From a virus, in the IMG/VR virus record IMGVR_UViG_3300008012_000022, positions 1 through 64,000 of that record: a DNA stretch of 64,000 nt. One strand, 5' to 3'. Both the position numbers and the translations under genes were made by a program. The notes under the pieces were generated by a model. That model made no database searches. It was not told the DNA's origin and was given only the letters and a program-made list of their open reading frames with translations. Within the stretch, counting starts at the first letter, position 1. The number at the start of each line of letters is the position of its first letter. Positions 1 to 64,000 of this stretch are shown here, piece after piece.

Positions 1-161
1 AAGGAAGGTTGCTTCACCCAGACGGCAATCGAAAATGATGATGTTCCGCCGAGTACATCCGGGATTTCGACGGAATCCGCTCCCGCAAAAGTAAACTCCC
101 GACTCGCGCCACCAAACGCGGGAACGCCAGCACCAAACCTATGTGAATTCGTTACCGTCAT
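1..161 (-). CDS. 5' part of a LamG/concanavalin-like virion protein, running off the window start
   Basis: ATG at 161 overlaps the stop of 158..1849; the open frame reads MTVTNSHRFGAG...SFSIAVWVKQ, and FSIAVWVK is LamG-like. Confidence 0.55.
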   Translation of the reverse strand, partial: MTVTNSHRFGAGVPAFGGASREFTFAGADSVEIPDVLGGTSSFSIAVWVKQPS

Positions 162-1849
162 GCTTTCGTTCCTATCAGGTAAATCTTGCCACCAGCCCCC
201 GCAACGGTTGAGCCTACCTGATCCACATCAATAGTGATTTCTGCGTCATCTGCTAAAACCGTGTCGGTTAATGTAGGTAAGGTAGCCGCTGTGGTGGAGG
301 TCTTCTCCGTAGCATCTATCTGGACTTTATTAGTCGTCATGATCGTGCTGCCCCCTTCATTAATATCAAATATTAGTGCCGCACCAGTTGGGGCAGTATC
401 CACACTGGCGCGAACTTCTGTAAGGTTCATTCCATAGGGCATTCTGAAAGTAGTCACTCCCGTGCCGGTTGCTAGATCTTCACCTTCATCACTAAGCGAT
501 ACCGCGATGGCATATAGCGTAGCATCAACCACGATGGCAATCTTGAGTCCCTGTCCCGCGATAGTACTTCCCACCTGATCTATATCTACCGTAATTTCAG
601 CATCGTCTGCAATGGCTGTATCAGAAATAACCGCCGCAGTTGCCGCAGTCTCGCTAGTTTTCTCGGTCGCATCTATGGTCAATTTGGTAGACAGAATGGA
701 AACCCCAGACTCGTTGATGTCCACCTGTATTGCTGCTCCGGTTGGTGCAGTGGTAACACTGGCTCGAACCTCTTTAACGGTACATGCATACGGTGCGCGA
801 AACGTCAGAGCTGCCGTGCCTGTTTCCAGATCAACATCTTCTGCACCAAGAGCAAAATGAAAAGTTTGCTGTGTTGTGACTTGAGAAACTGGTTGAAAAG
901 TTGGTGGCGATCCCGACCCATTACTTGTTAATACTTCAGTTGCGTTGCCTACCGTTACCGTTGTAGGTGCCCCAGCAGCATCCCATGTAATCAGTTCACC
1001 GTCAGTCCCGTTAGAAAGATCTTCTACATCAATATTTGATATAGAGTTGCCAGTTCCATTAGCATCAAAGGTTTTATTAGTTAACGTATCTGTTGAAAAA
1101 TCAGTAAGAAAATTGCCGGAATCAGTCTTCTGTAATGAATATTCCTCGATATGACCAGAATATGTTTCGTTCCAACCGATTTCCTCCAAATTACCAGAGT
1201 CAGCTAAGGTGAGGAAATTGCCAGAATCAGATTTATGTAGACTATATTCATCCAAATGTCCGCTTGCCGTAGCAACATACGCATCGGAGTATTCTTCGAG
1301 ATGGCCAGAAGACTGTATATTAAGAAGTTCCCCACTGTGCCATTTTGATAGAAAATTTCCTGAGTCAGAGGTTAATAATGTATTCTCTAAAACATGACCA
1401 GATAACGTTTCGTTCCAGCCTATCTCCTCTAAGTTGCCAGAGTCAGCTAGCGTAAGGAAATTGCCGCTATCGCTTTTGTGGAGTCCATACTCGTCGAGAT
1501 GTCCACTCGCCGTAGCAACATAAGCATCAGAATATTCTTCAAGATGTCCTGACGGAATTTCTCCCCAGCTTGCCCCACCGATTTGTTCGACAATATGACC
1601 CGAATTAACCTTATCCAATAAATTTCCTGAGTCAGATTTTTGCAATGAGTATTCTTCAATATGCCCAGAGTACGTTTCATTCCAACCATTCACACCTCCT
1701 ATATTACCCGAATCGGAAATTTTTAAAAACGGTAAATTCGTAATTAAGGCTCTGAACTCCGCTGTTCCCTCCGCATTATGACCTACAACATAATCCCCAG
1801 TATCAGGAGAAATGTCTTCAGAAAATTGAGTGAAATTTTGATCTGCCAT
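158..1849 (-). CDS. Tail fibre/virion protein with SGH/SGN repeats and a duplicated C-terminal beta-sandwich-like domain
   Basis: Repeats SGHLEEY/SGNFL; EVRASV.TAPTGAA...DINE.G...IDATEKTS...LADDAEIT.D.DQVGST occurs twice. Confidence 0.7.
   Translation of the reverse strand: MADQNFTQFSEDISPDTGDYVVGHNAEGTAEFRALITNLPFLKISDSGNIGGVNGWNETYSGHIEEYSLQKSDSGNLLDKVNSGHIVEQIGGASWGEIPSGHLEEYSDAYVATASGHLDEYGLHKSDSGNFLTLADSGNLEEIGWNETLSGHVLENTLLTSDSGNFLSKWHSGELLNIQSSGHLEEYSDAYVATASGHLDEYSLHKSDSGNFLTLADSGNLEEIGWNETYSGHIEEYSLQKTDSGNFLTDFSTDTLTNKTFDANGTGNSISNIDVEDLSNGTDGELITWDAAGAPTTVTVGNATEVLTSNGSGSPPTFQPVSQVTTQQTFHFALGAEDVDLETGTAALTFRAPYACTVKEVRASVTTAPTGAAIQVDINESGVSILSTKLTIDATEKTSETAATAAVISDTAIADDAEITVDIDQVGSTIAGQGLKIAIVVDATLYAIAVSLSDEGEDLATGTGVTTFRMPYGMNLTEVRASVDTAPTGAALIFDINEGGSTIMTTNKVQIDATEKTSTTAATLPTLTDTVLADDAEITIDVDQVGSTVAGAGGKIYLIGTKA
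1130..1700 (-). repeat. Intragenic diverged direct repeats encoding the SGH modules
   Basis: SGHLEEYSDAYVATASGHLDEY.LHKSDSGNFLTLADSGNLEEIGWNET occurs twice with synonymous changes; GWNETYSGHIEEYSLQK occurs twice. Confidence 0.85.
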
Positions 1850-1851
1850 AG

Positions 1852-2148
1852 CTATTCATTAATTACAGTGTTACCTCTACTACTGCGATAGCTGCTGTTG
1901 CTTCGTGATGCAGAACTGCGTGATGAGCGACTGTTGCTATAACGACTGTTGCTATAACGGCTATTGCTGCTACTACGCTTCAACCAATTACGCTTCCACC
2001 AATTACTACGGTAATTTTTCTTGCGAAATATTTTGCCGCTTTTCGCCCTCTTGAAGATTTTTGGTCGTGCCTCTACATCAGTTGCAGTGAAATACACCAC
2101 TGGCAATGCCATAACTGCACATAATAAGATTGTTAAAACTTTTTTCAT
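1852..2148 (-). CDS. Secreted, highly basic Arg/Ser-rich small protein
   Basis: Signal-peptide-like N-terminus (...VEA-RP), K/R-rich body, SNSRY tandem repeats; GTGTAA motif 8 nt upstream of the ATG. Confidence 0.7.
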   Translation of the reverse strand: MKKVLTILLCAVMALPVVYFTATDVEARPKIFKRAKSGKIFRKKNYRSNWWKRNWLKRSSSNSRYSNSRYSNSRSSRSSASRSNSSYRSSRGNTVINE

Positions 2149-2164
2149 ACCTTTGATTACACTT

Positions 2165-2566
2165 TTAATGATTAAAGATGAACAACATCAAAATAAATCC
2201 CAAAACAGCCGAAAAACATATTAATGTTTTTAAAGAAAGATTCGCCGCTTTTAAATGACAAAATGCCGCAATAATTCCCAATGTTTGTCTAAATGGAATG
2301 TTATTATAAACTCCGTTGTTAAACCACATCTCGGCATCAGGAGAATCAATAGCATGTAGTGTCCATGCAATGCCCCAATAAATATTGTCGCCGCATTGTC
2401 CGATAAAACTAATAACCACCCCTAAAATTAACCATGCAACCGAATCTTTTTCTATTGCATATACAGTAGAAATAGCTGTTCGCCACCAATGATAAATTAC
2501 AGCTAACGCTAGTATAATTGTTGCAGGGGTAAGCCCCATAGATATTGCTTCCGCTACGTTATTCAT
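2165..2566 (-). CDS. Multi-pass membrane protein of the lysis cassette
   Basis: About 4 hydrophobic segments; translationally coupled downstream of the endolysin. Confidence 0.65.
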   Translation of the reverse strand: MNNVAEAISMGLTPATIILALAVIYHWWRTAISTVYAIEKDSVAWLILGVVISFIGQCGDNIYWGIAWTLHAIDSPDAEMWFNNGVYNNIPFRQTLGIIAAFCHLKAANLSLKTLICFSAVLGFILMLFIFNH

Positions 2567-2921
2567 TTAGTTTGTCTATTGTTTTACGAGTTGTTTGTCG
2601 AATTGCCTCTTCTCTTAAAGCTTTAATTCGAATTTCTTCTCTTGAAAGTTTGGGGTTAAATACCCATTTATACGTACCGACAAACATTAATAGCGATATA
2701 ACAAATGGTATATAAGTATCGTCCATAATTTTAAATATTAAATAGTATTCCTCCATAATACCTGAAATTCTTCTACACGCAATTACACAAAAGGCACTAA
2801 AAAACCAAATATCAGACGGGAAACGTTTATTTAAGAACATTGATTTAGCAAATAAAACGCATACCCCCACCTGCATTGCTACTGATACAAATTCTAAAAT
2901 ATAAGATGTCATATTATGCAT
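2559..2921 (-). CDS. Membrane protein, holin candidate (3 TM, charged C-terminal tail)
   Basis: Hydrophobic segments plus a highly charged C-terminus; lysis context. Confidence 0.55.
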   Translation of the reverse strand: MHNMTSYILEFVSVAMQVGVCVLFAKSMFLNKRFPSDIWFFSAFCVIACRRISGIMEEYYLIFKIMDDTYIPFVISLLMFVGTYKWVFNPKLSREEIRIKALREEAIRQTTRKTIDKLNE

Positions 2922-3579
2922 GTTCGTGTGGCATTAAACTATCAGCAATCCGTTTAAATCTATTAGCTATTAACTGGCATTTGATTTCTGTTTGTTTATC
3001 TATGGGATCATCGCCAATAGTTGCGAACGAACAATAAGTAATCATTCGTGTTCCTTCTTGAGTATCATATGATGCAATATGAAACCACGCAGAATGTTTA
3101 ATATCTTCAGCGACATAAATACTTTTAGTTAATGACTCTGGAATTTGATCTACAGTAAATTTTAATTTATTAGAATTTACAATCGTTCCCAACCTTTCAA
3201 TATAATCCTGATCTAACTCGACAAATTTATAATCCACAAAATATTTAGGATCAGATCTCATTTGAAAAATAGCATTAGTCCACTTAGGTTTTTCTTGACC
3301 ATTGAAAGCGCGTAACACCAAAAATCTATCAATACAAGTTTCTTCAAGCAGAGATTTTAAGTCGTTTTCAATAGATTGCCATTCTCTAAAAAAATCATCA
3401 AATGATAAAGCAAAGCGATGAAGCTCTACTTCATTTTCCACATGATTAAGTCGCACTTGTTCGTTTCGTTTCGCCAAATAGCCAAAATAAGCGGTAGCAA
3501 GAATACCGACCAAACCAAAAAAAGCAATAATAATTTCTCCCCATGGTAATCCATTATCTGTGGCTACTTCTGCAATCAT
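2914..3579 (-). CDS. Single-TM protein with a soluble GAF-like domain (T4 holin T-like architecture)
   Basis: N-terminal TM followed by a ~180 aa alpha/beta domain; adjacent to the endolysin. Confidence 0.45.
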   Translation of the reverse strand: MIAEVATDNGLPWGEIIIAFFGLVGILATAYFGYLAKRNEQVRLNHVENEVELHRFALSFDDFFREWQSIENDLKSLLEETCIDRFLVLRAFNGQEKPKWTNAIFQMRSDPKYFVDYKFVELDQDYIERLGTIVNSNKLKFTVDQIPESLTKSIYVAEDIKHSAWFHIASYDTQEGTRMITYCSFATIGDDPIDKQTEIKCQLIANRFKRIADSLMPHEHA

Positions 3580-4431
3580 CTATACTATCAAATTTCCTTT
3601 TCGTCTTTCTCGTTCATCAATTAAAATATAAGGAACAACATACTGTTTCCCATACGACTTGTAATCAAGATACATTTTCGGATTATCGAAATCTGCCATT
3701 GCATCATAAATGTAGCTTCTGAGTTTGCTAAACTCAGATGGTGTATTTGTTTGACACCCTAAGCTACTTGTCGAAGACGTTCCGCCGCTATGCCAATTAA
3801 TGGCGTGATAGCCTGTATGCGGATATGGCGGCGAACCATCTCTAATTACGCGAAACGGAACAGCTTGACGAAATGATGGTCTTCCCTTATGCGGTCCTTT
3901 ACCAAAAAACCAAACTCCCTCGTCAAGACACGCCATTCCTTTTCCACTACCTTTTCCACTACCTTTACGATATCCATTTGGATCAGTATTTCCTTTGAAG
4001 CTTACCATGCCTCGTGGAGTAACTATAAAGTGAGCATCATCATATATGCGACGATCATTTACACCATCTTTACCCATATCAAGACTATAGCCGCGAATTG
4101 CTACTACAACTACATGTTCATCTGGATCGAATGCTGTCGGCGACGGATTATTTTTATTAGCATCTGCTACTAGTTGATGAGCATTAGCCATAACAATAGC
4201 GCGAATATCGTCCTCAGATGGTCGTTTACTCTGTGGCGTGATTGATTTACGCCCCAACGTTTTCCATGTTTTTGGCCCAATGATTCCGTCACCCTTTATT
4301 CTTTTACGTTTTTGCCATATTTTGATGACTGAATCTAACTTTCGATCAAACAACCCGTGATGCTTTAAACCAAAAAATTTCTGGACTTCGGACACATCTG
4401 AACCTTTAACGCCCTTTTTTAATGTCCTCAT
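3580..4431 (-). CDS. Endolysin: N-terminal peptidoglycan-binding domain plus an H...SxGC catalytic domain
   Basis: LKKGVKGSDV..VQ and WQK...DGIIGPKTW (PG_binding_1-like); INWHSGG..SSLGCQ; ATG at 4431 lies 8 nt after GTGTAA. Confidence 0.8.
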   Translation of the reverse strand: MRTLKKGVKGSDVSEVQKFFGLKHHGLFDRKLDSVIKIWQKRKRIKGDGIIGPKTWKTLGRKSITPQSKRPSEDDIRAIVMANAHQLVADANKNNPSPTAFDPDEHVVVVAIRGYSLDMGKDGVNDRRIYDDAHFIVTPRGMVSFKGNTDPNGYRKGSGKGSGKGMACLDEGVWFFGKGPHKGRPSFRQAVPFRVIRDGSPPYPHTGYHAINWHSGGTSSTSSLGCQTNTPSEFSKLRSYIYDAMADFDNPKMYLDYKSYGKQYVVPYILIDERERRKGNLIV

Positions 4432-4445
4432 GTATTTTTTTACAC

Positions 4446-4473
4446 TTGACAATATGAAATTTGGCGCTATTTT
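4446..4473 (+). promoter_or_regulatory. Sigma70-type promoter TTGACA-N16-TATTTT, leaderless, back-to-back with the GTGTAA endolysin promoter
   Basis: TTGACA 4446-4451, TATTTT 4468-4473, ATG 5 nt later. Confidence 0.55.
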
Positions 4474-4478
4474 TATCT

Positions 4479-5003
4479 ATGAATATAATGTTATTAGATG
4501 AAGATCCTCAATTATGTGCACAATTAGCATGTGATAAACACGCAGTTAAAATGGTTACTGAATCTTCTCAACTTATTGCTACATGTTTTTCGTTAAATAA
4601 ACTCAAAGAAGCACCAAAAACTCAATCGGGGAATTATCGAAAACATTTCAACCCAAAACACCCCTCATCAATTTGGGCACGTAAATCAACAGGAAATCTT
4701 GATTGGTTGCTTATATTTGCCCTTTATCAATTAGATGAATATAAATTCCGTTACAATCGTGATCATTTCTGTAATGAATTTATTTATTGGGCAATTAATA
4801 ATGTTGATGAAGCACAAGTTGTTTGTGGAGAACTAACCGAATTTTCTGTTGCTATATCACAAGATTCTTTATGTAGACAAAAAATAACCAATTTTGATGA
4901 TTTGTGTGTTGTGCAAAAATATCAAGAATACTATAATTGGGACAAAGCTTATTTTGCCAAATGGGAAAAAGGAAGAAGCAAACCAAACTTTTTTAGACAT
5001 TAA
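4479..5003 (+). CDS. Pyrimidine-dimer DNA glycosylase/endonuclease V-like protein
   Basis: MNI..LDEDP...A...CDKHAVKMV.ES.QL, HP..IW.R, EY..RY...H motifs. Confidence 0.75.
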   Translation: MNIMLLDEDPQLCAQLACDKHAVKMVTESSQLIATCFSLNKLKEAPKTQSGNYRKHFNPKHPSSIWARKSTGNLDWLLIFALYQLDEYKFRYNRDHFCNEFIYWAINNVDEAQVVCGELTEFSVAISQDSLCRQKITNFDDLCVVQKYQEYYNWDKAYFAKWEKGRSKPNFFRH

Positions 5004-5005
5004 TT

Positions 5006-5731
5006 ATGGAAACCTTTATTATAGGAGACACCCACGGAGATCTGTCAAAATTTTATTATTGGCAAATGCGATTCTCAAAAAAGAATTTTAATCTCATTCA
5101 TGTGGGAGATGTGGGAATTGGTTTTCCCCATTATAAAAAGAATTATATAGAAAGATTAAATAGGCAATTTAAACGGTGCGGAATTATGTTCTATGGGTGT
5201 CGTGGAAACCATGATAACCCACGATACTGGAATGTTGGTGATGGCGCGGAACATATCAAACTTTCTAACTTCGAATTGGTGCCAGATGGTGAGGTTAGAA
5301 ACATTAGCGGTAAAGACGTTTTATTTTTCGGTGGTGCGTCCTCTGTCGATAGATGTGTCCGTAAACACGGTTGGGATTATTGGCGCAATGAACACCCAAT
5401 ACTTGATATCAACAAATTAGGAAATCACGATAACGTTGATGTCGTAATAACACATGGTTGTCCATCTCGTGTAATCCCTGTAACTTTACCAACCGCTAAA
5501 GGTGATGGTATCGTTCAACACTTTGCAAAGAGAGATATCACGCTTGTCGAAGATTTAAAAAGTGAACTTAAACTATTTGATACTTTTGAACAGTTCATTC
5601 TAGACTCTTACGATATAGAAAAGTGGTATTTCGGACACTACCATATCTCACAAACTTGTGAGATAGATGATATAGAGTATCGATGCCTCGATATATCAGA
5701 AATTGTGGAACTTAACCGAACCCAAAGCTAA
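5006..5731 (+). CDS. Calcineurin-like metallophosphoesterase
   Basis: GDTHG, HVGD.G, RGNHD, GGA.S.D, THGCP and FGHYH motifs. Confidence 0.9.
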   Translation: METFIIGDTHGDLSKFYYWQMRFSKKNFNLIHVGDVGIGFPHYKKNYIERLNRQFKRCGIMFYGCRGNHDNPRYWNVGDGAEHIKLSNFELVPDGEVRNISGKDVLFFGGASSVDRCVRKHGWDYWRNEHPILDINKLGNHDNVDVVITHGCPSRVIPVTLPTAKGDGIVQHFAKRDITLVEDLKSELKLFDTFEQFILDSYDIEKWYFGHYHISQTCEIDDIEYRCLDISEIVELNRTQS

Positions 5732-6929
5732 CGCCCGACATCCAACCGCATGAAGGTGTTGGAGCATCCACGGCAACATCTGCAACCATTGGGAGTGGGC
5801 TTATCCCCCAAAGTCCACCCCATTTGAGCATTCTGATTCCTCCATCTGGATAGATATAAGCAAAAGGTTCGCGCACCAACAATGAACTTGTGGTATCAGA
5901 TATAACGTTTTTCTGTTGTAAACTGGAAAGTTCAGAGTCAGTATATCTATTTCGACCTTCATCATATTCTCTCGTTTTCGTCTCTATAGTCGCTGTAATG
6001 TTTTCACCATCGGGCACCTTCCAACCCCACGGACTATTAAAATCTGCTACTACTTCCCCTATAGTATCTTTATAACTCCGTAAAATAACGAGTATATCTT
6101 CAGGAATGATCGCGTCTTTCCATACTAATGATAGTGTCGCCTCATAATAAACCTCAAGAATAGGTTTGTTTCCCTCTTCGATGAATTCGCCGCTATTTGG
6201 TCCTTCCTCATATGTAGAATAAGCGAATTTATCTTCAAATCCTCCACCATCTCCAACTGGTATTGTTGGCCAACCTGAGTCACTGAATATTGCAACATCA
6301 GTTTCTTCTGAAATTCCACTGAGCCACGGCACTCCTGCCGCATCAATTTCATTATTGATCTCTAAATCAATATCGACAGTAAATTCATACGCATTTGTTT
6401 CTACAGGATTATATTTGTAAGCAGAAAGAACATTAGGTAACACTTTATACGTAGCTGTGCCCTGATTCCCCTCTGGCATTTCAGTAATAACAACCGAACC
6501 TGCTGCTATAGGTTCTTTATTAAAAAAGATAACGTCTTCTGTCAGTATAGGCTGATTATTAGCCCAAATAACAATCTTATGGGCGCGAAAATTATCTTCA
6601 GTATTTTCTAATAGATAAGGATCATCTAAATCTGTAATTGAATCATCGTCTAAGATGGCAATTTTTGTCTTATAGATACAGTAATATCCTGATGGAAAAC
6701 GATGGCAATATATTTCCAGAACATAAGTTGCATCTTCAACATAAGGAAACTCTTTATCAATATTAATTGGTTCATGTATCTTACAACCACGTGAAAAACT
6801 TTCATCACCATTACTAGTGAATGTATTTGACGTATCAATAATTTTCCCGCTACGAAACTTTATTACTTCTTCGTCTTCGTCATTTGTATAAACTGACCCC
6901 TCAAACGGGAATAAAACTAAAGTCTTCAT
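5712..6929 (-). CDS. Acidic hypothetical protein, probably virion
   Basis: Long ORF coupled to 6929..8245; start taken at MKTLV. Confidence 0.55.
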   Translation of the reverse strand: MKTLVLFPFEGSVYTNDEDEEVIKFRSGKIIDTSNTFTSNGDESFSRGCKIHEPINIDKEFPYVEDATYVLEIYCHRFPSGYYCIYKTKIAILDDDSITDLDDPYLLENTEDNFRAHKIVIWANNQPILTEDVIFFNKEPIAAGSVVITEMPEGNQGTATYKVLPNVLSAYKYNPVETNAYEFTVDIDLEINNEIDAAGVPWLSGISEETDVAIFSDSGWPTIPVGDGGGFEDKFAYSTYEEGPNSGEFIEEGNKPILEVYYEATLSLVWKDAIIPEDILVILRSYKDTIGEVVADFNSPWGWKVPDGENITATIETKTREYDEGRNRYTDSELSSLQQKNVISDTTSSLLVREPFAYIYPDGGIRMLKWGGLWGISPLPMVADVAVDAPTPSCGWMSGVSFGFG

Positions 6930-8245
6930 TATGCTTCTGTTACTATCAAGTCGTTCATCCAATCTGAGTCTGAGTAATACTCTCCTAATACATAATAATC
7001 ATATTCATCAATAACATCTGATTGAGTCCACATTTCAAATCCATCATCATTTATATAACCCACCGTACTCGGATCAATACCTAAGTATAAACCAAAATCT
7101 ACGTCATCTTCCCATGGAAAAATACAAGCGTCTTCATCATATCCCGCTTGTATCAACCATAATTTAGAGGGACGAATAAAATAAGCAAATAGATTATTCG
7201 GACCATGATAAAATGGGTCATAGTTTGCATAAACCGCTTTGAAACGATTAACAGGATAAATACATTCACCTAATTCTTCTCCTTCTCCCTCATACATATT
7301 AACGATGTTACTAAAGTTAGAAGGGTTTTCGCCCCAAATATTATGGAAGAAATCAGTCTTAGAAGCAGTATTAATATTGACTGAAAATGTAGTGCCGAAA
7401 TCTGGAGGGAAACGCAAGAATGGTAATGCTCTATTCTCGTGCTTGAGGTAAAGCGCCGATTCCATTTCGTATTCTGTAATTGCATTATTACTCGCCGCTT
7501 TCTCAGCAATAATCATTGTTATATTTGCATCATCGTCATCTTTGTGATTAGGATTTTTAAATGTTACAATATCATCAGGTTCATCTACAATCTCAAATTT
7601 TTCGGTAACACGATAATCATTGTTACTAGTTGATTTTTGCTCTTTGGTGTTACGAATCGCAGGTCTTTTCCCCGCATGTCTCATAATAACACGCGTTTCA
7701 ATCGGATCACTGCCCCACGAAACGTTTAATTTTTCTTCCGCTAAAAATAAAAAGTCTGATACTTCCTGACCTCCAGATTTACGCCTCGTAACCTTTATAT
7801 TTGACCTATCAAACGCACCATTTTCAATTGGTTCGTCGTCTGAAGAATCCCCGTATCGATTGATGGTATCTGGATAATTTCGGTAAATATGCGTATCTGA
7901 TTCAATACCCATTTCTTTAATTGTCCACCCATCATTAGTTTCTTCTAACCTAATTAAAGGAATCATTAGGTTTAAAAGACTATCCAATTCTTCATCAACA
8001 TCATCGTATTCGGATAGTGGAACGACCTGCACTTTCGACAATCCACCATAAAGCCTGAATTGAAGATTGAGATAAAATTCTTCCTCTAAATCAAATTCTT
8101 GATCGAACGATTCAACCAATTCTCCCTCGTTGATGGTCATGAAAGTAGCGCCGAAATACGCTTTACCCCCATCAATATTCGGCACTAAATTAGCCGAAGG
8201 ATTGATTATCTTAATATTGTCTTTGACACCAACTAAATCTATCAT
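6929..8245 (-). CDS. Acidic hypothetical protein, probably virion
   Basis: 438 aa ORF in the operon behind a GTGTAA motif. Confidence 0.55.
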   Translation of the reverse strand: MIDLVGVKDNIKIINPSANLVPNIDGGKAYFGATFMTINEGELVESFDQEFDLEEEFYLNLQFRLYGGLSKVQVVPLSEYDDVDEELDSLLNLMIPLIRLEETNDGWTIKEMGIESDTHIYRNYPDTINRYGDSSDDEPIENGAFDRSNIKVTRRKSGGQEVSDFLFLAEEKLNVSWGSDPIETRVIMRHAGKRPAIRNTKEQKSTSNNDYRVTEKFEIVDEPDDIVTFKNPNHKDDDDANITMIIAEKAASNNAITEYEMESALYLKHENRALPFLRFPPDFGTTFSVNINTASKTDFFHNIWGENPSNFSNIVNMYEGEGEELGECIYPVNRFKAVYANYDPFYHGPNNLFAYFIRPSKLWLIQAGYDEDACIFPWEDDVDFGLYLGIDPSTVGYINDDGFEMWTQSDVIDEYDYYVLGEYYSDSDWMNDLIVTEA

Positions 8246-9039
8246 CCTGTATTTATAATTGGAACTTTATAAGGATCTCTCATGGGATAAATTAATTTAC
8301 TATCCTTATCAATAATCGCATTAACTCTATAAAGTGGATTTCCTATTACTGTATTATAGCTAGCTGTGAACCAATTATCAAACGTGTATTGTTTTAAAGG
8401 GATACAGTGTTTTGGATCATCAAATTCCCAACTTGTATCTAAACTTGCTTGATGCGCTGGATTTTGCCCTTGTCCCACAACTTCATCTGCTTTCCTATCA
8501 ATCCAATCCTCAACCGCTTCATTCATATTTGCCGTATAAATTACGGGTGTAGCGGCGAATCGAATACCAACAGCAGTTAAATCATATGATAATTTCATAT
8601 ATGTATAATGTTGAAAAGGAGACTCTTCAAGATCAGTATGAGGATTAGTGAATGAAAACCATTCTTTTGTGAGCATTACGTAAGTATCGCCATCAATAGT
8701 CCATAAGGCTGAAGTTCGGCCTTTATTTTCATTAATAATATCTTTTCTTAAATGCTGAACCTCATCTTCATAAACCTTCGTGACCCAAACAATACAATTA
8801 TTTAAATCAGCATACCCATTAGCTGGCGCTCCATTTAACTCTGCTAAAAGGTCTGTTTTATTTATAATAGCGGGAGTAGAAGAAGAATTACGCACAATCA
8901 TCCATAACGATTCCTCTTCTTCGGTTTCAAGGCTCTGAACGCCGTTATAATAGCCATTAGACAGACCTTCATCCCGTTTGAGGAAAGACGCTGAAATTGG
9001 GTAAAAAACAGTGTTGGTGCGACGATTCAAGTAATCCAT
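8242..9039 (-). CDS. Hypothetical protein, probably late/virion
   Basis: 265 aa ORF; GTGTAA motif 11 nt upstream. Confidence 0.55.
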   Translation of the reverse strand: MDYLNRRTNTVFYPISASFLKRDEGLSNGYYNGVQSLETEEEESLWMIVRNSSSTPAIINKTDLLAELNGAPANGYADLNNCIVWVTKVYEDEVQHLRKDIINENKGRTSALWTIDGDTYVMLTKEWFSFTNPHTDLEESPFQHYTYMKLSYDLTAVGIRFAATPVIYTANMNEAVEDWIDRKADEVVGQGQNPAHQASLDTSWEFDDPKHCIPLKQYTFDNWFTASYNTVIGNPLYRVNAIIDKDSKLIYPMRDPYKVPIINTG

Positions 9040-9050
9040 TCTTTAATCAA

Positions 9051-9062
9051 TTACACGTGTAT
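9051..9062. promoter_or_regulatory. Back-to-back GTGTAA/GTGTAT motifs (divergent phage promoters)
   Basis: TTACACGTGTAT lies between ATGs at 9039 (-) and 9073 (+). Confidence 0.6.
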
Positions 9063-9072
9063 AATTAGGTGT

Positions 9073-10230
9073 ATGAGCACTTTTCAGTTAAACCAAACAG
9101 CCGAAGAAGTTAATAAAGCAATTTCAGGCTCATTATTGACGTTTGTTGACCCATGGGGTTATACTGGTAATATCGCAATTTACGGAGATTTTTACCAAAG
9201 CGGGTCAAAAGTTGTATTTTCCGACTTTCTACAGTCAGTAAATTCGGGACATATTGTAGACCAAATTAATGCGGTTAGTGGGTGGAGTTTAACACCATCT
9301 GGTCATCTTGACGAATATGCGTTGCACAAAACTGACAGTGGAAACTTTCTCGACAAACAGGATAGTGGTCGAATCAACCAATGGACCGAAACTGCGTCAG
9401 GACATCTTAACGAGTATGGGTTGCACAAAAGTGATAGCGGAAATTTCCTTCAAGATTTGGTTATAACGAATTTAACTGGTCCAGATGGTGTCCAACTAGA
9501 AAGTTCAGTTGGTGGGGGAAAAATTTGGTTACTTGATGTAACAGCTTATATAGGATCACCAGACAATGCTAACTATGCTGACTTCATGGATTCTGCTATT
9601 GTTTTCTCTACCGATTCAACTAATCGCCTTCAAATCGACGATAACACTATAACAGCCAGTTTACCTGTTGAAGTGCCTGATGAAGCTCTTACTTCGGATT
9701 GGGACAGTAGCACAGAAACTCCTACGAAAAATGCTGTATATGACGCTTTTATTACTACATCAGGTCATCTTGTATTAGACGAAGATGATATGGCATCATA
9801 TTCTAGTGGACAAGCGCCGAGTCAACAAAGTGTTGTAGAATATATCAAAGAACAAACTTATAAAACAGTTGGTTTAGCATGGCAATCCCCAACCTCTGAT
9901 GCTACCGTAGGAACTAAGAAGACTTATTTTGTCGTGCCACCATCTATGAGCGGTATGAATTTAGTTTTTGCTCATGCAGAAGTAGCTAATTCTGGCGTAG
10001 CGGGTGTCCAAACCTTTGATATAAATAAAAACGGATCTTCTATGCTATCAGGTAAATTGTATATTGATAGCACGGAATTAGGCAGTGATACTGCTGCGAC
10101 AGGCGTTATTATTGATACAACGAATCACACTGTTGTCACACACGATGTTATATCTGTAGACGTAGATTCTATCCACAGTTCTACTGCGGCACAAGGAGAA
10201 CTTGTTACGCTTGAATTTAGAACACCGTAA
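9073..10230 (+). CDS. Tail fibre/virion protein paralogous to 158..1849
   Basis: Shares VNSGHIV.QI and SGHL.EY.LHK.DSGNFL modules and a related C-terminal domain. Confidence 0.7.
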   Translation: MSTFQLNQTAEEVNKAISGSLLTFVDPWGYTGNIAIYGDFYQSGSKVVFSDFLQSVNSGHIVDQINAVSGWSLTPSGHLDEYALHKTDSGNFLDKQDSGRINQWTETASGHLNEYGLHKSDSGNFLQDLVITNLTGPDGVQLESSVGGGKIWLLDVTAYIGSPDNANYADFMDSAIVFSTDSTNRLQIDDNTITASLPVEVPDEALTSDWDSSTETPTKNAVYDAFITTSGHLVLDEDDMASYSSGQAPSQQSVVEYIKEQTYKTVGLAWQSPTSDATVGTKKTYFVVPPSMSGMNLVFAHAEVANSGVAGVQTFDINKNGSSMLSGKLYIDSTELGSDTAATGVIIDTTNHTVVTHDVISVDVDSIHSSTAAQGELVTLEFRTP

Positions 10231-10491
10231 TTTAGTGTTTACGAGACAAGACGTTTCCAAAAAATAAAGGTTGGAGCTTTTTCTCGCGACCTTTAAAAAA
10301 CAAGATTCCCTCTCTTGTTTTGTCGTCTACTTCCCATGCGTCAAGCTTCTATATTTGCGTGCCCATAGAATATTCGTTTGTTAAATCGGGACCACCCCCA
10401 TATAACGCTTCGATATCTTCTGTTAGAACAACCTTAACCGCCAACAGTAGACTTTTATCTTCTGCTTTCGTGGCTTTATCTAAATTCGCCG

Positions 10492-10863
10492 CTAATATTG
10501 TTCTAACACGTTCTTCAAGCATAATGATATATGTCCCGCTGTATCTTCGGGATTTAAAGGTACGTTATGCATCTCAAGAGAAAATGACTCCATAAACCAC
10601 GTATAACCCGCGATAGTTGATTGCATCCCCATCAAGTCACCATAAATAGGTCGAAGGTAAGAATTCCATTCTTTCACAGAAAAATTAAAAGAAAATTCTG
10701 ATCTGACTGCCTCTTCGTATTCTATTGCCCTGAAAGGTTTATATGGATTGACAAATTTAGGTTGTGGAAGTTTTAATGTTATTTCGCGCCTGTTAAACAC
10801 GGCTTCAATAAGGACTTTTTCCAAATATTTCTTAAATTGACTCTTTGCATCTGTGCTCATCAC
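10492..10863 (-). CDS. Hypothetical protein
   Basis: ORF overlapping the upstream gene end. Confidence 0.5.
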   Translation of the reverse strand: MMSTDAKSQFKKYLEKVLIEAVFNRREITLKLPQPKFVNPYKPFRAIEYEEAVRSEFSFNFSVKEWNSYLRPIYGDLMGMQSTIAGYTWFMESFSLEMHNVPLNPEDTAGHISLCLKNVLEQY

Positions 10864-11611
10864 CTATATGTTCGGCTGTTACAAAATCAGGGTTAAAAAA
10901 GCAAAATGGATGAGGATCATCAGTGAACATATCCTTCATCGTTATACCACTGATTAACTCGCAATGATATTGCTCTAAAAGGTTGGGAATAGCCTTGATG
11001 CTATTATTAATTACTCGTAACGCATGATACCATTCTCGTGGTCGCACGAAAGTTGGTTGAAATGTCATCGTTGGTCCATATGGAGTAGCTTTGTCACCTT
11101 GAACGAAAATATCATCCGTCGCCTTAAACCAATCTGGCACCTTATCAGTATCACGATTTATACGCACACATAACTTTTCAGGATGTTCGTGTAAATATTC
11201 TTCTGCTAATCTAACAACCTGATGCATACTTGCCTGAGTAGTCTCGATAAGCCAATCATCTTCTATAAAAAGAACAGTATTATGTTTTAATACCTCAGGG
11301 TGTGAGAAACAAGTCAATTTATCCGCATAATAACCATTAGCATGAGAAGCGTCATTGTGACTCCATTCTGCTTTTGTTTTTAAAACATAAAAGTTGTGTT
11401 TCCGAAAGAACTTCTCCATTTCCTCCGCGATATCATCCTCATCGGGAGAAACTTTAATATGCGCGAATTTTTCAAGCGGATAATTTGAAGGAAACGCTAA
11501 TGCATTTGAAGAGGGAAATTCCCGCTCTAACCGTTCAACTGTTTCCTGATAACAATTTTTGTATCCGAAGTGTCCCTTTGTAGACGTATATAAAACTATT
11601 CCGCAATTCAT
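10832..11611 (-). CDS. Glycosyltransferase-like protein (GT-A fold)
   Basis: VLFIEDDW DxD-type motif, TFQP, terminal HIG. Confidence 0.65.
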   Translation of the reverse strand: MNCGIVLYTSTKGHFGYKNCYQETVERLEREFPSSNALAFPSNYPLEKFAHIKVSPDEDDIAEEMEKFFRKHNFYVLKTKAEWSHNDASHANGYYADKLTCFSHPEVLKHNTVLFIEDDWLIETTQASMHQVVRLAEEYLHEHPEKLCVRINRDTDKVPDWFKATDDIFVQGDKATPYGPTMTFQPTFVRPREWYHALRVINNSIKAIPNLLEQYHCELISGITMKDMFTDDPHPFCFFNPDFVTAEHIGDEHRCKESI

Positions 11612-11820
11612 ATCACAATAATTTTCCAGTTATGTGCTTCTGCGAGTTTTTTTAATTTCGCGTAATCAATATGTGTGAAGTAGATAGCCCCATGTAACGG
11701 CATCAGATGCTCTACATAAACCAGATCCTCATCAGGATGCGTCAACTCCCACCAACGATAATTATCATCGTCAATATTTGAAACTTTCTTCTCACAATAT
11801 TTGATTCTTATTTCCACCAT
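11608..11820 (-). CDS. Small hypothetical protein, similar to 24141..24419
   Basis: WWEL...LKKLAEAHNW resembles WWVV...LCFLAELHGW. Confidence 0.55.
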   Translation of the reverse strand: MVEIRIKYCEKKVSNIDDDNYRWWELTHPDEDLVYVEHLMPLHGAIYFTHIDYAKLKKLAEAHNWKIIVI

Positions 11821-12617
11821 TTTTTCCCCAATCCATGAGATATCGAAACATTTTCATCCTCAATTGTTTCAATGTCTGTTGCTACCGAAACTTTTTCGCC
11901 GTTTCGTGCGCTCCAAACTGGACCCCAAAATTTGTTGTTTTCCACGCGTTTTTCTAAATCAAGGTATCCGAGATGAATCACATGTGGAGCATAGGTGCTG
12001 AACATTTCATTTTCCGCGCCGAGTGCTGCGGGTGATGCAAATCGTTCTTCTGAGATGAATGGAACGAGATTACCACGTTCATCAATCAATTCACACGTAT
12101 CTGACTGATTAGTGTCAATAGTGCCATCTGCCCGTTTTGCGAAATTGACAGGGCCGCGAAATGTGCCCTCTCGCTTGTGCAAATACCATTTGCGCCCGAT
12201 ATCCTTAAAATGCTCTGTATCCTTGTATAAGTCGATTACTGGAATCATAGCGGCGACTTTATCAGGATTATTTGCAAGCGAAGAGGTTAATTGCGCCCAC
12301 ATGATTTTATCGCCACCCATCCTTTCGTCAAAGTCTTGTTGAACAACAAAGTCATATTGACATTCTTGCAAAGCCGCATTTTTTAGTTTTCCGTCGAAAT
12401 ATGGGTCATCTAGATCTGTATCAACTTCGACTACCCGAACTTTTACTGTTGATACGTTGTCAGAAAGAACCTGACACGTTTTTCGCGCTTGACCCTTGAT
12501 TGTGGCAACTAAAATTTCCTTTGCGTAATAACTCCAATTTGTTAAAGCACCATCTATGTCAAATAACCCATTATCCACATTAAAGAGGCTAGTATATACT
12601 GAGAAGTTTCCTGTCAT
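11808..12617 (-). CDS. Family 2-like glycosyltransferase
   Basis: KNAALQ.C..DFVVQQDFDER and late HLGY; start at MTGNF. Confidence 0.75.
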   Translation of the reverse strand: MTGNFSVYTSLFNVDNGLFDIDGALTNWSYYAKEILVATIKGQARKTCQVLSDNVSTVKVRVVEVDTDLDDPYFDGKLKNAALQECQYDFVVQQDFDERMGGDKIMWAQLTSSLANNPDKVAAMIPVIDLYKDTEHFKDIGRKWYLHKREGTFRGPVNFAKRADGTIDTNQSDTCELIDERGNLVPFISEERFASPAALGAENEMFSTYAPHVIHLGYLDLEKRVENNKFWGPVWSARNGEKVSVATDIETIEDENVSISHGLGKKWWK

Positions 12618-12630
12618 GATATTTAAAATT

Positions 12631-12783
12631 GTGACGGTGGGACGAGTGCGACCCCACTTTGACTCTGGCAACGTAACCAAAGATTTTCGTCTGTTTCTTA
12701 CTGGCACTGATTATCTTCCAAAGGTGATCAAACCTTTCGCACTTCAATACTCATGGCACGGTTTGGACGTTACCCCAAAGTTT
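12631..12783 (-). ncRNA. Candidate pseudoknotted structured RNA
   Basis: Nested stems plus a 7 bp loop-to-internal pairing; G-U wobbles favour the minus strand. Confidence 0.55.
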
Positions 12784-12824
12784 CTAATTTATTTTTTTCC
12801 AGTTTTGGTAATTTAAGTGTATTT

Positions 12825-12853
12825 AAGTGGATTTTTGGTTCCACTTTTTTTTT
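12825..12853 (+). terminator. Rho-independent terminator-like hairpin
   Basis: AAGTGGA-N8-TCCACTT followed by a T run. Confidence 0.5.
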
Positions 12854-12873
12854 GCGATATGCGTTTTTTGGCG

Positions 12874-13180
12874 CTAAAACACGTCCTGCGCCTGTTTCAA
12901 ATCCATCCCATCTGCACGTGAGCCACAGTTGGTGATTATTTGTACACACCTGTCGTCCCACAACTCTACCATCTGCATATCCTTTTGGCAAGTGATTTTT
13001 AACTCTTGACCGAGATTTTTTTTGCACCATGCTCTAATCGCGCCCTCAATTTCAAGATGAACGGCTGGATCATCTACCGCTACGCGTGCGGTAAAGATCC
13101 TTACGTCCTTACCTTCCTTTAGCCACTGCTTGACGCGTTCAAGCATACGAGGGACAGGTTCACCAATATCATGGTGGATC
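12874..13180 (-). pseudogene. N-terminally truncated HAD-family phosphatase
   Basis: IGEPVP, VRIFTAR and LWDDR are present, but the catalytic DxDGT motif I is missing. Confidence 0.6.
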
Positions 13181-13366
13181 AACCACTGGTGGTTCAATTG
13201 GTTCTTTAGTTGTTTCCAAAAGAACAATGCGTTCTTCCAGTTTACCTACATACTCATTGAGGTTCTTATTCTTCTCTTCAAGTTGCGCTACTTTATTTTG
13301 ACATTCTTTATCTGAACAAGAGGTCAGACAAAAAAGTATAATGGCGCATAATATATATTTGATCAT
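13169..13366 (-). CDS. Small lipoprotein with coiled coil and Pro-rich tail
   Basis: Lipobox LTSC. Confidence 0.65.
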   Translation of the reverse strand: MIKYILCAIILFCLTSCSDKECQNKVAQLEEKNKNLNEYVGKLEERIVLLETTKEPIEPPVVDPP

Positions 13367-14259
13367 GTTAATGCTATTGGTTTATATTCCCAAACGTTTT
13401 CTGTTTCTTCGATGCTTTCGAAATCTTCTTTAAGTAGATGATATCGAAAGAAGTTCTTCCATACTCTATGAGAGTTAACGAAGTGGCCTAACTGTTCATT
13501 ATCTTCGGTGCGAAGATGTTGCATGAAATTTTTCAGACCTTCAACGTTATCAGTTCCACAATAGTTTTCTACTTCAATATGGTTCGCCCAATGACGCATC
13601 ACCTGTCTTATGGTGTCTGCCCTCTCAATAATAGCTGGCGCAAGGGGATCGTCAGGGTCAACGCCTAAGTATAGATGGTTGGTGCGACCATAGCACCAAA
13701 GATATTTAGCTTCATGATCTATCTTGTTATCCACGGGGCGACCACCTTCTTCTCCGTCTCTAATGCGCCACGTATGTTCGTGTTCGTCTTCGCTGAAACT
13801 ATCTTTAAGATCAATAGATAGAGGGCGAACACCATGTAAACCCCAATGAGGACTGCCAAAGAAAACAAGCCCATCATGCCATTTAAAAGCGAATCCTTTT
13901 CCATAATTATAAATACTCTGCACCTTTTGCATAGCCAAACTATCTAAAAGCTTTGGTAATCCTTCAACCCATTCGGAATTGAATCGTTCCATGCTATCAC
14001 GCATGACAAACCAATCACCTTGTTCCATTACAGACTCGCGTAAGAATACATTCATCTGTAGGTCATGGTCGTTAGTCCACTTGCGCCGTAAAACTTCGCC
14101 GCACCCTTTGCGTTCTTCAAGAAGATCAAGTGTTTCCTGATCTGTTTTGTGGTCACATACCCATATCATCCCATCGAATACCTCATGGCACGGATCTGTC
14201 AGTGCTTTGAGGTTATCGAATTCGGATGACGTTATTCCACATAAATATACTTTACTCAT
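13363..14259 (-). CDS. Glycosyltransferase-like protein (GT-A)
   Basis: IWVCD...D.T.DLL, W..DH..QMN, WFVMRDSMER and PHWGL motifs. Confidence 0.6.
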   Translation of the reverse strand: MSKVYLCGITSSEFDNLKALTDPCHEVFDGMIWVCDHKTDQETLDLLEERKGCGEVLRRKWTNDHDLQMNVFLRESVMEQGDWFVMRDSMERFNSEWVEGLPKLLDSLAMQKVQSIYNYGKGFAFKWHDGLVFFGSPHWGLHGVRPLSIDLKDSFSEDEHEHTWRIRDGEEGGRPVDNKIDHEAKYLWCYGRTNHLYLGVDPDDPLAPAIIERADTIRQVMRHWANHIEVENYCGTDNVEGLKNFMQHLRTEDNEQLGHFVNSHRVWKNFFRYHLLKEDFESIEETENVWEYKPIALT

Positions 14260-14519
14260 TAAATATTGTTTAGGTTTACAAAATTAGAATTTAATTTTGT
14301 TGCTGCCTCATTATAAGCAAGCGCGGCATCTTTTTCAGTATCAAAATATCCAATATTTTTAGTTTTCGCTTCGAAAGTGAGAGAAGACTTCCATTTTTTC
14401 TTTTCTTCACACCATGTAACACCTCTATATTTACTCGCAGAATCAGTATAAGCACCTCCATTTAACTTATTCTCACTGGCAGAACAACTACGTAAATTAT
14501 TAGTATTATTTCTCGTTCT
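14259..14519 (-). pseudogene. Start-less remnant of an HNH-AP2 endonuclease (AP2 domain intact)
   Basis: Reads NNLRSCS.SEN..N...SKYRGVTW...KKW...IGYFDTEKDAALAYNEAA; no ATG after the in-frame TGA. Confidence 0.8.
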
Positions 14520-16077
14520 TGAGGCGATTTCTCACGTCTTCAAACTTATGATCAATAATAAGTTGGCTATTTTTAAAAACAGGAACGAGGTGACTGTTCT
14601 GAGCGGCGAACCATGATACGTCTTCCATCATGACATAATCATTTCCAACCTTATACACCGAGACTAATCCAACTGCCGACTTCTTCAATCCATCATCTGT
14701 CTTTGGATCTTTGAACAGTGCTTTTGGTTCACCGTTAATCTCTGCATAAGTAGCTTTCATAGCGAACCCATAGGTGTCACGTGTCACGATAGCATCAGGT
14801 GTAATTGCACCCTGATATGTAAAGCTACCAATACCATAAACTACATTGGTTGACGAGAACCCTTTAGCTGCAAGACGCTCAGAGATTTCATTAGCACGAG
14901 CAAGTGTGATAGAATCCCCATAGATAGCGCCGATATGTGGGTCAAGAGTTTTGAATCCTGCGTAGTCAGTGCCTCCAAAGGTTTCCCATAGGCACTGGAT
15001 CAATCCTTTCTTTTCATCAGGCGTAATGTATGTTCCTGTCTTCTTGAGTCGTAGCTTGCGACTCTCAATGACTTGTGGATAATATTCTACCTCATCATCT
15101 GTGTAGCCTGCTACAATATGAACAGGATCTCCACTATCAGGACGAATAACTACCTTACCATCACGCTTCATGATTTCTTCTTTAAGCTGAACAAGTGTGC
15201 CACCATCAGGTGTGACAACCTGCCAGAAATCAAAGGTGTCACTGACAAGAGATACTATTCCATCTGGATATACTTCGGTAATCATACGCTTGAAATAATC
15301 GTAATCATCACCTCCATTGTCACCGTATGAAGAACCAGCACAAGCAACTGAGTGTTCCGTTGCATTGACTGAGCAACCAATCAATTCCTGACTTGAGTTG
15401 CCGTTATAATACTTCTCAACGAAGTCGATAGCAGGAACAGTATCGGTGCCAACGAATGATAAAAGGTGTGCAGCGCCAGATAGTATAGCTGATTCAGGTG
15501 AACCATGACCACGCATAGAGAAGTCGTGCCCCTGAAAAGGAACGAAATCACTATCACCTAACGTTTTTTCAGCCCATCCATCAAGCAACTGTCGATACAT
15601 GTGTGCTGTAGTTGCGCTTGTGCATGGCAACCATAAAGTATCACTAAGCAATGTCTCAATCGCATTGCTAATCCAAAAATGATCAGGGTGAGTATTATAT
15701 ACTACCAACATAGGCACACGAAGATTGACTCGTGACCCTTCGGGTAACGCCAAAATTTCAATTGGTAGATACCCTAAATCATGTAGTGCTTCAATGTGGT
15801 CACACTTAGCTTCGCTACCCATGTAGTTCTTATAGCGACGACGATACTGTGCCATCACTTCACCTTTAGGACGGTCAAAGAAATTGCGATCCCAATCGTC
15901 GATGAGGTATCGCTTGAGGAAATATTGTAGTCCGAAGAAGACTACCTTATCTACCCCCTCGACTCGTGATCCACGAGCAGTAAAGTTGCTATACATCATG
16001 GTAGTTCCTTTGGGGAACTGGTGATAATGGCCAAACTTGTAGCCATCCAACATGTAATGAGGACAATTAAGATTCAT
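14506..16077 (-). CDS. Nicotinamide phosphoribosyltransferase-like protein (probable Namat of NARP1)
   Basis: DGYK.GH..QFP, HDFSMRG, ATEHSV, SLVSDTFD, VIRPDSGDP, IYGDSIT, KDPKTD..KKSA. Confidence 0.9.
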   Translation of the reverse strand: MNLNCPHYMLDGYKFGHYHQFPKGTTMMYSNFTARGSRVEGVDKVVFFGLQYFLKRYLIDDWDRNFFDRPKGEVMAQYRRRYKNYMGSEAKCDHIEALHDLGYLPIEILALPEGSRVNLRVPMLVVYNTHPDHFWISNAIETLLSDTLWLPCTSATTAHMYRQLLDGWAEKTLGDSDFVPFQGHDFSMRGHGSPESAILSGAAHLLSFVGTDTVPAIDFVEKYYNGNSSQELIGCSVNATEHSVACAGSSYGDNGGDDYDYFKRMITEVYPDGIVSLVSDTFDFWQVVTPDGGTLVQLKEEIMKRDGKVVIRPDSGDPVHIVAGYTDDEVEYYPQVIESRKLRLKKTGTYITPDEKKGLIQCLWETFGGTDYAGFKTLDPHIGAIYGDSITLARANEISERLAAKGFSSTNVVYGIGSFTYQGAITPDAIVTRDTYGFAMKATYAEINGEPKALFKDPKTDDGLKKSAVGLVSVYKVGNDYVMMEDVSWFAAQNSHLVPVFKNSQLIIDHKFEDVRNRLKNEK

Positions 16078-16231
16078 CTCGTTTAGTTACTTTAAATGTG
16101 ATCGGGACTCCGTTAAAAACTTCTACCCGATATTTTTTCTTGAATTCGTCAAGGAAATTTTGCAATACCAATACGTGTTGTAGATCTGCTTTAGGAGAAT
16201 GTCTAATAGGTGGATCGCCAAAGTCAATCAT
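16067..16231 (-). CDS. 54 aa hypothetical protein between the two NAD genes
   Basis: MIDFGDPP...KRDES overlaps both neighbours (manual translation). Confidence 0.5.
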   Translation of the reverse strand: MIDFGDPPIRHSPKADLQHVLVLQNFLDEFKKKYRVEVFNGVPITFKVTKRDES

Positions 16232-17097
16232 AATACATCTACTACAGTTAAATTTCCGCCACTACAATAATCGCTCTGAGAATTGGTGACATATACGTTA
16301 TCAAATTTTTCACAAAGATCGGGTAAACCATTGCGGTTACAATCTATATGAGCCAGCACGATATCAATATGTTTCGCGCCCCTTCCTTTCAGCTTATCGT
16401 GAAGTCCGAGAAACGTGCCACACATAGCGCCAACATCATCAACCACAATATATTGTTGATCAGGATAGAGATCGCTATCAAAAATAGACCCACCCTCTGG
16501 TCCAGACTTATCTTGCACAACAATATTATTTATTTTACCTGTGATAGGATCACGATCTTTATCAGCATAAACAATATCGAACCACCGATCATTAGTATAA
16601 CCCTGACTATCAAGATACTTCATTACTCGACCCGTGCGTTTGATAGCACCACCATCAGGAGATACTAAAATAATATTATCCTTCTTAAATATTGTATCCC
16701 ATGGCATAACTTCCTCAACTTCGATAGTAAAACAATTATTTAAAAGTGCGGGAAGCACATCAGAATGTGGTTCAACAGTTAAAATTTCATCGACATCTAA
16801 TGAATTTAAAAAGTCAGCATAAACCTTTGAGGTTAATGGTTCGCCACTATCACACAAACGATCTTGCCGTGCTGCTGGAATGTAAGGAATCTTAAGAACG
16901 ATATGTGTTCTTTTACCACCTATTAATTCAGTGCGCCGAATTGCATCCACTTTCGTTGCAATCACCATGGGATCAAACCTTGATAAAATGATTACAGTAG
17001 TTGCTCTTAGTAATTGTACATCATTTATTTTACAATGATAGGTTCCGTCAGGAAACCACAGTTGCTCTTTGACTACCTCGCTGAATGTTTTTATCAT
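16228..17097 (-). CDS. Ribose-phosphate pyrophosphokinase-like protein (probable Adps of NARP1)
   Basis: FPDG, PYIPAARQDR, EPHS, SPDGGA.KR, K.RD, IVVDD....GTF. Confidence 0.88.
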   Translation of the reverse strand: MIKTFSEVVKEQLWFPDGTYHCKINDVQLLRATTVIILSRFDPMVIATKVDAIRRTELIGGKRTHIVLKIPYIPAARQDRLCDSGEPLTSKVYADFLNSLDVDEILTVEPHSDVLPALLNNCFTIEVEEVMPWDTIFKKDNIILVSPDGGAIKRTGRVMKYLDSQGYTNDRWFDIVYADKDRDPITGKINNIVVQDKSGPEGGSIFDSDLYPDQQYIVVDDVGAMCGTFLGLHDKLKGRGAKHIDIVLAHIDCNRNGLPDLCEKFDNVYVTNSQSDYCSGGNLTVVDVL

Positions 17098-17102
17098 GTT
17101 TA

Positions 17103-17130
17103 ATTATACTACAACTTTGGCGCTTGTCAA
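17103..17130 (-). promoter_or_regulatory. Consensus sigma70 promoter TTGACA-N16-TATAAT, leaderless start of the NAD operon
   Basis: Perfect hexamers; ATG 5 nt downstream of the -10. Confidence 0.85.
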
Positions 17131-17131
17131 T

Positions 17132-17164
17132 AAAAAAGGTGAGCGACTTTCGCCGCTCACCTTT
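17132..17164 (-). terminator. Rho-independent terminator
   Basis: AAAGGTGAGCGGC-GAAA-GTCGCTCACCTTTTTT. Confidence 0.9.
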
Positions 17165-17208
17165 AGGCAAGATAGCCTCCACCTTTGCGAACATCCACAA
17201 AGGAAAAC

Positions 17209-17457
17209 TAGATACTTTTTATTGGTGGTGTCGGCGTGTATCCCGAAAGACACTGGCCTCATCAGTTTAGCGACTTAGAAGATCAACCTTACCCCGTTGG
17301 AACGTGCACTCTCTTAATAAGGGATTAATCTCTACTCCTTCCAACCGTTGCACAGTTGTATTGAATGAGCTATAGCGTATTTGATTGTCGGCGTATCGCT
17401 TTCACGAACCTAACCTACATTATGACTCTTGTACTCTTATTATGCTGTTAGTATCTA
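17209..17457 (-). ncRNA. Candidate ~250 nt structured RNA
   Basis: End-closing helix TAGATACT/AGTATCTA, GAAA and UUCG tetraloop hairpins, duplicated ACGCCGACA, downstream terminator. Confidence 0.6.
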
Positions 17458-17463
17458 AATTAA

Positions 17464-17898
17464 TTACTTCTTGACGTATTTCACGCCATCGAAGATTAAA
17501 CTTTTTAGTGTGCGGTGATCTACTTGACGCAAGCGATTATCATAGTCACCCTTTCCACGTTCAATGTCAAGATCAACCACTTGTGATCGACCCATGCCTG
17601 TCTCACGTGTTATCATATAGCCACGAAGTTTTCGCAAGCTACCGTTCTGTTTTTCAAACTCTACAGTGAATACATTGTCACCAACCTCTCCAAATTTGTC
17701 AGCTAGCTGAGTCTTTGTCAGCTTTTCTGTTGATGAAAATTCATCTGCCGAATCTAATGACCTCACTAACGAGGCACCACTGATTGTAATATCATCGATA
17801 CCACGATTAAGATCATTCACATGAATTTGTGTATCTGCTCCATTGGTTTCAGTAACTTCAAGATACTGAACCATCCTTACAATATTTCCTTTTTTCAT
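17464..17898 (-). CDS. Hypothetical protein with a WYL/Sm-like (DUF2693-like) C-terminal domain
   Basis: VFTVEF.KQNGSLRKL.G...D....R...L pattern; start at MKKG. Confidence 0.5.
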   Translation of the reverse strand: MKKGNIVRMVQYLEVTETNGADTQIHVNDLNRGIDDITISGASLVRSLDSADEFSSTEKLTKTQLADKFGEVGDNVFTVEFEKQNGSLRKLRGYMITRETGMGRSQVVDLDIERGKGDYDNRLRQVDHRTLKSLIFDGVKYVKK

Positions 17899-18104
17899 TT
17901 GTTTGCTATTACTACGAATATACCAATTACGGCAATAAAAATAAAAGCGAGAGTCGTTGGAATCCATAAGGGGGCAGTCACCCACCACCATGACCAATCA
18001 ATCACATCTGTTAGTTTCAGATAAAGAAAGATTAAAAAAGTTCCAGTGCTTAATACACCACCACAACCAACATTTACAGTTCCATTTCCGCTATTATTTT
18101 CCAT
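17895..18104 (-). CDS. Small membrane protein (Fragile-X-F/TMEM185-like phage family)
   Basis: LKL..VIDWSWWWV.APLWI. Confidence 0.8.
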   Translation of the reverse strand: MENNSGNGTVNVGCGGVLSTGTFLIFLYLKLTDVIDWSWWWVTAPLWIPTTLAFIFIAVIGIFVVIANK

Positions 18105-18846
18105 AGATAATTTTAGGTTTTTGTTCGCCTGTCTTTTCGAAATAGTTATCGTCGAATTTCAATTGTTCGTCCTCCCACTTAAAACTACAGTGGCCAAAAT
18201 GCTTCTGTTGGTATTCAACTTTACGCTTACCAATCTCATCATTCAACCATGAATAATGATCGATCCATGCTATATCTTGTGGCACAGTAAGATTAGTTAA
18301 CTGTCGATAATCAACAAGTCCATTCGTTCCGATCCGATGATACGCCATATCATTATCCCATACAAAACGAGGACTAAAATCGCCATTATAATGAGTGGAA
18401 AAGATACGCGGAGGACAAAAAGGTTCCTCCATATAACTATCAGTATCGAAGATGTAATTCTTGAGACATAATTTATACCATGCAGCAGGATTATCCTGAA
18501 CGAACTGAACAATATTATTTATTTGTTCAGGGGTATAGATCTCGTCGCCATCTACCAACCAAATATAATCTACATTTGGTAATTGTTGAAGCGCCAAATT
18601 TCGCGCTTCGTGTTCCTGTATATATTCAGGACCGTCTACCAAACGAATTCGAAACTGATTATGACTATTTCTATAGCCACGAAGAATTTCCGTTGTGTTG
18701 TCCCGATAATCTTCTTGAGTAGAATACTCTGCGAAGGGAACCGAGACTGCGCTCACCTCAAAATCGGGACGCAGAAACGGCTCTAAAGATTTGTGCACAT
18801 AAGGCTCTACATTATATGCACAGAAAACTATTCCGAAAGTTGGCAT
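18094..18846 (-). CDS. Family 2 glycosyltransferase
   Basis: AYN.E.YV, D.T.EIL, RNLAL, WLVDGDEIY, HYSW. Confidence 0.85.
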   Translation of the reverse strand: MPTFGIVFCAYNVEPYVHKSLEPFLRPDFEVSAVSVPFAEYSTQEDYRDNTTEILRGYRNSHNQFRIRLVDGPEYIQEHEARNLALQQLPNVDYIWLVDGDEIYTPEQINNIVQFVQDNPAAWYKLCLKNYIFDTDSYMEEPFCPPRIFSTHYNGDFSPRFVWDNDMAYHRIGTNGLVDYRQLTNLTVPQDIAWIDHYSWLNDEIGKRKVEYQQKHFGHCSFKWEDEQLKFDDNYFEKTGEQKPKIIYGK

Positions 18847-19151
18847 TAGAATGGAGCGTCACTACCGCTGTCACCACTGCTACTACCACCTGATGATCCT
18901 GACGACCGTTCATTGTCATCAGGCATCCCTGCATGAAGTCGGAAGTCTGGCGTTTTCTCGCCGCTTTCTTTCTTTGTGTTTTTCCAGACGACGAGGCGAA
19001 CTTTCTCACCGTTCTTCAGTTTATCTGCGATGTCATCACGGAGAGACTGATCTAAACGTGAGAGGTCAATCTCACCCGACTGCATACTGTCATTTTTTGC
19101 GGAGTTCCAAAGACCTCCAATACCAAAATCTGACCAATTAATTTTACTCAT
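18846..19151 (-). CDS. Probable single-stranded DNA-binding protein (DUF736-like)
   Basis: IGGLW...SG.I...N..K....PDFR, Gly/Ser linker, SSB-like acidic DAPF tail. Confidence 0.6.
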   Translation of the reverse strand: MSKINWSDFGIGGLWNSAKNDSMQSGEIDLSRLDQSLRDDIADKLKNGEKVRLVVWKNTKKESGEKTPDFRLHAGMPDDNERSSGSSGGSSSGDSGSDAPF

Positions 19152-19193
19152 GCTTGTTACTTGTTAGTTATTACTAGTTACGTTACTTGTCGT

Positions 19194-21467
19194 TTATATT
19201 GTAGCCTCGATCTGAGATAAGTCAACTACTTTTTTCTGTTTTTTTAGTCCATCTATTGCGAGAGGAATCACAGATTGACGGAAGATTCTTGATATGTCTT
19301 CGTAACCCTTTGCCGTCCCAATATTTAAGTCTAAAGCAGAGGCAAGACCCTTTGTTTTTATGCCTTGTCTATCCAAATCTTCAATCAATTTCTCAAGTTT
19401 GCACGCAAGAAAAGTTTTTAAATGTTCGGTTGTAGGTTTTTCTAAAAAGACAAATTGGGCTAGTTCTACAATGTCATCTGAAACATTCGGCGCTTCATCT
19501 CCACCAGCAAATCCCACCTTACCGCTCTTGCAATTAGCGCCGAGAATAAAAGTTACATTGGTTAACGGAATGATTTCATTATCGATAGTTTCAAAGCGAC
19601 CTGTCTTAAACCCATCAAGTAGAATATCTGCTGCATCTTTATCCAACCTGTCAACGTCATCAATGATCACAACAGGGTTCTCATGGTATCCTAATTTTTT
19701 AGCGAAGGAACCTTTACCGCTATCCATGAAGTTACCTAAGAGTGATACTGGATTGAGCGCGAACCTTGTCGCATTCAATACCTCGCAACCACATGTTCTT
19801 AAACATTCGCCAGCAGATTTGAGGAAGTATGACTTACCAACCTTTTCATTACCGTATACCACAATAATATTTGGTTCACTACCCGCACTAATATTCACAG
19901 AATACAGTGCTGTATCAAACAAGTCTACGTTATCTTTATTGATAACCTTTCGACTCAAACGCTGCACGAACTCGTGTTGTAACTCTTTAGACAGAAGGTT
20001 AACAATATTTTCCTTAAGATAAAAATGAAGATGATCTAATGTAACAGGTGCCTTAGTATCCTTGATAGATAATCCCCACTCACGATAAAGGTGATGTAAT
20101 TTTTCTACGTCATCATTTAATTCACCCTCTTCGCTAGCGTCTTTCGCTTTTTCCATGAGTGTTAATTCAAACTCTCGAATATCATCAGGCACCACAAAAT
20201 AATCCATCTTCGCTCTAGCGCCACAAAAATCAATAACATCTACAAGCTTGTCAGGATATGCTTTGTGTGGCAATTCCTTATCGCAAAAAGAAATTACTTG
20301 TTCACAGAATTCGTCACCATATTTTACAGGATGTAATTGCTCATAATGATCTACTAGTTGAGGTAGAATTTCCTTCATCTGTGTTGATGTAGGAGGATAC
20401 ATACGGATCAACTGGAACCGTCGCTCAAGAGCAGGGTTCCCTTTAATCTTAGAGTCGTATTCAGAAGGTGTCGTAGCGCCGATGCATGAAATTTCTCCAC
20501 GCGCCAACGCGGGTTTGAGAATGTTTGATGCCTCAAGGTCATCACTCTTACCTCCTGTGCCTGCCCCAACTAGAGTATGAATCTCATCAAAGAAGAGAAT
20601 AACATTATGCTTACTCTTAACTTCTGCAATGAACTGAGTTAACTTAGCCTCGAATTGTCCGCGCCAAATAGATCCACTAAGCATATCTGCAAGGTGAACA
20701 TCATATACTACCTTGTCTTTCAACAGGTCTGGCGCACGACCCTCAACGATTTCTCTAGCTAACAATTCAATGCAAGAAGTTTTTCCTATACCAGCAATAC
20801 CCGTGACGATAGCGTTCTTCTTTTTCTCTCTACACAATGTTGTATAAAGTTTCTCAAGAGTATTATCGTAGTCAACCAGTCCATCGTATTCTCCATAAGC
20901 TGCAAGAGAGTTGAGGTTAGTTGCAAATTCCTCGATGATCGGGTTATATTCAAATGGATCTTGCTTATCTTCTTCTGCGTCTTCATTATCGATTAGAAGA
21001 TCAAGTGCGTCATAATTTTTGAAGAAAGAAAAGTTTTGAATTGGTTCGTCACGAATGAACGATACTAATATCTCTTGCCACCTTTCAGAAAAACTATCTT
21101 CCTCACCCCCTAATTCTTCATCAAGAAAAAGATAAATGTATGGTCTTTCATTGTCAACCAAATCAGTCATGGCTAACAGAAGAAACTCTAAATTATTTTT
21201 GTTTTCTGGTTGGCCGAACAGCTTCGAAAATTTCTCTGCTGTATCAAAGACTTTTCGAACCACTGTCTGTTGCTGAACAGACTGAGGTTTCTTCATGAGG
21301 AACAAAGCAGATGCCATTTGCAACTGCTTAATCTCCACACCCAATGAATCAAATAGAGTCTTGACCGAAAGTGATCCGTGGTTGATAATGGCCGCGAACA
21401 ATACGTCCACACAAACAAACTCTAAATTAATACTATCTGCGTATTCTTTTGCGTCTTTAAATGTCAT
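19194..21467 (-). CDS. ClpA/ClpB-family AAA+ ATPase
   Basis: G.AGIGKT, RGQFE, FFDEIHTLVGAG, NILKPALARG, IGATT..EY, ALERRFQ; second AAA module divergent. Confidence 0.9.
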   Translation of the reverse strand: MTFKDAKEYADSINLEFVCVDVLFAAIINHGSLSVKTLFDSLGVEIKQLQMASALFLMKKPQSVQQQTVVRKVFDTAEKFSKLFGQPENKNNLEFLLLAMTDLVDNERPYIYLFLDEELGGEEDSFSERWQEILVSFIRDEPIQNFSFFKNYDALDLLIDNEDAEEDKQDPFEYNPIIEEFATNLNSLAAYGEYDGLVDYDNTLEKLYTTLCREKKKNAIVTGIAGIGKTSCIELLAREIVEGRAPDLLKDKVVYDVHLADMLSGSIWRGQFEAKLTQFIAEVKSKHNVILFFDEIHTLVGAGTGGKSDDLEASNILKPALARGEISCIGATTPSEYDSKIKGNPALERRFQLIRMYPPTSTQMKEILPQLVDHYEQLHPVKYGDEFCEQVISFCDKELPHKAYPDKLVDVIDFCGARAKMDYFVVPDDIREFELTLMEKAKDASEEGELNDDVEKLHHLYREWGLSIKDTKAPVTLDHLHFYLKENIVNLLSKELQHEFVQRLSRKVINKDNVDLFDTALYSVNISAGSEPNIIVVYGNEKVGKSYFLKSAGECLRTCGCEVLNATRFALNPVSLLGNFMDSGKGSFAKKLGYHENPVVIIDDVDRLDKDAADILLDGFKTGRFETIDNEIIPLTNVTFILGANCKSGKVGFAGGDEAPNVSDDIVELAQFVFLEKPTTEHLKTFLACKLEKLIEDLDRQGIKTKGLASALDLNIGTAKGYEDISRIFRQSVIPLAIDGLKKQKKVVDLSQIEATI

Positions 21468-23986
21468 TTTAAATCTCTAACTTTAAGATAAACCCGTTCT
21501 CCCATAATGTCAATCGAATTTACCCACTCATCGTTACCACGCACGATAACGATGTCAGATTTAGACATTCCGCCAGACTCTTCCTCCCAATCGGAGAATT
21601 TCTGAGCACGCGGCGAATCACAGAACATCATTGTTTTTTGTGTCTCTTCATCAGAGATTGTAAAACGGATGTAGCGATTTCCTTTAACACTTTTCTTGAT
21701 AAAAAAGTCATCAACGTGCCCTATCACGCGCCAACTATTTGATCCACCCACTGCTGAGATAGGATCAAGTTGGCCATCGAAACATTCACGAAGTTTATAT
21801 GTATAAGCATACCCTAATAATTTCTTTTCAAACCACCAGATAGCAAGCTTCTCAAATTTTTTGTTAGCCTCATAAAGCTCTTTATATTTGGTATAGTCAC
21901 GCTTGAAAACATTTTCAAATCGTTTGTCTGCCATAATTTGCTTAGTGACATCGCCCTTACCGATACGATGACGAGTTTTAGCAATTACATCTAACAGTTT
22001 GTAATTAAACTCTTTGCCGAACGCTTCAAAGTTCATTTTCTCCCTGTCTGTTAGAATGTTAAAGGTCTGAGCTTCCAATGCAGTTAACAAACGAAAGTCT
22101 GAACCGAGTGCTCCAGCATAAATCAAACTAGATAACACACCAATATTAATACCACATTGTTTCGCGCTACGAAACACATCAAATTTGTTATCGCGCTTAG
22201 TCTTAACGAAGTCTCCTAATGCGTCTTGAGTTGAAGTAGAAATACCCTTGATAGATTTTAAACCGTAACGGATATTACCGTCTTCAATTGTGAAGTCCAT
22301 CTCTGATTTATCAAGCTGTGGTGGTAATAAATTAATACCAAAGTCATGTAACTCACGAGTCACTTCTGCCACTACCTCAAGAGGTTCCTGCTCATGCTCC
22401 GCTATCTCTAATATAGAACAGAAGAATTCAGATGTATGCTTATACTTAAGCCACACAGTCTTAGCAGCAAGAGATGCATAGCAGATACTATGCGACAAAT
22501 TAAACTGGTAGGCTGCACTGTTCTCAACAACGTTCCAAAAATAGTTGGGAACCTCATGGTGAATACCTGCTGCGTCTGCCGCATCAAAGATTTTACCTTG
22601 CCATTTAGGAATTTCATCTACCTTTTTCTTACCGATAGCGCGACGAAGATTTTCCGCATCATCAAGTGACATACCAAACACCTCGTGACAACTGCGCATC
22701 ACTTGTTCCTGATACAACATTACATTTTTTGTTGTAGCAAGAATGTCATCCAAAGCATCATTCATACCTAACTTCTCAGGAGTCACCTTTTGCTTCTTGT
22801 AATCACTTACAAATTGTAGTGCCGCTGGTCTAGCTAAAGCAACCACGTCAGATAACTCAAAAAGATTGAGAGGTTTAATGGCCTGTGCAACTTCACAGTT
22901 GGTATGCGCCGAAATTTGAAATAGTCCAGCGGGATGTTTATAATCTTGCAACTGTTGATAGATGAATGGGTCTTCGGGATCAATGTCATCGAAATCAACT
23001 CCAATCTTCTCACATGCTAAGTAAGCTATTGACAATGTGCGTAGACCGAGAATGTCGAACTTAACCATAAGGTCAGCGACATCATCCATATCATAACCAC
23101 TAACTAAGCTACCATCTTTGGTAAGCTGTAACGGCATGACCTTACGAATATCTTGTGAACAGATGGCAATACCTGATGGGTGAACACCATTGTTCTTATG
23201 TAAATTTTCAATCACTAATGCGTGATCAAAGATTTTTCGATTTTCGTCTACCCATTCTTTGAACTTATCAGATTCCTCATAGGCACGCTCTAAAGATAAC
23301 ACTTTACCATGTTCCTTCGGCACCATATCAGAAATACGGTTAGCCTCTTCCTCGTCTACCTCCCCAAAATATTTCGCCGCTTCTCTAATACATAGCTTCG
23401 AAGAGAATGTATTGTATGTAAGAATTTTTGATGTGCGACCTTTATGTTTTTCCTCAATGTAATCAATAACGAGTGGACGATGAGAATGGGCGATATCAGT
23501 ATCCACATCAGGAGCAAGAGCACCAACAAGAAACGTTTTTCCATGTTTGTCTGTTATTTTCTTCGCCCGTGACGGAGACACAAATCTCTCAAAATACAGT
23601 CCGTATTTAATCGGGTCAATATTTGTAACCCTTAATAGATACAGCACTAATGATCCAGCGGCGGAACCTCTACCATCTCCGATGGGCACCTTATTTTTCC
23701 GCGCAAAATTTATTACATCCCAATTCAATAAGATATAGTCAGTGAAACCCAACTCTTCAAAAATTTGAAGCTCAGTTTTAACCCTGTCGTAGTATTCTTG
23801 TTTGTTGGGTAAGTTTTCAATACCACGTTCCTTCGCACCCTCTAGTGCAAGCCCACGCATTACATCAAAACTTGATGCGCTATTGTCTAACCCCAACTTG
23901 TCTAAAACTTTAGCTTCAACCTCGATTTTAGGAAGTTCTAGACCTGCTGGTTCACAATCGTCATATGGTTTAAAATCTTCAAACAT
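21464..23986 (-). CDS. dnaE: DNA polymerase III alpha catalytic part (no PHP domain)
   Basis: G.GRGSAAGSLV, FERF, PDVDTD, HPSGI, KFDILGL, YQEQ, FNLSH, IRYGL..IKG. Confidence 0.93.
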   Translation of the reverse strand: MFEDFKPYDDCEPAGLELPKIEVEAKVLDKLGLDNSASSFDVMRGLALEGAKERGIENLPNKQEYYDRVKTELQIFEELGFTDYILLNWDVINFARKNKVPIGDGRGSAAGSLVLYLLRVTNIDPIKYGLYFERFVSPSRAKKITDKHGKTFLVGALAPDVDTDIAHSHRPLVIDYIEEKHKGRTSKILTYNTFSSKLCIREAAKYFGEVDEEEANRISDMVPKEHGKVLSLERAYEESDKFKEWVDENRKIFDHALVIENLHKNNGVHPSGIAICSQDIRKVMPLQLTKDGSLVSGYDMDDVADLMVKFDILGLRTLSIAYLACEKIGVDFDDIDPEDPFIYQQLQDYKHPAGLFQISAHTNCEVAQAIKPLNLFELSDVVALARPAALQFVSDYKKQKVTPEKLGMNDALDDILATTKNVMLYQEQVMRSCHEVFGMSLDDAENLRRAIGKKKVDEIPKWQGKIFDAADAAGIHHEVPNYFWNVVENSAAYQFNLSHSICYASLAAKTVWLKYKHTSEFFCSILEIAEHEQEPLEVVAEVTRELHDFGINLLPPQLDKSEMDFTIEDGNIRYGLKSIKGISTSTQDALGDFVKTKRDNKFDVFRSAKQCGINIGVLSSLIYAGALGSDFRLLTALEAQTFNILTDREKMNFEAFGKEFNYKLLDVIAKTRHRIGKGDVTKQIMADKRFENVFKRDYTKYKELYEANKKFEKLAIWWFEKKLLGYAYTYKLRECFDGQLDPISAVGGSNSWRVIGHVDDFFIKKSVKGNRYIRFTISDEETQKTMMFCDSPRAQKFSDWEEESGGMSKSDIVIVRGNDEWVNSIDIMGERVYLKVRDLK

Positions 23987-24144
23987 TACCCTCTTCCGTT
24001 GTCGATGTTTTGTGGAATTGTTACGTCATGAATCCAACCTGATACCTTATCGCCCCACTTCCAACATGTAAACCAATGAACGATTTCGGAAAGTGGGTGA
24101 GCTATCAAGTTGTGAACGGTCCAGTTTTTATATAATTTATTCAT
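23986..24144 (-). CDS. 52 aa phage protein
   Basis: MNKLYKNWTVHNLIAHPLSEI...WIHDVT.P; coupled on both sides. Confidence 0.6.
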   Translation of the reverse strand: MNKLYKNWTVHNLIAHPLSEIVHWFTCWKWGDKVSGWIHDVTIPQNIDNGRG

Positions 24145-24419
24145 TTTAATTTTTCTTTTGTTACAATAGTTTCATCGGTAACGGACACTTGCCAACCGTG
24201 TAACTCAGCAAGAAAGCATAAGGTTTTAAATTGATCTTTACTATATTGAAAGGGAACATAACTTGTTCTCACCAAATGGCAACAACACAAACGAGTTTTA
24301 TTGGTTTCGTCATTAACGACCCACCATTCTCTTACTGGACCAGATGATTGTTTGCCTACATTTCCATTAATAGCATACTCAACACTAGCCTTACGAACCT
24401 TTTTAAATTTTAATATCAT
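24141..24419 (-). CDS. Hypothetical protein
   Basis: ORF in operon. Confidence 0.55.
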   Translation of the reverse strand: MILKFKKVRKASVEYAINGNVGKQSSGPVREWWVVNDETNKTRLCCCHLVRTSYVPFQYSKDQFKTLCFLAELHGWQVSVTDETIVTKEKLK

Positions 24420-24713
24420 TTCTGATTTTCTATATTATAACGCATTTGGCCTGATAGCCTGACGTATCGTTGAAACATAGGTTGAAACATTCTCCAACCA
24501 CGATCAGGGTCATCGTCTAAACAATCAATAGTGCAATTGTGACGGTGCACAGAGCGACACACCATTGTTAAGACGTGTTTCTAAAAAAGGATAAAGGGAT
24601 CGTGGTTTAATATGGTGAGCGTGCAAGCGCCAAATTGGAAACTTGCCTCCGCATACCACACAATGCCCACCATCTCTTAGGCGAACTAGTCTACTCCATC
24701 TCGTTACGTCCAT
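24416..24713 (-). pseudogene. Frameshifted HNH endonuclease
   Basis: RD...CVVCG...HAHHI...NGVSLCAP, then a break; a second frame continues to a TGA overlapping the next ATG. Confidence 0.65.
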
Positions 24714-25204
24714 TGTTGTGTTTCTATAAGCGCCCGAAGGTTGCGTTTAAGATCGTCCATACTTCCGTTGTTGTCAACCCAAAAGTCTGCCATCCATGGT
24801 TCAATATCCATAGACTCATTAGATTCTTTTGGTAATACATCTGAACGATCAATCCATATAGCTGCATCGAATAGGTTCTGATTTTTCAAAGCATAGAATT
24901 CGCGCCGACTTCTGATGCCACTATAAATATCATGGCGCTTGAAAATCTCGCGGCCTAATCTAGCTGGATCATACCTGTTATAATCACAGATCAAATCAAA
25001 CCATTCGTCACGGTGATTATATCTATCCTCGAAACATTCTTCTTTGGAGGTATAACCATATTTATCTTTGAGTGCACTATAGATAAACAAATCATTTGCA
25101 ATGGCGCTACTACCCTGAGTAGTCAGAATAGGATAGTCAATACATAGAAAATCTGCCGAAGTATCTTTACCATGCCGAGCATAGCCCATGATGATTAGTT
25201 TCAT
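24704..25204 (-). CDS. Deoxynucleoside monophosphate kinase-like protein
   Basis: IMGYARHGKDT P-loop, GIR...E, VDNNGS..DL. Confidence 0.8.
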   Translation of the reverse strand: MKLIIMGYARHGKDTSADFLCIDYPILTTQGSSAIANDLFIYSALKDKYGYTSKEECFEDRYNHRDEWFDLICDYNRYDPARLGREIFKRHDIYSGIRSRREFYALKNQNLFDAAIWIDRSDVLPKESNESMDIEPWMADFWVDNNGSMDDLKRNLRALIETQQWT

Positions 25205-25743
25205 GATTTTTCAACAATCTTACGTAAATCAGATTTTTTTGCAAGTGGTCGTGTGTTTCGAAAAACATCAAGAGTAGTTTGCATCGACTGTTTCAAGTTT
25301 TTGACTTGATCATCTATATTTTGGATAACCAACTGTTCAACTACAATTAACTGTCCAACTGGTGCACTCAATAGTTCATCCATACTATCAACAAATTTGT
25401 AAATTGGAATACCGCGCCATTGAGCAAGCATCACCTCTGCCTTTGCCCCTGTTGAATGTTCCCATCCATTAAGTAACGCTAGCGCATCAACAGTTTGAAT
25501 GACTTCTACATCGCGACGAATACAATCATCCGTAAATTCCCGAAGCTCCTGCTCATTCATGTGATCAAGATCATCACCACCTGTAGGATCATAGCTAATC
25601 GCCCTATCCATATCTGCTGGTGATATTACAATCCAATCTTTTTCCAACCTCGATTTAGCATAATCAAACGCAGGAAAATTATGTTTAGGATAACCAGTCA
25701 TAGGACCAGCTACATAGATCTTTTTCTTTTTATTACCAATCAT
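25201..25743 (-). CDS. DUF4406/nucleoside 2-deoxyribosyltransferase-like protein
   Basis: IYVAGPMTG...NFPAF, SPA, L.GWE.S.GA.AE. Confidence 0.85.
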   Translation of the reverse strand: MIGNKKKKIYVAGPMTGYPKHNFPAFDYAKSRLEKDWIVISPADMDRAISYDPTGGDDLDHMNEQELREFTDDCIRRDVEVIQTVDALALLNGWEHSTGAKAEVMLAQWRGIPIYKFVDSMDELLSAPVGQLIVVEQLVIQNIDDQVKNLKQSMQTTLDVFRNTRPLAKKSDLRKIVEKS

Positions 25744-26101
25744 GTTTAAAGCTGCGAATAAATTTAACAGTTGCTTCATTTCGAAAAGGTTCTAACTCTT
25801 TCTCACTGTAACCCTTTTCTAAAAGTTGGGTATGGATATCTTTTACATCTATAATGCAATGCCTCTGCAACCCAAAATCCTTAATCCAATCCACTGCCCT
25901 ACCGAACAGTTGTTCTAACGAATCGAATACAGTATACCAACCACGCTTGCCAAAATCATAGTTAGTTAGTAAAATCCAACGTTCATCAGTATTGAAATGA
26001 TAATTAGTAACGAAAGATTCTACATCCTGTTTGATCTTATCAGCTTTTTCCTGATACTGATCAACCATTATTTTTAATATTCTATAATCTGTAGTAGGCA
26101 T
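25733..26101 (-). CDS. Hypothetical protein
   Basis: ORF in operon, start at MPTTD. Confidence 0.5.
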   Translation of the reverse strand: MPTTDYRILKIMVDQYQEKADKIKQDVESFVTNYHFNTDERWILLTNYDFGKRGWYTVFDSLEQLFGRAVDWIKDFGLQRHCIIDVKDIHTQLLEKGYSEKELEPFRNEATVKFIRSFKHDW

Positions 26102-26102
26102 T

Positions 26103-26498
26103 TTAATAAAGGTGCAAGTCTTGTGCTGCTTTCTCACACATAGCGGCAATCTGAACCAGTTCCTTGAGAGCAGCTTCTCCATTCAACTGTTTTTCTTTTA
26201 CCTCGTCCCAAAACTCGTCTAACTCTTCACGGATGATACCGTATGCTTCATGAGGTGAATGCATATCACCATGAAGTTCACGTGACCGTGCTAGTTCAAC
26301 AGCTACCCGTGCCGCAAATGGAGAGGTGCCTTGTGAAGAAAATAAATCTCGTTCACCGTCCATAAATGATTGTGCCTCTTCATATTCTTGCATTTCACGC
26401 TCAAGAATCCTTTCGTTTTCATCATCCATCGCATTCATTCCTGCCAACACTGTATATAGCGAAGTTGACGGATCTATATTTGTTAAATCATATTTCAT
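26103..26498 (-). CDS. MazG-like nucleotide pyrophosphohydrolase domain protein
   Basis: HEAYGII.EE.DE.WDEV...ELVQIAAM. Confidence 0.7.
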   Translation of the reverse strand: MKYDLTNIDPSTSLYTVLAGMNAMDDENERILEREMQEYEEAQSFMDGERDLFSSQGTSPFAARVAVELARSRELHGDMHSPHEAYGIIREELDEFWDEVKEKQLNGEAALKELVQIAAMCEKAAQDLHLY

Positions 26499-27003
26499 CT
26501 GTTAATTCTAATACTAATTCAAATAGTGTTTGTTTGTCGAAGTCTTTAGCTCCGAAATTATATACAGGAATGTTCAATGTCTCTGCCATCTTAATTCCTT
26601 GACCAGTGCCGCCCGTATCGTTTCCGTTCTCTGTCCAACACACAACGAACTCCACTGGAGAGTTAAGCTTCGGTCCTAAAAGTTGATGGACATTCCGCGC
26701 CAATAACTTTTGTGATCCAACGGATTTCTCTTTCCAGTTTGGATGAAACCTTGCCGCCATGGTATGAGCCTCTTTCGAAGGAGTGAATAATTTAGAGGTA
26801 TGACCATTAAATCCGCGCCACGGAAGAAAGATTTGTTTGTTAGCAGGTATCACATACTTCTCAAAAGCTAAGTCTGCACCTTCGGCACCACCTGAACGAA
26901 GAGTTAACCCTTGATCTTGCGCCCATCTACCGAACTTCTCAAATGATACTTGAATATCATCTGGTATAGTTCGCCGCCCTATTCCTGCGTAATACATTCC
27001 CAA
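26488..27003 (-). CDS. SLOG/DprA-like Rossmann-fold protein
   Basis: YAGIG.R, LRSGGA.GAD.AFE, RN..Q.LG, GGTGQ. Confidence 0.8.
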   Translation of the reverse strand: MGMYYAGIGRRTIPDDIQVSFEKFGRWAQDQGLTLRSGGAEGADLAFEKYVIPANKQIFLPWRGFNGHTSKLFTPSKEAHTMAARFHPNWKEKSVGSQKLLARNVHQLLGPKLNSPVEFVVCWTENGNDTGGTGQGIKMAETLNIPVYNFGAKDFDKQTLFELVLELTDEI

Positions 27004-27281
27004 TCTAATTTTTTAAATTCTTCTTCTGACAGAGTTTTGATATTACCTAAAACTGATGCACCATATACTGTCATTCCATATGCTTCTTTGTGGCACTCAT
27101 AAACTGATCCACTGTATCCACGAAATATATAATGTGTGTCAGTCTCTTCTACCTTACTGATACAAGAGTTAGTGCGCCAACTATCTCCACTGAGATAACC
27201 ACCAGACCATGTAGCGAACACTTTGTAATCAGTGCCATTGTTACACTGAAACACACACCATTTATCAGGATAATAAGTCAT
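26979..27281 (-). CDS. Conserved phage hypothetical protein
   Basis: PD.W, KVF..W.GGY..GDSWR.NS, G.SGSVY.C. Confidence 0.7.
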   Translation of the reverse strand: MTYYPDKWCVFQCNNGTDYKVFATWSGGYLSGDSWRTNSCISKVEETDTHYIFRGYSGSVYECHKEAYGMTVYGASVLGNIKTLSEEEFKKLDWECITQE

Positions 27282-27435
27282 TCTCTTATGAGTTGAAGGT
27301 TCCAGTTTCTACTTAGTATGTTAAATTCTAAATCTGTAACAACACCGTCTCCCAACGCTATCTCTGTATCATTACTGCGCCAAACTGATCTTATTTTTAT
27401 TCCGCCCTCGCTTTGTGAACTGTAGTAAATACCAA

Positions 27436-28065
27436 TCATAATTTCAAAATCTTTTTTAGTTCTAAAAATATCTTCCAGTTCATTCCTACATCATACAAAC
27501 CATCGTGCAGTTGATAACGATCATATGGAATACCTAACGCTTTCAACAACGCTTCTTGTCCTACTCCACGACGTTTAAGATCCTTATCATAATGCAGCTT
27601 GTAGAACCAGTGAAGGTAGTCTCCATCTCGTGGTTTGTCAAGTTGATTTTTCCATGCGACCGCAAGAAATCTAGTGTCCATGAATCTGTCCATGAACGAG
27701 TAATCAAACTGTTCAATCTTGACTCCTGCCATCTCTGCAATCAGTGGAATCATCCACACATCAAAAAACAAAATGTTTTGTCCTACTAGAATATTGTTTT
27801 CGTCATAGATGATAGCTTCAATTTCATCCCACGCATCACGCGGCGAAATTTTTGTGTCATCATATTTCTCTTGACTAAAACCTGTTAGCTTTTTGACAAA
27901 ATCAGATAACTGCAAGTTAGGAACGTCAATATATACTTGACGCTTTGACTTAACTTGATGACCCTGACACTGGAGATAAGAGAATTCCCATGGACGAGAA
28001 TACCTATAGTTTAATCCCTCTGTCTCCGTATCAAAGTCTATATATTTTTGGTTATACTCAAACAT
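27436..28065 (-). CDS. DEDDh 3'-5' exonuclease (DnaQ/epsilon-like)
   Basis: DTETEG, GQN...FD, DT, H.GLYD; start at MFEYN. Confidence 0.85.
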   Translation of the reverse strand: MFEYNQKYIDFDTETEGLNYRYSRPWEFSYLQCQGHQVKSKRQVYIDVPNLQLSDFVKKLTGFSQEKYDDTKISPRDAWDEIEAIIYDENNILVGQNILFFDVWMIPLIAEMAGVKIEQFDYSFMDRFMDTRFLAVAWKNQLDKPRDGDYLHWFYKLHYDKDLKRRGVGQEALLKALGIPYDRYQLHDGLYDVGMNWKIFLELKKILKL

Positions 28066-28108
28066 ATCAACTGATATCTTCGAAACATATGTCACATGTT
28101 TCGACACC

Positions 28109-28393
28109 TCAATTATCTGCTTTAGATCGGCGCAGTGTAGGTTTAGGAAGTCGTTTGATAGCACGACCGAGAGCAATACGAACGCCGAGTTTCTTATCGA
28201 ACACGTCATGACTACTACACTCAGCTTCCCCAATAAAAGTCTTTCTATTAGGTGTAGTGAGAGTAACAATAGTTGCTCCACCTTTTGGTTCAATTCCTTT
28301 TTCACTACGCTGTCTAGCGTGTGCGATAGTTACTTCATAACCTTGAGTTTCAAGATTACGAATCCGTTCGTGATTTTTCAATCTGTTTTTCAT
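28109..28393 (-). CDS. Conserved phage hypothetical protein
   Basis: GG.T, G.A.CS..D.FDKK.G..IALGRA. Confidence 0.7.
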   Translation of the reverse strand: MKNRLKNHERIRNLETQGYEVTIAHARQRSEKGIEPKGGATIVTLTTPNRKTFIGEAECSSHDVFDKKLGVRIALGRAIKRLPKPTLRRSKADN

Positions 28394-29042
28394 AATTTTG
28401 CCAACTGAATAGATTACTTCCGCAATCATCTAGTTCAGGTCTACCTCTATTGGGAGGTCTGCCCCCTTTACGATGGGTGACAGATTTATAGAACTGAAAT
28501 TCTTCAAAATGTTTATCAAATTCGTATAGAACTGTATGCGCAGGTTGAGTCTCTACACCTAACCTATCAAGCGCACGCTTAATTTGGTAGTCATATGGAT
28601 GACTGTGTTCCTCTACTAAATGAATATGATCATTCAATGGTAGGTCATAGATACCGAAATGGTGTAGTGACTTGTGAACATACGAATCGTAAAAGGGAAC
28701 ACACAATAAAAGATTCTTAAGTGACGCTTTGTTATATTTCCAGACGCCAGATTTAGTTTGGGCGCGAGAATATATCTCCCGCAAATCTTCCATACCCTTA
28801 TTATCCTTAGCGAATAGAATAATCTTACTCGCCTTGTTATCGGCATAACTACAGTTAAGTCTGATGCCCCAACGAAATGGCTTATCAAATTTCTCTGATA
28901 GCACCTTGATCTTTCGGAACCCACCGAAGGAGTCTTCAACGAAAACAACTTCTTCTAAATCTTTGGCAAGCTCAAAACATCGTTTAGGTGTCAGAATAGA
29001 TTTACCTATAGAAAAATGTGTTTTAAATAGTGGGGTCATCAA
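28356..29042 (-). CDS. Stand-alone PHP domain of DNA polymerase III alpha
   Basis: PLFKTHFSIGKSIL, ED...GF, G.RL, IILFAKD.KG..DL..IYS. Confidence 0.8.
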   Translation of the reverse strand: MMTPLFKTHFSIGKSILTPKRCFELAKDLEEVVFVEDSFGGFRKIKVLSEKFDKPFRWGIRLNCSYADNKASKIILFAKDNKGMEDLREIYSRAQTKSGVWKYNKASLKNLLLCVPFYDSYVHKSLHHFGIYDLPLNDHIHLVEEHSHPYDYQIKRALDRLGVETQPAHTVLYEFDKHFEEFQFYKSVTHRKGGRPPNRGRPELDDCGSNLFSWQNYEKQIEKSRTDS

Positions 29043-29167
29043 CCTGACTTTCGTGTATAGTTTCGCACTCCGACGTTTCTAAATTAGTAGCTAAATAGAA
29101 ACCATCGAAATACATCCATAGAATAAAATCTACTTGAGCATCTGAAAAAACACCAAACGCAATAGGA

Positions 29168-29533
29168 CTACTGCGAGTCAGTGTCACCCTCTGTGGTAGC
29201 TTCCGCTTGCTCATCCTCAATCTCCTTCTTTGCTTTTTCAAACAGTTCGCTCATCACCAGACGTTTCTGGAACAACTGAGCCTTGCGATTAGTGCCACGT
29301 TTACCGAACGCACCCTTTGTTTTTACTGCGGGGGCAATAGCATTATGCATCAATACTAAACGCGATATTGTTTCTGGCGAGATTCCCTTTCGTCGTTTTA
29401 CTGTCTCACCAGTAGCCTCATCAAACTCTTCAATAATATCGTTCTGCTCTCTCAGTTCAAGCTTAATCGATACTTGATCTTCAAGAGGAAGGTGCTGGAG
29501 GACACGAGCAATTTTCCATGGCGTCAACTTCAT
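29168..29533 (-). CDS. Hypothetical protein, first gene behind a strong sigma70 promoter
   Basis: ATG 5 nt after TATAAT. Confidence 0.65.
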   Translation of the reverse strand: MKLTPWKIARVLQHLPLEDQVSIKLELREQNDIIEEFDEATGETVKRRKGISPETISRLVLMHNAIAPAVKTKGAFGKRGTNRKAQLFQKRLVMSELFEKAKKEIEDEQAEATTEGDTDSQ

Positions 29534-29538
29534 ACCTC

Positions 29539-29566
29539 ATTATAGCATGATCACGTCCCTTGTCAA
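29539..29566 (-). promoter_or_regulatory. Consensus sigma70 promoter TTGACA-N16-TATAAT
   Basis: Perfect hexamers. Confidence 0.85.
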
Positions 29567-30663
29567 GCGAAACCTTCTTTTTCAGCACGTAAAAGCATCT
29601 TTTTATTGTAATCTAAGTGTTGAAATTTAGGACACCCTTCATAATATCGGCGCTTGACTACCTGACCATCTTGTGGTTCTGGTAAATCCGATGAGTCTAT
29701 TGCCGTAGCTAAGATTTTTCCATCGTCGCTTAGAAGAACATAATAAAAATAAGCAAACTTGCATTCGCAATACCACATGGGATCTCCATTAACCTTCTTC
29801 GCATCAGGGTGGTCAGCAGAAGTTTTGCCGTAGACACCACACTTCAACAGTCCAGCAAAACCGTGATACTTATCGACATAACCTTTGTCAGCAGCGAATT
29901 GTCTGGTAGCATCATGACGAGTAAAGTTATCTAAAGTATTTTGAATGTCAGTTAAGAAATGTTTGAACCCTTCAAGTTCAGCATCAGAAACGTCTGGTGT
30001 TTTAACAGAACCTTCATCAGGTCCAAACTGTAATAGATAAAATTCTGTCTCACGTTTAACCACATCAGGATATAGATGAGCAACGGCTAACCGATACATT
30101 AAGTCCTGAGTGTTATCTTCAATATCTTTCTGACAGAATAAACGTTTATTTGATTTAAAGTCACGTATTAATGCACGAGTTTTATTTTTAAAAAGGAATA
30201 ACTTATCAATGAAGCCGCGAATATGGTAACGAGTTTCACCGTCATCGTGCTCAATATCAAATGAAATTTCATCTACTGACTCGTCAGGATTGACAGACTC
30301 ACCAAAGAAATCATAGCGTAAACCAGAAAGGATCATGTTATTACAATGATCAATAGCCGCGATTTCTGACTCACCATCACGTCTCTTAACTAACTCAGAT
30401 GGATCACAACCATCTTTCTGTAAAAATTTCTCAACGTATCTATAAACCGCTGGTGAACCTGCTATGTCACCCGCATCAAGGATAGCTTTGTAGTGATGTT
30501 TATGGCGCGGATTTCCTAAGCATTCAAAAACTCCGTGACAAGCCGAACCCATAGCCAAAGCTGGTGTTTTGGTCTGTGGTAATTTCAATATATAATTGCA
30601 CCAGTATACCCAACTGCAATCCTGTAAGGTTTTGATTCGGCTAGCCGAAAGTTTAGTCATCAT
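29563..30663 (-). CDS. PD-(D/E)XK exonuclease, RecB/AddB/Cas4-like
   Basis: LSAS....C, G...H...E, RGFIDK, IRDFKS, Q.L.Y, C-terminal Cys cluster. Confidence 0.85.
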   Translation of the reverse strand: MMTKLSASRIKTLQDCSWVYWCNYILKLPQTKTPALAMGSACHGVFECLGNPRHKHHYKAILDAGDIAGSPAVYRYVEKFLQKDGCDPSELVKRRDGESEIAAIDHCNNMILSGLRYDFFGESVNPDESVDEISFDIEHDDGETRYHIRGFIDKLFLFKNKTRALIRDFKSNKRLFCQKDIEDNTQDLMYRLAVAHLYPDVVKRETEFYLLQFGPDEGSVKTPDVSDAELEGFKHFLTDIQNTLDNFTRHDATRQFAADKGYVDKYHGFAGLLKCGVYGKTSADHPDAKKVNGDPMWYCECKFAYFYYVLLSDDGKILATAIDSSDLPEPQDGQVVKRRYYEGCPKFQHLDYNKKMLLRAEKEGFA

Positions 30664-31690
30664 AATGAAAGTGATACTCCTTTTTTAATTTGCTTAGGGT
30701 TGGAAGAAGAGTCTTCATAGGAGTAATCGTTTGAGTGCCACGGAGCAACAAAGCAATCTGCTTTTTATGTTCCTCTTCGTCGTAGGTCACTCGAAAGTGG
30801 TCGGTAATTTTGTTACCTTTCATCTCACCGAAATCAACATGTTTGACTGGTGGCATGAACCACAGTTTCTTGAAATCAATCAATTGAAAAAGTTTTAGTA
30901 GGCTATTAATGCCCCCTTTTACACCCTCGTTTTGAGCTAATGGTTTTTGATGGTCGTTATTGAATGCAACGACCACATCTACATTAAGGGCGGCGAGTCT
31001 TGCCACAAGTCGCGGCGAAATACTGTTAGTAAATGCAACTATATTATTTGGAAATCCAGCTTGATACAGGGCCATTGAATCACCAATGGACTCGACAAGA
31101 ATCAAATACCCACGTTCACGAATAGATTCACGACATTCATTTACCGTATAGTAAGGGTATAGCCAATTATTTGCTTTGCCATTATGTAACCACTTAATAC
31201 GTGAGCGACCAGTAATATCACGCCCCGAAAACCCATGGATCTTACCATCTTTATTTCGGATAGGAAATACTACACGGTTATATAAACTCCCCTTAGTCGC
31301 TACACCAGCAGAATAAGCTTTTTGCGTTGCGGCTGTAATGGAAGCATCCTTTTCTTTATGCAAAAAGAAATCGTAGTCTGGTAGCAATCGCCCCAAACAA
31401 TCATCGGGAAATGTTTTTTCTTCGCTCAAAAATTGCCGCCTTTCATATCGTAACTGTTCTAGCTCAAACTGAGAAACGTCTTCTTTCCCTGTTGTTTTCT
31501 GTAACAGTTTTTTAAAGCTTTGCGCTTTACCGTCACCATCAACGAAGTCAATCCAGACACCCGAATTTTTGTAAATCTTGAGTGCCGTTGGATTGTCACC
31601 GTGTCTGAACACAGCGGCAGTCTGCCAGTAGTCGCCGCGATTATGTAGTTTGTATCCGAGGTTGACTAAAATTGTATAGTAGTCACTCAT
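30653..31690 (-). CDS. DNA primase (DnaG-like TOPRIM)
   Basis: RVVFPI....G.IHGFSGR, LVESIGD, AFNND; Cys-less N-terminal domain. Confidence 0.85.
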   Translation of the reverse strand: MSDYYTILVNLGYKLHNRGDYWQTAAVFRHGDNPTALKIYKNSGVWIDFVDGDGKAQSFKKLLQKTTGKEDVSQFELEQLRYERRQFLSEEKTFPDDCLGRLLPDYDFFLHKEKDASITAATQKAYSAGVATKGSLYNRVVFPIRNKDGKIHGFSGRDITGRSRIKWLHNGKANNWLYPYYTVNECRESIRERGYLILVESIGDSMALYQAGFPNNIVAFTNSISPRLVARLAALNVDVVVAFNNDHQKPLAQNEGVKGGINSLLKLFQLIDFKKLWFMPPVKHVDFGEMKGNKITDHFRVTYDEEEHKKQIALLLRGTQTITPMKTLLPTLSKLKKEYHFHYDD

Positions 31691-32463
31691 AGTGCAAGCA
31701 AGTCGCACACCTGTCCCTCCCCTTTCAATTCAATAGTATAGGGAGCATCATGCTCAGACTTAACGTAAATTTGAGAAGTTAACTCGTGTCGTTCATTGCG
31801 TCTACCTCGTGGTGACATACCACAATAAAACAAACCATTGTCCCATGCCAAACCACGAGACATAAACTTTTCTGGATCACCTATCTGTATAGTAGACAGG
31901 CATCGATTTAGACTAGTAGAAAATTCCTTGACTGTACACTCGTTTGAACTACACACCCATATCGAACCTTGATGTGGTTTGATAGTATGGATTCCATCTG
32001 CCTGCTCTAGTTTGTCAAACAGAATTTCACCGCTACTATGCTGGCGATACAGCTTGTTATTTGTCAACCCTGCAATGTAAAAACAGTTTTGATAAAATTC
32101 GATTGTGTTAATGTGTGGATGGGAACCCAACCAGTCTTCGGTTTTAACATTCTCGTTATCGATGTCGAAACTTACTACTCGTTTATGTGCTGTGTCCGTA
32201 AGGTATACGCGCCGATTTACGTAAGCAATACCATGAACATCACCAACCGTTGGCACCGTCCACTTCTCACGTAGTTGTAGATTGTGTTCCTTGTTGAAAC
32301 AATAATGGTATAGAATTGTAGCTGAGTCATGATGGCGACTTGCCACCAGAAATCCGTCGCCAGTTTTGGCGAGTCCATAATATAATCCGTTGTCCTGATC
32401 AAGTGTCTCAATTGTAATGCCCTCGATCTTCAATACTTTATTTGATGTTGTAGCTATGACCAT
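31687..32463 (-). CDS. Beta-propeller protein (DUF4915-like)
   Basis: YYGLA, DVHGI, H.N.I, H.I, RGLA blade repeats. Confidence 0.6.
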   Translation of the reverse strand: MVIATTSNKVLKIEGITIETLDQDNGLYYGLAKTGDGFLVASRHHDSATILYHYCFNKEHNLQLREKWTVPTVGDVHGIAYVNRRVYLTDTAHKRVVSFDIDNENVKTEDWLGSHPHINTIEFYQNCFYIAGLTNNKLYRQHSSGEILFDKLEQADGIHTIKPHQGSIWVCSSNECTVKEFSTSLNRCLSTIQIGDPEKFMSRGLAWDNGLFYCGMSPRGRRNERHELTSQIYVKSEHDAPYTIELKGEGQVCDLLAL

Positions 32464-32895
32464 AACTTTTTTACTGTCCTCATGTTTTAACTTTTGGTTC
32501 TAGTCCGTCCTTTATTATACGGAATCCTTCAATTTCATCAGGTAAGGAACGATAAACTTTCATCGATCCCGCCTGATACCTTACATACAAAACTACCTCG
32601 TCTTCCCAATTGCCAACTCGAACGACAAGGCGTGAATGAAATTCTTGTAACCTTTCTTTCGCTATATCTACTGCCTGTGGTTTCATCCACCCTTCGCCGC
32701 TTTACTTCTCTGTAGACTTTTTACGTATCGATCCCACGTGCGGTAATCTTTGCGCTTTCTTAGTGCTCGTTTCCACCCGTTTTTCCAAAAGCTGTAGTTT
32801 TCTCCACTCAAAATAAAATTGTGTTTCGTAGTGCATAATAAAAGGTCCAGCCAACAGCTTTATGCCATCAACCGGACAGCCCCTATTACACTAAT

Positions 32896-33126
32896 TTACC
32901 ACGTTTTAATCGCCGCTTCACTCCCCGTCTCTAAGAACTCTAAAAGTTCTTTCTTAGTAATATCGTTGGTTAACGACTCAAATAATTGCCCCAAAAGTTT
33001 GACGCTAAAACCTGTGTCTGCTATAATTTCCTCATCAATGTGTTTGATAAGCTCAAGAGTTTCATCTTCTGAAAGCTCACTTGCTGCCTCCAATACATCT
33101 ACTTCAATTGTTACTGTTGCATTCAT
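32896..33126 (-). CDS. Small acidic hypothetical protein
   Basis: Coupled to the helicase stop. Confidence 0.55.
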   Translation of the reverse strand: MNATVTIEVDVLEAASELSEDETLELIKHIDEEIIADTGFSVKLLGQLFESLTNDITKKELLEFLETGSEAAIKTW

Positions 33127-34667
33127 GCTAATTCATTTGGTAATTCTGATTCATCAGATTGTTGAGGTTGAACATCACGATTCTCAAGGTGATGCACGAT
33201 GTCTCGAAAGTCACCACGATCTTCGAAACTAAAATTTTCAAAATTTAGGTTAATGAAATTCTTTCTTGCTGGTCCGTCTGGATGATCAACAGGATTAATA
33301 TGTCCAGCAACATCTTCTCCTAAGTGCCGCGCCAACAAACCAATTAAGTTGTGTGTTCCGAATTGTTCGCCCCATCTACCACGTTCATCTTGAGTTTTCC
33401 ACCTTAACATGAAAGACCACGAAGCAAATTGGGGGATTAAATCTGACAGCGCCATTGCCCCTTCATGCTCAAGGTCTTGAACGCTGTTAGCATCATGACC
33501 TGACGTGATACCCAAACGATTACATTGAACACTGGTTGCCATAGATACAACAGGCTCACCATCAAATTTTAAATCTTTGGTTATCACTCGCTTAAATCCG
33601 TCAAGAGTCTTGCCAACAAATGCCCAATCACTACCACGTCCGAGATTATCAAAATCAGTCTTGAGATAATCAAATGAGAAAACAGCTTCCTCACCCCTAC
33701 CTACATTCTCATAGTAGACACGCTTGAGAAGACTACACATTTCTTCACTTGATAATCCTGCTACATTCTCATATAAGATCTTTGTTTTCTTTATGCGACT
33801 CCATACGTCACGGACCCGTTGAAATACTTCTTCGGCACTCCAATCATTGTAGCTACGCTTGCGCCATGAACCATCCTCCAACATAAATTGTGGGATGCCT
33901 GACATACCACTAACCATACGAAACATCAATTCGCGCTCTGACATCTCCCCATTATCAAAATGAATGATAGGAACCTGATGCGTATATGAAGTTTTCATCG
34001 CCATATCGATGAGGAAAGAAGTCTTACCAGCTTTTGATCGTGCCGCAAGACAGAAAATGTTTCCTCCGCGAAGAACACTACCATAAATACGGTTCATCGT
34101 CTCGTATGGAGAGGGAAACCCAATGTGTTCAGGTGGATTGTTGGCGATACCTTCGATAAAATCTTCAGCACGCTCCGATAGATTGACTGTAGTTTTTTCG
34201 CCGCCAGCTTCAAAAGATGAGATAGCATCATTGTGTATCTTATCTACAGACGACATTAACTCATTGTATGGAGTCGAAGGATCTACCTTTTTGACAAACT
34301 TCTTTTGTTCTTCTGCAACGTTCCACATTGCTCGACGGAACGTTACCTTTTTCAATTCTTTGATTGAAGTTAAAAAGACATCAAGGGGTATCTCATAATA
34401 AATTAATGACCTGACATATTCTGGTAGGTCAATGTTATCTACAAAGGATGTTCCTAATTGTTTGAAGCGCCCAATTAATATTGTGTCATCAATTGCTTCG
34501 CTGTTGTTTAGCGCCGAACGTATCAGCTTAAACATAGATACGTGAACCTTACTATCCTCTGAGTAGAAGTCGTCTTCTACGAGAAGTGTTGCTATCTGCC
34601 CCCACGTTTCCTGATGCTGTAGTAATCCACTCAGCACCTTCTTTTCTAGATCAAGTTCTTTAATCAT
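33123..34667 (-). CDS. dnaB: Replicative DnaB-like helicase
   Basis: AARSKAGKT, EM, FDYLK, Q.NR, SD.I.Q. Confidence 0.88.
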   Translation of the reverse strand: MIKELDLEKKVLSGLLQHQETWGQIATLLVEDDFYSEDSKVHVSMFKLIRSALNNSEAIDDTILIGRFKQLGTSFVDNIDLPEYVRSLIYYEIPLDVFLTSIKELKKVTFRRAMWNVAEEQKKFVKKVDPSTPYNELMSSVDKIHNDAISSFEAGGEKTTVNLSERAEDFIEGIANNPPEHIGFPSPYETMNRIYGSVLRGGNIFCLAARSKAGKTSFLIDMAMKTSYTHQVPIIHFDNGEMSERELMFRMVSGMSGIPQFMLEDGSWRKRSYNDWSAEEVFQRVRDVWSRIKKTKILYENVAGLSSEEMCSLLKRVYYENVGRGEEAVFSFDYLKTDFDNLGRGSDWAFVGKTLDGFKRVITKDLKFDGEPVVSMATSVQCNRLGITSGHDANSVQDLEHEGAMALSDLIPQFASWSFMLRWKTQDERGRWGEQFGTHNLIGLLARHLGEDVAGHINPVDHPDGPARKNFINLNFENFSFEDRGDFRDIVHHLENRDVQPQQSDESELPNELA

Positions 34668-35088
34668 CTTCTTCCTCTTCTTCCCCGTAATTGTGATACG
34701 TATCACTTACGCAGCTTGATATAGCACAATACGTAGCTTCATCTTGATACTTTTCATAATAGACTGGCTTGCCATTTTCATTAATATAGAAGAAAAGGAA
34801 ACCTTTGTTGTTACCATAAACGTCACCTGTTGAATGAAACAAGTTTTCCAATAAGGCGAGTGGATTATCATCTTCATAATCCTCATCGGGGTAGAATTCG
34901 ATGATTGATATTATTGCTAGCCGAGTTGCAGTATTGACTGGTCTAGCCACACAATTAGGAATACCATCACGACCAATAAAAAATAAAAAGAAACCTTTGT
35001 TACCACCACGGGAGTTTCCCGTAGCATCAAATAGTTTTGTAAGTAAACTGTCGGGAACACCAGTTTGGGGCAATCTTTCTTTGTCCAT
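34660..35088 (-). CDS. Hypothetical protein made of two tandem copies of one domain
   Basis: LFDATG...GNKGFFLFFI..DG.P and LFHSTG...NNKGFLFFYI..NG.P. Confidence 0.7.
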   Translation of the reverse strand: MDKERLPQTGVPDSLLTKLFDATGNSRGGNKGFFLFFIGRDGIPNCVARPVNTATRLAIISIIEFYPDEDYEDDNPLALLENLFHSTGDVYGNNKGFLFFYINENGKPVYYEKYQDEATYCAISSCVSDTYHNYGEEEEEDD

Positions 35089-35114
35089 ATTTCTGCTTAA
35101 GAATCAAGTTACCA

Positions 35115-35525
35115 CTACTTTTCATAATCGTCAAGTATTTTTTGCACACTTTCAGATAAATCCTCTCCCTCGTAGATACGATACAGCTTGATACCATTGT
35201 CTTCGCAGAAAATTTCCTTCTTATCATCTCGTTTGAGTTGATCTAGAAAGTTCATTCTGTTACCCCTGTGAAAGAATTTATTAAATTCGATGTGTTGTTT
35301 GCCATCGACTTCTATCGCCACCTCCTGAGTGGCGTTGTAGAAGTCGATGGTCATCCTCGTTCCAACAACAGGAAATTCTTCGAAAACTCTATCGCCGCGC
35401 CAAACTTCTTTTAAGATTTGTTTGACAGAAGCTTGTAGTTTACTGCGCGATTTAGCGTCCCAATCCACCACATATTTAGATGAATTGACTTTTATTTTTC
35501 TGCCAGTCGCGCTTAGGAAAATCAT
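35115..35525 (-). CDS. Vsr/DUF559-like endonuclease
   Basis: EEFP, DFY, AIEVDGKQH, RD..K...C..NGI.L. Confidence 0.8.
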   Translation of the reverse strand: MIFLSATGRKIKVNSSKYVVDWDAKSRSKLQASVKQILKEVWRGDRVFEEFPVVGTRMTIDFYNATQEVAIEVDGKQHIEFNKFFHRGNRMNFLDQLKRDDKKEIFCEDNGIKLYRIYEGEDLSESVQKILDDYEK

Positions 35526-36655
35526 AGTTTATCTAAAATGTTTGTGTCAACAAAGTCCGATAGCTTATTACACAAGTCTTTGTCTTCTTCGACAACAGTA
35601 TACCATTTTTCTATACCCTGAATATTTAGAGGCTTGTCTTCACCTAAGTAGCTAGTCACGGAATCATCTGTCTTGATCCACGAACCCTTTTTAATTAAAT
35701 ATCCCCATGCTAAAAGTAAATCAATAATTTCGCGCTCATTCCAGATCGCAGACTGACCAACCCTACCAAACTTAATAGGATATTTGGCTTGCAACTGAGT
35801 AGTTTCATTAGTCGATTTACAGATACGAATACCTACATTTCTTCCCCATGGTTTATTCTCTGGTCCAATCTGCCCCTTCATATCGGGACGAAAGTAATCA
35901 CCTTGATTGGGGCGCATAAATTCAATCACCCAATTGGGATAGTGCACAGCCGCATTACCACCTGATGCGCCACCGAGTTTGTTTCTGTCCTTCGGATCAT
36001 ACTGACTGGTCTTGATCTCTGCTCGTACCTGTGCCATCATAATACATAGATGTCCGAACTCTCCGAGATATAGATTTGTGCGCTTAAGAAAATCACCTGT
36101 CATGACAGCACCACCCGCGACTTTCGGTGCATCACCTGTAGACTTTTCAAGATCCTCTTTGCGAATCAGTCCGTCCATGGAATCAACGAGAATACAGTAG
36201 CGGGTTTTGTTTTCTCTGTCTGTAATGAGCGCACGTAATAGGTCGAATACCACCTCATATACATTACATTTAAACACCCAACACATTCCCTCTTCCCACT
36301 CTTCGGGGTCGTCTGTGAACTTAGTATTCACACGTGCGGTCATGTTCTCATCTAAGCGACCTTCTGCTTTGATGAGTATTCCCTTTGAATTGGGAACTGT
36401 AGCTAGAAAATTCTCTTGAACCTCTAAAGCTTCAGCGGTTTTGCCCGTCTCAGTTGGTCCAACAAACCTCACTAAACCACTGCCGAAACCACCATCTATC
36501 AACTTGTCGAAAATCTTCGAACCTGTTGAAATTTTATAGTCACCACGAAATTCTTCACCATTCAGGTGATATTTTTTAATATCTTTCGTAGCTATATAGT
36601 TTTTTACATATCGTTGATCAAAATCTAATTCGTCTTCTTCTTCTTTTTTACTCAT
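35522..36655 (-). CDS. RecA/UvsX-like recombinase
   Basis: STGS...D, GP.ETGKT, AEGR, VDS, Q.R, GGNA, K.GSW. Confidence 0.88.
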   Translation of the reverse strand: MSKKEEEDELDFDQRYVKNYIATKDIKKYHLNGEEFRGDYKISTGSKIFDKLIDGGFGSGLVRFVGPTETGKTAEALEVQENFLATVPNSKGILIKAEGRLDENMTARVNTKFTDDPEEWEEGMCWVFKCNVYEVVFDLLRALITDRENKTRYCILVDSMDGLIRKEDLEKSTGDAPKVAGGAVMTGDFLKRTNLYLGEFGHLCIMMAQVRAEIKTSQYDPKDRNKLGGASGGNAAVHYPNWVIEFMRPNQGDYFRPDMKGQIGPENKPWGRNVGIRICKSTNETTQLQAKYPIKFGRVGQSAIWNEREIIDLLLAWGYLIKKGSWIKTDDSVTSYLGEDKPLNIQGIEKWYTVVEEDKDLCNKLSDFVDTNILDKL

Positions 36656-37019
36656 TGAGGAACTGTCTTAAGGATGGGATGGCTTTGACATCTTTATCCT
36701 CACCGATCTTTTCCTCTTGCTCGACAGACTCAATTGTTTTGGGTTTGAAATTGAACTTGTTCAACTCCGTTTCTAAATAAGCTTTTCCTTTCTCTCCTAA
36801 AAAGTAACACACACTATTCATATTCTTAAATGCTGGTGCCACTTTATTGAGAAATTCAATAGGATATCTTAGTTCCTTTGGCGTTTTTGATTTGTGATCA
36901 ACAAAGAAAATTTTCTTTGTATGACCCATCTCTACACGCCATTGGATTTTTGAATGATCAGGAATCATTCGACCCAAAAAGTCTTTCCGCTCTTGAAAAT
37001 AAGTCGGTGGTTTAGCCAT
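36648..37019 (-). CDS. Hypothetical protein
   Basis: Coupled ORF. Confidence 0.6.
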   Translation of the reverse strand: MAKPPTYFQERKDFLGRMIPDHSKIQWRVEMGHTKKIFFVDHKSKTPKELRYPIEFLNKVAPAFKNMNSVCYFLGEKGKAYLETELNKFNFKPKTIESVEQEEKIGEDKDVKAIPSLRQFLNE

Positions 37020-37275
37020 AACTTTCTAAACTAAGATATGTTCTTTCGTGAATAATTTTAATCGGAATATCAAAAAAAGTTGGAAAAGGGACTCCAATCA
37101 ATCCCAACCCCTCTAACTCTGCTGTTCCTAAATGAAGCTCTTTAACTAACGCTGAAATAGGATAGTTTTTAAGAACAAAATTCGCACTAGCCAGACTGCG
37201 GCGATAAGAAACAAGAAAATCAATGATGCGATCAGCAACGCTAAAGTCCTTGACGTTTAATTTCGTTGTGATCAT
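37012..37275 (-). CDS. Hypothetical protein
   Basis: Coupled ORF. Confidence 0.5.
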   Translation of the reverse strand: MITTKLNVKDFSVADRIIDFLVSYRRSLASANFVLKNYPISALVKELHLGTAELEGLGLIGVPFPTFFDIPIKIIHERTYLSLESYG

Positions 37276-38365
37276 GTTGAACCATCTTACTTACTAATCC
37301 CTGAAAGTCAAGTAGGGGTTGCCAATTTAAATCTTCTCTTGCTGGAATTGAATCGCCCCAAAGTAATTCAACTTCATTGGGTCGCCAAAATTCAGGATTT
37401 ACCTTTACAAATGTATCTGTAATACCTGTGCGAGTAACACGAAACGTTTCCTTCTGTCCCTTGCCGTGCCACTTACCTTCTATACCTAATTCCTTGAACG
37501 ACAATTCAACAAATTCACGAATAGTATGAGTCTCATCACTAGCAAGAACATAATCTTTGGCATGGCGATTATCGAATTCATAAACGCGCCCAACAGTATA
37601 TGCTTCTTCACATCCATGAGCACTAGAAAAAGACTTGTCTTGATTTAACATGCGCCAAATTCCATCCATGAAATCCATGCTATCACTCCAGTCTCGCTTA
37701 ACTCCGAGATTACCTAATTCAAGTGGTGTAATAGGAACACCTCTATCTAGTTGATGTCTGATGCGTGCCACAGCTTTAGAAATCTTTCGTGTCACGAATT
37801 CTTCTCCCCGTCTAACTCCCTCGTGATTGAATAACAATCCTTGAACGGCATAAATGCCATAAGATTCGCGCCAGACTTTTACCATGTGATGCGCCGAACA
37901 TTTTGATATACCATATGGTGATCGTGGTCGGAACGGATGAGCTATATCTTGTGGTGAATATTTTACGTCACCAAATTGTTCGCTTGATCCTGCATTATAG
38001 TAACGACAGTCTGGTGCATGACGCCTGATTGCCTCCAGTTGATACATGACAGGCATAGCATTGTTCATCATGTGTTGCACTGGCATCTTCCAACTCGTGC
38101 CGACAAAACTATTCGCCGCAAAGTTGATAAAGTAATCAGGTTCTTCTTCCTGTATGATAAGGTTAGTATTTATTTGATCTGTAACGTCAAGGTCTATCAG
38201 CTTGAACCGTGGCTCATCTTTTAGATGTTCAATGTTTTCGTGATTCTTGACAGATAGTCGGCGCACTCCACCTACTACTGTATCATCAGTATGCTTAAGC
38301 AGGTAGTCAACCATATTGCTACCATCTTGCCCTGTTACTCCTGTAATTAAAATTTTCTTACTCAT
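37241..38365 (-). CDS. gmd: GDP-mannose 4,6-dehydratase
   Basis: ITGVTGQDGS, SSE.FG, PRSPYG.SK, LFNHE..RRG.EFVTRKI, LGNL..KRDW. Confidence 0.93.
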   Translation of the reverse strand: MSKKILITGVTGQDGSNMVDYLLKHTDDTVVGGVRRLSVKNHENIEHLKDEPRFKLIDLDVTDQINTNLIIQEEEPDYFINFAANSFVGTSWKMPVQHMMNNAMPVMYQLEAIRRHAPDCRYYNAGSSEQFGDVKYSPQDIAHPFRPRSPYGISKCSAHHMVKVWRESYGIYAVQGLLFNHEGVRRGEEFVTRKISKAVARIRHQLDRGVPITPLELGNLGVKRDWSDSMDFMDGIWRMLNQDKSFSSAHGCEEAYTVGRVYEFDNRHAKDYVLASDETHTIREFVELSFKELGIEGKWHGKGQKETFRVTRTGITDTFVKVNPEFWRPNEVELLWGDSIPAREDLNWQPLLDFQGLVSKMVQHDHNEIKRQGL

Positions 38366-38504
38366 TATACAAAAATAAACACTCCGAGAAATATCCCCAC
38401 TACAAGGCTCTGCACAAGACCTTGCCACCACTCGTCACTAGTATTAAATAATACAAGATAAATAGGTACTGTTAACGCTAGTTGCTGCCAATAAGTAACT
38501 TCAA

Positions 38505-38816
38505 TCATCGAATAAGTTCCCCCATAATAAATGTGTCAGGTCCACAACGTGTAGTATTGACAGCCTCTTGAATATCCAGAATAATTTGCTCCAACAAAAT
38601 ACCTTGATCTAACTTTATTTGGACTTCGTTGCGGTCCTTATCTGCTTGCGCCCACCGAACACCTTCGACACGGAACACAGCTAGTTCTACTGCTGACTCA
38701 CAGTTGCCACAACCCATACCTTCAATAGCTATGACTCGTGCATCTGCTGGATATTCTACTTTTTCGGCGCACCCAATTAGTGCTACTGCCGCTATGATTG
38801 ATAGTAATAATTTCAT
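38505..38816 (-). CDS. Lipoprotein with a heavy-metal-associated (HMA) domain
   Basis: Lipobox LIGC; IEGMGCGNC...VE.A...VEGV. Confidence 0.8.
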   Translation of the reverse strand: MKLLLSIIAAVALIGCAEKVEYPADARVIAIEGMGCGNCESAVELAVFRVEGVRWAQADKDRNEVQIKLDQGILLEQIILDIQEAVNTTRCGPDTFIMGELIR

Positions 38817-39448
38817 TTTTGATAACAACTCCACACTGCCGCATTAGCTTCCTCAGTGCAGAAATCTTTTAAGTTTTCATTGAGAACAGTAGCAGAAATC
38901 TCTCCATACCAACTCTCATGCCAGTCCCATCGTTTGCCTAAATATTCGGCCTCAAATATTTCTTTGTTTGGTGCGTAGTCGTGAGTCATGATGACATCAC
39001 CCGTTTTAAGATATGGAGAAAGTAATTGGAACTCAAGGTTTTTGTCACCACCATCACAGAATACTAACGATTGACCTTCGTTTTGAATTATTCCTCCAAT
39101 TCTTTCTATCATATGAAATATGTTACCATGCACCCTCATAACTCTATTGGACAGTTTCGATTTCTCTAACGCTTCAATATCGTAAGCATAAATGGGAATA
39201 TTTCTTGATAAACAATGATCATGAAGTAATGAGGTAAAACCTCCATGACGATAACCCAACTCAAGAATTCTCATTGGTGAAGTTTCACGCGACAACTTAT
39301 TTAGAAACTCAAATATATTATTGTTTTGTTCTGTTCTAACCCCTTTATAGAAAAAAGGATAATAGTCTTTGTCAGGGAACTCAGGATCAGGAACCACATT
39401 GTTCATGTTTATTCCATAGCGCCATCTTTTATATAATTTCTTTATCAT
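38813..39448 (-). CDS. Class I SAM-dependent methyltransferase
   Basis: ILELGY..GG, YDI, FCDGG.K, L..GD.I..HDY. Confidence 0.75.
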   Translation of the reverse strand: MIKKLYKRWRYGINMNNVVPDPEFPDKDYYPFFYKGVRTEQNNNIFEFLNKLSRETSPMRILELGYRHGGFTSLLHDHCLSRNIPIYAYDIEALEKSKLSNRVMRVHGNIFHMIERIGGIIQNEGQSLVFCDGGDKNLEFQLLSPYLKTGDVIMTHDYAPNKEIFEAEYLGKRWDWHESWYGEISATVLNENLKDFCTEEANAAVWSCYQK

Positions 39449-40275
39449 ATCCACCAATCTAGCACATAGTCTGGTCTTCCATCATAATTTGGTTCATCCA
39501 ATCCATCAACTGGAAATTTTTCGCGCCTGACTCCGAGATCCTTACCCCACTTCTTACTTATATATGTTAGCTCAAGAGAGTCAGGGAAGTCTACGTGTCG
39601 TGGCGCGTGGTTGTTAGCGTGCATGTGCCACAACCAAAAATGTTTGTTTAGACCCTCAAAGAATCTCAGTCTACCAGCAAAGTCACGCTTTGCCTGTGCC
39701 AACTGTGGCTCAAGCACCCATCCATCAGGAACTTCTTCGATTAAAGAATGAACCTCAATACATATGACAGCGAAGTAACTCTTAAGCAGTGCAAGGTTAT
39801 CATCATTTAACCAATCATATTCGTGACCTTCAATATCCATCTTCAACACATTAAAGTCAGAACCACCTCCAAACGTATTTTCTTTAAGATGTTTATGAAA
39901 GTTGTCTGCCGTTAAATATTCCTTGTAGAACTTTCCGTATTGTATTTTAGCAGGAACTTCATCAATGGAACCGTCATACATAGATATCCAATTATAATCT
40001 TTATCTAACGACTGTTCAAATGATACACCCTCAGGATCGTCGCCAATACCATATGACAAAATCTGTAATGGTGAGAACTCCACCATTTGTGCAGGTAATA
40101 CATAAGACCCATCACCCACACCACAACGACAGAACTTATAAGTATAACTCCAGTATTTACCGTCGAATTGACTGCTCAAACGACCAGTCCAATTTTTCAT
40201 CTCTACATTGTGCGGCACCAGTAGATCTTTTAGGCGCTGATATTTATTTGGATTCTGTTCATCAAAAAAGGTCAT
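39445..40275 (-). CDS. FkbM/Methyltransf_22-like methyltransferase
   Basis: GDGSY, SYGIG....SFE, LKMDIEG.E, IEVH, H.NN, ELTY. Confidence 0.8.
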   Translation of the reverse strand: MTFFDEQNPNKYQRLKDLLVPHNVEMKNWTGRLSSQFDGKYWSYTYKFCRCGVGDGSYVLPAQMVEFSPLQILSYGIGDDPEGVSFEQSLDKDYNWISMYDGSIDEVPAKIQYGKFYKEYLTADNFHKHLKENTFGGGSDFNVLKMDIEGHEYDWLNDDNLALLKSYFAVICIEVHSLIEEVPDGWVLEPQLAQAKRDFAGRLRFFEGLNKHFWLWHMHANNHAPRHVDFPDSLELTYISKKWGKDLGVRREKFPVDGLDEPNYDGRPDYVLDWWI

Positions 40276-40457
40276 TGTAAATAAGGTAAAAAATTCCAGA
40301 TATTAACACAAGAAAGCTTCCTATAAATATCATTACGGTATAAAAACGATGGAAAAAGGAATAGAGTGAAGGGGTATAGCGCCCGAAATAATGGTTGGCG
40401 ATTAGACCTAAGACCGCAAAGCTCCAAAATAACCAACAGTATAGATGTAACTCTATA

Positions 40458-41405
40458 CTATCTTGCATAACAAATACATGGGTTATTGTTTTCTGTATAC
40501 CCCCCACAGTGAGGACAAACCATATAATTTTCCTCAAACTCTTCGAAAGTCATCAAATTCTCATAATTTAATTTCCAATATTCCCATTCGGGGGTTTCAG
40601 TCCCGTCCAATTGTGATGGGTCAATTGTTGCTGGTTTCTTATTCCACACTTCGAATGAATTATCTGCCCACGCATTAATGATACGACCTTCCTCAGGCCA
40701 ATTACCACCTAATGCTAGCTGCCATTCAGACTCGTCAAGCGGCGGAAACGAAAACCTTTCAGTAGGTTTCTTTAAACAATATACCACCTTTGTGTCGGGG
40801 TGATGTTTCCAACAACTACCATCTGGATTGCTACGAACAGAATCTCTACCCTTGTCTATGAATAGCGGCGAACCATTTGGTAGTCTAACTGTATAGAATC
40901 TATTCAAATCTTCTGCTTCCAAATAATTTTGGACGCACTCTTCTGTCCACTTCAAGTCATCGAGCGGACCCGGCCCTCCAAAATTCTTTGGTACGGTGAG
41001 ATAGAAATCGCGGCCTATAAATTGTGCCCTTTCACTATACCCTCCGTTACCCTGATTACCTGCTAAGTCTACGTATGTATAACCTTGATTTTCTATCAGG
41101 TCAACAAAGCCTCTAATGTCTGCTTCGTATACTGGATTAGCTAGTTCATGATCTACTTGAATATAGAATGCATACTCACTCTGACACTGACTGAATAATT
41201 GCACGGTGCCAGCACCACAACCAATATTGATCTGGTTGTTGATTACCTCCACCCTCTCTTCACGAGCATACTTGTCAGCGTATCGTTCGCCACCATTGTT
41301 GAGAATCACCACCTTGTAATCGAAGTGACAAAGCCTCCTGATGGATGATAGTAGTTCCTCCAGTTCCTTTGGTCGATTGTAATCGAGTATAAGAATTTCT
41401 GTCAT
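40458..41405 (-). CDS. Family 2 glycosyltransferase-like protein with a Cys-rich C-terminal appendage
   Basis: ILDYNRP.EL..LL.SI, N..NIG.G.G, Q.DH. Confidence 0.75.
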   Translation of the reverse strand: MTEILILDYNRPKELEELLSSIRRLCHFDYKVVILNNGGERYADKYAREERVEVINNQINIGCGAGTVQLFSQCQSEYAFYIQVDHELANPVYEADIRGFVDLIENQGYTYVDLAGNQGNGGYSERAQFIGRDFYLTVPKNFGGPGPLDDLKWTEECVQNYLEAEDLNRFYTVRLPNGSPLFIDKGRDSVRSNPDGSCWKHHPDTKVVYCLKKPTERFSFPPLDESEWQLALGGNWPEEGRIINAWADNSFEVWNKKPATIDPSQLDGTETPEWEYWKLNYENLMTFEEFEENYMVCPHCGGYTENNNPCICYAR

Positions 41406-41950
41406 GCTATTATTCTAACCTTTTTAGGGAAGAACTTACATTCATATTCCCTCATATAATTCTCTGGTTTCGATTGGTGAAAGATAGGCATCGGCATATC
41501 ATCTTCGAGTTCTTCGATAGGAAAGCGCCGATCATTAAACATACCGCTCATAGCTATACGATGATAACCTTCGATAGCTTCCTCTGAACCTGATAGTGTA
41601 GCGAAAACTGTCAGTTTAGGTATGTGAATAAGACCTCTATCGTCATCGAACCTCATCACCTTCTCTCCACACAGATAGTATGTTCCCCTGTGATTCTCTT
41701 CTAGATCGTTATCTATCAATTCTTCATCAGGTATATCGACTTGACGTTTCTCCCACCAACCCCTAATGTAATCTGCCATGTAGGTCTTGCCAGTTGCAGG
41801 GGGCATGATGAATAAATTATAATCATACTTTAAGTAGTCACTCCATATTTGATTCTGACAATTATAGGTCCACTCAACTTCTGGAAGTGTTGGTAATGCT
41901 GCGGCTAGAGGTGCTACAACCGCTGTCTTCAATAAATTTCGTCGCTTCAT
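41402..41950 (-). CDS. Twin-arginine-leader protein with a condensed terminase-like ATPase body
   Basis: MKRRNLLKTAVVAPLAAA; MPPATGKT; YMREYECKF. Confidence 0.55.
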   Translation of the reverse strand: MKRRNLLKTAVVAPLAAALPTLPEVEWTYNCQNQIWSDYLKYDYNLFIMPPATGKTYMADYIRGWWEKRQVDIPDEELIDNDLEENHRGTYYLCGEKVMRFDDDRGLIHIPKLTVFATLSGSEEAIEGYHRIAMSGMFNDRRFPIEELEDDMPMPIFHQSKPENYMREYECKFFPKKVRIIA

Positions 41951-41954
41951 ATCA

Positions 41955-42140
41955 CTAAATTATATTTGATACTTTGTCATCTATGATGATTCGACCCTCA
42001 TGAAGCTCCGCATACCAACCAACCTTCTTTGACCTGTCAACATAAACAAGTTCGTCTTGAATCCTGACTTCTATCTCTTCCTCTTGTTTCTTTATAAAAG
42101 GAAGTGCACAAAATAATTTTAATAAATTTCGCCGCTTCAT
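41955..42140 (-). CDS. Twin-arginine-leader peptide with a capsid-C-terminus-like segment
   Basis: MKRRNLLKLFCALP; RSKKVGWYAELHEGRIIIDDK. Confidence 0.55.
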   Translation of the reverse strand: MKRRNLLKLFCALPFIKKQEEEIEVRIQDELVYVDRSKKVGWYAELHEGRIIIDDKVSNII

Positions 42141-42535
42141 GATAGTTTCTTCGTCATGATTGGGTTCCCTTTCTCATCTACGTTAGGATTGCTGAACGGA
42201 TCACCTTTAACTTCAGATTGTGACCTTTTTGATTCCTTTTCTGGTTTACATTCATCAACAAATTTAGGAATTTGCCCCGCTTTTAGTTGAGCGTCAAGTT
42301 CTCTCTGTTCCTCTTTGAGGTCAGCAAGGTCAAGTTCTAACGCAAGAACTTCTTCTTTTGCACGTCGAAGATAGATCGCAAAATCTAAAGCTTCCTCATA
42401 TGCATGTTGTAACCATTCACGATGCGACAGTGGATTTTCTTCAACCGTCGTTCCATATTTCTCCTTACCGAACTTTTGACGAGCGGCGATATCTTCACAC
42501 ACTCGCTTCTCTGTTCCTTCTACTTCAATTTCCAT
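42137..42535 (-). CDS. Conserved phage protein (all-alpha NTP-PPase-like)
   Basis: R...G.EKYGTT, WLQHA.EE.LD.AIYL. Confidence 0.7.
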   Translation of the reverse strand: MEIEVEGTEKRVCEDIAARQKFGKEKYGTTVEENPLSHREWLQHAYEEALDFAIYLRRAKEEVLALELDLADLKEEQRELDAQLKAGQIPKFVDECKPEKESKRSQSEVKGDPFSNPNVDEKGNPIMTKKLS

Positions 42536-42633
42536 AGCTATTTATCTCAAAAACGCCCAAATCCATAGGGCACCACCTGCTATCAAACTACATATTATAT
42601 AGCCAACGCAGAATTTTATCATCTGTTTATCAT

Positions 42634-44280
42634 TTAGCCTTCGCATACTGAACATTCGTTCAAGTTCTTGCGATAGAATGTCTGCGCTGCATTTGATGCG
42701 TTGTGCTGGTAATACAATGATTTAATACCATTCTCCCACGCATATATTAGCAGTTCATTCATTTCTTTCGCTGGTGTGTCAGGATGAATCATCAAGTTAG
42801 TTGATTGACCCTGATCAATATAGGGTTGTCTCCCTGCCGCTTGCATAATAATATCCTTCGGCGCTATCTCAGGAAACGTTTTAAAAACTTCCTTCTCGTG
42901 ATCATCAAAGACGTTTAAGTTTTGAATTGATCCATCGGCTAAAAGAATTTGTCGCCACACCTTTTCATCAATGTTTCTTTCCGCAAAAAGTTTCACTAAT
43001 TCAGGGTTCTTAATCGGCGTATCGATCTTTGCCAATTCTTTGGTATAGTAATTCTTCCAGATTGGTTCTTTTGACTGAGATACTTGACCGAGAATAAAAG
43101 CAGATGAAGTGTTCGGCGCTAAAGACATTCGTGTTGCCCATCTCTCGTTATATGGTGCCATCATTCGTGTGGTCCCATGAGTCTCAGCCATCTTACGTGA
43201 CGCTTCAAGACTCTGTTCATCCATGAGGCTAAAGATTTCTTTGTTCAACTGTAATGCCTCAAGTGATCCGAATGGAATACCTTTCGACTGCAACAGTGAG
43301 TGCCAACCTGTAGCTCCCATACCGACTGCACGATGCTCCGCAGCAAATCTTACAGCACGCTCCATGTGTGGAACTAAAGACGCTTTAGCAATGAACTCTG
43401 ACATTATTGCATCAAGAAACTGCATCATGATTTCTACTGCATCAGTGTCTTTCCAGTCGTGATAGTGCAGAAGATTCATCGATGATAAACAACACACAAA
43501 AGATTCTTGAGTGTTTGATGGCAGCATGATCTCAGAACATACATTCGATGCATAGATTTCCTTTTGAAGATCCTTATAAACTTGCGGCTTGTTATCGTTT
43601 ACGTTGTCGCTAAAAAAGATATAAGGTAGACCTATCTCAAAGCGAGACTTGATTACCTTAGCCCAAATTTTTCGTTTTTCTACATCACCTTCAATCATTT
43701 CCCGCATCCATTGATTGGATACAGTGACACCTGTAAATAGATGCTGGATAGGATGACCTTCATGTTTGATTTGTAAGAACTCTTCGATATCACCATGATC
43801 AATAGGAAGGTAACAGGCACAGATCCCGCGCCGAACTTTTGACTGTTTCGACACGTCAACAGTGACGTTATTTATCCGCATGAATGATACCGAACCATCT
43901 GACTTGCCACCTGTTGAGATTTTTGAACCTCGTGATCGAACAGCACCATAGTATGCGCTGGTTCCACCACCCATTTTGCTCATCATTCCTATCTCAGAAT
44001 TCGTATCAAGAATTCCCTCCATAGTATCAGGAACATACGATCCAAAACATGAGATAGGAAGTCCGCGCTTGCGACCAAAGTTCGCCCATACAGGAGAAGA
44101 AAAAAGAAAATGTCCTTTGGCAGCATGGTCAAGGAATCTGTCTGCGAAACCCTTGATACCGAGAATTATTTCTGCTGTAGCGGCGATATCACGAACCCTA
44201 TGAATTGGATCTTCACCCTCTTCTAAGTATCCACCCGAAAGAAAGATCTTAGATTTTTTGTTAAGCCATTCGAAATCCAT
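42634..44280 (-). CDS. nrdA: Ribonucleotide reductase alpha subunit (no ATP cone)
   Basis: PISCF, GGGTS, RRG, SNVCSEI, CCLSS, APN.SS, IDQGQS.N, KSLYY, C-terminal C..C. Confidence 0.95.
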   Translation of the reverse strand: MDFEWLNKKSKIFLSGGYLEEGEDPIHRVRDIAATAEIILGIKGFADRFLDHAAKGHFLFSSPVWANFGRKRGLPISCFGSYVPDTMEGILDTNSEIGMMSKMGGGTSAYYGAVRSRGSKISTGGKSDGSVSFMRINNVTVDVSKQSKVRRGICACYLPIDHGDIEEFLQIKHEGHPIQHLFTGVTVSNQWMREMIEGDVEKRKIWAKVIKSRFEIGLPYIFFSDNVNDNKPQVYKDLQKEIYASNVCSEIMLPSNTQESFVCCLSSMNLLHYHDWKDTDAVEIMMQFLDAIMSEFIAKASLVPHMERAVRFAAEHRAVGMGATGWHSLLQSKGIPFGSLEALQLNKEIFSLMDEQSLEASRKMAETHGTTRMMAPYNERWATRMSLAPNTSSAFILGQVSQSKEPIWKNYYTKELAKIDTPIKNPELVKLFAERNIDEKVWRQILLADGSIQNLNVFDDHEKEVFKTFPEIAPKDIIMQAAGRQPYIDQGQSTNLMIHPDTPAKEMNELLIYAWENGIKSLYYQHNASNAAQTFYRKNLNECSVCEG

Positions 44281-44501
44281 TATCGTTCGCTTATTCCTCG
44301 TGGTTCAGGTTTAGGAAGTTTGGTGCCGAAAATTTGAGTATTACAATCTTTCGTTGGACAGTCAATATGAAATAGTGTCTCATTCCTGTCATGAGATGAT
44401 GAACCTTCTTTTCTTTGCCACTCTACAATTGCTCCACACGTATGACACTCGCCTCGATATAAATCCTCTGATGGTGGATGACCCTCTTTAATAATTCTCA
44501 T
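44280..44501 (-). CDS. Small zinc-ribbon protein
   Basis: CHTC and CP..DC. Confidence 0.65.
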   Translation of the reverse strand: MRIIKEGHPPSEDLYRGECHTCGAIVEWQRKEGSSSHDRNETLFHIDCPTKDCNTQIFGTKLPKPEPRGISER

Positions 44502-45511
44502 TAGAATAAATCGTTCTCTGAAATCGCCTTATTTTTGCGCACGTAATTAGTTGGTCGCTGATTGAAAAAATCTACATGGACACCAGCAATTAGCTTCTCG
44601 TCAAACCATCTGGTTTTTTCAAGACGAGCTTCATTTACGTCAAATATAGGGTCTAATCCTATTCCTGTCAAGCTTTCATTTAGCCTATTCTTAATAAAGT
44701 CTTTCACTTCTAAGATTTTTATATGATCTGGCTTGCATCCATCCACTGTTGGTTCAAAGATTAAATCGCCATCAGGAAAAATCCATTTCAATAACTTCTC
44801 TTCAGCGCGATAAGCCTTGCGAGAGTAGAGGTAAATGAGTTTTTTTAACTCATCATTGAAAAAGTCAGGATGTTCTTCTTTAATCTGGTTGATTAACCAC
44901 GTGCCAAACATTCCATGAATTGCTTCCTCCTTCGAAGTTGCCGCGACTACATTGTTGATATCTACCAGCCACTTGCGATGCTTGTTGAAGGATTGAATGA
45001 TAAAAAACTGAGAAAATAACGAAACATTTTCTATAAAAAGAGAAAATAAAATGATTGATTTGAGGAAATTCTCTTCCAGTCTTGCCGTGGAGAACTCTTT
45101 ATATTTCGTTAGGTAAACGTGACGGTCATTCACCGCAGGAATTTCTTTAATCTTCTCGAACTCTTCGTTTAGCCCCAAAATTTCTAACAGTGCAGAGTAT
45201 GCATCAAGATGACGTTTCTCTGACTCACCAAATGTAGCGCCAACTCCGAGCACTTCTGGTTTAGGTATGTGACGATGTAGGTTGCACCAGAAAGTTTTGA
45301 CGCCAACCTCTACTTGAGATATTAGAAGTAGGCATTTCTTAATTACCTCTCTTTGGTAATCATTTAGTTCGGTGTGATATTCTTGAATATCTGTTGTAAA
45401 ATTAAACTCTGTATGTACCCAATAGGATTGTCGGATTGCTTCTACGTAATCTTCACAGATTGGATACTCAAGTGGTTTAATATTATCTCTCGGTTCGAAT
45501 AAGTCGCTCAT
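44501..45511 (-). CDS. nrdB: Ribonucleotide reductase beta subunit, class Id-like
   Basis: W.HTE, SQVEVGVK, E.RH..AY, IENVSLFSQF, EE.IH, DFF..RPTNY. Confidence 0.92.
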   Translation of the reverse strand: MSDLFEPRDNIKPLEYPICEDYVEAIRQSYWVHTEFNFTTDIQEYHTELNDYQREVIKKCLLLISQVEVGVKTFWCNLHRHIPKPEVLGVGATFGESEKRHLDAYSALLEILGLNEEFEKIKEIPAVNDRHVYLTKYKEFSTARLEENFLKSIILFSLFIENVSLFSQFFIIQSFNKHRKWLVDINNVVAATSKEEAIHGMFGTWLINQIKEEHPDFFNDELKKLIYLYSRKAYRAEEKLLKWIFPDGDLIFEPTVDGCKPDHIKILEVKDFIKNRLNESLTGIGLDPIFDVNEARLEKTRWFDEKLIAGVHVDFFNQRPTNYVRKNKAISENDLF

Positions 45512-46007
45512 GGTTTGTGTCTAATTGATTAAGTTGCGCGAACTCACCAAACAAACACATGGCTTTTCGATTATAAGCCTTAGCAGCTTCGACTTCTGAA
45601 TCAAATCTGCCGATCCAAATCTGTTTTCCTTCGAAACGAATACTTGCCAACCATTTAGAGCGTCGTTTCTCCCAACAAACCCCCTTGTATTGACTAGTAG
45701 TTTTAGCTTTTTTAAATCGATTACGGTTATTTTCTGCTTGAGTGCATTCGCGTAAATTTGAAAAATGATTATTCTGTACGTTACCATCTTTATGGTCTAC
45801 GAATTCAGGCCAATAATCATTTTCCAAAAAGAACACAAGGCGATGAACATAAAATGTTTTTTTGCCGTCTTGTGTTTCTAATATTAGGCGCAATTTTTTA
45901 TTATCACGCCTAACAGGAGATGAAATTCCTTTCTTAGAAATAACACCTTTAGACCTATTGTAATCGACTTGATTAAGAAGTTCTGCTCTGGTTAATAAGT
46001 TTTTCAT
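45483..46007 (-). CDS. HNH-AP2 homing endonuclease
   Basis: HRL, VDHKDG...NN..SNLR, YKGV.W, IGRFDSE.EAAKAYN. Confidence 0.9.
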   Translation of the reverse strand: MKNLLTRAELLNQVDYNRSKGVISKKGISSPVRRDNKKLRLILETQDGKKTFYVHRLVFFLENDYWPEFVDHKDGNVQNNHFSNLRECTQAENNRNRFKKAKTTSQYKGVCWEKRRSKWLASIRFEGKQIWIGRFDSEVEAAKAYNRKAMCLFGEFAQLNQLDTNHERLIRTER

Positions 46008-46476
46008 AATTAGTATCCAGATCAGAAATGGGCATATCATAGACATCTAATTTAGCCACAAAGCCGTTCTCTTTGCACACGTCACCCTTGCGGACACGTA
46101 TACCCTGAGAAATTAATTCGTCGTGTTTTTTAAAGCCGAGAAACCAGCCTTTTGTTAAATTTTTATGCACACGCACGAACGCATAGTAATCACAGTCCTG
46201 TAAATAATAATCAGCAATGGTGCACATATAATGAGGTAGTGGAGTTACCGAAGTCATTTTGGTTTTAACGTCTATTGTTAAACCATTCTCTAGAACGAGA
46301 TCGTATTCGTATGTGTTTGCAAATTCGCCGCCTAAAACATGTTGTGCGATGTGCTCTCCTATAAAACCAACTAAATTCCCTGCACCTTTTCTGATCGAAT
46401 GATTGAGATGACCTAACTCATCTGCTTTTTCTTTTGCGGACTGATACCACTCGTCTGTGACTTCAAACTCGATCAT
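45973..46476 (-). CDS. PD-(D/E)XK-like nuclease
   Basis: G.IGE, YDL, IDVKTK, D.Y.FV. Confidence 0.65.
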   Translation of the reverse strand: MIEFEVTDEWYQSAKEKADELGHLNHSIRKGAGNLVGFIGEHIAQHVLGGEFANTYEYDLVLENGLTIDVKTKMTSVTPLPHYMCTIADYYLQDCDYYAFVRVHKNLTKGWFLGFKKHDELISQGIRVRKGDVCKENGFVAKLDVYDMPISDLDTNYEKLINQSRTS

Positions 46477-46485
46477 AGGTAAACT

Positions 46486-46513
46486 ATTTTACACAACTTT
46501 TCAACTTAGTCAA
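46486..46513 (-). promoter_or_regulatory. Sigma70-like promoter TTGACT-N16-TAAAAT overlapping a GTGTAA motif
   Basis: Upstream of the RNR operon; ATG 9 nt after the -10. Confidence 0.65.
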
Positions 46514-46560
46514 AGGCTTTTTGTAACAATTTTTTACTATACTAAAAACTCAAAGGTTCG

Positions 46561-46790
46561 GTGCTGAGAAAATACTCGACACGTCAGACTTACTCGCGCT
46601 GTTAACTAATCTTAACAGTTGGCGCTTCGTAAGTCTTCCTCTAACCGATTCTTGTTTCTGTAAGTCGTCAACTGTTCGAAAAACTCGCAACGATGAGCAA
46701 AGATAATGTCCTAACTTTCTCGTTTTTAAGCAAAGCCTATCAGCTACTCGTCAGTTATTCCTCACGGGAGGTCGTTCGTTTTTCTCGCAC
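46561..46790 (-). ncRNA. Candidate ~230 nt structured RNA divergent from the sigma gene
   Basis: 5'/3' pairing GTGC-GAGAAAA / TTTTCTC-A-GCAC, internal stems, TTGACA promoter just upstream. Confidence 0.6.
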
Positions 46791-46793
46791 TAC

Positions 46794-46821
46794 ATTTACC
46801 TGTCATTTGTTTTCTTGTCAA
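46794..46821 (-). promoter_or_regulatory. Promoter TTGACA-N16-GTAAAT for the candidate RNA
   Basis: Predicted +1 coincides with the start of the closing stem. Confidence 0.55.
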
Positions 46822-46903
46822 GTATTATTTTCATTTTTTTTCTTTTTTGTAATAAAAAGAGGAATTTAATTGATTTTTACTGTAAAAGTGAATAGTATCG
46901 TGT

Positions 46904-47521
46904 ATGGATAACGATTTTATGCAGTTTTCAGGGTCTAACAGGTCCGAAATGGACGACAATTATCTCGTATCGTTGGTAAAAGATGAAGCAGATGAGGGAG
47001 CTTTGTTAGAGTTGATGGAACGTCACAGTGGCATCTTTCATCAGACCGTAGCTAACTTCATGCCGCCATCTTATACGAATTCTCAGCGGGAAGATGTCTT
47101 TGAGGAAAAGCCGACTTACTTCTTCGAAGCTATCGCCTCATTTGACGAAGCTCGTAACGCAAAATTTTCAACATGGCTTGCGAATAAAACTAAGTACACT
47201 CTACTTACTCAAAGGTCAAAGGTAAAGGGTCAACCTACATTCTGTGAGTATGACGACAGCTTAGGCGGCGAACATGGACTGTCACCAGAAACATATCTGT
47301 TGCGAAAAGACCAGTCAGAAGAAATTCTAAATTTGGTCCTTGACAAATATGGATCTGAGGTCTACGATATCGTGAAGCAGAAATATTTTGGTGGTGAGAA
47401 GAAGACTGGACAAACGTTCAGTCAAATTGCTGACGGTTTAGGGGTATCACCTCAAGCCATTCAAGCAAAACATAAAGACGCCATGTTATTTTTGAAAAAG
47501 AAACTATCGTATGATTTTTGA
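46904..47521 (+). CDS. Phage RNA polymerase sigma factor (sigma70 family, regions 2 and 4)
   Basis: AL.EL..RH, AI.SFD..R..KFSTW, C-terminal HTH TF.QIA..LGVS. Confidence 0.88.
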   Translation: MDNDFMQFSGSNRSEMDDNYLVSLVKDEADEGALLELMERHSGIFHQTVANFMPPSYTNSQREDVFEEKPTYFFEAIASFDEARNAKFSTWLANKTKYTLLTQRSKVKGQPTFCEYDDSLGGEHGLSPETYLLRKDQSEEILNLVLDKYGSEVYDIVKQKYFGGEKKTGQTFSQIADGLGVSPQAIQAKHKDAMLFLKKKLSYDF

Positions 47522-47978
47522 TCGGCAAAAAATTCTGGAAAAATACAATTATAATCCAGATATGGGAATCTTAATAGCGAAAGATTCTGCCAAAATTATT
47601 GGTGCTTTAAATACTAGTTCAAAATATTTACAAATAAAACTTGATGGGCAGCAACCCTTAGTTCATCGAATTATTTATTTTTTAGAAACAGGAGAACAAC
47701 CTGAAATTGTTGATCATATTGATGGTGATACTCGTAATAACCGTATTACTAATCTTCGCGCCTCAAACAACCAATTTAATCAAGCTAATCAAATTCAACA
47801 TAGGGGCTATTCGAAATATAAAGGTGTTTGTTTAGACCGTAAGTATTGGAAAGCTAGCATTCAATATAATAGAAAATCTATCCATATAGGCAATTTTAAA
47901 ACAGAATTAGAAGCAGCACAAGCTTACGATAAGAAAGCAAAAGAACTTTTTGGAGAACACGCACGCACAAATTTTTAA
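47511..47978 (+). CDS. HNH-AP2 homing endonuclease
   Basis: VHR, VDHIDGD..NNRI.NLR, SKYKGV, IG.F.TE.EAA.AYD..A. Confidence 0.9.
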   Translation: MIFDRQKILEKYNYNPDMGILIAKDSAKIIGALNTSSKYLQIKLDGQQPLVHRIIYFLETGEQPEIVDHIDGDTRNNRITNLRASNNQFNQANQIQHRGYSKYKGVCLDRKYWKASIQYNRKSIHIGNFKTELEAAQAYDKKAKELFGEHARTNF

Positions 47979-47979
47979 T

Positions 47980-49059
47980 ATGATTCTAGAAGCACCAATC
48001 AACCCATTGTCGATAGGCAATGTAAGTTATAATATTTTAAGGGAACTCCATCGAAGCGATTGTCGCGTCGATGGTATCTTTCCAGTCGGTAACAACTACG
48101 ATTTTACCGCTTATGAACCTGTTGACTCTGAACTGAGGCAATGGGCAGACGAAAGGAGAGCAAACGCCATAGAAAGATTGGCGCGGAAAACGCCTGTCCT
48201 GAAATGCTGGCACATTGGAGGATCAGAATCTAAACTGACTGATCATCAGACGCTACTAACCTTCTATGAGGTTGATGCCCCAACTAAAACTGAAATTGCT
48301 ATCGTGAAGTCAATGGACCACGTAGCTTTTTCCTCAAGCGAAGCTGCCGAAACTTTTAAAAGTTGTGGTTGTGATAATGTTTCACATGTTCCATTAGGTT
48401 TCGATGAAGACTTTGCAAGAGATCAAGAGGTAGTTCGGCGCGTCAACCAATGTCATTTTATTCTCGTCGGCAAGTTGGAAACACGCAAGAATACCCAACG
48501 CATTATTAAGTTGTGGTTAGAGAAATACGGTAACAATAACGATTACCAATTGACTTGCGTGGTCAACAATCCATTTTTCAAAAAAGAATTTTACACCCAA
48601 ATTGTGAATAACATATTGGGCGGCAAAACATGGTCTAATCTTAATTTTAAAGACCCTATCGCCACGAATTACGAGGTCGCTATGCTGCATAGGGCAGCAG
48701 ATATTGATTTAAGCGGAATCTCTAATGGTGAGGGGTGGGGTCTACCCGCGTTCAATAGCACGTGTCTCGGTAAGTGGTCGGTTGTATCTAATTGTTCCGG
48801 CCACTCCGATTGGGCGAACGAAGACAATTCTATTCTGATCGAAACCAATGGGAAACAGCCTTGCTATGATGGAATGTTCTTCCATGAGGGTCAACCATTC
48901 AATCAGGGGAGCTACCATCGCATCGAAGATGATGCAATTATTGATGGTATGGAGCGAGCGGTTGATAAGGTTGGAACTATTAATCAAGCTGGTCTTGATT
49001 TGGGGCGGAAGTTGACTTACAAAAATACTGTTGAACAACTATTAGAAAAATTGTCATGA
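47980..49059 (+). CDS. Family 4 (GT-B) glycosyltransferase
   Basis: VPLG.D, VGK.E.RKN, EGWGLP. Confidence 0.85.
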   Translation: MILEAPINPLSIGNVSYNILRELHRSDCRVDGIFPVGNNYDFTAYEPVDSELRQWADERRANAIERLARKTPVLKCWHIGGSESKLTDHQTLLTFYEVDAPTKTEIAIVKSMDHVAFSSSEAAETFKSCGCDNVSHVPLGFDEDFARDQEVVRRVNQCHFILVGKLETRKNTQRIIKLWLEKYGNNNDYQLTCVVNNPFFKKEFYTQIVNNILGGKTWSNLNFKDPIATNYEVAMLHRAADIDLSGISNGEGWGLPAFNSTCLGKWSVVSNCSGHSDWANEDNSILIETNGKQPCYDGMFFHEGQPFNQGSYHRIEDDAIIDGMERAVDKVGTINQAGLDLGRKLTYKNTVEQLLEKLS

Positions 49060-49478
49060 GAAAAATTCATGCACAAGCTTTTGTTGAAGCAGAACATGCT
49101 TGCAACATTGACATTCTTGTTCTTGTAAGAGAGAAGGGGCGCACTCGTCCAGCCTTACCAAAGGAAATTCAATCTTATATTATAGATACAGACTATGCGC
49201 CAGATTCTAAGTGGGCAAAAATTACATGGCATACAGGTAGCATCATTATCTTACGTTTAGTTACTGATGAAATACCAACCGATAAGGCTCAAGTTGTATT
49301 ATTTGACGGTGCCCCCGACAAGTGGATAAATATTATTGATCAAGAGAAGCTTGATGGATACATTGACAACCTTGAAGTTTCGCGCTATTTTGACAAAGAG
49401 CTAGCCGAAACAATAGAAATCTTAGCTGGCACGAATATTAATCCAATCGATGCAGCGCCCAAATTTAAGTTCGTATGA
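49056..49478 (+). CDS. Hypothetical protein with weak terminase-ATPase-like motifs
   Basis: KITW.TGS.I and VVLFD. Confidence 0.5.
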   Translation: MRKIHAQAFVEAEHACNIDILVLVREKGRTRPALPKEIQSYIIDTDYAPDSKWAKITWHTGSIIILRLVTDEIPTDKAQVVLFDGAPDKWINIIDQEKLDGYIDNLEVSRYFDKELAETIEILAGTNINPIDAAPKFKFV

Positions 49479-49684
49479 TGGAGATAGTTAGCATAATTAT
49501 AGGGATAGCAGTTACATTTATTTCAATACCGTGTCTGTTTTTAAGTATTAGTGGAAGTGCCGAGATGTCAGAAACGATAGAGATTAATGGTATTCAATAT
49601 GATACTACATGGAGACTTTTTGCGCTACCATGTTTACATCTTGTCGGTGGAATACTTTTGATCCTGCATGGATTTAATGTGTAA
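49475..49684 (+). CDS. Small two-TM membrane protein
   Basis: Two hydrophobic segments. Confidence 0.55.
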   Translation: MMEIVSIIIGIAVTFISIPCLFLSISGSAEMSETIEINGIQYDTTWRLFALPCLHLVGGILLILHGFNV

Positions 49685-49692
49685 TCGGTGGT

Positions 49693-50148
49693 ATGCCACA
49701 ATATTTGTATAAACATCCTGAAAAAGATCAATACGTGGAGATTACTCAACGTATGGTCGAAAAACATGAGTTCATTGATGCTGAAGGTGTTGAGTGGAAA
49801 CGAGTATTCACCGTGCCACAAGCTATTATTTCTGCGGGAAGTGAAGTAGACCCATTTGATATCAAATCTCACGTTGATAAGACGGGGCACATGAAAGGAA
49901 CGATGGGAGATCTTTTCGACTTCTCAAAAGAGATGTCTGAACGTCGCGCCGAAAAATTAGGTCACGAAGATCCGTTGAAACGCAAGTTTCTTAACGATTA
50001 TCACAAGCGCACTGGTAGTAAGCACCTTGACGACTTACCGAAGAAAATCGAAACAGAGCACGCCACGATTGATTTAACAAAACCGATGGAACTTCCAACG
50101 GGTGGCGCTTATGATCTGCCGACTTCTACTTCTAGCGATGACGATTAG
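49693..50148 (+). CDS. FmdB-like protein lacking the zinc-ribbon cysteines
   Basis: MP.Y.Y, E..Q.M, W.RVF..P; GTGTAA 8 nt upstream. Confidence 0.65.
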   Translation: MPQYLYKHPEKDQYVEITQRMVEKHEFIDAEGVEWKRVFTVPQAIISAGSEVDPFDIKSHVDKTGHMKGTMGDLFDFSKEMSERRAEKLGHEDPLKRKFLNDYHKRTGSKHLDDLPKKIETEHATIDLTKPMELPTGGAYDLPTSTSSDDD

Positions 50149-51267
50149 TTACCAACTAAGTGCAATTCGCGCCCAACCGCTATCATTTCTAGACCCCCAT
50201 CCTGTGCAGACGTACATATAATCGTCGTCCCACACAACTTGTCGTCTTCTACCCGTCGAATTATAATTGGTAGGCACAGTAACTCCTGAACCGAGTTGAA
50301 TATACTCTTTGACAAATAACTCTCCTGAGTCCGTAATGGCACCACAAAGTTCATCGTTGCCATTCTCTACTGACAGAGAATTTTCTCTGAAATACGCGTC
50401 GTTATCGCCAGTGTTATGGTAATCTCGACCAGAATCTATATCGTTGATTCTGAGGTTGAGACTGCTTCGGAATACTCCTGATGAATGGTGCTCTAATTCT
50501 GGCGCGAAAGTATGAAGAGTGAAGAAATTGTTGTATCCTGATGCTTTGATACGATCACCTGATGACATCAAAATATCGTTTTCCATTTGGATTTCACCAG
50601 TAATATTCTCTTCGATACTGTGTATCAATGAGTCATTGCTATCCCTCATATCTCCGAGGAATCTAGCTACTCCACTGAATGTTCCAGTTCCACCAACATC
50701 TAAATTGTTATTTGCGACAATATCGTGTCCGCTTATGAATAATTCTCCACCTGTTATCCACAACGCATCATCTAAATAAGTTTGGTTCTGTAAAAATATA
50801 CCCCCATTGAAATACATAGCGAGAGTATCATCACCCATATCTTCACCGATGGTGAACAGACTATCTTTCAATACCATAGCTCCTGTATGAAGGATATTAA
50901 TGTAACTACCTATAGCTGTAGAATAATCGCCGCTTACATCGTTACTTACTCCACCAACAATTGTATTATTTTTGCCAGTTATCGTTGAATTGGAAGACGA
51001 TACGATGGTATTATCTATTCCTCCTACGACATTATTTATGCCGTTAAACATGTGAGAACGATCATCAGTTGTCACATTATTACTAGAATTCGGAGTATAA
51101 ACAGATCCCCCGTTTAGTCCGAGAGAACCTGTTACAGTAAAGTCTCCCGTTAAAGATTCTAACAGAATGACATTAAAGAAGTCCACACCTTGATCAGTAT
51201 GGATATTTCCCGAAGGAACGTTCAAGGCGTAAGGCGTATATTGCCGTGGGTCTATCTTATTTTTCAT
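50149..51267 (-). CDS. Tail fibre-like virion protein
   Basis: Beta-helix-like N.IVGG repeats, C-terminal WDDDYMYVC...W.RIAL, SG/TG rich. Confidence 0.75.
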   Translation of the reverse strand: MKNKIDPRQYTPYALNVPSGNIHTDQGVDFFNVILLESLTGDFTVTGSLGLNGGSVYTPNSSNNVTTDDRSHMFNGINNVVGGIDNTIVSSSNSTITGKNNTIVGGVSNDVSGDYSTAIGSYINILHTGAMVLKDSLFTIGEDMGDDTLAMYFNGGIFLQNQTYLDDALWITGGELFISGHDIVANNNLDVGGTGTFSGVARFLGDMRDSNDSLIHSIEENITGEIQMENDILMSSGDRIKASGYNNFFTLHTFAPELEHHSSGVFRSSLNLRINDIDSGRDYHNTGDNDAYFRENSLSVENGNDELCGAITDSGELFVKEYIQLGSGVTVPTNYNSTGRRRQVVWDDDYMYVCTGWGSRNDSGWARIALSW

Positions 51268-51314
51268 TGATAAATTGTGGGGCGTTCCCTATGATTGAAA
51301 AAGTATTCACTGAT

Positions 51315-51842
51315 ATGAGTTACACTATTTATAAGCCAAATTCCAAATCAACAGGAGGATTAGCCTCTTTCCGTGTATCGAAGTCCGAAAAAGGAGATGA
51401 TACCGTTGCCCAATTATTTGTAGAATTCGTTCCACAAGAGTCGTGGGATTCGAAAAGTCGAACAGGAAAGTTCAGTAAAACCACCAAAAAATGCGTGATG
51501 TTTAATGTTTCTGAGGCTGGCGAGATGATTGCCTGCCTGAAAAACGGTTATCCATGGCAAACTTATCACAAATCTGAATCATCTGACACTCAAATTACTT
51601 TCGGACCATGGGCTAAGGACCATGAAGTAGGAAAAAAAGGAAATAATGGTTATTGGAGCGGCAAAAAAAATGATTGGGTGCTATCAGTTTATACCAACGG
51701 AGAGCGTAGTGGTATCACAGCGTCGGCTGGTGAAGCAGAAGTACTTCTGCGATTACTGGAGAAGTTTGTAGACACAGCATTGCTCTGTAATGCAGCGAAT
51801 CATAAGCGCCGATTTGAAGAATCACAAAAGAATAAAGACTAA
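51315..51842 (+). CDS. Conserved phage protein, possibly PC4/Whirly-like ssDNA binding
   Basis: YKPN...TG...SF, Q..WD....G.F, F...EAG pattern; fold is an inference. Confidence 0.5.
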   Translation: MSYTIYKPNSKSTGGLASFRVSKSEKGDDTVAQLFVEFVPQESWDSKSRTGKFSKTTKKCVMFNVSEAGEMIACLKNGYPWQTYHKSESSDTQITFGPWAKDHEVGKKGNNGYWSGKKNDWVLSVYTNGERSGITASAGEAEVLLRLLEKFVDTALLCNAANHKRRFEESQKNKD

Positions 51843-52147
51843 TGGGAGAGAAATCTATATTTGACCTGATTGCGTTGTGGCATCATGATCGAAATTTAAT
51901 TGAAGGTGCAACGGATAAAGACCAGTTTGCAAAACTTATTCAGGAAGCTGGAGAATTGTCAGTAAGTATCTGTAAGCAACGATCACCGAAAGATGATATT
52001 GGTGATATGATTGTGGTTCTAACCAACATTGCCGAACGACACGGACTCACTATAGAAGAATGCGCCGAACATGCTTATAACGAAATTAAAGATCGTCGTG
52101 GTAAGATGGTTGATGGAGTGTTTATCAAGGAAGATTGTGACGATTGA
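51842..52147 (+). CDS. MazG-like NTP pyrophosphohydrolase
   Basis: W..DRNL, KL..EAGEL, DDIGD..VVL, AY.EIKDR.G.M.DG.F.KE. Confidence 0.85.
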   Translation: MGEKSIFDLIALWHHDRNLIEGATDKDQFAKLIQEAGELSVSICKQRSPKDDIGDMIVVLTNIAERHGLTIEECAEHAYNEIKDRRGKMVDGVFIKEDCDD

Positions 52148-52403
52148 ACCGCAACATTTGTAACAGTTAACGGTGGGTTAGCTGGAGCTAGTTTATTTAA
52201 GTAATGAAAGTGGGTGATATAATATCACATGACAGATTGGGTCGTGGGGTTGTAACTAAATTGTTTATAGGTAAAGGTAATAAAAAAGGAACAGATGAAA
52301 TAATTGATTGTCACATGATGAAAGTTAAATACGATTCAGATGGACAAATAAGAAGTTGTTTTCAAAATTGTTCTTTGGTTACGAAATTGCGTAGTGAAAA
52401 TTA

Positions 52404-54287
52404 ATGAAAATCCTATTCGTTTCCAACTTTTCTAAAGCTGTTACAGGGTTTGGAAAGAACATGAAGAATGTCCTTCGGGCACTTCATGAAGATCCGCGCT
52501 TCGAAGTAGTTGAAGCGGCGAACGGCTGTCTATATGGTGCCGATTTGAGGACACCATGGAAAAGCTATGGCACATTTCCATCTAATCCATCTGTGCGCCA
52601 AAAGATTGAGGCTAACCCTCATGAAAAACGGATGGCAGAGTATGGCAACCATACTATTGACGATATTGTTTACGCTGAGAAACCTGATATCATCGTCGGT
52701 ATCGAAGATATTTGGGCGTTCGATTGGGCCAAAAGGAAGTGGTTTAACGAAATACCTGTAGTTATCTGGACAACTCTTGATTCTTCACCTGTTTTACAGC
52801 AAGCGTATGATTTAGCGCCGAAGGTTGATAAATTTTTGGTGTGGGCATCCTTCGCAGAGAAGGAGATGAAAAAGAATGGAGTAGATAATGTTGAAACTAT
52901 ACACGGAGCTATTGATCTGTCACATTTCCATCCTTTGGAAGACGAAAAGCGCCAAAAATTACGAGAGCGTCATGGAATTGATGACTTTCTGGTGGGTTTT
53001 GTTTTTAAAAACCAGCTACGCAAGTCTGTCCCTAATCTACTGGAAGGTTTTAAACAATTTCAAGAAAAGAATCCTAACGCGAAACTGTTACTACATACCG
53101 ATTGGGTGGTAAGTGATAACACGTGGGACATTCCGCGCTATATCAAAGAGAAAGGTTTACACCCTGCTTCTGTATTAGCCACATATTTATGTGAAGGTTG
53201 TAAGCGTTACCAGTTGCTTCCATATACAGGGGAGAAGATTCGTTGTTCATGTTGTGGCGGCGAAGATACTCTTGTCACAAAGTCGAACATGTTTGGTGTC
53301 ACCGAACATGAACTGAACGAGATTTATAATATGATGGATGTATATTGTCATCCATTTACATCAGGTGGGCAAGAGCTACCTGTTCAAGAGGCTAAAGCTG
53401 CGGGTTTAACGACCTTAGTAACTGAATATAGTTGCGGCACAGACTGTTGCTATGAGAACATGGGAGGTCTACCGCTGAAATGGGTAGAATATAGAGAACC
53501 ATATACTCAGTTCATCAAAGCTACTACACTTCCAGAGTCTATTTGTGAACAGCTACAGAGAGTCAAAGATTTTACCGAAGAAGAGAAACAGATTATGAAA
53601 AATCGTTCTCTCAATTGGGTCGGACTTAACTTTTCTGTAAAAAGAACAGTTGAAAAGTTAACGTCCATCTTTGAAGAGTTTGGTAAATGCGAGTGGGATT
53701 TTAATCGTGAGGATAAATATTATGATTCAGACTTTGAACCAGATTCGGCGCTCCACGATACTGAATGGGTCCAATCTTTATACAAAGGAATTTTCGATAA
53801 GGATTTTGATGATTCACACGTAGAGGTTAAAGAAAGTCTACAAGTTATTCAACGCGAAGGTAGAGACAAGCTACATGAATATTTAAAAGCTGCGGCTAGA
53901 CAAAAGAATGCTGAAAAGAAAGGGCGCGAAACTTCTCTAGAGGATCTGTTAGATGGTAAGAAGCAAGACAGAATTGCAGTTGTTCTACCAGAATCCGCTG
54001 GAGATGTATTAATGTGTAATTCGCTACTATCGAATTTGAAGAAACTATACCCAAAGAAGGATATTTACTTTTTCACAAACCCTATGTTTTTTCCCATGGT
54101 AAATGCTAATCCAGCAATACACAAATTGATTCCTTATAAAGAAGGACTTGATAATCTTCTATTATTAGAGGGTCAAGGCAAGCATAGTGGCTACTTTGAT
54201 ATGGCATTTTTGCCACATGTAGGTTGCCAAAGAATACTAAATTATTTACATAATGGAAAACAACAACACCAATTCAGTCTCCGCTAA
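52404..54287 (+). CDS. Family 4 glycosyltransferase fused to a GT9-like N-terminal lobe
   Basis: TGFG, KNQ.RK, GGQELP..EA..AG; C-terminal SAGDVL....L..LK..YP. Confidence 0.85.
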   Translation: MKILFVSNFSKAVTGFGKNMKNVLRALHEDPRFEVVEAANGCLYGADLRTPWKSYGTFPSNPSVRQKIEANPHEKRMAEYGNHTIDDIVYAEKPDIIVGIEDIWAFDWAKRKWFNEIPVVIWTTLDSSPVLQQAYDLAPKVDKFLVWASFAEKEMKKNGVDNVETIHGAIDLSHFHPLEDEKRQKLRERHGIDDFLVGFVFKNQLRKSVPNLLEGFKQFQEKNPNAKLLLHTDWVVSDNTWDIPRYIKEKGLHPASVLATYLCEGCKRYQLLPYTGEKIRCSCCGGEDTLVTKSNMFGVTEHELNEIYNMMDVYCHPFTSGGQELPVQEAKAAGLTTLVTEYSCGTDCCYENMGGLPLKWVEYREPYTQFIKATTLPESICEQLQRVKDFTEEEKQIMKNRSLNWVGLNFSVKRTVEKLTSIFEEFGKCEWDFNREDKYYDSDFEPDSALHDTEWVQSLYKGIFDKDFDDSHVEVKESLQVIQREGRDKLHEYLKAAARQKNAEKKGRETSLEDLLDGKKQDRIAVVLPESAGDVLMCNSLLSNLKKLYPKKDIYFFTNPMFFPMVNANPAIHKLIPYKEGLDNLLLLEGQGKHSGYFDMAFLPHVGCQRILNYLHNGKQQHQFSLR

Positions 54288-54447
54288 GGTTCTACAAGAA
54301 GCATTAACCGTGGCTAAAAATCGTGGCGAAGGGGTAAACTGGTCTGCTTTTGAGCGCCGAATTCTCAACGCACTTGAGGAAGAACATGGCATCAAGTTTC
54401 GTAATGAACGATTGGCACGTAAAACTATAGAGGCTACTAGATAAAGT

Positions 54448-54744
54448 ATGGACTTAAATGATCTAAACGATTTTTATCAAAGTATTAATAGAGATCCGTT
54501 GTATTTGATTAGCGACTCTATTATAATCGACAATAAAAAATCTGAACATTTTGGGAAAAGAGCTATAGAGATACGACATCCTAACGGACTTGAAGTTACA
54601 TTAAAGGTTGGGGATAAAATTGATTGGCCCTCAACCCTTAGCGACGAAGAAGAGACTAAAACGATCGTCGCAATCGAACATCTACGTCAATGTAGTTATA
54701 CCCTTAGAGATAATAAAGATAGAATTTGGGCAGTAATAGAATGA
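54448..54744 (+). CDS. Hypothetical protein
   Basis: Coupled ORF. Confidence 0.5.
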   Translation: MDLNDLNDFYQSINRDPLYLISDSIIIDNKKSEHFGKRAIEIRHPNGLEVTLKVGDKIDWPSTLSDEEETKTIVAIEHLRQCSYTLRDNKDRIWAVIE

Positions 54745-55874
54745 GCCATTTAGTAGAACTATACGCAAAAGATCTCGGTGTTAAGATAGGTGATCCTGTC
54801 TTACATCCACATTATTATCCAGTTCCTTATGAGAAGTATATTACTATACATACTTCTGACAAGGTTCCAGCAAAGAACTATAGCTATTGGAATACAGTGG
54901 TCAAGATCCTACGCAAATCATTAGGCGACATCAAGATTGTTCAGGTCGGCACCGAAGTTGACCCACCAATTGAAGATGTTGATTGCTTCTATAATAAAAC
55001 GACTTTTAATCAGAGTATGTTTATTCTTCAGCACTCGCTATGTCATGTAGGAATCGATTCGGTTCCTGTTCATCTAGCGGCAGCATTGGAGACACCAACC
55101 GTAACAGTATACGGACATACATACTCGACCACCTGTGATACCTCATGGGTGAATACAAAGCTTAGGCATATCCAACTGAATCCAAAGCGCGAAAAAGGTG
55201 AATGTCCATCATTCTCTCTGAGCGAACACCCTAAAACCGTTGATAGGATTTTACCTGAAAAAATTGCAGAGGCAGTTTTTAAGCAGTTGGGTATGTCCAA
55301 ATTTCAATCAGAAAAAACAGTTCATGTTGGGAGAAACTTCTTACATAAAACGATTGACGTAGTGCCAACCAATGAATTCTGTAATCTACCGAAGGTTAAT
55401 GATGCTGTGGTCAGACTTCGTATGGATCTAAATCATAGCGAAGTGGATATGCACACCATTCTTCAAGGTAGTCCTAACAGTTTTGAAGTAGTAACTAACC
55501 AGCCTATCAATACGCAACTTCTTGAAATGCGTAAACCACAAATTGAAAAGGTTGTTTACACGACAGATGAATTTGACGAACCATTCCTTGAATACCTTCG
55601 GAATTCAAATATTAAATTTGAACTGAATTCGACAAACCCCAAAAAGCTTGCCGAACAACGCAATAAGTTTTTTCACTTCGATATTGTTCTTGAAGTTCCT
55701 CCAGAAATCCCATCGAAGGTTAAAAAAGATGTGTTAAAGAAAAATGTTCAGTTTGATACGGGGAAAATATACCTCATAGGAGATAAAAGAGTCGTCACAT
55801 TAGCAAAAAGTTACGATTCTGATGAATTTTGGCTTGACGCAGAGTATTTTAGGTTCTATACTAACACAAATTAA
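54741..55874 (+). CDS. GT9 (heptosyltransferase-like) glycosyltransferase
   Basis: YITIH, K.Y.YW, VQVG, GIDS.P.HLAAA...P.V..YG. Confidence 0.85.
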   Translation: MSHLVELYAKDLGVKIGDPVLHPHYYPVPYEKYITIHTSDKVPAKNYSYWNTVVKILRKSLGDIKIVQVGTEVDPPIEDVDCFYNKTTFNQSMFILQHSLCHVGIDSVPVHLAAALETPTVTVYGHTYSTTCDTSWVNTKLRHIQLNPKREKGECPSFSLSEHPKTVDRILPEKIAEAVFKQLGMSKFQSEKTVHVGRNFLHKTIDVVPTNEFCNLPKVNDAVVRLRMDLNHSEVDMHTILQGSPNSFEVVTNQPINTQLLEMRKPQIEKVVYTTDEFDEPFLEYLRNSNIKFELNSTNPKKLAEQRNKFFHFDIVLEVPPEIPSKVKKDVLKKNVQFDTGKIYLIGDKRVVTLAKSYDSDEFWLDAEYFRFYTNTN

Positions 55875-55879
55875 GAATT

Positions 55880-56674
55880 ATGAGTACAACTAAGAAAGCT
55901 CCAACTAAGAAAGCTTCAACGAAAAAAGCACAACCGCTTCTCAAACGAGATAGTAATGGTTTGTTAGAAGGAGTTGAATACAAATTTGACGATGATGGAT
56001 TTATTGATTGGAGGGCAATGGTATCGCCTGATATGGTCTATCCTAATAAGGACTGGTTCGCGGCTCATAATAAGCCTGTGCCACCTGAGACTCCAGAAGA
56101 ACTAGCCAAACTAAAAGATAATCAGTTAGTTATTAAATTGGGTGGGTTGAAAAAATTGCTCCGACTTCGCGGCTATGATCGTGTTGAATTCGATATCAAC
56201 AATGTCGCAGAAGGACACGTAGTAGCTAGTGCATGGATCTCATTCGCGCCGAACTACGAAACTAATGGTGAGAAAGTCCACTACAACGAGGTAGCCAACG
56301 CACGAGACGACAACACAGATAGCTTCGGAGAGAAATATTTGGAAACATTCGCGGCTAACCGTGCATTTGCACGGTGCATCCGTAACTTTCTGAACATCAA
56401 CATCGTCTCTAAAGAGGAAATGGACCAGTCTAGTGGTAAGTCGCCATCATCATCGAGCAGTAATAATGATGCGCCTGCTTCATCAGGATTCACGCCTCAA
56501 GATTCCCTCAAGAATAAGGCTAACGAAAAAGGTTTTAACACCTTTCCTAAATTCCTACAAAGACTTCGCGACCTATGGGAAGAAGGAACCTACAAAAACG
56601 CAGAAGCTAAGAATTGGAAAGGTTTCAAAGATGTTCCTGCTAAAGATGCACGGACCCTTATCACCTTAATCTAA
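55880..56674 (+). CDS. Probable single-strand annealing protein (Rad52/Sak-like)
   Basis: I.L.GL..L, A.NRAF.RC.RNFLNI..V..EE, disordered linker. Confidence 0.55.
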   Translation: MSTTKKAPTKKASTKKAQPLLKRDSNGLLEGVEYKFDDDGFIDWRAMVSPDMVYPNKDWFAAHNKPVPPETPEELAKLKDNQLVIKLGGLKKLLRLRGYDRVEFDINNVAEGHVVASAWISFAPNYETNGEKVHYNEVANARDDNTDSFGEKYLETFAANRAFARCIRNFLNINIVSKEEMDQSSGKSPSSSSSNNDAPASSGFTPQDSLKNKANEKGFNTFPKFLQRLRDLWEEGTYKNAEAKNWKGFKDVPAKDARTLITLI

Positions 56675-59235
56675 AGGTTCTTAGAGTAAGCGTTCGCATA
56701 GTTAGGTTCCGAATTCACAATAGTAGATCCAACAATGGCACGAGACGATCCTAAATAGTCTCGTGCTATTGATTTATCTATTACAATAAATTTACGTGAA
56801 TCATATCCAATTGTTGTTGTAATACCTCCTTGAGCATTGATGCCCACAGAGATAGAACTAACACCCGTCTCTATATCAAAATCTGTACGCAATGGCCCAC
56901 GCTCATATCTTACTGTTGAACTGATTAATGGGCACGGTGTGGGAGGATTAAGTGTGCCAAAGTTTTCTAAAAATAGTTTTGCTTCAACAATACCCATGCT
57001 CATTACATCAAGAGATCGTTTGTAAAAACAGCTTTCTTGCGACTTTAAGTTTCGAATAAATTTAGGAGATCCTTTATCATGCATTGGGCTTTCTGTTGAC
57101 TCAGACCCACCTGTATTATCCGACTTAGTTTTGAAAAAGGGAACGAGTATATAATCATACTTTTTCTTTACAGCTTCTTGTAAAAGCTGTTCCATACTTC
57201 GTTCTAAAGACTGCATCATAGGACGGAAATCTTTAGTTCCCATCACAATGAATCCATGTTGAACACCAATACGTGATGGTATTGGGTGCTGAATCACTTC
57301 AAGATTCGTGCCAATATATCTAGCTGTATTAACAGGCATATTTGCAACATCACCCCCTACCGCTATTTTCTGAACAGCTATCATATGGTAATTGCTGCCC
57401 AAAATATTTGTATTAGCTCCACTTACAACAGGATTAAAACCAACTGGATTATCATCGATATCTAAATTGTCACCAACGTCATCAGCAGCACGTATTACGT
57501 TATTGACAGCAGGATCTTTTCGTACATTAGTATCGTCTGCCAATTCTTTGATCGTAATATTTGTTCTATGTTTCGCACGACGTAATATGCGAACTAAAAA
57601 ATCTAACTCAGGAATTTCTGAAATGAAAGCATCGGCTGGAGCGGCGAAAATTTGAACTTGTTGACCTCGTTTGGTAACTGAATTATATACTCTTGCCTCT
57701 GCCTCTTTTTGATTCATCGCATCGGATATATAAATTCCGCCAAATAGTTTAACGAAGTCTTCCATGTAAGGAATGTAATCATCCAACGGATCAATTACTA
57801 TGCCTCGTGTACTCACGCCTCCCCTCGGCGTATGTAAACTAGTTATTTCAACTGCTGTTATACCATCGTTCTTTATGTCAAATAAACCAGTAGAAGATCC
57901 AGCATCTATTGCGTCATCCCAAAAGTTTTTTATACGAGGATTGTTTTGACCTTCTGGTCTAAATAGTGTTGAGCTACCTACTTCGAAATCTCTATGGAAA
58001 CCTGTTAATACATCATTTCCCTCTCCATATAATTCTCCCCAATTTGCAGCATCAGATCCTTCATAGATCATTGTCCCATAAATATAGTAAGAAATTATTT
58101 TAGGCGAAATGCCTAATAATAGTAATGGAAGAAACTTATTTATATAACTCAACTCTTCTTCTGACAGTTTAGTTAAGTAGGTATCATTTAGACGGTATAA
58201 TTTATCTGTTCTTAAACGGGGTTCACTATCATTTTCCCCACCCGCCTCTTGATCTCTTTGATTAAGATCTCCTTTCAATACAACATGAGTAGCTTCAATC
58301 CCTTTGATAGATTGTGAGAATTGAATCTGAGAAGCACACGGCTCATTAAAATCTCCATGTTTGGCAGATATGTTAGCATTAATTTGTGCTACATCAGCAT
58401 TCGTCAAAATTTTAATTTGCTGAGTCATAGGATCAACATACCACGTCATTCCTATTTTACTAAGAACAGATGTTAATACGTCCCTCAGTGTTCCAGTGTC
58501 ACTAAATAATACATTGTTATCTTCTAAATATTTGGCGCTATCATCCTTGAACGACATACCGAGTTGAATCGTTAAGTCACGCAAGTCTGTAAGATAGTAT
58601 CCATATTCAACACTAACTTGTGATGGATCACCAAATCTCCAATTCACTGGAGGTTTCGTTGATATATCTTTTTGCCAAATCCCTTTATCGAATTTTAGAT
58701 AACCTGCGTCAGGTTCAAAGTTATAGTCTCGTGTGATAGGTGTTACATCTACATCATTAATTGTAGCTCGTGCAAAACCCATAAGGTTAATGCCGTTTTG
58801 AGAACGTTGTATTCGTGGGTAAACAGGAAGGTCCATATCTGGATGCCTGTGAGTTTGCCAATATTTTTCGGCTACAAAATAAGAACGAAAAGTCCAATAC
58901 AAATCTTCGTTTAATTCAGACTTGTGTGTACTATGTTCCCCATACAGAATAATTAATTCTTTATCAAGAATCTGATGCGTGTGTTCAACCAATTCAACTT
59001 GAAGATATTTGTAATTGTGTTTAACCTGAGTAACCTCCACTACATCCATAGCAAGACCAAAGGGAGGTAAATTAATAGTAGTATCAAACTCAGGAATTTG
59101 ATAATTCTGATTTTCATTTACCACTACAATTGTAGCTGTAGACGCTTGACTTGATGGTTGAAAATTGTAATCAATACTTACAATCTTACCACCAAACAAT
59201 TGCCCCAAATTCTTTTTTGCTAATACATCTGCCAT
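56671..59235 (-). CDS. Large tail/baseplate structural protein
   Basis: 854 aa; G.L..VL..V....G..WYVDP hub-like motif; structural operon. Confidence 0.6.
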   Translation of the reverse strand: MADVLAKKNLGQLFGGKIVSIDYNFQPSSQASTATIVVVNENQNYQIPEFDTTINLPPFGLAMDVVEVTQVKHNYKYLQVELVEHTHQILDKELIILYGEHSTHKSELNEDLYWTFRSYFVAEKYWQTHRHPDMDLPVYPRIQRSQNGINLMGFARATINDVDVTPITRDYNFEPDAGYLKFDKGIWQKDISTKPPVNWRFGDPSQVSVEYGYYLTDLRDLTIQLGMSFKDDSAKYLEDNNVLFSDTGTLRDVLTSVLSKIGMTWYVDPMTQQIKILTNADVAQINANISAKHGDFNEPCASQIQFSQSIKGIEATHVVLKGDLNQRDQEAGGENDSEPRLRTDKLYRLNDTYLTKLSEEELSYINKFLPLLLLGISPKIISYYIYGTMIYEGSDAANWGELYGEGNDVLTGFHRDFEVGSSTLFRPEGQNNPRIKNFWDDAIDAGSSTGLFDIKNDGITAVEITSLHTPRGGVSTRGIVIDPLDDYIPYMEDFVKLFGGIYISDAMNQKEAEARVYNSVTKRGQQVQIFAAPADAFISEIPELDFLVRILRRAKHRTNITIKELADDTNVRKDPAVNNVIRAADDVGDNLDIDDNPVGFNPVVSGANTNILGSNYHMIAVQKIAVGGDVANMPVNTARYIGTNLEVIQHPIPSRIGVQHGFIVMGTKDFRPMMQSLERSMEQLLQEAVKKKYDYILVPFFKTKSDNTGGSESTESPMHDKGSPKFIRNLKSQESCFYKRSLDVMSMGIVEAKLFLENFGTLNPPTPCPLISSTVRYERGPLRTDFDIETGVSSISVGINAQGGITTTIGYDSRKFIVIDKSIARDYLGSSRAIVGSTIVNSEPNYANAYSKNL

Positions 59236-59948
59236 TATAAAACGAAAACTTGTTTTTCATGTGGGAACACTTGCTCAATACAAGGTTCTAATCCCGTCTC
59301 AATGTTAGTTACTACACTTCCTAATTGTAGAAACTCTTCATCTGTTAATCTAATTCCATTCAAGTATGCCACAAACCCATTTCTATTATATGTTGTGGCG
59401 GTAATGTCATAAACTCCACTGTTATAAACATGTGGTCGATACGGCATAGAAAATAATATTCCTGTTATCCCATCTTCTGGATCAGTCCATTCCCATGTTC
59501 CATCCTCTTGAATAAAGAAAGATTCGCCACTTCCATGCACTAATTTCTGTCCGTTCAGAAATACTTGTTCATTGTTATCTAAATCTGCCACACCAGAAAA
59601 TCCAGAAATCACCTCTGCGTGAACATCATCCTCATAGAAGAAACGCCCCGAATCTGAAACCCAATCGTAAGTCAAATTACCATCTGTTGGCAGAAGATAT
59701 GCTTCACCTGTAGAATTTTTCAGTTGATATCCACTGAGAAAAATCTCGCCCGTATTATCATAGAAGGTCCGTAGCCCCGAAATTGTTACGATAGGTTGTG
59801 TCTCATGCAACACATCACCGTTCACCGCAATTTCAAGACGCATAGTTTCCACAGACGGAATTGAACCTTGCTCAGAGAATATGCTTCCCTGTTGATGGTA
59901 ATTTTCGCCGCTAAAATATTCGCCTGTATTGAGAATGATCTCTATCAT
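59235..59948 (-). CDS. Virion protein, SG/TG rich
   Basis: Repeated V.LNG motifs; 13 S/T-G dipeptides. Confidence 0.65.
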   Translation of the reverse strand: MIEIILNTGEYFSGENYHQQGSIFSEQGSIPSVETMRLEIAVNGDVLHETQPIVTISGLRTFYDNTGEIFLSGYQLKNSTGEAYLLPTDGNLTYDWVSDSGRFFYEDDVHAEVISGFSGVADLDNNEQVFLNGQKLVHGSGESFFIQEDGTWEWTDPEDGITGILFSMPYRPHVYNSGVYDITATTYNRNGFVAYLNGIRLTDEEFLQLGSVVTNIETGLEPCIEQVFPHEKQVFVL

Positions 59949-61306
59949 ATCCTTTTTTCTACGTAATATAGATAGTCTGGTTTGTATTGTTGTATTACAT
60001 CTTCTTTGAAAGCTAATGTTTCAAGGATATCGCCTGTTCTCAAGACTGTTCCTGCAAGATATTCTTTTTCATATCCTGTCGGTTGATCAAGTATAGCACC
60101 AGTTAAAGGGCGCATTTCATACAGTGGAATAGCACCTGTCAACTGGACAGAACGTGTGGCAACAATTGAATAACGTGTCACTAAATCACTTTGGTCAATC
60201 AAGCCACGAGTATCAAATGCTTGATCACCTGTTGGCGTATAATCATCAGTCTCAATTAAGAACGAAGTTTCCTCCATGTAATCTCCCAAAGAAGACGGTA
60301 AAGAATAACCTGTAAAAAATCGTTCACCATCTGTTCTACTTACACCAGTCTCTTCCTGTAGCGTAAACTCAATAAATTCTGAATCTCCCCATGTGTCTTG
60401 ATATCCAGTAAGCACAGGTTGATATCCTGTAACACCTGATCTTAAAATTAAGGTTATATCTTGACCAGTAATCACAGTATCCACCAATGACGCTCCACTA
60501 TTCTGAATCCCCGTCGCCACAAACCCACTCATAATAGGTTTCAAATCTGGCGCTGTATAAAATCCACTAATCACCATGAATTGATCTATGTATCCGCTTA
60601 AAGAATGGAACGCACTGCGATAAAACGTTGGTGATGCTCCGAGATAATAAGGTTCATCCTGACGATTGTTTTGAAATTGTCCGTTAGTGAACAATGATTG
60701 TTCATCATACGTATCGTCTGAAAGCTGATATCGCGCCACTGAGACGTTGTAAGGCGAGATAGATACCGAGAGCAGATTTTTATTTGCAAGCTCTATATCG
60801 TCCGCTGTGAGGCAAAATTCACCTTTCTCTTCGTTAATACCCTGAAAGAATACCTGATTACGGCTATTTAGTCCAATATTGAACCCACGACCGAAGACTT
60901 GACCGTCAGAATACTCATCTCTCACCAGCGAACCAAAGAGGATACCAGCATCCGTTTCCACTTTTTCACAAGAAAAAAGAAAGGTTAACTCTGTATTATA
61001 ATCTGTTTCTGAAACGTGGTCTTCTGCGAATGGCCCGAACTTTACATGAGAATACGACACGTCGCCACCTGACCTTTCATTTAACCGAAAGTTTTCAATT
61101 GTGTGTTGCGCGTTAACTTGTGTGCCGCCTGAGATTTGAACAACTCCTGTATATTGGCCAATAGTCGCCGCTGGTGCTGTATTTATCAGCGCCCCACTAT
61201 TTTGTGCCCCGTCTACTATAACCCCTGTATCATCGAAGTCGTAATAGAGTAGCACGGCACCAGTGCCCCCCTCAAGGTAAGCGTTAATTAAATTTCCTAA
61301 AGTCAT
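59945..61306 (-). CDS. Virion protein with a LamG-like domain and TG-rich stalk
   Basis: YYDF, YYLG, SGYIDQF; 22 S/T-G dipeptides. Confidence 0.65.
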   Translation of the reverse strand: MTLGNLINAYLEGGTGAVLLYYDFDDTGVIVDGAQNSGALINTAPAATIGQYTGVVQISGGTQVNAQHTIENFRLNERSGGDVSYSHVKFGPFAEDHVSETDYNTELTFLFSCEKVETDAGILFGSLVRDEYSDGQVFGRGFNIGLNSRNQVFFQGINEEKGEFCLTADDIELANKNLLSVSISPYNVSVARYQLSDDTYDEQSLFTNGQFQNNRQDEPYYLGASPTFYRSAFHSLSGYIDQFMVISGFYTAPDLKPIMSGFVATGIQNSGASLVDTVITGQDITLILRSGVTGYQPVLTGYQDTWGDSEFIEFTLQEETGVSRTDGERFFTGYSLPSSLGDYMEETSFLIETDDYTPTGDQAFDTRGLIDQSDLVTRYSIVATRSVQLTGAIPLYEMRPLTGAILDQPTGYEKEYLAGTVLRTGDILETLAFKEDVIQQYKPDYLYYVEKRI

Positions 61307-62865
61307 ATCAAGAATGTTTTATTCAATGAAATTCTATTGTTACCTGTTTCACAAGAATGAGATAGTAAAGTCCCATCTTGCACCGAATATTGTTCCATCC
61401 ATCCTGAAACTGTTAATAGCGCCGAACTTACTGACACTCCAGTTGGCACGATACCATTTACACTGATACTTTTTCGTTCACGAGTTTGAAATAATTCTTG
61501 CACACAAAACGAATCATCAACAGTAGGTGATATTTTCCATCGTGGCAACGAATGCTCACATGTAACTGTTACGTTGGGATTGAATAGTTGCCCTGAAAAG
61601 ATATCGATCTGATTGTTATAAGTATATTCGTATTCGATTTGAGATTGGAAAGGTGACTTGTTGATGTTAAATGTCTCATAACGAGTCTCCAATGGTCTAT
61701 CAGAATAATCTAAACCAGCTTCATTGAAATAGTTGAAATGTAATTGAGTTATCGCAAACGGATTAACACCAGAGAAATATGCTTCCACTTTCTTGTAGCG
61801 AGTTTCTTCCTCTGGTGCTTCGGTCAAGAATATATCTTTGTATGAATCATAATATACTCTACCACGTATGTTAGCCTTTATAACTGGATCGGTTTTATTA
61901 GCGGCGAAATTTACTGTGAAGTCGTGATTAACTTCTCCCGTCTTTGGGTTCGATGGGTCTGCAAAGTTAAACGCGAAGCTTATAGAGTTAGCACCTGTAA
62001 CCTCTGTATATTCATAATCAGAAGGTCCACTAAATACATTATCATAATAACCATCTTCAAGTAATGATTTGAAATTCTGTGTTGCTTCTTGAGCGAACTC
62101 TTTAGCTTGTTCAGGTGTGAAGTCTCCTGTAGAGACAGCGCCAGATATACCTCCACGGATCGTTCCGTTGACAGAGACAGTGAAATCTTCTCCATTGTAA
62201 TCTATTTGTGCTGTTGGGCGAACGATAGCTGTTGCTGTATCATACGAATTGATAGCAGTGCTTAAACTCCACGTCTCTGCTATCCCATATGAATTGTTTG
62301 CCCTATCTAACGTCTCAGTTTTATTATCAAGTATCATCGTGTCACCTGAAAAATATAGAGAGATAGCTTCAAAACCATTCATTCTTCCATTAACGAAATT
62401 GCGAACTTTCGTTAACGAGTCTGCATCAGTTTTTACCGCACGTGCTGATACATTATGAGTAGCAGTAACTATTCGTTCATCCTGTTCTGTGAAATTCCAT
62501 ACGTCTATAGGATCAAGTATACCGAAGAATTGAGAGAAATCTTGTTCTTGATAAGCTTCGAATCTTACTTCATATGGCAGAATCTTTGTTAACTCCGACT
62601 CTCTAAATGATATACTGATAGGTTTAGCATATGTGAATCCTGTATTTCCAACTGTTAACTGTTGGAACCCTGTGGTTAATGCATCTACTAGTTCATCCCG
62701 TTGAATCTTTAACTCCGTAAGATTACAACCTGTTAACTGTCCTATCAGCCCAACATTTTGGCGCAAGTAATCCAACTGACCACTTAGAAAGATAGATTCA
62801 TTATCTAAATCTAAAAATGGAGCAGGACTAAAATCATAGTTACCATATGAAACTGTATTACTCAT
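61303..62865 (-). CDS. Tail/baseplate structural protein
   Basis: Beta-rich; P.P.L..and L.G.LTG N-terminus; structural operon. Confidence 0.6.
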   Translation of the reverse strand: MSNTVSYGNYDFSPAPFLDLDNESIFLSGQLDYLRQNVGLIGQLTGCNLTELKIQRDELVDALTTGFQQLTVGNTGFTYAKPISISFRESELTKILPYEVRFEAYQEQDFSQFFGILDPIDVWNFTEQDERIVTATHNVSARAVKTDADSLTKVRNFVNGRMNGFEAISLYFSGDTMILDNKTETLDRANNSYGIAETWSLSTAINSYDTATAIVRPTAQIDYNGEDFTVSVNGTIRGGISGAVSTGDFTPEQAKEFAQEATQNFKSLLEDGYYDNVFSGPSDYEYTEVTGANSISFAFNFADPSNPKTGEVNHDFTVNFAANKTDPVIKANIRGRVYYDSYKDIFLTEAPEEETRYKKVEAYFSGVNPFAITQLHFNYFNEAGLDYSDRPLETRYETFNINKSPFQSQIEYEYTYNNQIDIFSGQLFNPNVTVTCEHSLPRWKISPTVDDSFCVQELFQTRERKSISVNGIVPTGVSVSSALLTVSGWMEQYSVQDGTLLSHSCETGNNRISLNKTFLI

Positions 62866-64000
62866 TAAAATAATTGTAGGCTAATACCGCTTGAACTGTC
62901 TGTTTAAGTATGTTTTCCGTTGTAGTTTGGCGCACCAAAAAAGAATAATCTGCATCAGGCGCAAACCCACTAGCAAATGATAATGCATTTGGCACTAAAA
63001 CATCATTAGTTTTTGCAGTTAAAGATACATTAATCGTTCTTTCTCCGAGCGTTTTACCTGCTCCTTGTACTAATATCTCTTCGTCACCGTAGATAGGAAT
63101 AACAGTATCTCTACTCACAGGTTTTCTATCTGAAATAGTTGCTGTTCGAAGTAGAGTGCCATCTGCTAATCCAGAAAACTGTGGATCAGTAGAAAATCTA
63201 GAGGTGTCAGACACGGTGTTGCCGAAGGGTTCAAACGAAACATTTCTGTCAACTTCGAAAAGTTCGCCAGAAGTTACTTCGGGAAAGAGAACTGGAATTT
63301 TACTGTATGGCAAGTTGGTGTTACTCTTCCAATAATCTTTGTTACGAGTAAACTTCGTAACGTCGTTCTTTCCCCTTGACGACACCGTTAGGTTAAAAGT
63401 GAAACTGTCAAAACCCTCTGGCGATTCGGTCTTCGCCGCAGAGTAGTCTATATTTGTATTATTATTTCGGCGCGGGTCATTTGTGAATTCTACATCTAAT
63501 GTAGCTACATTACCCTGCTCTGATACCCCTTTTGAAATAAGGGTGGGTTGACTGTAGGCACCCGTGTTAGCTTGAATTACAGCGTCTAATGTGCCAGTGA
63601 TACCATGTATTATATTCGCTTCGTATGGTTCAGAAAGCGCCCGAATTTCAAACGAATAATTTTTTAGTTTGTATCCATCTGACTGTAGCACCGTCTTCGA
63701 AGTCTCTGATTTAGAAAAAGGAAGGTTAGCAGTTGTTTCTATCCTGCTAGTTTCTAAAGATTCTGAAAACTCGACACTCTTGTTAAGTATATCAATCGAT
63801 TCAGTTGCGACAGGTTTAAGTCCCGCATCTACTCTTCCCCATTCAGAAATACCATCTTCCTGAAACCCATAAGCTGGACGGTTATTTAGATATACATTCT
63901 TTAAGAATAAGTATGCTTTGTTTAAAAACTCACCACCAGCATCTTGACGATACTTTAACGAAACACTTCGTTCATAACTATATGAATTCTCGCCGCGATT
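62858..64000 (-). CDS. Tail structural protein, 5' end beyond the window
   Basis: The frame of ORF 62858..63691 stays open to position 64000. Confidence 0.7.
   Translation of the reverse strand, partial: NRGENSYSYERSVSLKYRQDAGGEFLNKAYLFLKNVYLNNRPAYGFQEDGISEWGRVDAGLKPVATESIDILNKSVEFSESLETSRIETTANLPFSKSETSKTVLQSDGYKLKNYSFEIRALSEPYEANIIHGITGTLDAVIQANTGAYSQPTLISKGVSEQGNVATLDVEFTNDPRRNNNTNIDYSAAKTESPEGFDSFTFNLTVSSRGKNDVTKFTRNKDYWKSNTNLPYSKIPVLFPEVTSGELFEVDRNVSFEPFGNTVSDTSRFSTDPQFSGLADGTLLRTATISDRKPVSRDTVIPIYGDEEILVQGAGKTLGERTINVSLTAKTNDVLVPNALSFASGFAPDADYSFLVRQTTTENILKQTVQAVLAYNYFNE

Follow-up and report, generated by a model that had tools for sequence, protein, structure and literature searches.

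The stretch of DNA analysed, hereafter the window, covers the opening 64 kb of a 93,368-bp IMG/VR virus sequence (rated 67% complete) from an uncultured, aquatic phage with many relatives, and it encodes tail-associated proteins together with putative glycosyltransferases (GTs) and sugar-modifying enzymes. On the minus strand lie three tail-tip proteins of 237 aa (59235..59948), 453 aa (59945..61306) and 520 aa (61303..62865), a fibre/spike-like protein of 372 aa (50149..51267) and a tail fibre of 563 aa (158..1849), the C-terminal part of which matches tail-fibre PHROGs. A paralogous fibre of 385 aa, with the same SG-initiated repeats and 32% identity to the 563-aa fibre in BLASTP, is encoded on the plus strand (9073..10230). 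These proteins are predicted to belong to the virion from their position after the tape-measure gene and from their fold.

The original prediction held that Ser-Gly and Thr-Gly dipeptides ([S/T]-G) are enriched in such proteins, and its four manual counts were all exact on recount. The excess was tested by shuffling within each protein, and a Poisson test was applied to the record ORFs of at least 120 aa. The 237-aa protein contains 13 [S/T]-G against 3.5 expected, 13 of its 24 Gly residues being preceded by Ser/Thr; the 453-aa protein contains 22 (7.4 expected), the 372-aa protein 21 (7.6 expected) and the 563-aa fibre 26 overall (12.1 expected), 18 of them within its first 250 aa. Three proteins that the original list did not include show the same excess: the 385-aa fibre (17 vs 6.7), the 520-aa tail-tip protein (15 vs 5.7) and the product of 79503-79970, outside the window (9 vs 2.6). 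In all seven of these tail-associated proteins the excess is 2- to 3.7-fold, with a shuffle p ≤ 0.0004, and, across this phage and its relatives, about half of the Gly residues in outer tail proteins and fibres follow Ser or Thr. The excess was not seen in 69 other proteins of the phage, and none of the remaining record ORFs of at least 120 aa reached a Poisson p < 0.01, in agreement with the earlier statement that the replication enzymes lack it. Neither an 854-aa tail protein (O/E 0.79) nor the capsid protein (3 vs 2.4 expected) showed enrichment, and in the neighbouring Dit-like tail protein the dipeptide is under-represented (family median O/E 0.53).

In the two fibres the SG counts are set by tandem repeats and hence are not independent events. 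The five non-repetitive proteins, when pooled, hold 80 [S/T]-G where 26.9 are expected, with TG (41 vs 12.9) and SG (39 vs 14.0) both in excess. The reverse order, G-[S/T], is not enriched in them (19 vs 26.9; GS 10 vs 14.0, GT 9 vs 12.9), so the excess is directional; nor is [N/D]-G (25 vs 23.6; NG 17 vs 11.6, DG 8 vs 12.0), so it is specific to Ser/Thr. Since the codons that precede Gly are diverse (ACA, AGT, TCA, ACT, ACG, AGC), the excess belongs to the amino-acid level and not to the DNA level.

The 453-aa protein has 53 homologues, and all 29 that were aligned show an O/E of 2.2-3.9. Its AF2 model (pLDDT 75) predicts a ConA/LamG lectin-like jelly roll at residues 10-264 and a beta-rich C-terminal half, and a carbohydrate-binding-module-like domain is present. 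Of its 22 sites, 16 recur in 20 or more of the 29 aligned sequences; where a site is conserved, Gly is preceded almost exclusively by Ser or Thr, with identity among the 29 homologues down to 28%, and the Gly is kept as strongly as the Ser/Thr. In the model the sites fall mostly at the N-terminal start of a beta-strand, at a loop-to-strand junction, or inside strands. Density is kept while the positions turn over: 24 and 27 sites are present in the two most divergent homologues, just 10-12 of them in shared columns. In the 237-aa family (alignment A9) every member has 9-17 sites, with 8 columns shared. The 520-aa family has a median O/E of 2.2 (range 0.59-2.82), its homologue in the complete relative (G012) having 1 site only, though that genome has the GT pair described below. 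The 372-aa protein, with a median family O/E of 2.29, has a beta-roll-like N-terminal part that matches Pfam LbR_Ice_bind below cut-off; its gene is nested in the GT-B block on the opposite strand, a location kept in relatives. The N-terminal 250 aa of the 563-aa fibre are built from some 17 tandem units, 9-17 aa long and each opened by SG, of the types SGH-hydrophobic-x-E-Y or S-D-SGNFL.

The original estimate of about eight GTs is approximately right, six being recognised by similarity and two by synteny only. On the plus strand, a GT4-like (GT-B) protein of 627 aa (52404..54287) shows a weak PF00534 match, and its Atlas neighbours carry PF00534; it has a CxxC...CxxC insertion with invariant C263, C266, C281 and C284, and an extra C-terminal domain, and its gene belongs to the core of the clade (45-60% identity in 17 of 21 relatives). 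A GT9-like protein of 382 aa follows on the same strand (54726..55874; PF01075, 36 bits vs a cut-off of 22), with a homologue on 327 IMG/VR contigs. Its AF2 model (pLDDT 81) has a GT9-type nucleotide-sugar-binding C-lobe at residues 23-192 and, at 193-382, a second alpha/beta domain with no recognised kin. The block is closed by a conserved 264-aa protein (55880..56674, plus strand; 18 of 21 relatives, 40-46% identity), for which searches of Pfam, PHROG and PDB gave no match. Also on the plus strand is a GT1/GT4-like protein of 369 aa (47950..49059; phrog_2170 glycosyltransferase, E 1.5e-12; PF00534 below cut-off), which shares 52% identity with the homologue in the complete relative.

The remaining sugar genes lie on the minus strand. 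A GT-A-like protein of 298 aa (13363..14259) has protein or peptide glycosyltransferases as its nearest solved relatives, its family profile (alignment A5) matching SunS (7msn, E 5e-5), GmaR (22ao, E 4e-4) and 7msk (E 1e-3). Two putative GT-A-like ORFs of 259 and 299 aa (10832..12707; 10832-11611 and 11808-12707) had no match in Pfam, PHROG or PDB and are assigned by synteny: L035, the closest relative, has homologues of both lined up with three GT-A-like genes immediately behind the GT9-like gene. Two family-2 GTs match PF00535 above cut-off, one of 315 aa (40458..41405; 37 bits) and one of 250 aa (18094..18846; 36 bits), the profile of the latter being nearest to 5tz8/5tze (E 1e-4), which we take to be TarS, a teichoic-acid glycosyltransferase. 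A GDP-mannose 4,6-dehydratase (Gmd; 37241..38431) is solidly assigned, as had been claimed (PF16363, 323 bits); it is the sole SDR-type epimerase/dehydratase in the record and in the complete relative, and no 4-reductase was found. Of two methyltransferases proposed, the FkbM-type enzyme (39445-40275; PF05050, 31 bits vs a cut-off of 22.7) is well founded, while 38813-39457 has weak class-I matches, FtsJ and Methyltransf, both below cut-off. A methylated deoxysugar glycan, as originally proposed, is a conjecture from Gmd plus the FkbM methyltransferase. Pfam scans of the window gave no flippase, polymerase, ligase or lipid-carrier transferase.

The distribution of the bias was surveyed in 80 loci with a GT9-like gene (1,220 ORFs). 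One hundred ORFs reached p < 1e-3, tail-type proteins in every case, and 21 of these, in 11 clusters, have no BLAST match to the source phage; 26 of the 80 loci had no ORF at that threshold. Among the controls, none of 32 T4 proteins and none of 29 structural proteins of Synechococcus phage S-CBS4 reached p < 0.01, and S-CBS4 has GT genes within its head module, yet no bias. The GT4-like/GT9-like pair is present in all relatives long enough to judge and adjoins the tail-tip genes, and the GT-A genes vary among relatives; the bias is about equal with 0, 1 or 5 GT-A genes nearby. Because every judgeable relative has the pair, a correlation with GT count cannot discriminate, and the co-occurrence of [S/T]-G enrichment and GT pair is confined to one clade, hence phylogenetically non-independent.

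Several known systems resemble parts of this arrangement. TibC, a GT-B enzyme of the cytoplasm, adds heptose to Ser residues in the TibA beta-helix, including Ser-313 in N-S-G-G (PMC4358343). The BAHT enzymes (TibC and AAH, on TibA and AIDA-I) hyper-glycosylate many Ser residues at turns of a beta-solenoid surface protein and are of the WaaC/GT9 structural kind; the C-lobe of the phage GT9-like model aligns with TibC in VIA-align (Z 14.8), and a Cys4 finger is present, though in the neighbouring GT4-like protein. However, the match covers the donor-binding lobe only and is level with the LPS enzymes WaaF (15.9) and WaaC (15.7), as with 3tov (15.9), and the GT9-like protein shows no sign of TibC's beta-barrel, beta-hairpin thumb or in-chain iron finger. 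BAHT enzymes act on Ser alone, while the phage sites hold Thr as often as Ser, and the phage acceptors are not autotransporters. No genes of an ADP-heptose pathway turned up. WaaC and WaaF themselves (GT9) are the best structural matches to model residues 23-192, but the phage protein has no canonical acceptor-binding N-lobe at its N-terminus and carries a different 190-residue domain after the C-lobe. SunS, ThuS-like and GmaR enzymes (GT-A) draw directly on nucleotide sugars to modify Ser, Thr or Cys in proteins that are folded or short, and the glycocin acceptors Ser18 (glycocin F) and Cys22 (sublancin) are followed by Gly. The similarity of 13363-14259 to them is, however, modest and limited to the general GT-A catalytic domain, and this gene alone cannot explain a clade-wide bias, as it belongs to the variable GT-A set and not to the core pair.

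Freeman et al., in a 2023 study that PMC12582341 cites, are said to have found that mycobacteriophages Che8, Corndog and Myrna decorate their own structural proteins in the cytoplasm with phage GTs, capsid and tail-tube subunits reportedly being modified; we know of no dipeptide sequon reported for them. In contrast to that system, the capsid protein here has no bias, the enzymes are unrelated, and the hosts there are Actinobacteria. Chlorovirus PBCV-1 builds a glycan on a virion protein in the cytoplasm with several GTs, a GDP-mannose 4,6-dehydratase and a sugar methyltransferase activity, a virus-encoded set like the one in the window; its glycan is, unlike the one proposed here, N-linked to the major capsid protein of a eukaryotic virus, and the sequence relation is a chance-level match to B736L only (E 0.15). 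Animal proteoglycan xylosylation shares the Ser-Gly acceptor core, but uses a Golgi GT14 xylosyltransferase that needs acidic flanking residues and Ser only; no related enzyme was identified in the phage, and the likeness is in sequence only, without an enzymatic counterpart here.

Taking into consideration that (i) the bias is real, Ser/Thr-specific, clade-conserved, confined to tail-tip and fibre proteins and absent from the controls, and (ii) the tail genes adjoin a GT set that includes relatives of known protein glycosyltransferases, we hypothesize that [S/T]-G is a clade-wide acceptor tag for glycosylation on outer tail proteins. We put the probability of this reading at roughly 0.4. Of the O-glycosylation sequon that had been predicted, the bias thus stands, and the modification itself is what we infer, sugar attachment at these sites being a reasonable, putative explanation. 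The reading is favoured by the constancy of site density and, in part, by enzyme kinship to SunS/GmaR and TibC, which points to protein substrates. The folds of the GTs are silent on the acceptor, however, and LPS synthesis, too, typically involves GT9, Gmd and FkbM enzymes; the depleted Dit-like protein and the unbiased 854-aa and capsid proteins likewise speak against it.

The strongest competitor, somewhat doubtful to us, is that [S/T]-G is a lineage-specific structural idiom, a strand-initiating or beta-bulge element that also opens fibre-shaft repeats and was inherited and multiplied in the clade, while the GTs, unrelated to it, alter glycans of the host envelope (LPS core, O-antigen or capsule), for instance blocking superinfection or re-adsorption of progeny. 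The modelled strand-start and in-strand sites, the SG that opens every fibre unit, motifs such as T-G-Y that come back after 7 residues (at 293 and 300) and a Gly as conserved as the Ser/Thr would all fit a purely structural motif, as does a bias limited to some tail proteins; GT9, Gmd and FkbM methyltransferases are classic enzymes of LPS/O-antigen pathways, and one family-2 GT is nearest to the presumed TarS. Yet nothing similar is seen in the tail, baseplate and fibre proteins of T4 and S-CBS4, and the bias recurs, at a density that outlasts its positions, in several BLAST-unrelated families and on a LamG fold that elsewhere does without it. Asn and Asp supply side-chain capping in Asx-turns as Ser and Thr do in ST-turns; capping of turns is disfavoured, because Ser/Thr alone are enriched here and [N/D]-G, the usual turn dipeptides, are not. 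Host-surface genes, moreover, tend to be accessory, but the GT-B pair belongs to the core and exceeds the tail proteins in conservation, and the window scans gave none of the transfer and polymerisation genes listed above.

An unlikely alternative is that the hydroxyl serves another role, in a different post-translational modification such as phosphorylation or acylation, or as a repeated ligand-contact motif of lectin-like receptor-binding proteins, with the GTs acting on another target. The Ser/Thr specificity and conservation do point to the hydroxyl, and the carbohydrate-binding-module-like domain of the 453-aa protein would suit ligand contact, but searches around the tail genes gave neither a kinase nor an acyltransferase, and the sites appear to be spread along whole proteins rather than on one binding face. 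It is highly improbable that the GTs glycosylate hypermodified bases of the phage DNA, the protein bias being unrelated. GT-B enzymes that glucosylate DNA are well known from T-even phages; however, neither the record nor the complete relative yielded a thymidylate-synthase-like hydroxymethylase, which argues against glycosylated hydroxymethyl-pyrimidine DNA, the extreme avoidance of CCGG and CCNGG would be less necessary with shielded cytosines, and we know of no DNA-sugar pathway as large as eight GTs with Gmd and a sugar methyltransferase. Finally, a DNA-level by-product, in which avoidance of CCNGG (3 vs 141 expected) and CCGG (9 vs 141) bans Pro-Gly (2 vs about 70 expected) and Ser/Thr-Gly substitutes for it by the single-base change that turns Pro into Ser or Thr, or in which a repeated DNA motif yields the dipeptide, is effectively refuted by the codon diversity before Gly, by an expectation of just 4.4 Pro-Gly in the five proteins against an [S/T]-G excess of about 53, and by relatives without CCNGG avoidance (L098, L099, L101, L103, L111-L114) whose tail ORFs are still [S/T]-G-rich.

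If [S/T]-G is a glycosylation tag, soluble phage GTs in the host cytoplasm would place sugar on the Ser/Thr hydroxyl while the tail is being assembled or earlier, and the Gly that follows would give the enzyme room at the loop-to-strand junction. The best candidates for the constant, protein-directed steps would be the conserved GT-B genes beside the tail genes, namely the GT4-like protein with its Cys4 ribbon and the GT9-like protein with its non-canonical second domain; the SunS/GmaR-like GT-A enzyme is a further candidate. The variable GT-A genes, Gmd and the FkbM methyltransferase may then extend and diversify the glycan, which would most likely sit on tail-tip proteins and fibres, and perhaps also on a small protein of the tail shaft.

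The original prediction, that Ser or Thr directly before Gly ([ST]G) is an O-glycosylation sequon, rested on hand counts in four proteins, all of which proved exact on recount. With the expected number taken from each protein's own composition, the 237-aa protein at 59235-59948 carries 13 [ST]G against 3.5 expected (13 of its 24 Gly), the 453-aa protein at 59945-61306 carries 22 against 7.4, the 372-aa fibre-like protein at 50149-51267 has 21 against 7.6, and the fibre at 158-1849 has 26 in total against 12.1, 18 of them within the first 250 aa. To that list we add a second fibre at 9073-10230 (17 against 6.7), the 520-aa protein at 61303-62865 (15 against 5.7) and, outside the window, the ORF at 79503-79970 (9 against 2.6). 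The enrichment is significant in 7/7 proteins (p <= 0.0004, 5,000 shuffles per protein). The record is linear, with a CheckV completeness of 67%, and 114 non-overlapping ORFs were called over its whole 93,368 bp; among those of at least 120 aa, a Poisson test found no further [ST]G-rich ORF at p < 0.01. The earlier impression that replication enzymes show no excess also held, the observed/expected ratio (O/E) being about 0.4-1.6 for replication and nucleotide-metabolism enzymes. A 101-aa ORF at 18846-19151 ends in an acidic, low-complexity stretch with much Ser, Gly and Asp; its small [ST]G excess comes from that stretch and has no connection with the tail-protein pattern.

The fibres at 158-1849 and 9073-10230 are paralogous and contain SG-initiated tandem units of 9-17 residues each, about 17 in the former and about 10 in the latter; their SG counts are real, yet they are not independent events, because tandem repeats supply them. 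Internal repeats were rejected as the full cause, since they account for these two fibres only and the other five proteins are without BLAST paralogy. In these five non-repetitive proteins TG occurs 41 times against 12.9 expected and SG 39 times against 14.0, so that about half of the glycines are preceded by Ser or Thr. Dipeptides typical of turns show no enrichment (NG 17 against 11.6, DG 8 against 12.0), and the reversed order is mildly depleted (GS 10 against 14.0, GT 9 against 12.9). The surroundings show mild preferences: the residue preceding Ser/Thr is hydrophobic at 47% of sites (35% background), and the one following Gly is aromatic at 23% (12% background). Because the Ser/Thr codons before Gly are diverse, the signal lies at the amino-acid level, and this diversity rules out a DNA motif or codon artefact.

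The ORFs of 514, 520, 453, 237 and 854 aa are assigned to the tail tip or baseplate by position, since they are transcribed after the ORF of the tape-measure protein (64402-77772, 4,456 aa); the tail-tip proteins have no Pfam or PHROGs match. AF2 models the 453-aa protein (pLDDT 75) with a ConA/LamG lectin-like jelly roll at residues 10-264, whose best matches (Z ~16) are an arabinanase carbohydrate-binding domain and the tailspike of cyanopodophage Pan3, and with a beta-rich C-terminal half; [ST]G is predicted to lie mostly at the N-terminal starts of strands or within two very long strands. This protein has 53 homologues, and in each of the 29 aligned the O/E is 2.2-3.9. Sixteen of its 22 sites are retained in at least 20 of the 29 aligned sequences, and the position before Gly is almost exclusively S or T. 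At the far end of the family, two homologues of 28-29% identity, the most divergent ones, have 24 and 27 sites, only 10-12 of them in shared columns; site density is kept while positions partly turn over, though at such a distance alignment error may add to this turnover. The 237-aa family is similar, with 9-17 sites per member and 8 columns in common. In distant GT9-bearing phages, tail ORFs some 1,000 aa long (L105:14452-17442, L106:14452-17463 and L107:5194-8205) have 51-53 [ST]G against 23 and, near the N-terminus, a long linker rich in Pro, Ser and Thr.

Of 21 related IMG/VR loci, 17-18 have the glycosyltransferase (GT) block at 51246-56674 beside their tail-tip genes, and the block is conserved at 45-60% identity, against 24-47% for the tail proteins. 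Its core pair, a GT4-like 627-aa protein (52404-54287) and a GT9-like 382-aa protein (54726-55874), is found in all related records of sufficient length; none of the 21 tail-protein loci is a case of its loss, each having the pair or being too short to judge. The complete relative, G012, has no Pfam GT2 match, but it retains Gmd and the GT-B block. GT-A genes vary among relatives, and their local count in 10-kb flanks correlates weakly with O/E (rho 0.31-0.35, p 0.02-0.03, kinship ignored); relatives with fewer GT-A genes have equal bias, the core pair being present throughout. At least 327 IMG/VR contigs encode the GT9-like protein. Among the 1,220 ORFs of the best 80 such loci, 100 are [ST]G-rich at p < 1e-3, comprising 27 homologues of the 453-aa protein, 24 of the 520-aa, 21 of the 372-aa and 7 of the 237-aa protein; the remaining 21 are tail-like ORFs that fall into 11 clusters lacking any BLAST match to this phage, although a few of these ORFs are remote positional homologues. 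In the same best 80 loci the family median O/E is 0.53 for the Dit-like neighbour, a depletion, whereas the 854-aa protein (0.79) and the enzymes (0.4-1.1) show no enrichment. The GT genes are linked to structural genes, as in phage virion glycosylation systems of the mycobacteriophage type. Phage virion glycosylation is itself already on record (Freeman et al. 2023, as cited in PMC12582341). Searches of INPHARED with the capsid protein, the 453-aa protein and the GT9-like protein found no cultured relative.

The GT9-like protein matches PF01075 (GT9) at 36 bits, above the cut-off of 22, over a span of only 46 residues. When its AF2 model (pLDDT 81) was aligned with VIA-align, residues 23-192 scored Z 14.8-15.9 against the C-lobes of WaaF, a Veillonella GT9, WaaC and TibC (1psw 15.9, 3tov 15.9, 2h1h 15.7, TibC 14.8; rmsd ~3 Å over ~150 residues for the first three), while other GT-B folds reached up to ~11.9, about 4 units lower. 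This part of the model is a GT9-type nucleotide-sugar-binding Rossmann C-lobe. The canonical GT9 lobe order was not found, as no acceptor-binding N-lobe stands ahead of this C-lobe, which starts at about residue 23; residues 193-382 are modelled as an additional alpha/beta domain, outside all listed structure matches. The C-terminus of the 627-aa protein has a GT9 N-lobe-like stretch at a chance-level E of 0.14, and a Pfam scan of that stretch gave no match; a split GT9, its N-lobe fused to the 627-aa protein, was accordingly rejected and is kept as a lead. Some viral clusters related to the 627-aa protein have a DUF4214 at the C-terminus. Between the two genes lie about 440 bp (54287-54726) with small ORFs at 54253-54444 and 54448-54744; the corresponding genes of relatives are directly adjacent or overlapping (e.g., L022:16381-18114 and 15273-16394).

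A protein-directed precedent is the BAHT family (TibC/AAH), in which an N-terminal beta-barrel, a beta-hairpin thumb plus a Cys4 iron finger set into the catalytic domain are combined; TibC, a WaaC-like GT-B, heptosylates many Ser at beta-helix turns, one of them in N-S-G-G (PMC4358343). The phage protein aligns with TibC over the TibC C-lobe only (residues 205-392, Z 14.8, tied with WaaC). In the phage, an invariant CxxC...CxxC motif (C263, C266, C281, C284) is inserted in the GT4-like domain of the neighbouring 627-aa protein, not in the GT9-like one. BAHT enzymes add heptose to Ser on a beta-helical protein whose gene lies close by; in the phage, genes for [ST]G-rich tail proteins, the candidate acceptors, lie beside the GT block.

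The count of about eight glycosyltransferases in the original prediction is fair, with two of them, at 10832-11611 and 11808-12707, assigned as GT-A-like by synteny alone, from homologues in a row of five GT-A-like genes in the closest relative, L035. There the row forms a contiguous island directly after the GT9-like gene (L035:11173-15292), and its homologues are dispersed in the window at 10832-14259, 18094-18846 and 40458-41405. Two GT2 genes, at 18094-18846 and 40458-41405, match PF00535 at 36.1 and 37.2 bits, above the cut-off of 23.3; Gmd (GDP-mannose 4,6-dehydratase, 37241-38431; PF16363, 323 bits) and an FkbM methyltransferase (39445-40275) are solid by Pfam. The GT1/GT4-like gene at 47950-49059 matches phrog_2170 (E 1.5e-12), its PF00534 score of 20.2 bits being below the cut-off of 26.4; that of the 627-aa protein, 22.3 bits, is also below it, and its neighbour clusters in the viral Atlas carry PF00534. 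In tblastn the 627-aa protein matches annotated phage group-1 GTs at E 3e-9. The GT-A-like protein at 13363-14259 has no Pfam PF00535 match at E 0.01; its family profile finds 7msn (E 5e-5, positions 7-219) and 22ao (E 4e-4) and is closest to glycosyltransferases that act on proteins or peptides, namely SunS, a ThuS-like enzyme and GmaR. Its catalytic domain is, by sequence, homologous to that of SunS/GmaR, and a protein acceptor is putative. Profile searches yielded no solved relatives of the proteins at 10832-11611 and 40458-41405 or of the 264-aa protein (55880-56674), and single-sequence searches of the GT-B proteins against the PDB gave nothing significant.

Several other genes accompany this set. 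A 205-aa ORF at 46904-47521, the first in the plus-strand GT-B block, matches the phage sigma-factor PHROG phrog_351 (E 9e-11) and may regulate either this block or the late genes. Paralogous HNH-AP2 homing-endonuclease-like genes (45483-46046 and 47511-47978, 38% identity) flank the strand-switch region, and one of them immediately precedes the GT1-like gene. At 14506-17097 a nicotinamide phosphoribosyltransferase gene adjoins a PRPP-synthetase-like gene, a phage NAD salvage pair.

Taking into consideration (i) the Ser/Thr-only specificity and the conserved hydroxyl, (ii) the maintained density, the bias over unrelated tail proteins and the clean controls, and (iii) the core GT pair next to the tail genes together with two enzymes akin to protein glycosyltransferases, we hypothesize that [ST]G tags tail proteins as acceptors for O-glycosylation in the cytoplasm, a reading for which TibC is a direct precedent and to which we assign a probability of roughly 0.4. 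Only somewhat less probable is that [ST]G is a structural idiom and that the GT genes act on host envelope glycans: the sites lie at strand starts in the model, the fibre repeats open with SG, Gly is conserved equally with Ser/Thr, the capsid and some tail proteins are without bias, and GT9, Gmd and FkbM would fit a host-envelope role as well.

A general trait of beta-rich phage tail proteins is ruled out by two control phages. In T4, none of 32 proteins (O/E 0-2.3), a set that includes all those of the baseplate, fibres, sheath, tube and head, reaches p < 0.01 for [ST]G, and in Synechococcus phage S-CBS4, which has GT and methyltransferase genes within its head module, none of 29 structural proteins does. 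Site avoidance was considered as another source. Over the whole record CCNGG occurs 3 times against 141 expected, CCGG 9 against 141 and CCWGG 0 against 85, and G012 has zero of all three; as a result Pro-Gly (CCN GGN) is nearly gone from the proteome (2 against ~70 expected). Replacement of Pro-Gly by Ser/Thr-Gly is too small an effect, with 4.4 Pro-Gly expected in the five proteins, and it is contradicted by relatives: the avoidance is common to most and absent in some (L095, L098, L099 and L101), and tail ORFs of relatives without CCNGG avoidance are still [ST]G-rich. Three of the nine surviving CCGG sites (465, 738 and 1116) fall on NCC-GGN codon pairs of the fibre gene 158-1849, which hints that this gene was acquired later than the rest of the genome. 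DNA glycosylation by the phage GTs is unlikely, because no hydroxymethylase was found in this record or in G012 and the genome depends on site avoidance.

The acceptor-tag reading can be extended to a joint scheme, which we regard as doubtful. A large clade of uncultured aquatic phages would write a two-residue [S/T]-G code into its outer tail proteins; the rearranged GT9-like enzyme and its Cys4-bearing GT4-like partner would read this code and hyper-O-glycosylate the tail in the cytoplasm, in a TibC-like manner; and interchangeable GT-A islands, Gmd and methyltransferases would diversify the glycan, so that the host-recognition apparatus would wear a sugar coat that varies like a serotype.

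Experiments have so far documented glycosylation of virions by phage enzymes in a few actinobacteriophages, and we know of no simple acceptor rule for it; we found no published description of this [ST]G pattern in the literature. If [S/T]-G is an acceptor tag, it would become possible to predict from sequence which tail proteins are glycosylated in hundreds of phage genomes from the environment, BAHT would no longer be the only protein-directed branch of the GT9 fold, and aquatic phages might rely on a glycan of their own making to recognize hosts, to adsorb and to resist proteases or grazers. Even if it is structural, an unusually strong and clean dipeptide signature marks this clade's tail-tip and fibre proteins, for which Pfam and PHROGs offer no annotation.

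Follow-up and report, generated by a model that had tools for sequence, protein, structure and literature searches.

Occurrence of a hyper-abundant octamer in an uncultured freshwater phage

The DNA analyzed here (the window) comprises the first 64,000 nt of the 93,368-bp record of an uncultured freshwater phage, a contig that is 67% complete. The phage encodes a DnaE polymerase, a DnaG-type primase, a GDP-mannose dehydratase and ribonucleotide reductase, along with recombination-type genes (RecA/Rad51-like, PD-(D/E)XK nuclease and DprA-like), two HNH_3+AP2 proteins, a third, weak HNH and roughly 60 lineage-specific genes of unassigned function. No integrase was found among the scanned proteins, and the phage looks lytic. 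In its genes the word GCG(G/C)CGAA (GCGSCGAA) recurs roughly every 1.4 kb, with copies on either strand and in all reading frames.

GCGGCGAA is present 26 times in the window (12+ : 14-), whereas dinucleotide-preserving shuffles yield 0.89 copies on average and never more than 6. The shuffles agree with the initial annotation, which had expected less than one copy. All of the 25 copies that it listed are exact and correctly placed in coordinate and strand, while its split of 12:13 missed one further copy on the minus strand (Table 1). It had also called related octamers frequent, and indeed GCGCCGAA (the twin of GCGGCGAA), GCGCCAAA and GGCGCGAA all exceed synonymous-codon shuffles of the whole record (28 vs. 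2.4-2.6, 19 vs. 4.6 and 13 vs. 1.5-1.6, respectively). Taken together, GCGGCGAA and GCGCCGAA make up 68 copies of GCGSCGAA in the 93-kb record (34 per strand; 0.73 per kb).

The word is sharply defined. Its hard core, GCGSCGA, occurs 108 times in the record; the first G is obligatory, the base after GCGSCG is A in 108 of 116 cases, and no enrichment was found for GCGSCG followed by C, G or T. The commonest octamer of the phage is GCGGCGAA (40 copies), and the runner-up, AGCGGCGA (35 copies), shares a 7-base overlap with it. One-off neighbours are mildly enriched (GCGCCGAT, 14; GCGCCAAA, 19; GGCGCGAA, 13), and transition neighbours are not depleted (GTGGCGAA, 6; GCGGTGAA, 5; GCAGCGAA, 4; GCGCCAAA is even enriched). 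The word is asymmetric (TCGGCGAA has no occurrence), and its central G/C wobble (S) falls within a quasi-palindromic CGSCG core. Conservation in the flanks is limited to a weak T-rich tail and to position 0, which is A in 59% of copies; this indicates that the word is not part of a longer repeat.

Table 1. Copies of GCGSCGAA in the window, and phage genes considered in connection with its reader
Feature	Position	Strand	Remark
GCGGCGAA	2241..2248	-	
GCGGCGAA	3828..3835	+	
GCGGCGAA	6186..6193	-	
GCGCCGAA	8148..8155	+	
GCGGCGAA	8552..8559	+	
GCGGCGAA	10485..10492	-	At gene edge
GCGGCGAA	14095..14102	-	Overlooked by the initial annotation
GCGGCGAA	14603..14610	+	
GCGCCGAA	16933..16940	+	
GCGGCGAA	17149..17156	-	Within terminator-like hairpin followed by T run; only site in a hairpin
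GCGCCGAA	19486..19493	-	
GCGGCGAA	21610..21617	+	DnaE polymerase gene, antisense; SPR here, other residues in relatives
GCGCCGAA	22906..22913	+	Polymerase gene; Ser-Ala pair (common in relatives) via minor codons TCG and GCG; also His here vs. Asp/Glu in relatives
GCGGCGAA	23373..23380	-	Polymerase gene; Ala-Ala-Lys
GCGGCGAA	26970..26977	-	
GCGGCGAA	27840..27847	+	
DnaG-type primase gene	30653..31708	-	
GCGGCGAA	31012..31019	+	Primase gene; Arg here vs. Lys in 48/63 relatives
GCGGCGAA	32693..32700	-	
GCGGCGAA	34197..34204	-	
GCGCCGAA	34511..34518	+	
GCGCCGAA	37891..37898	+	
GCGGCGAA	38112..38119	-	GDP-mannose dehydratase, conserved Ala-Ala-Asn; same peptide in 33/41 relatives, word in none
GCGCCGAA	38763..38770	-	
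GCGGCGAA	40865..40872	+	
GCGGCGAA	42128..42135	-	
GCGCCGAA	42857..42864	-	
GCGCCGAA	43112..43119	-	Ribonucleotide reductase gene; Asn here vs. Thr in 8/8 relatives
GCGCCGAA	43828..43835	+	
HNH_3+AP2 protein	45483..46046	-	
GCGGCGAA	46324..46331	-	
GCGGCGAA	47265..47272	+	
HNH_3+AP2 protein	47511..47978	+	
GCGCCGAA	48434..48441	-	
GCGCCGAA	49946..49953	+	
GCGCCGAA	52062..52069	+	
GCGGCGAA	52515..52522	+	
GCGCCGAA	52815..52822	+	
GCGGCGAA	53257..53264	+	
GCGCCGAA	53744..53751	-	
GCGCCGAA	54354..54361	+	Intergenic
GCGCCGAA	56246..56253	+	
GCGGCGAA	57641..57648	+	
GCGGCGAA	59904..59911	-	
GCGCCGAA	61419..61426	+	
GCGGCGAA	61901..61908	+	
GCGGCGAA	63432..63439	-	
GCGCCGAA	63466..63473	-	34 bp from the 63432 site, same strand; sole gap <150 bp

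Coding controls, spacing and orientation

The excess persists under codon-preserving shuffles, a check proposed in the initial annotation: against the 68 copies in the record, permuting the order of codons gives 4.7, exchanging synonymous codons under an unchanged protein gives 7.3, and additionally holding the junction bases fixed gives 14.4. The word is found in all six frames, where it encodes many differing peptides. The copies have no link to the direction of transcription (37 sense and 29 antisense). Although they do lie mostly inside genes as described at first (66 of 68 within ORFs, 97%), this is uninformative in a record that is 96% coding.

The original descriptions of the copies as fairly evenly spaced and non-polar both hold. 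The gaps have a coefficient of variation of 0.755 (0.98 under random placement; p ~0.01), the largest of them spans 3,610 bp where 6,500 bp would be expected (p ~0.0005), and one gap is shorter than 150 bp where seven would be expected. The pooled G and C variants are spaced more evenly than either variant singly. The strands are used equally (34+ : 34- in the record), and the number of runs in the order of orientations is as expected of a random series. GCGSCGAA is thus a real, sharply defined, DNA-level word that is non-polar and evenly spaced. Because it occurs in all six frames, survives protein-preserving shuffles, and combines sharp specificity with even spacing, the view that it is a DNA-level signal and no by-product of coding is well supported, and we infer that it is read by a protein.

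Origin of the word and comparison with relatives and candidate hosts

The word is nearly always missing from the orthologous positions of up to 80 related phages, and no relative has more than 14 copies. Relatives with 46-62% polymerase identity, many of them from other habitats, have no comparable word. In this phage it was created by point substitution, through minor synonymous codons at conserved peptides and residue changes elsewhere. Judged from these comparisons, the word is derived in the lineage of this phage.

One process that might place a word in this way is biased mutation or repair, for example VSP-type mismatch correction tied to a sequence-specific host or phage enzyme, of which the word would be a functionless by-product. 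Such a drive needs no benefit per site, and it could account for about 100 sites that arose by point substitution in one lineage, some of them at residues conserved in relatives, as well as for the mild enrichment of the one-off neighbours. A very-short-patch-type mechanism has reportedly been proposed for the cyanobacterial HIP1 (GCGATCGC), likewise a GC-rich octamer present about once per kb in all frames, whose function is disputed. However, drive alone predicts random spacing, whereas the observed spacing is more even, and a depletion of transition neighbours, as expected from VSP-type repair, is not seen. Moreover, HIP1 is a palindrome with cognate methyltransferases, and most cytosine-methylase sites are likewise symmetric, whereas the present word is asymmetric; the scanned proteins included neither a DNA methylase nor a Vsr. 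We therefore regard this explanation as unlikely.

Even spacing at about the scale of Okazaki fragments, the use of both strands and the presence of a DnaG-type primase would be compatible with a preferred start site of the phage primase on lagging-strand templates. This idea seems highly improbable, since the primase is conserved in relatives that have no comparable word (37-48% identity to their primase, with the same zinc-less N-terminal domain), and known primase sites are shorter, at 3-5 bases.

With respect to possible hosts, metagenome bins holding the phage-type GDP-mannose dehydratase weakly suggested Bacteroidota. Among 401 sampled Bacteroidota genomes, no excess of the word over a reversed-word control was found, and 400 kb of one of them showed neither excess nor strand skew. 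No published mention of the word was found in a literature search. These results bear on whether the word mirrors another genome-wide signature of the host, such as the DNA uptake sequence of a naturally competent bacterium. Uptake sequences (Haemophilus USS and Neisseria DUS) occur about once per kb, equally in both orientations, evenly spaced and inside genes in several frames; the word matches them in density, strand balance, spacing and placement, and also in its origin by substitution. They are, however, a property of bacterial chromosomes driven by transformation, whereas the word lies in a lytic-type phage that would not be subject to such a drive, no bacterium carrying it was found in the genomes above, and the literature search likewise gives no support. 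Uptake sequences also frequently form inverted pairs at terminators, whereas here one site lies in a terminator hairpin and the closest pair, 34 bp apart, is on the same strand. A genome-wide host signature of this kind is therefore very unlikely.

Candidate readers encoded by the phage

The initial annotation had proposed a recognition site for a phage protein; its DNA-level recognition site stands, whereas a phage protein is one candidate reader. No dedicated DNA-binding gene was detected among the scanned proteins. It is nevertheless possible that a phage-encoded protein reads the word as a genome-wide binding, nicking or marking site and thereby organises, protects or labels the DNA as self, and we consider this about as likely as reading by a host nuclease. 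All evidence for a DNA-level site counts equally for this reading; a wobble within a quasi-palindromic CGSCG core is typical of double-stranded-DNA binders, and no excess of the word was found in the genomes sampled from the candidate host phylum. Candidates for the reader are the products of the roughly 60 lineage-specific genes and the HNH nucleases. A lineage-specific reader could exist, since the five fully fetched relatives lack homologues of most genes at 0.1-19 kb and 24-27.4 kb.

Against a phage-encoded reader, the proteins that were scanned against Pfam or PHROGs included no DNA methyltransferase or transglycosylase, nor any DpdA, ParB, histone-like protein or Vsr; the methyltransferase domains detected are of sugar or RNA type only. 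Some AP2 domains bind GC-rich DNA, which draws attention to the two HNH_3+AP2 proteins and the third, weak HNH. The phage homing endonuclease family to which the two HNH-AP2 genes belong, however, is ordinary and very widespread, being present in about 2,490 phage records at no more than 50% identity to these two. Both genes adjoin ribonucleotide reductase genes, the usual place of free-standing homing endonucleases. By eye, their AP2 domains are without the Arg/Trp base-contact pattern of GCC-box binders such as ERF1. In addition, one relative (G002) has homologues of both proteins yet contains only two copies of the word.

Known phage multi-site systems offer partial parallels. The stoperators of mycobacteriophage L5 and Cluster A are likewise dozens of asymmetric words dispersed genome-wide, and they are read by one protein, the repressor gp71, where a reader of the present word is presumed. 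Stoperators are oriented with transcription and mostly intergenic, whereas the word here lies largely in genes and in both senses, which also speaks against a phage-encoded reader of this type. The nick sites of T5, phiKMV and phage tf are short consensus words dispersed in phage DNA, and that of T5 contains GCGC; T5-type nicks, however, occur 4 to about 14 times and on a single strand, whereas the present word has about 70-110 copies on both strands.

It is also conceivable, at a somewhat lower probability, that the word serves as a private self tag whose reader is a protein of the lineage itself, either as a phage-owned equivalent of Chi or as a marking or nicking system that distinguishes phage from host DNA. 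If so, once the reader had been gained, about 100 substitutions would have had to follow across the genome, amino-acid changes in core replication enzymes among them, and a virus would be telling self from non-self by sequence instead of by base modification.

A possible Chi-like tag

Cases in which a single DNA-reading protein visibly shapes a whole genome are few, and they include hyper-abundant words like Chi, uptake sequences and HIP1. For phages, to our knowledge, only host Chi has been worked out, in a small number of coliphages and Pseudomonas phages. The present word is unpublished, denser than Chi in P1, non-polar, even and absent from relatives, and some of its copies came at the expense of altered protein sequence. 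With a host reader, the Chi-type sequence of the host could be predicted from the word, which would then be a sequence-only handle for host assignment; with a phage reader, it would represent a new kind of genome-wide self-marking.

The explanation that we tentatively favour is that GCGSCGAA is a Chi-like tag for the end-processing nuclease of the host. Selection or a recombination-linked drive has put the word throughout the genome one point substitution at a time, whatever the gene, frame or strand. A strong selective effect of this kind is seen in lambda red gam phage, in which single point mutations creating Chi are strongly selected. A host helicase-nuclease (RecBCD or AddAB type) entering an exposed phage DNA end would soon meet the word and go from degradation to recombination or repair, a switch that would protect and recombine replicating or newly injected phage DNA. 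Where ends may lie anywhere (headful, circularly permuted packaging, or rolling-circle tails in both directions), both orientations and even spacing would be needed, and the even gaps, none above 3.6 kb, favour such a logic of coverage. A host-encoded reader would also explain the lineage specificity of the word.

Non-polarity had led the initial annotation to dismiss a Chi-like role, which goes too far: polarity of Chi sites is expected in phages with fixed ends (PMC12315714). A Chi-like word need not be polar if the genome ends are circularly permuted, as they may be in this phage, and only with permuted ends would its lack of polarity be reconcilable with use as Chi.

Chi-rich phages share several features with the one studied here. 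P1 has 50 Chi sites in 94.8 kb and E. coli phage LLS has 23, while in Pseudomonas phage MD8 the host octamer is another one, GCTGGCGC, with 32 copies (Zheng et al. 2025, PMC12315714). In P1, LLS and MD8, as here, the top octamer is exact, lies in genes at about one site per 1.4-1.9 kb and is unexplained by codon usage; in LLS and P1 that octamer is Chi, and, as here, the runner-up overlaps it by 7 bases (PMC12315714).

Several differences argue against a Chi-like tag. No host genome with an excess of the word was found among the 401 sampled Bacteroidota genomes. P1, LLS and MD8 each carry a word proven to be Chi in a known host, whereas the present one has a central G/C wobble; a wobble within the CGSCG core fits double-stranded recognition more than single-strand reading by RecC or AddB. 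Where orientation is stated, Chi-rich phages are strongly polar (LLS 20:3, MD8 32:0), with sites concentrated near one end (PMC12315714), whereas the word here is split 34:34, with random runs and even spacing. Finally, this phage carries several recombination genes of its own, which are absent from Chi-rich lambdoid phages. Its RecA/Rad51-like and PD-(D/E)XK genes also occur in relatives without the word; the DprA-like gene is not so shared.

A sharply defined word is enriched throughout the phage genome

The excess of the octamer GCGGCGAA in this phage is real and strong. All 25 copies listed in the initial annotation are exact, a 26th was added at 14095 on the minus strand, and the octamer is the most frequent one in the window. 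Its chance expectation had been put at under one copy, in agreement with dinucleotide shuffles of the window, which give 0.89. Across the whole record (93,368 bp, ~67% complete, 39.6% GC), 40 copies of GCGGCGAA and 28 of its twin GCGCCGAA add up to 68 occurrences of GCGSCGAA (S = G or C), and the seven-base core GCGSCGA is found 108 times. The first G is obligatory (it precedes 40 of 41 CGGCGAA), and the base after GCGSCG is A in 108 of 116 cases; forms with C, G or T at this place are not enriched. Among the cores, A occupies position 8 in 63% and position 0 in 59%. Flanking bases beyond these nine positions are uninformative (<0.3 bit), which indicates a sharply defined short word, not a piece of a longer repeat, and rules out a longer repeat or mobile element.

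Of the copies, 66 are located in ORFs, where each of the six frames, counted from the gene, is represented and a variety of peptides is spelled, such as AAN/AAK, GGE, SGE, APN/APK, FAA, SP(P/R/L) and RR. When codon order was shuffled within genes, 4.7 copies of GCGSCGAA were obtained, compared with the 68 observed; shuffling synonymous codons with every protein sequence kept gave 7.3, and additionally fixing the first base of each codon and of the next codon gave 14.4 (maximum 24). The excess thus persists under the codon-preserving shuffles that had been proposed as a check. All three nulls err on the conservative side, since the shuffled codon pool already includes the word's own codons. When every octamer was scored against synonymous shuffles, AGCGGCGA, GCGGCGAA, GCGCCGAA and AGCGCCGA came out as the top four (z 13-17). 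No overall CpG depletion was found, and the codons taken up by the word include minor ones such as GCG, CGG, CCG and TCG. Six-frame placement, varied peptides and the three shuffles rule out a peptide or codon artefact; the word acts at the DNA level.

Spacing and orientation

The copies had been described as fairly evenly spaced and non-polar, and both properties hold. The coefficient of variation of the gaps is 0.755 compared with 0.98 at random (p ~0.01), no gap exceeds 3,610 bp where a maximum of 6,500 is expected (p ~0.0005), and only one gap is shorter than 150 bp (seven expected). Spacing is more even when the G and C variants are pooled than for each variant separately, which suggests one shared function for the two. 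Each strand carries 34 copies across the record, with no polarity along the contig; orientation shows no link with transcription (37 sense, 29 antisense), and word density is uniform over the replication, glycan and structural modules. Overall alternation of orientation was ruled out by a runs test. In one tract (see table), successive copies follow a ++--++-- order in ten consecutive runs of exactly two, with a permutation p of 3e-5 and a lag-4 autocorrelation of +0.41 for a statistic picked after the pattern was seen; the pattern is unexplained, with no mechanism to account for it.

Origin of the word in this lineage

Phage proteins were compared by alignment with the DNA of as many as 80 relatives (46-62% polymerase identity). 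At the 29 alignable sites, the word occupied the orthologous position in 3 of ~1,200 comparisons. Some sites lie in conserved peptides that relatives encode with other codons and this phage with word-spelling ones; at others, the dominant or universal residue of the relatives is replaced here as completion of the word needs (see table). Residue differences alone are unsurprising at ~45% overall divergence; the telling point is that every site is new. The word itself is derived in, and specific to, this lineage. Forty-one whole related records contain 0-14 copies per 30-200 kb, and no private octamer of comparable strength was found in relatives. There is a mild AGCGGCA excess in two of them (G028 and G024). 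In a third, G001 (148 kb, 35% GC, 100% complete by CheckV estimate, listed as linear), a GCGGCG excess (53 compared with ~10 expected) is regional, with 34 copies in one arc spanning the record ends; this arc may be a mosaic segment of different history.

Coordinates of word sites and other features
Feature	Position	Strand	Remark
IGA	20476		conserved peptide, word-spelling codons
AAN	38113		conserved peptide, word-spelling codons
VRR	38258		conserved peptide, word-spelling codons
APT	85623		conserved peptide, word-spelling codons
Lys to Arg	31012		word-completing change
Thr to Asn	43113		word-completing change
Asn to Arg	87300		word-completing change
Asp/Glu to His	22906		word-completing change
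Phe to Ala	52515		word-completing change
GCGGCG-rich arc of G001	141.5-147.7 kb plus 0-26 kb of its record
++--++-- tract	8148-38770
Phosphoribosyltransferase-like gene	16228-17097		adjoins nicotinamide phosphoribosyltransferase gene
Terminator-like hairpin	17130-17180		contains one word copy
Lineage-specific cluster	24704-27003	-	nucleotide-metabolism-like genes
dNMP-kinase-like protein	24704-25204	-
DUF4406 protein	25201-25779	-	nucleoside 2-deoxyribosyltransferase-like
DUF7020 protein	within 24704-27003	-
DprA-like/Rossmann protein	26488-27003	-	phrog_768, E = 2e-50
DnaG-type primase gene	30653-31708	-
258-aa protein	31687-32463	-	between primase and helicase genes
Glycan module	37241-41405 and other loci
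HNH_3+AP2 gene	45483-46046	-	homing-endonuclease type
HNH_3+AP2 gene	47511-47978	+	homing-endonuclease type
Locus grouped with the HNH_3+AP2 genes	record 90853-91224	+

Possible readers and functions

Very probably, GCGSCGAA is a protein-recognition word kept by selection, with or without the help of a recombination-linked drive; a repair bias leaving behind a word of no function would be an improbable source. As to which protein reads it, a Chi-like tag recognised by a nuclease of the host and a phage-encoded reader are about level, each being a tentative proposal, and the other readings trail. The closest published case is that of phages that accumulate the Chi sites of their hosts, such as P1 (50 sites in 94.8 kb), E. 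coli phage LLS (23) and Pseudomonas phage MD8 (32 copies of the Pseudomonas octamer) (PMC12315714). No octamer is more frequent than Chi in LLS or P1, and the runner-up shares seven bases with it by overlap (PMC12315714). Density, rank and placement inside genes are alike, but LLS and MD8 are strongly polar (the orientation in P1 is not given in that paper) and the word here is not; moreover, the lambdoid Chi-rich phages carry no recombination genes themselves, and the host Chi of the Chi-rich phages is known. A Chi-like role would require non-polarity and even spacing if the genome ends could lie at any position. Other known systems differ in that HIP1 is palindromic, stoperators follow transcription and T5-type nicks affect one strand only.

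The central G/C wobble in the quasi-palindromic CGSCG core better fits a reader of double-stranded DNA. Room for a phage-encoded reader is left by ~60 genes without a homologue in five relatives fetched whole. No DNA methyltransferase, base-exchange enzyme, ParB or nucleoid protein was found among the scanned phage proteins. Two HNH_3+AP2 genes lie between the ribonucleotide reductase genes and a plus-strand gene block, and this placement beside the reductase genes is typical of homing endonucleases. Against their products as the reader, the pair belongs to a homing-endonuclease family widespread in ~2,490 phage records, and only two word copies occur in a relative that encodes homologues of the two proteins. 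AP2 as a GCC-box-type reader was rejected, as conservation is lacking at the contact residues and no close homologue was found.

The N-terminal domain of the primase is spaced like a zinc-binding domain but has no Cys/His ligands, as in all relatives aligned. The primase was discarded as a reader, since this zinc-less domain is family-wide, with no difference here, and the primase is common to relatives without the word. The same argument makes it highly improbable that the copies serve as priming sites.

Search for the word in possible hosts

A search with the GDP-mannose dehydratase returned no named close matches; metagenome bins carrying a phage-type dehydratase are often Flavobacteriales, a weak hint at the host. 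In 401 Bacteroidota genomes, AGCGSCGAA showed no excess over the reversed word, and its highest density was 0.06 per kb, compared with 0.43 per kb in the phage. A seeming one-strand occurrence in these genomes was an artefact of listing order, and a 400-kb stretch of one Bacteroidota genome had neither excess nor skew. Uptake sequences resemble the word in geometry but are a property of bacterial chromosomes, and an uptake-type host signature is quite improbable. The literature search found no paper containing the word, which is also absent from a preprint dealing with proteobacterial Chi motifs. G045:C160, a contig of 115 kb from a metagenome bin of Flavobacteriaceae, was rejected as word-enriched because its enrichment comes simply from a GC-rich island; it has ~55% GC over the first 40 kb and 35-43% beyond, and may be chimeric or island-carrying.

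The phage and its gene content

The window covers the initial 64 kb of an IMG/VR phage record. This phage is a member of an extensive family of aquatic phages, 130-150 kb in size. By polymerase, its nearest relatives known as proteins are 88%, 68% and 65% identical. No polymerase closer than 62% identity was found in IMG/VR, and one metagenome scan for polymerase relatives yielded only bacterial-type DnaE (~33% identity). The stretch is present, whole or in part, in 22 freshwater metagenome runs (2017-18). Pieces from four compared runs are nearly identical to it and thus offer no microdiversity for testing site conservation; loose contig ends in these four runs do not coincide with word sites.

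Within the window are genes for replication (DnaE-type polymerase, DnaQ-like exonuclease, PD-(D/E)XK nuclease, DnaG-type primase, DnaB helicase and Rad51/RecA-like protein), metabolism (ribonucleotide reductase and an NAD-salvage pair), glycans (GDP-mannose dehydratase and many glycosyltransferases) and two HNH-AP2 endonucleases. Outside it, an ORF of 4,456 residues is directly followed by a gene block conserved in relatives. Downstream of the phosphoribosyltransferase-like gene, a GC-rich hairpin that precedes a T run contains one word copy. The lineage-specific cluster, whose genes have no homologues in the five relatives fetched whole, may point to DNA processing or to a non-standard nucleotide. 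The 258-aa protein, without homologue in relatives, is confidently modelled as a six-bladed beta-propeller (SMP-30/NHL/DUF4915-like, TM ~0.83), a predicted fold that would be odd inside a replication module. The large glycan module encodes GDP-mannose 4,6-dehydratase, FkbM- and FtsJ-like methyltransferases and several GT2, GT1 and GT9 glycosyltransferases.

Follow-up and report, generated by a model that had tools for sequence, protein, structure and literature searches.

What fills the gap between the last gene of one minus-strand transcription unit and the promoter of the next is the question raised by this locus of a freshwater phage. The DNA belongs to a 93,368-bp IMG/VR virus record with an estimated completeness of 67%, of which the first 64 kb were analysed (hereafter the window), and all genes neighbouring the gap are on the minus strand. 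Upstream lies a three-gene operon, which opens with a family-2 glycosyltransferase assigned with Pfam (18094-18846), continues with a 69-aa membrane protein of phrog_1374 (17895-18104) and closes with a 144-aa WYL/Sm-like protein (17464-17898); the second and third genes share the overlap ATGA, and the third has its stop codon at 17464. Downstream, a terminator scan detected a strong intrinsic terminator at 17164-17135, present on the minus strand only and made of a 13-bp stem with 7 G-C pairs, a GAAA loop and a T-run. It is directly followed by the consensus sigma-70 promoter TTGACA-16-TATAAT (17103..17130, minus strand, 12/12 matches) of a putative NARP1-type operon (14506..17097, minus strand). 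The explanation that we favour, to which we give about even credence, is that in this orphan phage the upstream unit extends into the gap with a non-coding 3' end, which accumulates as a separate RNA.

Transcription of the stretch was suggested by RNA libraries. In a word index, a 1-kb query with the site at its centre had 16-24% of its words in each of six freshwater metatranscriptome runs, a share that fits a piece of ~200-270 nt. On positions 16200-18200, three metatranscriptome runs yielded one contig each, at 17175-17443, 17230-17444 and 17228-17444, each matching the window at 100% identity, confined to the candidate stretch and free of loose ends. Their depths were low (3.9-8.7), and it is to be noted that contigs, as distinct from reads, carry no information on strand, true ends or RNA level and that DNA may occur in RNA libraries. 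The three runs stem from different studies, albeit all are 2017 freshwater metatranscriptomes and perhaps belong to one campaign. Their common stop at 17443/17444 counts as a "weak hint" by the standard used for reading contigs; a contig from a DNA run extends beyond 17444, to 17461. The lack of any RNA-run contig on 16200-17174 or 17445-18200, in three runs and at the level of contigs, carries no evidential weight. At the other side, two of the RNA contigs stop at 17228-17230 and the third reaches 17175. The core of the RNA found in the libraries can thus be placed at 17224..17444 on the minus strand, with a 5' limit shared by three runs and an uncertain 3' end. Taken together, the contigs (17175-17444) begin 20 nt past the stop codon at 17464 and lie upstream of the terminator at 17164-17135, which, at the level of contigs, is what is expected of a 3'-UTR-derived sRNA, namely a discrete species after a stop codon that ends at or before a terminator. 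The stretch probably makes a non-coding RNA of ~220-310 bases. A discrete species that has its 5' end at ~17443/17444 and measures 270 nt or more is a reasonable, not a conclusive, reading, and a shorter species may end soon after the second copy of a 9-mer, ACGCCGACA, that occurs twice in the stretch.

Because the terminator is found on the minus strand only, the neighbouring genes are all on that strand and the fold of the plus strand is the poorer one (z +1.17 vs -1.16), we infer that the RNA is made from the minus strand; a plus-strand transcript, which would have no terminator at its far end, was rejected. As to coding capacity, the stretch holds no ORF having both a start codon and a Shine-Dalgarno sequence, and ORFs of 52 and 50 aa were discarded as small proteins since they traverse the terminator and the promoter and have no Shine-Dalgarno sequence. 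A gene remnant was likewise dismissed, since 4,055 ORFs of relatives' loci, compared with the stretch by tblastn, produced only noise. Rfam 15 returned no match at gathering score in the whole window, and at E values up to 10 the interval 16900-17700 gave terminator-like or chance matches only, the best being STnc390 on the terminator with 20.7 bits against a threshold of 50. ARAGORN found no tRNA or tmRNA in the window, none appearing at a relaxed threshold of 80% and only implausible intron-containing calls at 60%. The preliminary description had claimed a novel non-coding RNA, and this claim was supported in part, as regards its novelty (no family of Rfam being matched at E values as high as 10), its transcription (contigs in three runs) and the lack of a plausible ORF, and was not supported as regards its fold and its modules. 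Two known types of RNA were rejected: a ToxI-like type III toxin-antitoxin RNA, the stretch having one 9-nt repeat and no tandem array and the downstream genes being those of Adps and Namat, and a CsrB-like sponge, the five GGA motifs comparing with ~5.5 expected from composition.

No sigma-70-type site passing the promoter scan was found upstream of 17444, the best candidate being ACGTCA-16-GATACT, in which ACGTCA has 3/6 matches to the -35 consensus and GATACT (17455-17450) lies 6-7 nt ahead of the contig limit. Were GATACT to act as a genuine promoter, be it weak or phage-specific, transcription would start there and the RNA would be primary. The one phage-specific promoter considered, the GTGTAA-type motif of the structural genes, does not occur upstream of 17444 and was rejected. 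The closest described things to this RNA candidate, by analogy, appear to be ncRNA1 (~210 nt) and ncRNA2 (~120 nt) of Pseudomonas phage PAK_P3, which are 3'-UTR-derived, abundant and without a start site of their own (PMC10914365). Like these, the candidate is a few hundred nucleotides long and lies directly downstream of a phage gene with no recognisable promoter or start site, and it stands out in RNA data as a separate species. It differs from them in having no sequence similarity to them and in being known from metatranscriptome contigs alone, whereas the PAK_P3 RNAs were mapped in a cultured host, at single-nucleotide resolution and by northern blotting, and are conserved within their phage genus (PMC10914365).

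The favoured explanation would work as follows. Transcription of the upstream unit would pass the stop codon at 17464 and finish at the intrinsic terminator (17164-17135), and the 5' end near 17443/17444 would result from endonucleolytic processing or, less likely, from initiation at the weak promoter-like GATACT site. Further cleavage, within the A-rich linker past the second ACGCCGACA, may leave a core of ~215-220 nt, and a longer form of ~310 nt would end at the terminator. The 3' extension of the transcript (17131..17223, minus strand) comprises this linker, two hairpins (17203-17182 and 17177-17166) and the terminator with its U-tract; hairpins and terminator would shield the RNA from 3' exonucleases, a stability that would be the cause of its detection, and would insulate the next unit, the anti-defence operon of the NARP1 type, served by a consensus promoter of its own. 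Any job of the RNA would most likely be done in trans, by an sRNA or a protein-bound RNA. In our analysis it resembles neither a riboswitch nor a ribozyme nor a fixed scaffold.

The most serious competitor of this explanation, which we regard as possible though on the whole unlikely, is that the RNA is a functionless by-product: decay intermediates of a spacer or 3'-UTR would persist owing to a block of exonucleases by the terminator and hairpins, and the DNA would have no role besides termination and insulation ahead of the NARP1 promoter. The behaviour of the body of the RNA speaks for it, as it folds like shuffled sequence and its motifs are within chance. A core of 251 nt (17207-17457), which the preliminary description had held to be a defined fold, has a minimum free energy (MFE) of -59.1 kcal/mol; its dinucleotide shuffles average -53.7 +/- 4.7 kcal/mol (z -1.16), and 32 of the 200 are no less stable. 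For the span present in the RNA libraries the z-scores were +0.43 and +0.48 and the ensemble was diffuse (centroid -8.4 vs MFE -47.9 kcal/mol), and 120-nt windows sliding across the body (17460-17191) gave z values of -0.9 to +1.3, as in the coding flanks. Shuffles thus fold equally well and the proposed fold is not borne out. Strong structure (z -4.5 to -5.0) is confined to windows that contain the 3' hairpins and the terminator; these elements, also part of the earlier proposal, are indeed present with a z of about -5, and it is because of the terminator that a 336-nt span reaches z -2.77. As the body is predicted to have no stable fold, it is doubtful that the RNA is stable because it is structured, and its stability might instead need a protein.

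The by-product explanation also gains from the lack of a homologue in any collection searched. No match was obtained by blastn in distant mode against 50,697 phage records. Three patterns were scanned in IMG/VR, and the matches were all chance or belonged to an unrelated GC-rich coding family: at least 117 for two copies of the 9-mer, 60 for GCCGACA...CUGAUGA...GCCGACA and 37 for CUGAUGAGG...ACGCCGACA; neither nhmmer nor blastn detected any resemblance to the RNA. When 185,579 species genomes were scanned with a pattern, a single chance match came up, in a Saccharimonadales MAG. The RNA was also absent from 80 IMG/VR and 80 metagenome loci encoding relatives of the 144-aa protein (best 46% identical), and 26 whole relative records gave no match in a DNA search and with a single-sequence covariance model, a weak result obtained without positive control. 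Conservation of the RNA, on which the preliminary description depended, was therefore not found in phage records, IMG/VR, metagenome contigs, species genomes or beside ~160 relatives. It is to be noted that this lack of conservation is shown at long range, the 144-aa relatives being at most 46% identical. Close kin of the phage are not within reach in IMG/VR, as the relatives of its DNA polymerase there are only ~30% identical, and a single-protein scan with the Adps candidate found no close kin. Closer relatives of the 144-aa protein are known, with proteins 79%, 68% and 62% identical.

Relatives of the upstream gene are mostly devoid of such a spacer, which again suits a by-product. In 24 of the 36 relatives examined the next gene starts within 52 nt of the 144-aa gene, and the longer gaps in the others hold terminators or unrelated sequence. 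A terminator follows the gene in several relatives, so that it often ends a unit, which accords with the favoured explanation. An antisense regulator of the phage's own genes was rejected, since no complementarity longer than 12 nt exists in its own genome, and the absence of such targets counts on the same side. Two observations oppose the by-product explanation. Of the three RNA contigs, two span the body but leave out the protecting 3' hairpins and terminator, whereas a product protected at its 3' end should show the opposite; and 330 nt of functionless DNA would be unusual in so densely packed a genome.

We give a small chance to the model of the preliminary description itself, in which a 250-nt RNA is closed by a helix between UAGAUACU and AGUAUCUA and carries two modules of the form AGG-hairpin-ACGCCGACA as binding sites for a ligand or for a protein, which might be the neighbouring WYL/Sm-like one. 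In its favour, the elements exist: every motif that it named was found in its place on the minus strand, and none is statistically notable. Module 1 (17386..17411, minus strand) reads AGG-U-UCGU-GAAA-GCGA-U-ACGCCGACA, with a 4-bp hairpin closed by a GAAA loop, which persists in centroid folds, and the 9-mer at 17394-17386. Module 2, which together with a preceding CUGAUGA (17265-17259) occupies 17229..17265 on the minus strand, reads AGG-CCA-GUGUCU-UUCG-GGAUAC-ACGCCGACA, with the 9-mer at 17237-17229, and in both modules GAUAC precedes the 9-mer. An IMG/VR pattern scan aimed at module 2 returned chance or coding matches only. Duplication beyond this 9-mer could not be substantiated. In a local alignment of the two halves the best result was the 9-mer alone, with a score reached by 83 of 500 shuffles; a direct repeat of at least 9 nt arose in 11% of 2000 shuffles of the span originally described, and with one mismatch allowed the 9-mer was found 6 times across the window where 7 were expected. 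These repeat and helix patterns were moreover chosen post hoc from a 64-kb window.

The helices of the model fared no better. The 5' arm of its closing helix, UAGAUACU, lies at 17457-17450 on the minus strand, upstream of the RNA-library contigs, and overlaps the weak -10-like GATACT (17455-17450); its 3' arm, AGUAUCUA, is at 17216-17209 on the same strand and is paired in the MFE structure of the longer span. Given the contig limit at 17443/17444, the 5' arm falls outside all three RNA contigs, which speaks against the closing helix, and a perfect 8-bp inverted repeat with arms at least 200 nt apart occurs in 4.7% of 2000 shuffles. What speaks for the arms is that the contig limits lie just inside both of them; if paired, they could, speculatively, mark a processing stem in a precursor, UAGAUACU being one of its arms. 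Between the modules, GUGCA/UGCAC (17353-17349 / 17308-17304, minus strand) and the 7-bp helix GUUGGAA/UUCCAAC (17345-17339 / 17302-17296, minus strand) had been described as a possible pseudoknot. From loop-length limits this appears sterically doubtful, as the single nucleotide G17303 would have to cross a 5-bp stem, and because this gap is too short we read the two pairings as probable alternatives. GUUGGAA/UUCCAAC (17296..17345), which closes a poorly paired insert, is the only helix of the body to survive in centroid structures.

The heptamer CUGAUGA had also been taken as a hint of self-cleavage, which was not sustained. With the hammerhead ribozymes (RF00163, RF00008, RF02275-RF02277) the stretch shares CUGAUGA, a closed helix (GGC...GCC) and a GA step. 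It differs from them in that GACA (17233-17230) follows the helix in place of the invariant GAAA, and with GACA standing where GAAA is needed it does not form the hammerhead core. Neither helix I, nor helix III, nor a cleavage triplet could be placed, and no ribozyme covariance model matched, the hammerhead models giving nothing at E up to 10.

What also speaks for the model of the preliminary description is that the neighbouring 144-aa protein has a predicted barrel resembling those of nucleic-acid binders. The protein belongs to a conserved phage family of 22 clusters with an invariant core (...FTVxFxK...GRSxVxDL...RQVDHRT...), and its sequence matched nothing in Pfam (E up to 0.01, WYL family PF13280 included), PHROG or PDB. 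AlphaFold2 run on the family alignment gave a confident model (pLDDT 92). In this model the C-terminal barrel (residues 59-139) superposes on the WYL domains of PafBC, BrxR, CapW and DriD with Z 6.1-7.5 over 70-73 residues at an rmsd of 2.8-4.0, values that, with Z below 8, may reflect merely a common arrangement, and on Hfq/Sm proteins with Z 5.5-6.1, again a resemblance at the level of the fold only. Foldseek returned weak Tudor and Sm matches only, and the weak tandem Tudor matches suggest that the N-terminal part of the model may form a barrel too. The WYL/Sm-like label thus holds for the predicted fold, a small beta-barrel, and not for the sequence. According to the model the protein would be akin to WYL, Sm and Hfq proteins in its C-terminal small beta-barrel (residues 59-139) and would differ from WYL proteins in having no HTH or WCX partner domain; it is a putative nucleic-acid binder. 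A conserved RNA-protein partnership received no support, as the ~160 relatives' loci that encode the protein hold no similar RNA; this missing linkage also counts against the model of the preliminary description, alongside a fold no better than that of shuffles, a diffuse ensemble and a repeat that is not significant.

A further possibility is a new, lineage-restricted regulatory or anti-defence RNA, cut out of a precursor at the inverted repeat and cooperating with the WYL/Sm-like protein. Its prospects are slim. If true, the RNA could, for example, be a protein-bound decoy, or a sensor of nucleic acid or of an NAD signal, timing or supporting the counter-defence by NARP1.

Even less probable, in our view, is a cis-regulatory leader or attenuator that would sense a signal and control read-through of the terminator into the NARP1 genes. 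The position of the candidate, directly upstream of the genes for Adps and Namat and with a terminator at its 3' end, is what invites this reading. The downstream operon had been described as an NAD operon, an assignment that our comparisons confirmed and refined, at the level of sequence, to the NARP1 type by the presence of both a Namat-like and an Adps-like protein. NARP1 denotes an NAD+ reconstitution operon (bioRxiv 10.1101/2024.02.11.579819). Its putative Namat is a Nampt-like protein of 523 aa (14506-16077, minus strand) that matches 9W5X and 9W5W, the PDB codes of Namat (PMC12774641), with E 1e-155, compared with E 1e-56 for NAMPT, and it is because this protein is closer to the solved Namat than to NAMPT that we call the operon NARP1-type. 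The Prs-like Adps candidate (16228-17097, minus strand), which adjoins the Namat gene on the same strand, has Pfam Prs-like matches under the cut-offs and matches ribose-phosphate pyrophosphokinases of the PDB with E 1e-13; its ADPR specificity is putative. As side observations, the 523-aa protein aligns to Namat (9W5X/9W5W) in two stretches, which suggests an insertion after ~residue 327 relative to the crystallised Namat, and the operon contains an extra small gene, a 54-aa ORF (16067-16231, minus strand) that lies between the Adps candidate and Namat, overlaps the ends of both genes and has no PHROG match.

Attenuation meets several obstacles. A perfect 12/12 promoter stands between the terminator and the ATG, and with its own promoter after the terminator the NARP1 operon needs no read-through; for the same reason a riboswitch expression platform within one transcript was rejected. 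No riboswitch family was matched in Rfam, neither the aptamer consensus of the NAD+ riboswitches (nadA and pnuC motifs) nor that of the other classes. The NAD+ riboswitch class I (nadA motif) has two similar tandem domains located before NAD genes, and the candidate is like it in presenting two similar short tandem modules upstream of NAD-related genes. It differs from it in that Rfam finds no match, a promoter separates it from the genes, these genes are those of a phage anti-defence salvage and not nadA, and the repeat of the modules is within chance. Some alternative pairing is allowed by the 7-mer AAAGGUG, of which the hairpin 17203-17182 has one copy in its 3' arm and the terminator another in its 5' arm. 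Through this duplication, 17186-17179 could form 8 bp with the terminator's 3' arm, a pairing too weak for an attenuator; the alternative pairings are short (5-8 bp) and form no classical antiterminator.

The least probable explanation of all is that the RNA signal is an artefact of contaminating DNA or of another organism's RNA, since, even though presence in an RNA library alone does not show transcription and the depths are low (3.9-8.7), the same ~215-270-nt piece, 100% identical and with a common limit, was the sole piece obtained from three separate runs, the contigs lie wholly on the stretch without loose ends, and Rfam finds no likeness to an abundant cellular RNA.

Non-coding RNAs of uncultured phages are, to our knowledge, almost unexplored. 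Seen alone in lake metatranscriptomes and beside an NAD+ reconstitution operon, the present RNA makes a reasonable candidate phage regulator; as one orphan RNA it adds to the growing set of phage non-coding RNA candidates of the 3'-UTR type and opens no new class. The negative result is the more useful one, as neither the elaborate structural model nor the ribozyme and riboswitch hints should be carried forward.

Three minor observations were made in the course of this analysis. The first concerns the start of the NARP1 mRNA: the -10 hexamer (17108-17103) ends 5 nt before the ATG (17097-17095) of the Prs-like gene, which has no Shine-Dalgarno sequence, so that this mRNA would be leaderless or nearly so. 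Early promoters of the sigma-70 type do not usually have this feature, which may point to the host, since leaderless mRNAs are common in Actinobacteria. The second is an unrelated, conserved coding segment, CTGATGAGGTGCGGCAGGTTATCCG.TACGCCGACAC (peptide ~ADEVRQVIRYADTFE), shared by ~20 GC-rich IMG/VR phage contigs and met as an accidental match to our patterns. The third is a motif, TGTGTAA or GTGTAA, that recurs 10-25 nt ahead of gene starts in the structural module, in many cases immediately behind a terminator, with sites at 80513-80580, 81781-81822 and 84584-84648 of G000 and, on the minus strand, at 46477-46692 of the window. It is probably the late promoter of the phage and is perhaps read by the phage's own sigma factor.

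Follow-up and report, generated by a model that had tools for sequence, protein, structure and literature searches.

Why a phage should place the same export-type leader in front of what appear to be two different pieces of its own assembly machinery is the question raised by a pair of minus-strand genes, encoding products of 182 aa and 61 aa, in the genome of an uncultured freshwater phage. The window analysed is a stretch of 64,000 nucleotides, part of a contig of 93,368 bp whose record is estimated to be 67% complete, and a check of its open reading frames (ORFs) found the two genes present and adjacent as originally claimed (Table 1). The spacer between them is four bases long; at either end an ATGA overlap joins the pair to a neighbour, the 61-aa gene through its start to the stop of a 132-aa gene upstream and the 182-aa gene through its stop to the start of a GT2 gene downstream. 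They are best explained as co-oriented, tightly packed accessory genes within an operon for replication and nucleotide metabolism. The neighbourhood consists of early and middle genes, with the structural module far away.

Twenty-four public sequencing runs were found to contain the window stretch, all of them freshwater DNA metagenomes and none an RNA run. Contigs from four runs were identical to the window, with zero variant letters.

Table 1. Coordinates of the two leader genes, their motifs and the related capsid gene (window positions, except where marked).
Feature	Position	Strand	Basis or remark
182-aa gene: Tat-type leader and minimal TerL-ATPase-like domain (predicted)	41402..41950	-	ORF, family, fold of P0005
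Leader of 182-aa gene, residues 1-23: MKRRNLLK and 15 uncharged residues (TAVVAPLAAALPTLP), then acidic residues	41882..41950	-	
Q-motif region WTYNCQNQIW	41843..41872	-	Family consensus LLPFQxEIW; Q32 invariant
Walker A FIMPPATGKT	41783..41812	-	Family consensus FILPRGxGKT; K55 invariant, T56 nearly so
Candidate Walker B VMRFDDD, uncertain	41639..41659	-	hhhhD(D/E/N) stretch in all members, aligns poorly
Motif-III-like strand KLTVFATLSG	41588..41617	-	Family consensus KxxIF(T/A)(T/S)I; extended hhalign alignment
C-terminal motif YMREYECKF	41432..41458	-	Family F.RE..CEF
61-aa gene: leader stub and last ~50 aa of the major capsid protein	41955..42140	-	ORF, BLASTP
Shared leader codons 1-8 of 61-aa gene, MKRRNLLK	42117..42140	-	22/24 bases match 182-aa gene
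Capsid-homologous segment of 61-aa protein, residues 14-56	41973..42101	-	Core VDRSKKVGWYAE at 42006-42041
Dispersed octamer GCGGCGAA, one copy in the 61-aa ORF, on its K-R-R-N codons	42128..42135	-	
373-aa ORF, major capsid protein	contig 84649-85770, outside the window		ESM Atlas, structure, position

The shared leader

Both ORFs start with MKRRNLLK, 22 of their first 24 bases being identical, and in each of them residues 3-8 (RRNLLK) match the twin-arginine (Tat) consensus (S/T)-R-R-x-F-L-K. The original prediction had pointed to this sharing in both protein and DNA, and it proved to be the only such pair in the contig: a six-frame scan of all 93,368 bp returned no further credible ORF with an RR-x-hydrophobic-hydrophobic leader. 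The sole other match to the regular expression, a 37-aa ORF on the plus strand (1778-1891), is without an N-terminal twin-arginine leader. The octamer that lies within the K-R-R-N codons of the shorter ORF is overrepresented in the window (26 copies observed, 0.89 expected) and occurs on both strands and in all frames; a chance origin of the shared leader was nevertheless rejected, as the octamer spans just eight of the 24 common bases.

In the 61-aa ORF the leader codons are followed by only eight uncharged residues (LFCALPFI, 42093-42116) and then KKQEEE, an h-region too short for the usual Tat signal, in which around 12 or more would be expected; the corresponding stretch of the 182-aa ORF has 15. 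The Pfam model TAT_signal (PF10518) matched the longer ORF with an E value of 0.0034 and a score of 17.7 bits, and did not match the shorter one. The suggestion that the leader fits the Tat motif hence stands as regards the consensus, but not as regards the Pfam score, which falls under the cut-off of 22.7 bits.

No segment is better conserved amongst the relatives of the 182-aa protein than the leader, in which M1, R3 and P14 are invariant and N2, R4 and K8 nearly so. All examined members have the form M(N/K)RRN(L/F)(L/I)K except P0007, which has R-K, and P0009, which ends in N, and the family alignment reveals conserved proline and glycine positions in the pattern K-x5-P-x2-A-x-P-x2-G. PF10518 matches three of eight members and TIGR01409 none of 12, whilst an AxA cleavage site is found in approximately four of 11 and is absent from the window protein. 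Like the signal peptides described by these two models, the leaders have an N-terminal RRxLLK right behind a two-residue n-region; next come 10-15 residues without charge, amongst which A, L, P and G abound, and then a polar region. They differ from known Tat signals in the conservation of proline and glycine within the h-region, in mostly lacking a cleavage site and in the stub of an h-region in the 61-aa ORF; the proteins themselves differ from known Tat substrates in being phage-encoded and in that their cargo is no cofactor enzyme but comes from the phage's own assembly machinery in the cytoplasm. Judged from these sequences, use of the leader by the Tat pathway is predicted at even chances. 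A P-loop protein would have no obvious use in the ATP-free periplasm, which counts against the export reading.

The two cargoes

The 182-aa protein is a member of a rare family from phages and metagenomes, with about 13 members of 113-253 aa, every one of which bears the leader. No match to it was detected by tblastn against 50,697 phage records, a word-indexed protein search returned a near-identical copy only, and the family alignment, when scanned against metagenome_contigs and genome_contigs, found nothing. Nor did the terminase families of Pfam and PHROGs match any family member at E values up to 1. Alignment of the family with the large terminase (TerL) of the same lineage by hhalign gave an E value of 2.6e-6 and a probability of 89%, with the Q-motif region of the family paired with that of TerL and, in the extended alignment, the motif-III-like strand paired with KLIxLSSPS. 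The C-terminal part of the family alone matches the collinear TerL columns 259-352 with a score of 27.4, compared with 13.4 for reversed TerL, 8.8 for a capsid alignment and at most 15.3 for 30 column shuffles.

The landmarks by which the original prediction had recognised a terminase are also evident in the family as a whole: no member departs from Q32 or K55, T56 is nearly invariant, and the C-terminal motif, as (R/K)(E/D)xxC(E/K)F, is found in about half of the members. Most have xxRGxGKT at Walker A; the arginine of the terminase P-loop is lost in P0002, P0011 and the window protein, where it is replaced by proline, whilst GK(T/S) is conserved. The observations that 182 aa is too short for a terminase and includes no nuclease were correct, as the window protein ends nine residues past the motif that closes the ATPase domain and has no C-terminal RNase-H-like nuclease domain. 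The statement that there is no clear Walker B requires amendment, since every member has a candidate, reading D-D, D-N or D-E, but it is poorly aligned and lies in a region with a pLDDT under 50 in both models.

When the model of P0005, a family member, was compared with the PDB, the top seven matches were all large-terminase ATPase domains: P74-26 (Z 9.3 over 148 aa, rmsd 3.5), HK97 (9.0), PhiV-1 (8.9), T4 gp17 (8.8 and 8.6), Sf6 (8.2) and D6E (8.1). The next match, at Z 7.5, was a non-terminase. The terminase matches span residues 24-183 of the model; in addition, its four best matches in BFVD are terminases (E values of 4e-5 to 4e-4), and five of the nine nearest Atlas structure clusters are Terminase_6N. 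When the window protein itself was modelled (pLDDT 61), helicases tied with terminases at Z 7.4-7.0 (T4 gp17 at 7.0), and Foldseek found no PDB match at E values up to 0.001; hence the terminase assignment rests on P0005, a relative that is 27-31% identical. A helicase identity, raised by weak ResIII, DEAD and DEXH matches, was rejected on the basis of the collinear C-terminal match to TerL and the fold ranking.

A complete 179-kb relative encodes both P0005 and a 624-aa TerL, approximately 87 kb apart. As a normal TerL is retained there, the mini-protein is an accessory gene product and not the packaging enzyme, and a split TerL, with the 182-aa ORF as one of its parts, was likewise rejected. 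The TerL of the phage studied here was not found in the 93 kb of its approximately 67%-complete record using PF03237, PF17289 or tblastn with the TerL sequences of relatives. The family resembles the TerL ATPase domain (T4 gp17, P74-26, HK97, Sf6; Terminase_6N) in the order of Q motif, Walker A, motif III and F.RE..CEF, and is unlike it in having around 160 rather than 250 residues, no nuclease domain, a variable Walker B region and an export-type leader. Profiles and models together therefore suggest that the 182-aa ORF encodes a cut-down terminase-ATPase-like domain without a nuclease, its similarity to TerL lying at the level of profile and fold.

The 61-aa protein has its counterpart within the same genome. 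Its residues 14-56 align with residues 324-366 of a 373-aa ORF (42% identity over 43 aa, BLASTP E value 1e-12; 1e-10 against all 459 ORFs of the contig), the only paralogy between a small ORF and a structural gene in the contig. The 373-aa ORF was identified as the major capsid protein from its ESM Atlas features (0.97-0.99 to the Mu GpT and Phage_capsid_4 clusters), its structural match (TM 0.77-0.93) and its position downstream of the portal gene. The resemblance to a capsid C terminus that had been put forward originally is thereby confirmed, as a significant similarity, against the phage's own protein. Only the last 50 or so residues are represented, rather than a complete capsid fold with N-arm, E-loop, P and A domains.

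The 12-residue core VDRSKKVGWYAE is identical in the two proteins, although nine of its codons differ synonymously from those of the capsid gene. Eight capsid-invariant columns are kept and two lost within this core, as against two kept and six lost upstream of it; the invariant residues kept include R346, G351, W352, Y353, E358 and R360, and those lost R323, D340, D341, Q342 and G370. This unevenness is of borderline significance (Fisher test, p = 0.054). The capsid-like core thus appears, from its sequence, to be under constraint and not in decay. Twenty-one contigs encode the exact 61-aa protein and a further one encodes a V-to-I variant, with no homologues found beyond near-identical genomes. 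A predicted complex of the capsid protein with residues 9-61 scored 0.00, which says nothing either way. We regard the homologies of both cargoes as very likely to be real, and the structural half of the original prediction, a true homologue of the capsid C terminus and a cut-down terminase-ATPase-like domain behind one Tat-like leader, is supported.

Possible roles of the pair

The explanation we put forward, tentatively, is that both are accessory genes in which a Tat-type leader precedes a substitute for a protein of head assembly or packaging. The 182-aa gene would be the older element, with a small conserved family of its own, and would represent a large-terminase ATPase domain compressed to around 160 residues (leader, Q motif, Walker A, motif III and end motif), kept beside a normal TerL. 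The 61-aa gene would be specific to this lineage, the first eight codons of its neighbour having been reused in front of the last 50 or so capsid codons, of which the R-x4-GWY-x4-E-x-R core alone was preserved. The leader may bring both proteins to the TatBC receptor at the inner membrane of the host, for export or for tethering, where the cargo, mimicking a face of TerL or of the capsid protein, would bind its normal partner and draw it away from the assembly site. Both genes are probably functional; that they act through mimicry of a partner is a possibility we hold with less than even confidence.

If made and targeted as their sequences suggest, the two proteins would constitute a modular display, at or beyond the inner membrane, of pieces of the phage's assembly machinery, for which no textbook phage function accounts. 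No description of a terminase or capsid mini-protein with a Tat-type leader was found in the literature. As with the Gol peptide recognised by Lit and the triggers of CapRel and Avs7/8/10, a short capsid segment may act here as a separate, recognisable unit; Gol, however, is an internal capsid stretch and a defence trigger, whereas in this phage the C-terminal 50 or so residues have a gene and a leader to themselves, and any link with defence is conjecture.

Such a link is the basis of one rival reading, that the mini-TerL and the capsid peptide are immune decoys, binding sensors (Avs1-3, Avs7/8/10, CapRel, Lit-like) without activation or pulling them to the membrane, so that the genuine TerL and capsid protein escape notice. 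Both cargoes stem from the proteins most often read by bacterial NLR-like and toxin-antitoxin sensors, and indeed from the two whose role as defence triggers is best documented amongst phage proteins: Avs1-3 and KpAvs2 respond to terminase (PMC11564622), and Avs7, Avs8 and Avs10, sensors that touch conserved core folds, respond to the major capsid protein (PMC13581612). The fragment has residues of its own lineage in common with its own capsid protein, RSKKVGWYAE where relatives have RQ(N/K)K(T/L)GWYG(K/Q), as a self-mimic would; the PhiV-1 terminase chain of the Avs3 complex (8dgc_E) is amongst the top structural matches (Z 8.9); and the P-loop arginine is missing from several members, the window protein amongst them, as would suit binding more than catalysis. 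We nevertheless consider decoys unlikely, given that simple cytoplasmic titration leaves the Tat leader unexplained and that no decoy made of a TerL or capsid fragment was found in the published literature. Furthermore, the Gol peptide of T4 gp23 triggers Lit, and a fragment with a recognised epitope could equally activate its sensor. A broader version, in which tagged virion and packaging fragments are a widespread, undescribed form of counter-defence, with mimics of the epitopes that sensors read on TerL, capsid or other core proteins, the sensors hitchhiking on them to the Tat translocon, seems improbable; a bound sensor would then be exported or trapped at the membrane, clearing the cytoplasm before late proteins appear.

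The tentative explanation of two leader-borne stand-ins, like that of decoys, takes the 61-aa ORF to be a gene. It could instead be a recombination scar, the 182-aa gene alone being functional, if the 3' end of the capsid gene had been inserted at the start of the leader gene (its 5' end) with a 24-base duplication and remained open by chance. The succession of leader (24 nt), insert and leader (24 nt) does resemble an insertion flanked by a duplication, the dispersed octamer in the leader codons could mark recombination sites, a signal peptide would need a longer h-region, and the homologues come from near-identical genomes only, the public contigs having no variation with which to measure selection. 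Yet synonymous sites in the core are saturated with all 12 residues kept, capsid-invariant residues having been lost elsewhere in the fragment; the 61 codons are open in a genome of 60% A+T and coupled to both neighbours; and an independent phage (contig L047, below) has the same design with the opposite end of its capsid protein, such that we judge a scar to be rather unlikely.

Two further readings retain both genes and change the use to which they are put. As weapons against competitors, the proteins might act as dominant-negative poisons of the heads or packaging of co-infecting phages or satellites, or in superinfection exclusion at the envelope. Truncated subunits of oligomeric machines are classic poisons, both cargoes are pieces of such machines (capsomers and the pentameric TerL ring), and a position amongst early and middle genes suits an exclusion function; but with a core identical to that of its own capsid protein the phage would be expected to poison itself, and a cytoplasmic poison gives the leader no clear role, making this a poor prospect. 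Least probable, in our estimation, is that the leader is a tag for virion targeting or processing, by which both proteins would enter the head, to be delivered along with the DNA. In T4, a capsid-targeting sequence (CTS) is common to the polymorphic internal proteins, and the pair resembles the CTS loci in having a single short, conserved N-terminal tag on different cargoes encoded by adjacent small genes; the invariant proline and glycine positions, moreover, are not required of a generic signal peptide, and the acidic residues after the tag (PEVE, VQAEE, QEEE) are reminiscent of x-x-E prohead-protease sites. However, the match of RRxLLK and the uncharged stretch to the Tat consensus is specific, related leaders are recognised by Pfam, and the structural module is far from these genes. 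Unlike the CTS proteins, the pair has a hydrophobic, Tat-consensus tag and cargoes that are copies of virion and packaging proteins.

Leader genes in other phages

Three results do not depend on the decoy idea: the conservation, beside a normal TerL, of a terminase ATPase domain in compressed form; the apparent constraint on a capsid peptide with a gene of its own; and the several dozen distinct small leader-bearing ORFs in IMG/VR. Taken together, they represent a class of phage accessory genes that is new and without annotation. The ORFs in IMG/VR were detected through the DNA pattern of the leader, 69 of its 95 matches standing at the head of small ORFs with a hydrophobic stretch and a median length of approximately 110 aa. 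For three other families of leader ORFs, no larger parent gene was found in their partial records; not every leader ORF can therefore be called a fragment of a virion protein. In contig L047, from an unrelated phage, there is a tandem pair of leader ORFs, one of which exceeds the Pfam Tat cut-off (27.5 against 22.7 bits) and carries the N-terminal 58 or so residues of the major head protein encoded by that phage itself (48% identity, E value 5e-13), itself assigned through phrog_9953 (E value 6e-74). Hence the combination of a leader with a piece of the phage's own virion protein recurs in an unrelated phage.

Position of the leader genes and origin of the 61-aa ORF

The two genes under study begin, as the original prediction had noted, with the same leader, and the likeness extends to the DNA, with 22 of the first 24 bases being identical. 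Both lie inside a long minus-strand operon: the 61-aa ORF starts in an ATGA overlap with the stop of the 132-aa gene upstream of it, the gap between it and the 182-aa ORF is four bases, and a second ATGA overlap joins the stop of the 182-aa ORF to the start of a gene for a GT2 glycosyltransferase. The best PHROGs match of the 132-aa gene is phrog_11184 (E 1.7e-15), with a charged coiled region following the matched residues. A scan of all six frames found no further credible leader ORF of this type in the contig; the sole other match to the regular expression, a 37-aa ORF (1778-1891, +), has no N-terminal leader.

Coordinates of the leader genes and associated features
Feature	Coordinates	Strand	Remarks
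182-aa ORF	window 41402-41950	-	starts MKRRNLLK
61-aa ORF	window 41955-42140	-	starts MKRRNLLK
132-aa gene	window 42137-42535	-	directly upstream of the pair; 8 PHROGs of unknown function matched via residues 10-67
373-aa ORF, major capsid protein	contig 84649-85770		two genes downstream of portal
L047 tandem leader ORFs, 99 aa and 88 aa	L047:1722-2281		IMGVR_UViG_3300000559_000015, 13.5-kb contig

Comparison of both proteins with every ORF of the contig by BLASTP gave one clear match, between residues 14-56 of the 61-aa protein and residues 324-366 of the 373-aa ORF (42% identity; E 1e-10 against all contig ORFs, 1e-12 pairwise), bearing out a likeness to capsid C termini that the original prediction had proposed. 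The capsid assignment of this larger ORF comes from structural TM scores of 0.77-0.93 and from its ESM Atlas features, which score 0.97-0.99 with clusters of Mu GpT and Phage_capsid_4; 15 IMG/VR relatives carry it, 58-67% identical, within the same module. Without gaps, the homology extends from residue 14 or so as far as the capsid protein's natural C-terminal end; the 61-aa ORF is therefore the 3' end of a capsid gene, preceded by the first eight codons of the leader. In an all-against-all comparison it was the only small ORF of the contig to resemble a structural gene, and no homologue was found among small proteins elsewhere.

The copy is old at the DNA level: base identity to the capsid gene is 53%, and within a 12-residue core, VDRSKKVGWYAE, that is identical in the two proteins, nine codons differ synonymously, including AGG versus CGT. 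Set against 12 aligned capsid proteins, the fragment retains R346, G351, W352, Y353, E358 and R360, all invariant, and lacks R323, D340, D341, Q342 and G370, which are just as invariant. Of the columns that do not vary in the 11 closer capsid proteins (that of the complete 179-kb IMG/VR phage G001 left out), it retains eight and lacks two in the core, against two and six upstream (Fisher p = 0.054). Residues S, K, V, A and E are common to the fragment and the phage's own capsid protein, marking its own lineage, and the fragment has EGRIII in common with the relatives. From these small numbers we infer that the fragment may have evolved for a long time outside a capsid gene, with one sub-motif under purifying selection. 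The exact 61-aa protein is present on 21 assembled contigs, with a V-to-I variant on one more; the compared contigs carrying the ORF were all identical in sequence, so population data are uninformative about it.

The 182-aa family and the large terminase

An exhaustive phmmer search found eight relatives of the 182-aa protein and a profile search added four, these being 113-253 aa long and 23-57% identical; none was found among 185,579 prokaryote genomes. In every member, M(N/K)R(R/K)x(L/F/I)(L/I)(K/N) at the N terminus leads into a stretch of 10-15 uncharged residues in which Pro and Gly are conserved. Next in order are LLPFQxEIW, NLFILPRGxGKT, a variable region holding an hhhhD(D/E/N) stretch, KxxIF(T/A)(T/S)I, a strand with a conserved Asn and, in around half, F.RE..CEF.

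Sequence models weakly favoured SF2 helicases, via the Q motif and P-loop, and the AlphaFold model of the 182-aa protein itself (pLDDT 61) left Hef, PhoH2 and T4 gp17 tied (Z 7.4-7.0). For the homologue in G001, P0005 (pLDDT 65; 75-89 in the C-terminal half), the best seven PDB matches were terminase ATPase domains (Z 9.3 to 8.1), with 139-166 residues aligned across model residues 14-183; the next, at Z 7.5, was a non-terminase. The best four BFVD matches were also terminases. Aligned by hhalign to the large terminases (TerL) of the lineage, the family matched over the Q and Walker A region (E 2.6e-6), and its C-terminal third alone aligned collinearly with the end of the ATPase domain of TerL, scoring 27.4, compared with 13.4 for reversed TerL, 8.8 for a capsid alignment and at most 15.3 for 30 column shuffles. 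Five of the nine nearest ESM Atlas structure clusters were Terminase_6N, a lead only, given TM values below 0.5. The P0005 fold matches, collinear profile alignment and Atlas clusters together argue that the family is a compressed terminase-ATPase-like domain without the nuclease, in agreement with the earlier reading of the 182-aa product. The Arg of xxRGxGKT is missing in the 182-aa protein, P0002 and P0011, the candidate Walker B varies and is poorly defined in the models, and catalysis by the family is doubtful.

G001 and the contig have approximately 36 genes in common (capsid protein 38%, portal 36%, ribonucleotide reductase 62%). The normal 624-aa TerL of G001 adjoins its portal, some 87 kb from the mini gene; the 182-aa family is therefore an accessory, paralogue-like gene, neither the enzyme that packages the DNA nor part of a split TerL. 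In all 15 relatives of the contig, and in G001, TerL is located upstream of the portal, with about 6 kb between it and the capsid gene. It was not found in the contig's 93 kb, where the stretch upstream of the portal (contig 90258-93368; L001:12560-15669) contains small plus-strand ORFs. This is presumably due to the record being incomplete, the alternative being a rearrangement.

The leader, its recurrence and possible roles

The leader is the most conserved segment of the 182-aa family and, as predicted, fits the twin-arginine (Tat) consensus. However, Pfam recognition is weak (three of eight members): PF10518, the only curated model to match the 182-aa ORF, scored 17.7 bits against a cut-off of 22.7. 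Most members are missing the AxA site, and the hydrophobic stub after the motif in the 61-aa ORF is only eight residues long. The leader is hence best described as a candidate Tat signal.

IMG/VR was scanned twice with DNA patterns of the leader codons. Of the 44 matches in one scan, 35 stand at the start of an ORF that is 55 aa or longer and has a hydrophobic stretch, as do 34 of the 51 in the other. These loci (L030-L134) encode 57 distinct small proteins (median about 110 aa) starting with M(N/K)RRN(L/F)xK and a hydrophobic stretch, and several families, for example those of 62, 156 and 176-189 aa, are found on many contigs. The cargo of 10 scanned ORFs had no significant Pfam match, and larger parent genes of three other families were not found in their partial records. 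The tandem pair at L047 lies in a head module, between genes for 476 aa and 639 aa. The leader of the 88-aa ORF is above the Pfam Tat cut-off, and the cargo of this ORF corresponds, at 48% identity (E 5e-13), to the N-terminal 58 or so residues of the major head protein of that same phage (assigned by phrog_9953, E 6e-74). The design thus recurs, at least to some extent, beyond this phage. As gene anatomy, a leader joined to a virion or packaging fragment is solid, being real and well defined; literature searches found no paper on Tat-leader fusions to virion-protein pieces, or on terminase or capsid decoys, and the design is apparently undescribed.

The data establish the homologies, the family, its coexistence with a normal TerL, the constraint on the capsid core and the recurrence. 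In the mechanism proposed from them, both leader proteins would be made, the leader would engage the Tat receptor and the cargo would act by mimicking a surface of TerL or the capsid protein. The original prediction proposed that the tagged fragments may be decoys for host sensors, which is attractive because sensors of the Avs and CapRel type are classically triggered by terminase and capsid protein, from which the cargoes derive (PMC11564622; PMC13581612). However, a fragment could trigger a sensor just as well as block it. Rival explanations are that both fragments interfere with competing phages, that the leader is a virion-targeting tag or, for the 61-aa ORF, that it is a recombination scar.

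Contig content and likely host

The window makes up the first 64 kb of a single viral contig. The whole contig, a linear IMG/VR record of 93,368 bp and 39.6% G+C with a CheckV completeness estimate of 67%, encodes a ribonucleotide reductase, DnaB, a family-B-like DNA polymerase, a UvsX-like recombinase, NAMPT and several glycosyltransferases; a portal-like protein and the structural module lie beyond the window. Just downstream of the window is a single 4,456-aa ORF (contig 64402-77772, -); the 179-kb relative has a counterpart of 2,568 aa (33% identity over 393 aa). Two further paralogue pairs are present in the contig, at window 45483-46046 (-) and 47511-47978 (+), with 46% identity over 114 aa, and at 158-1849 (-) and 9073-10230 (+), with 32% over 409 aa, the latter involving a tail-fibre-like protein.

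All public sequencing runs containing this stretch are freshwater metagenomes. MNRRxFLK-type Tat leaders are common in Bacteroidota. Across the contig, sequence upstream of the 79 long ORFs is A/T-rich, and Shine-Dalgarno-like tetramers precede only seven of them (within 20 bases), which hints at a Bacteroidota-like host not relying on such pairing.

The octamer GCGGCGAA occurs 26 times between window positions 2241 and 63439, against 0.89 expected, on both strands and in all reading frames, at a spacing of about 2.4 kb, and is a DNA-level motif. One copy (42128-42135) makes up the codons for K-R-R-N in the 61-aa ORF, and the 182-aa ORF has a version with one mismatch.
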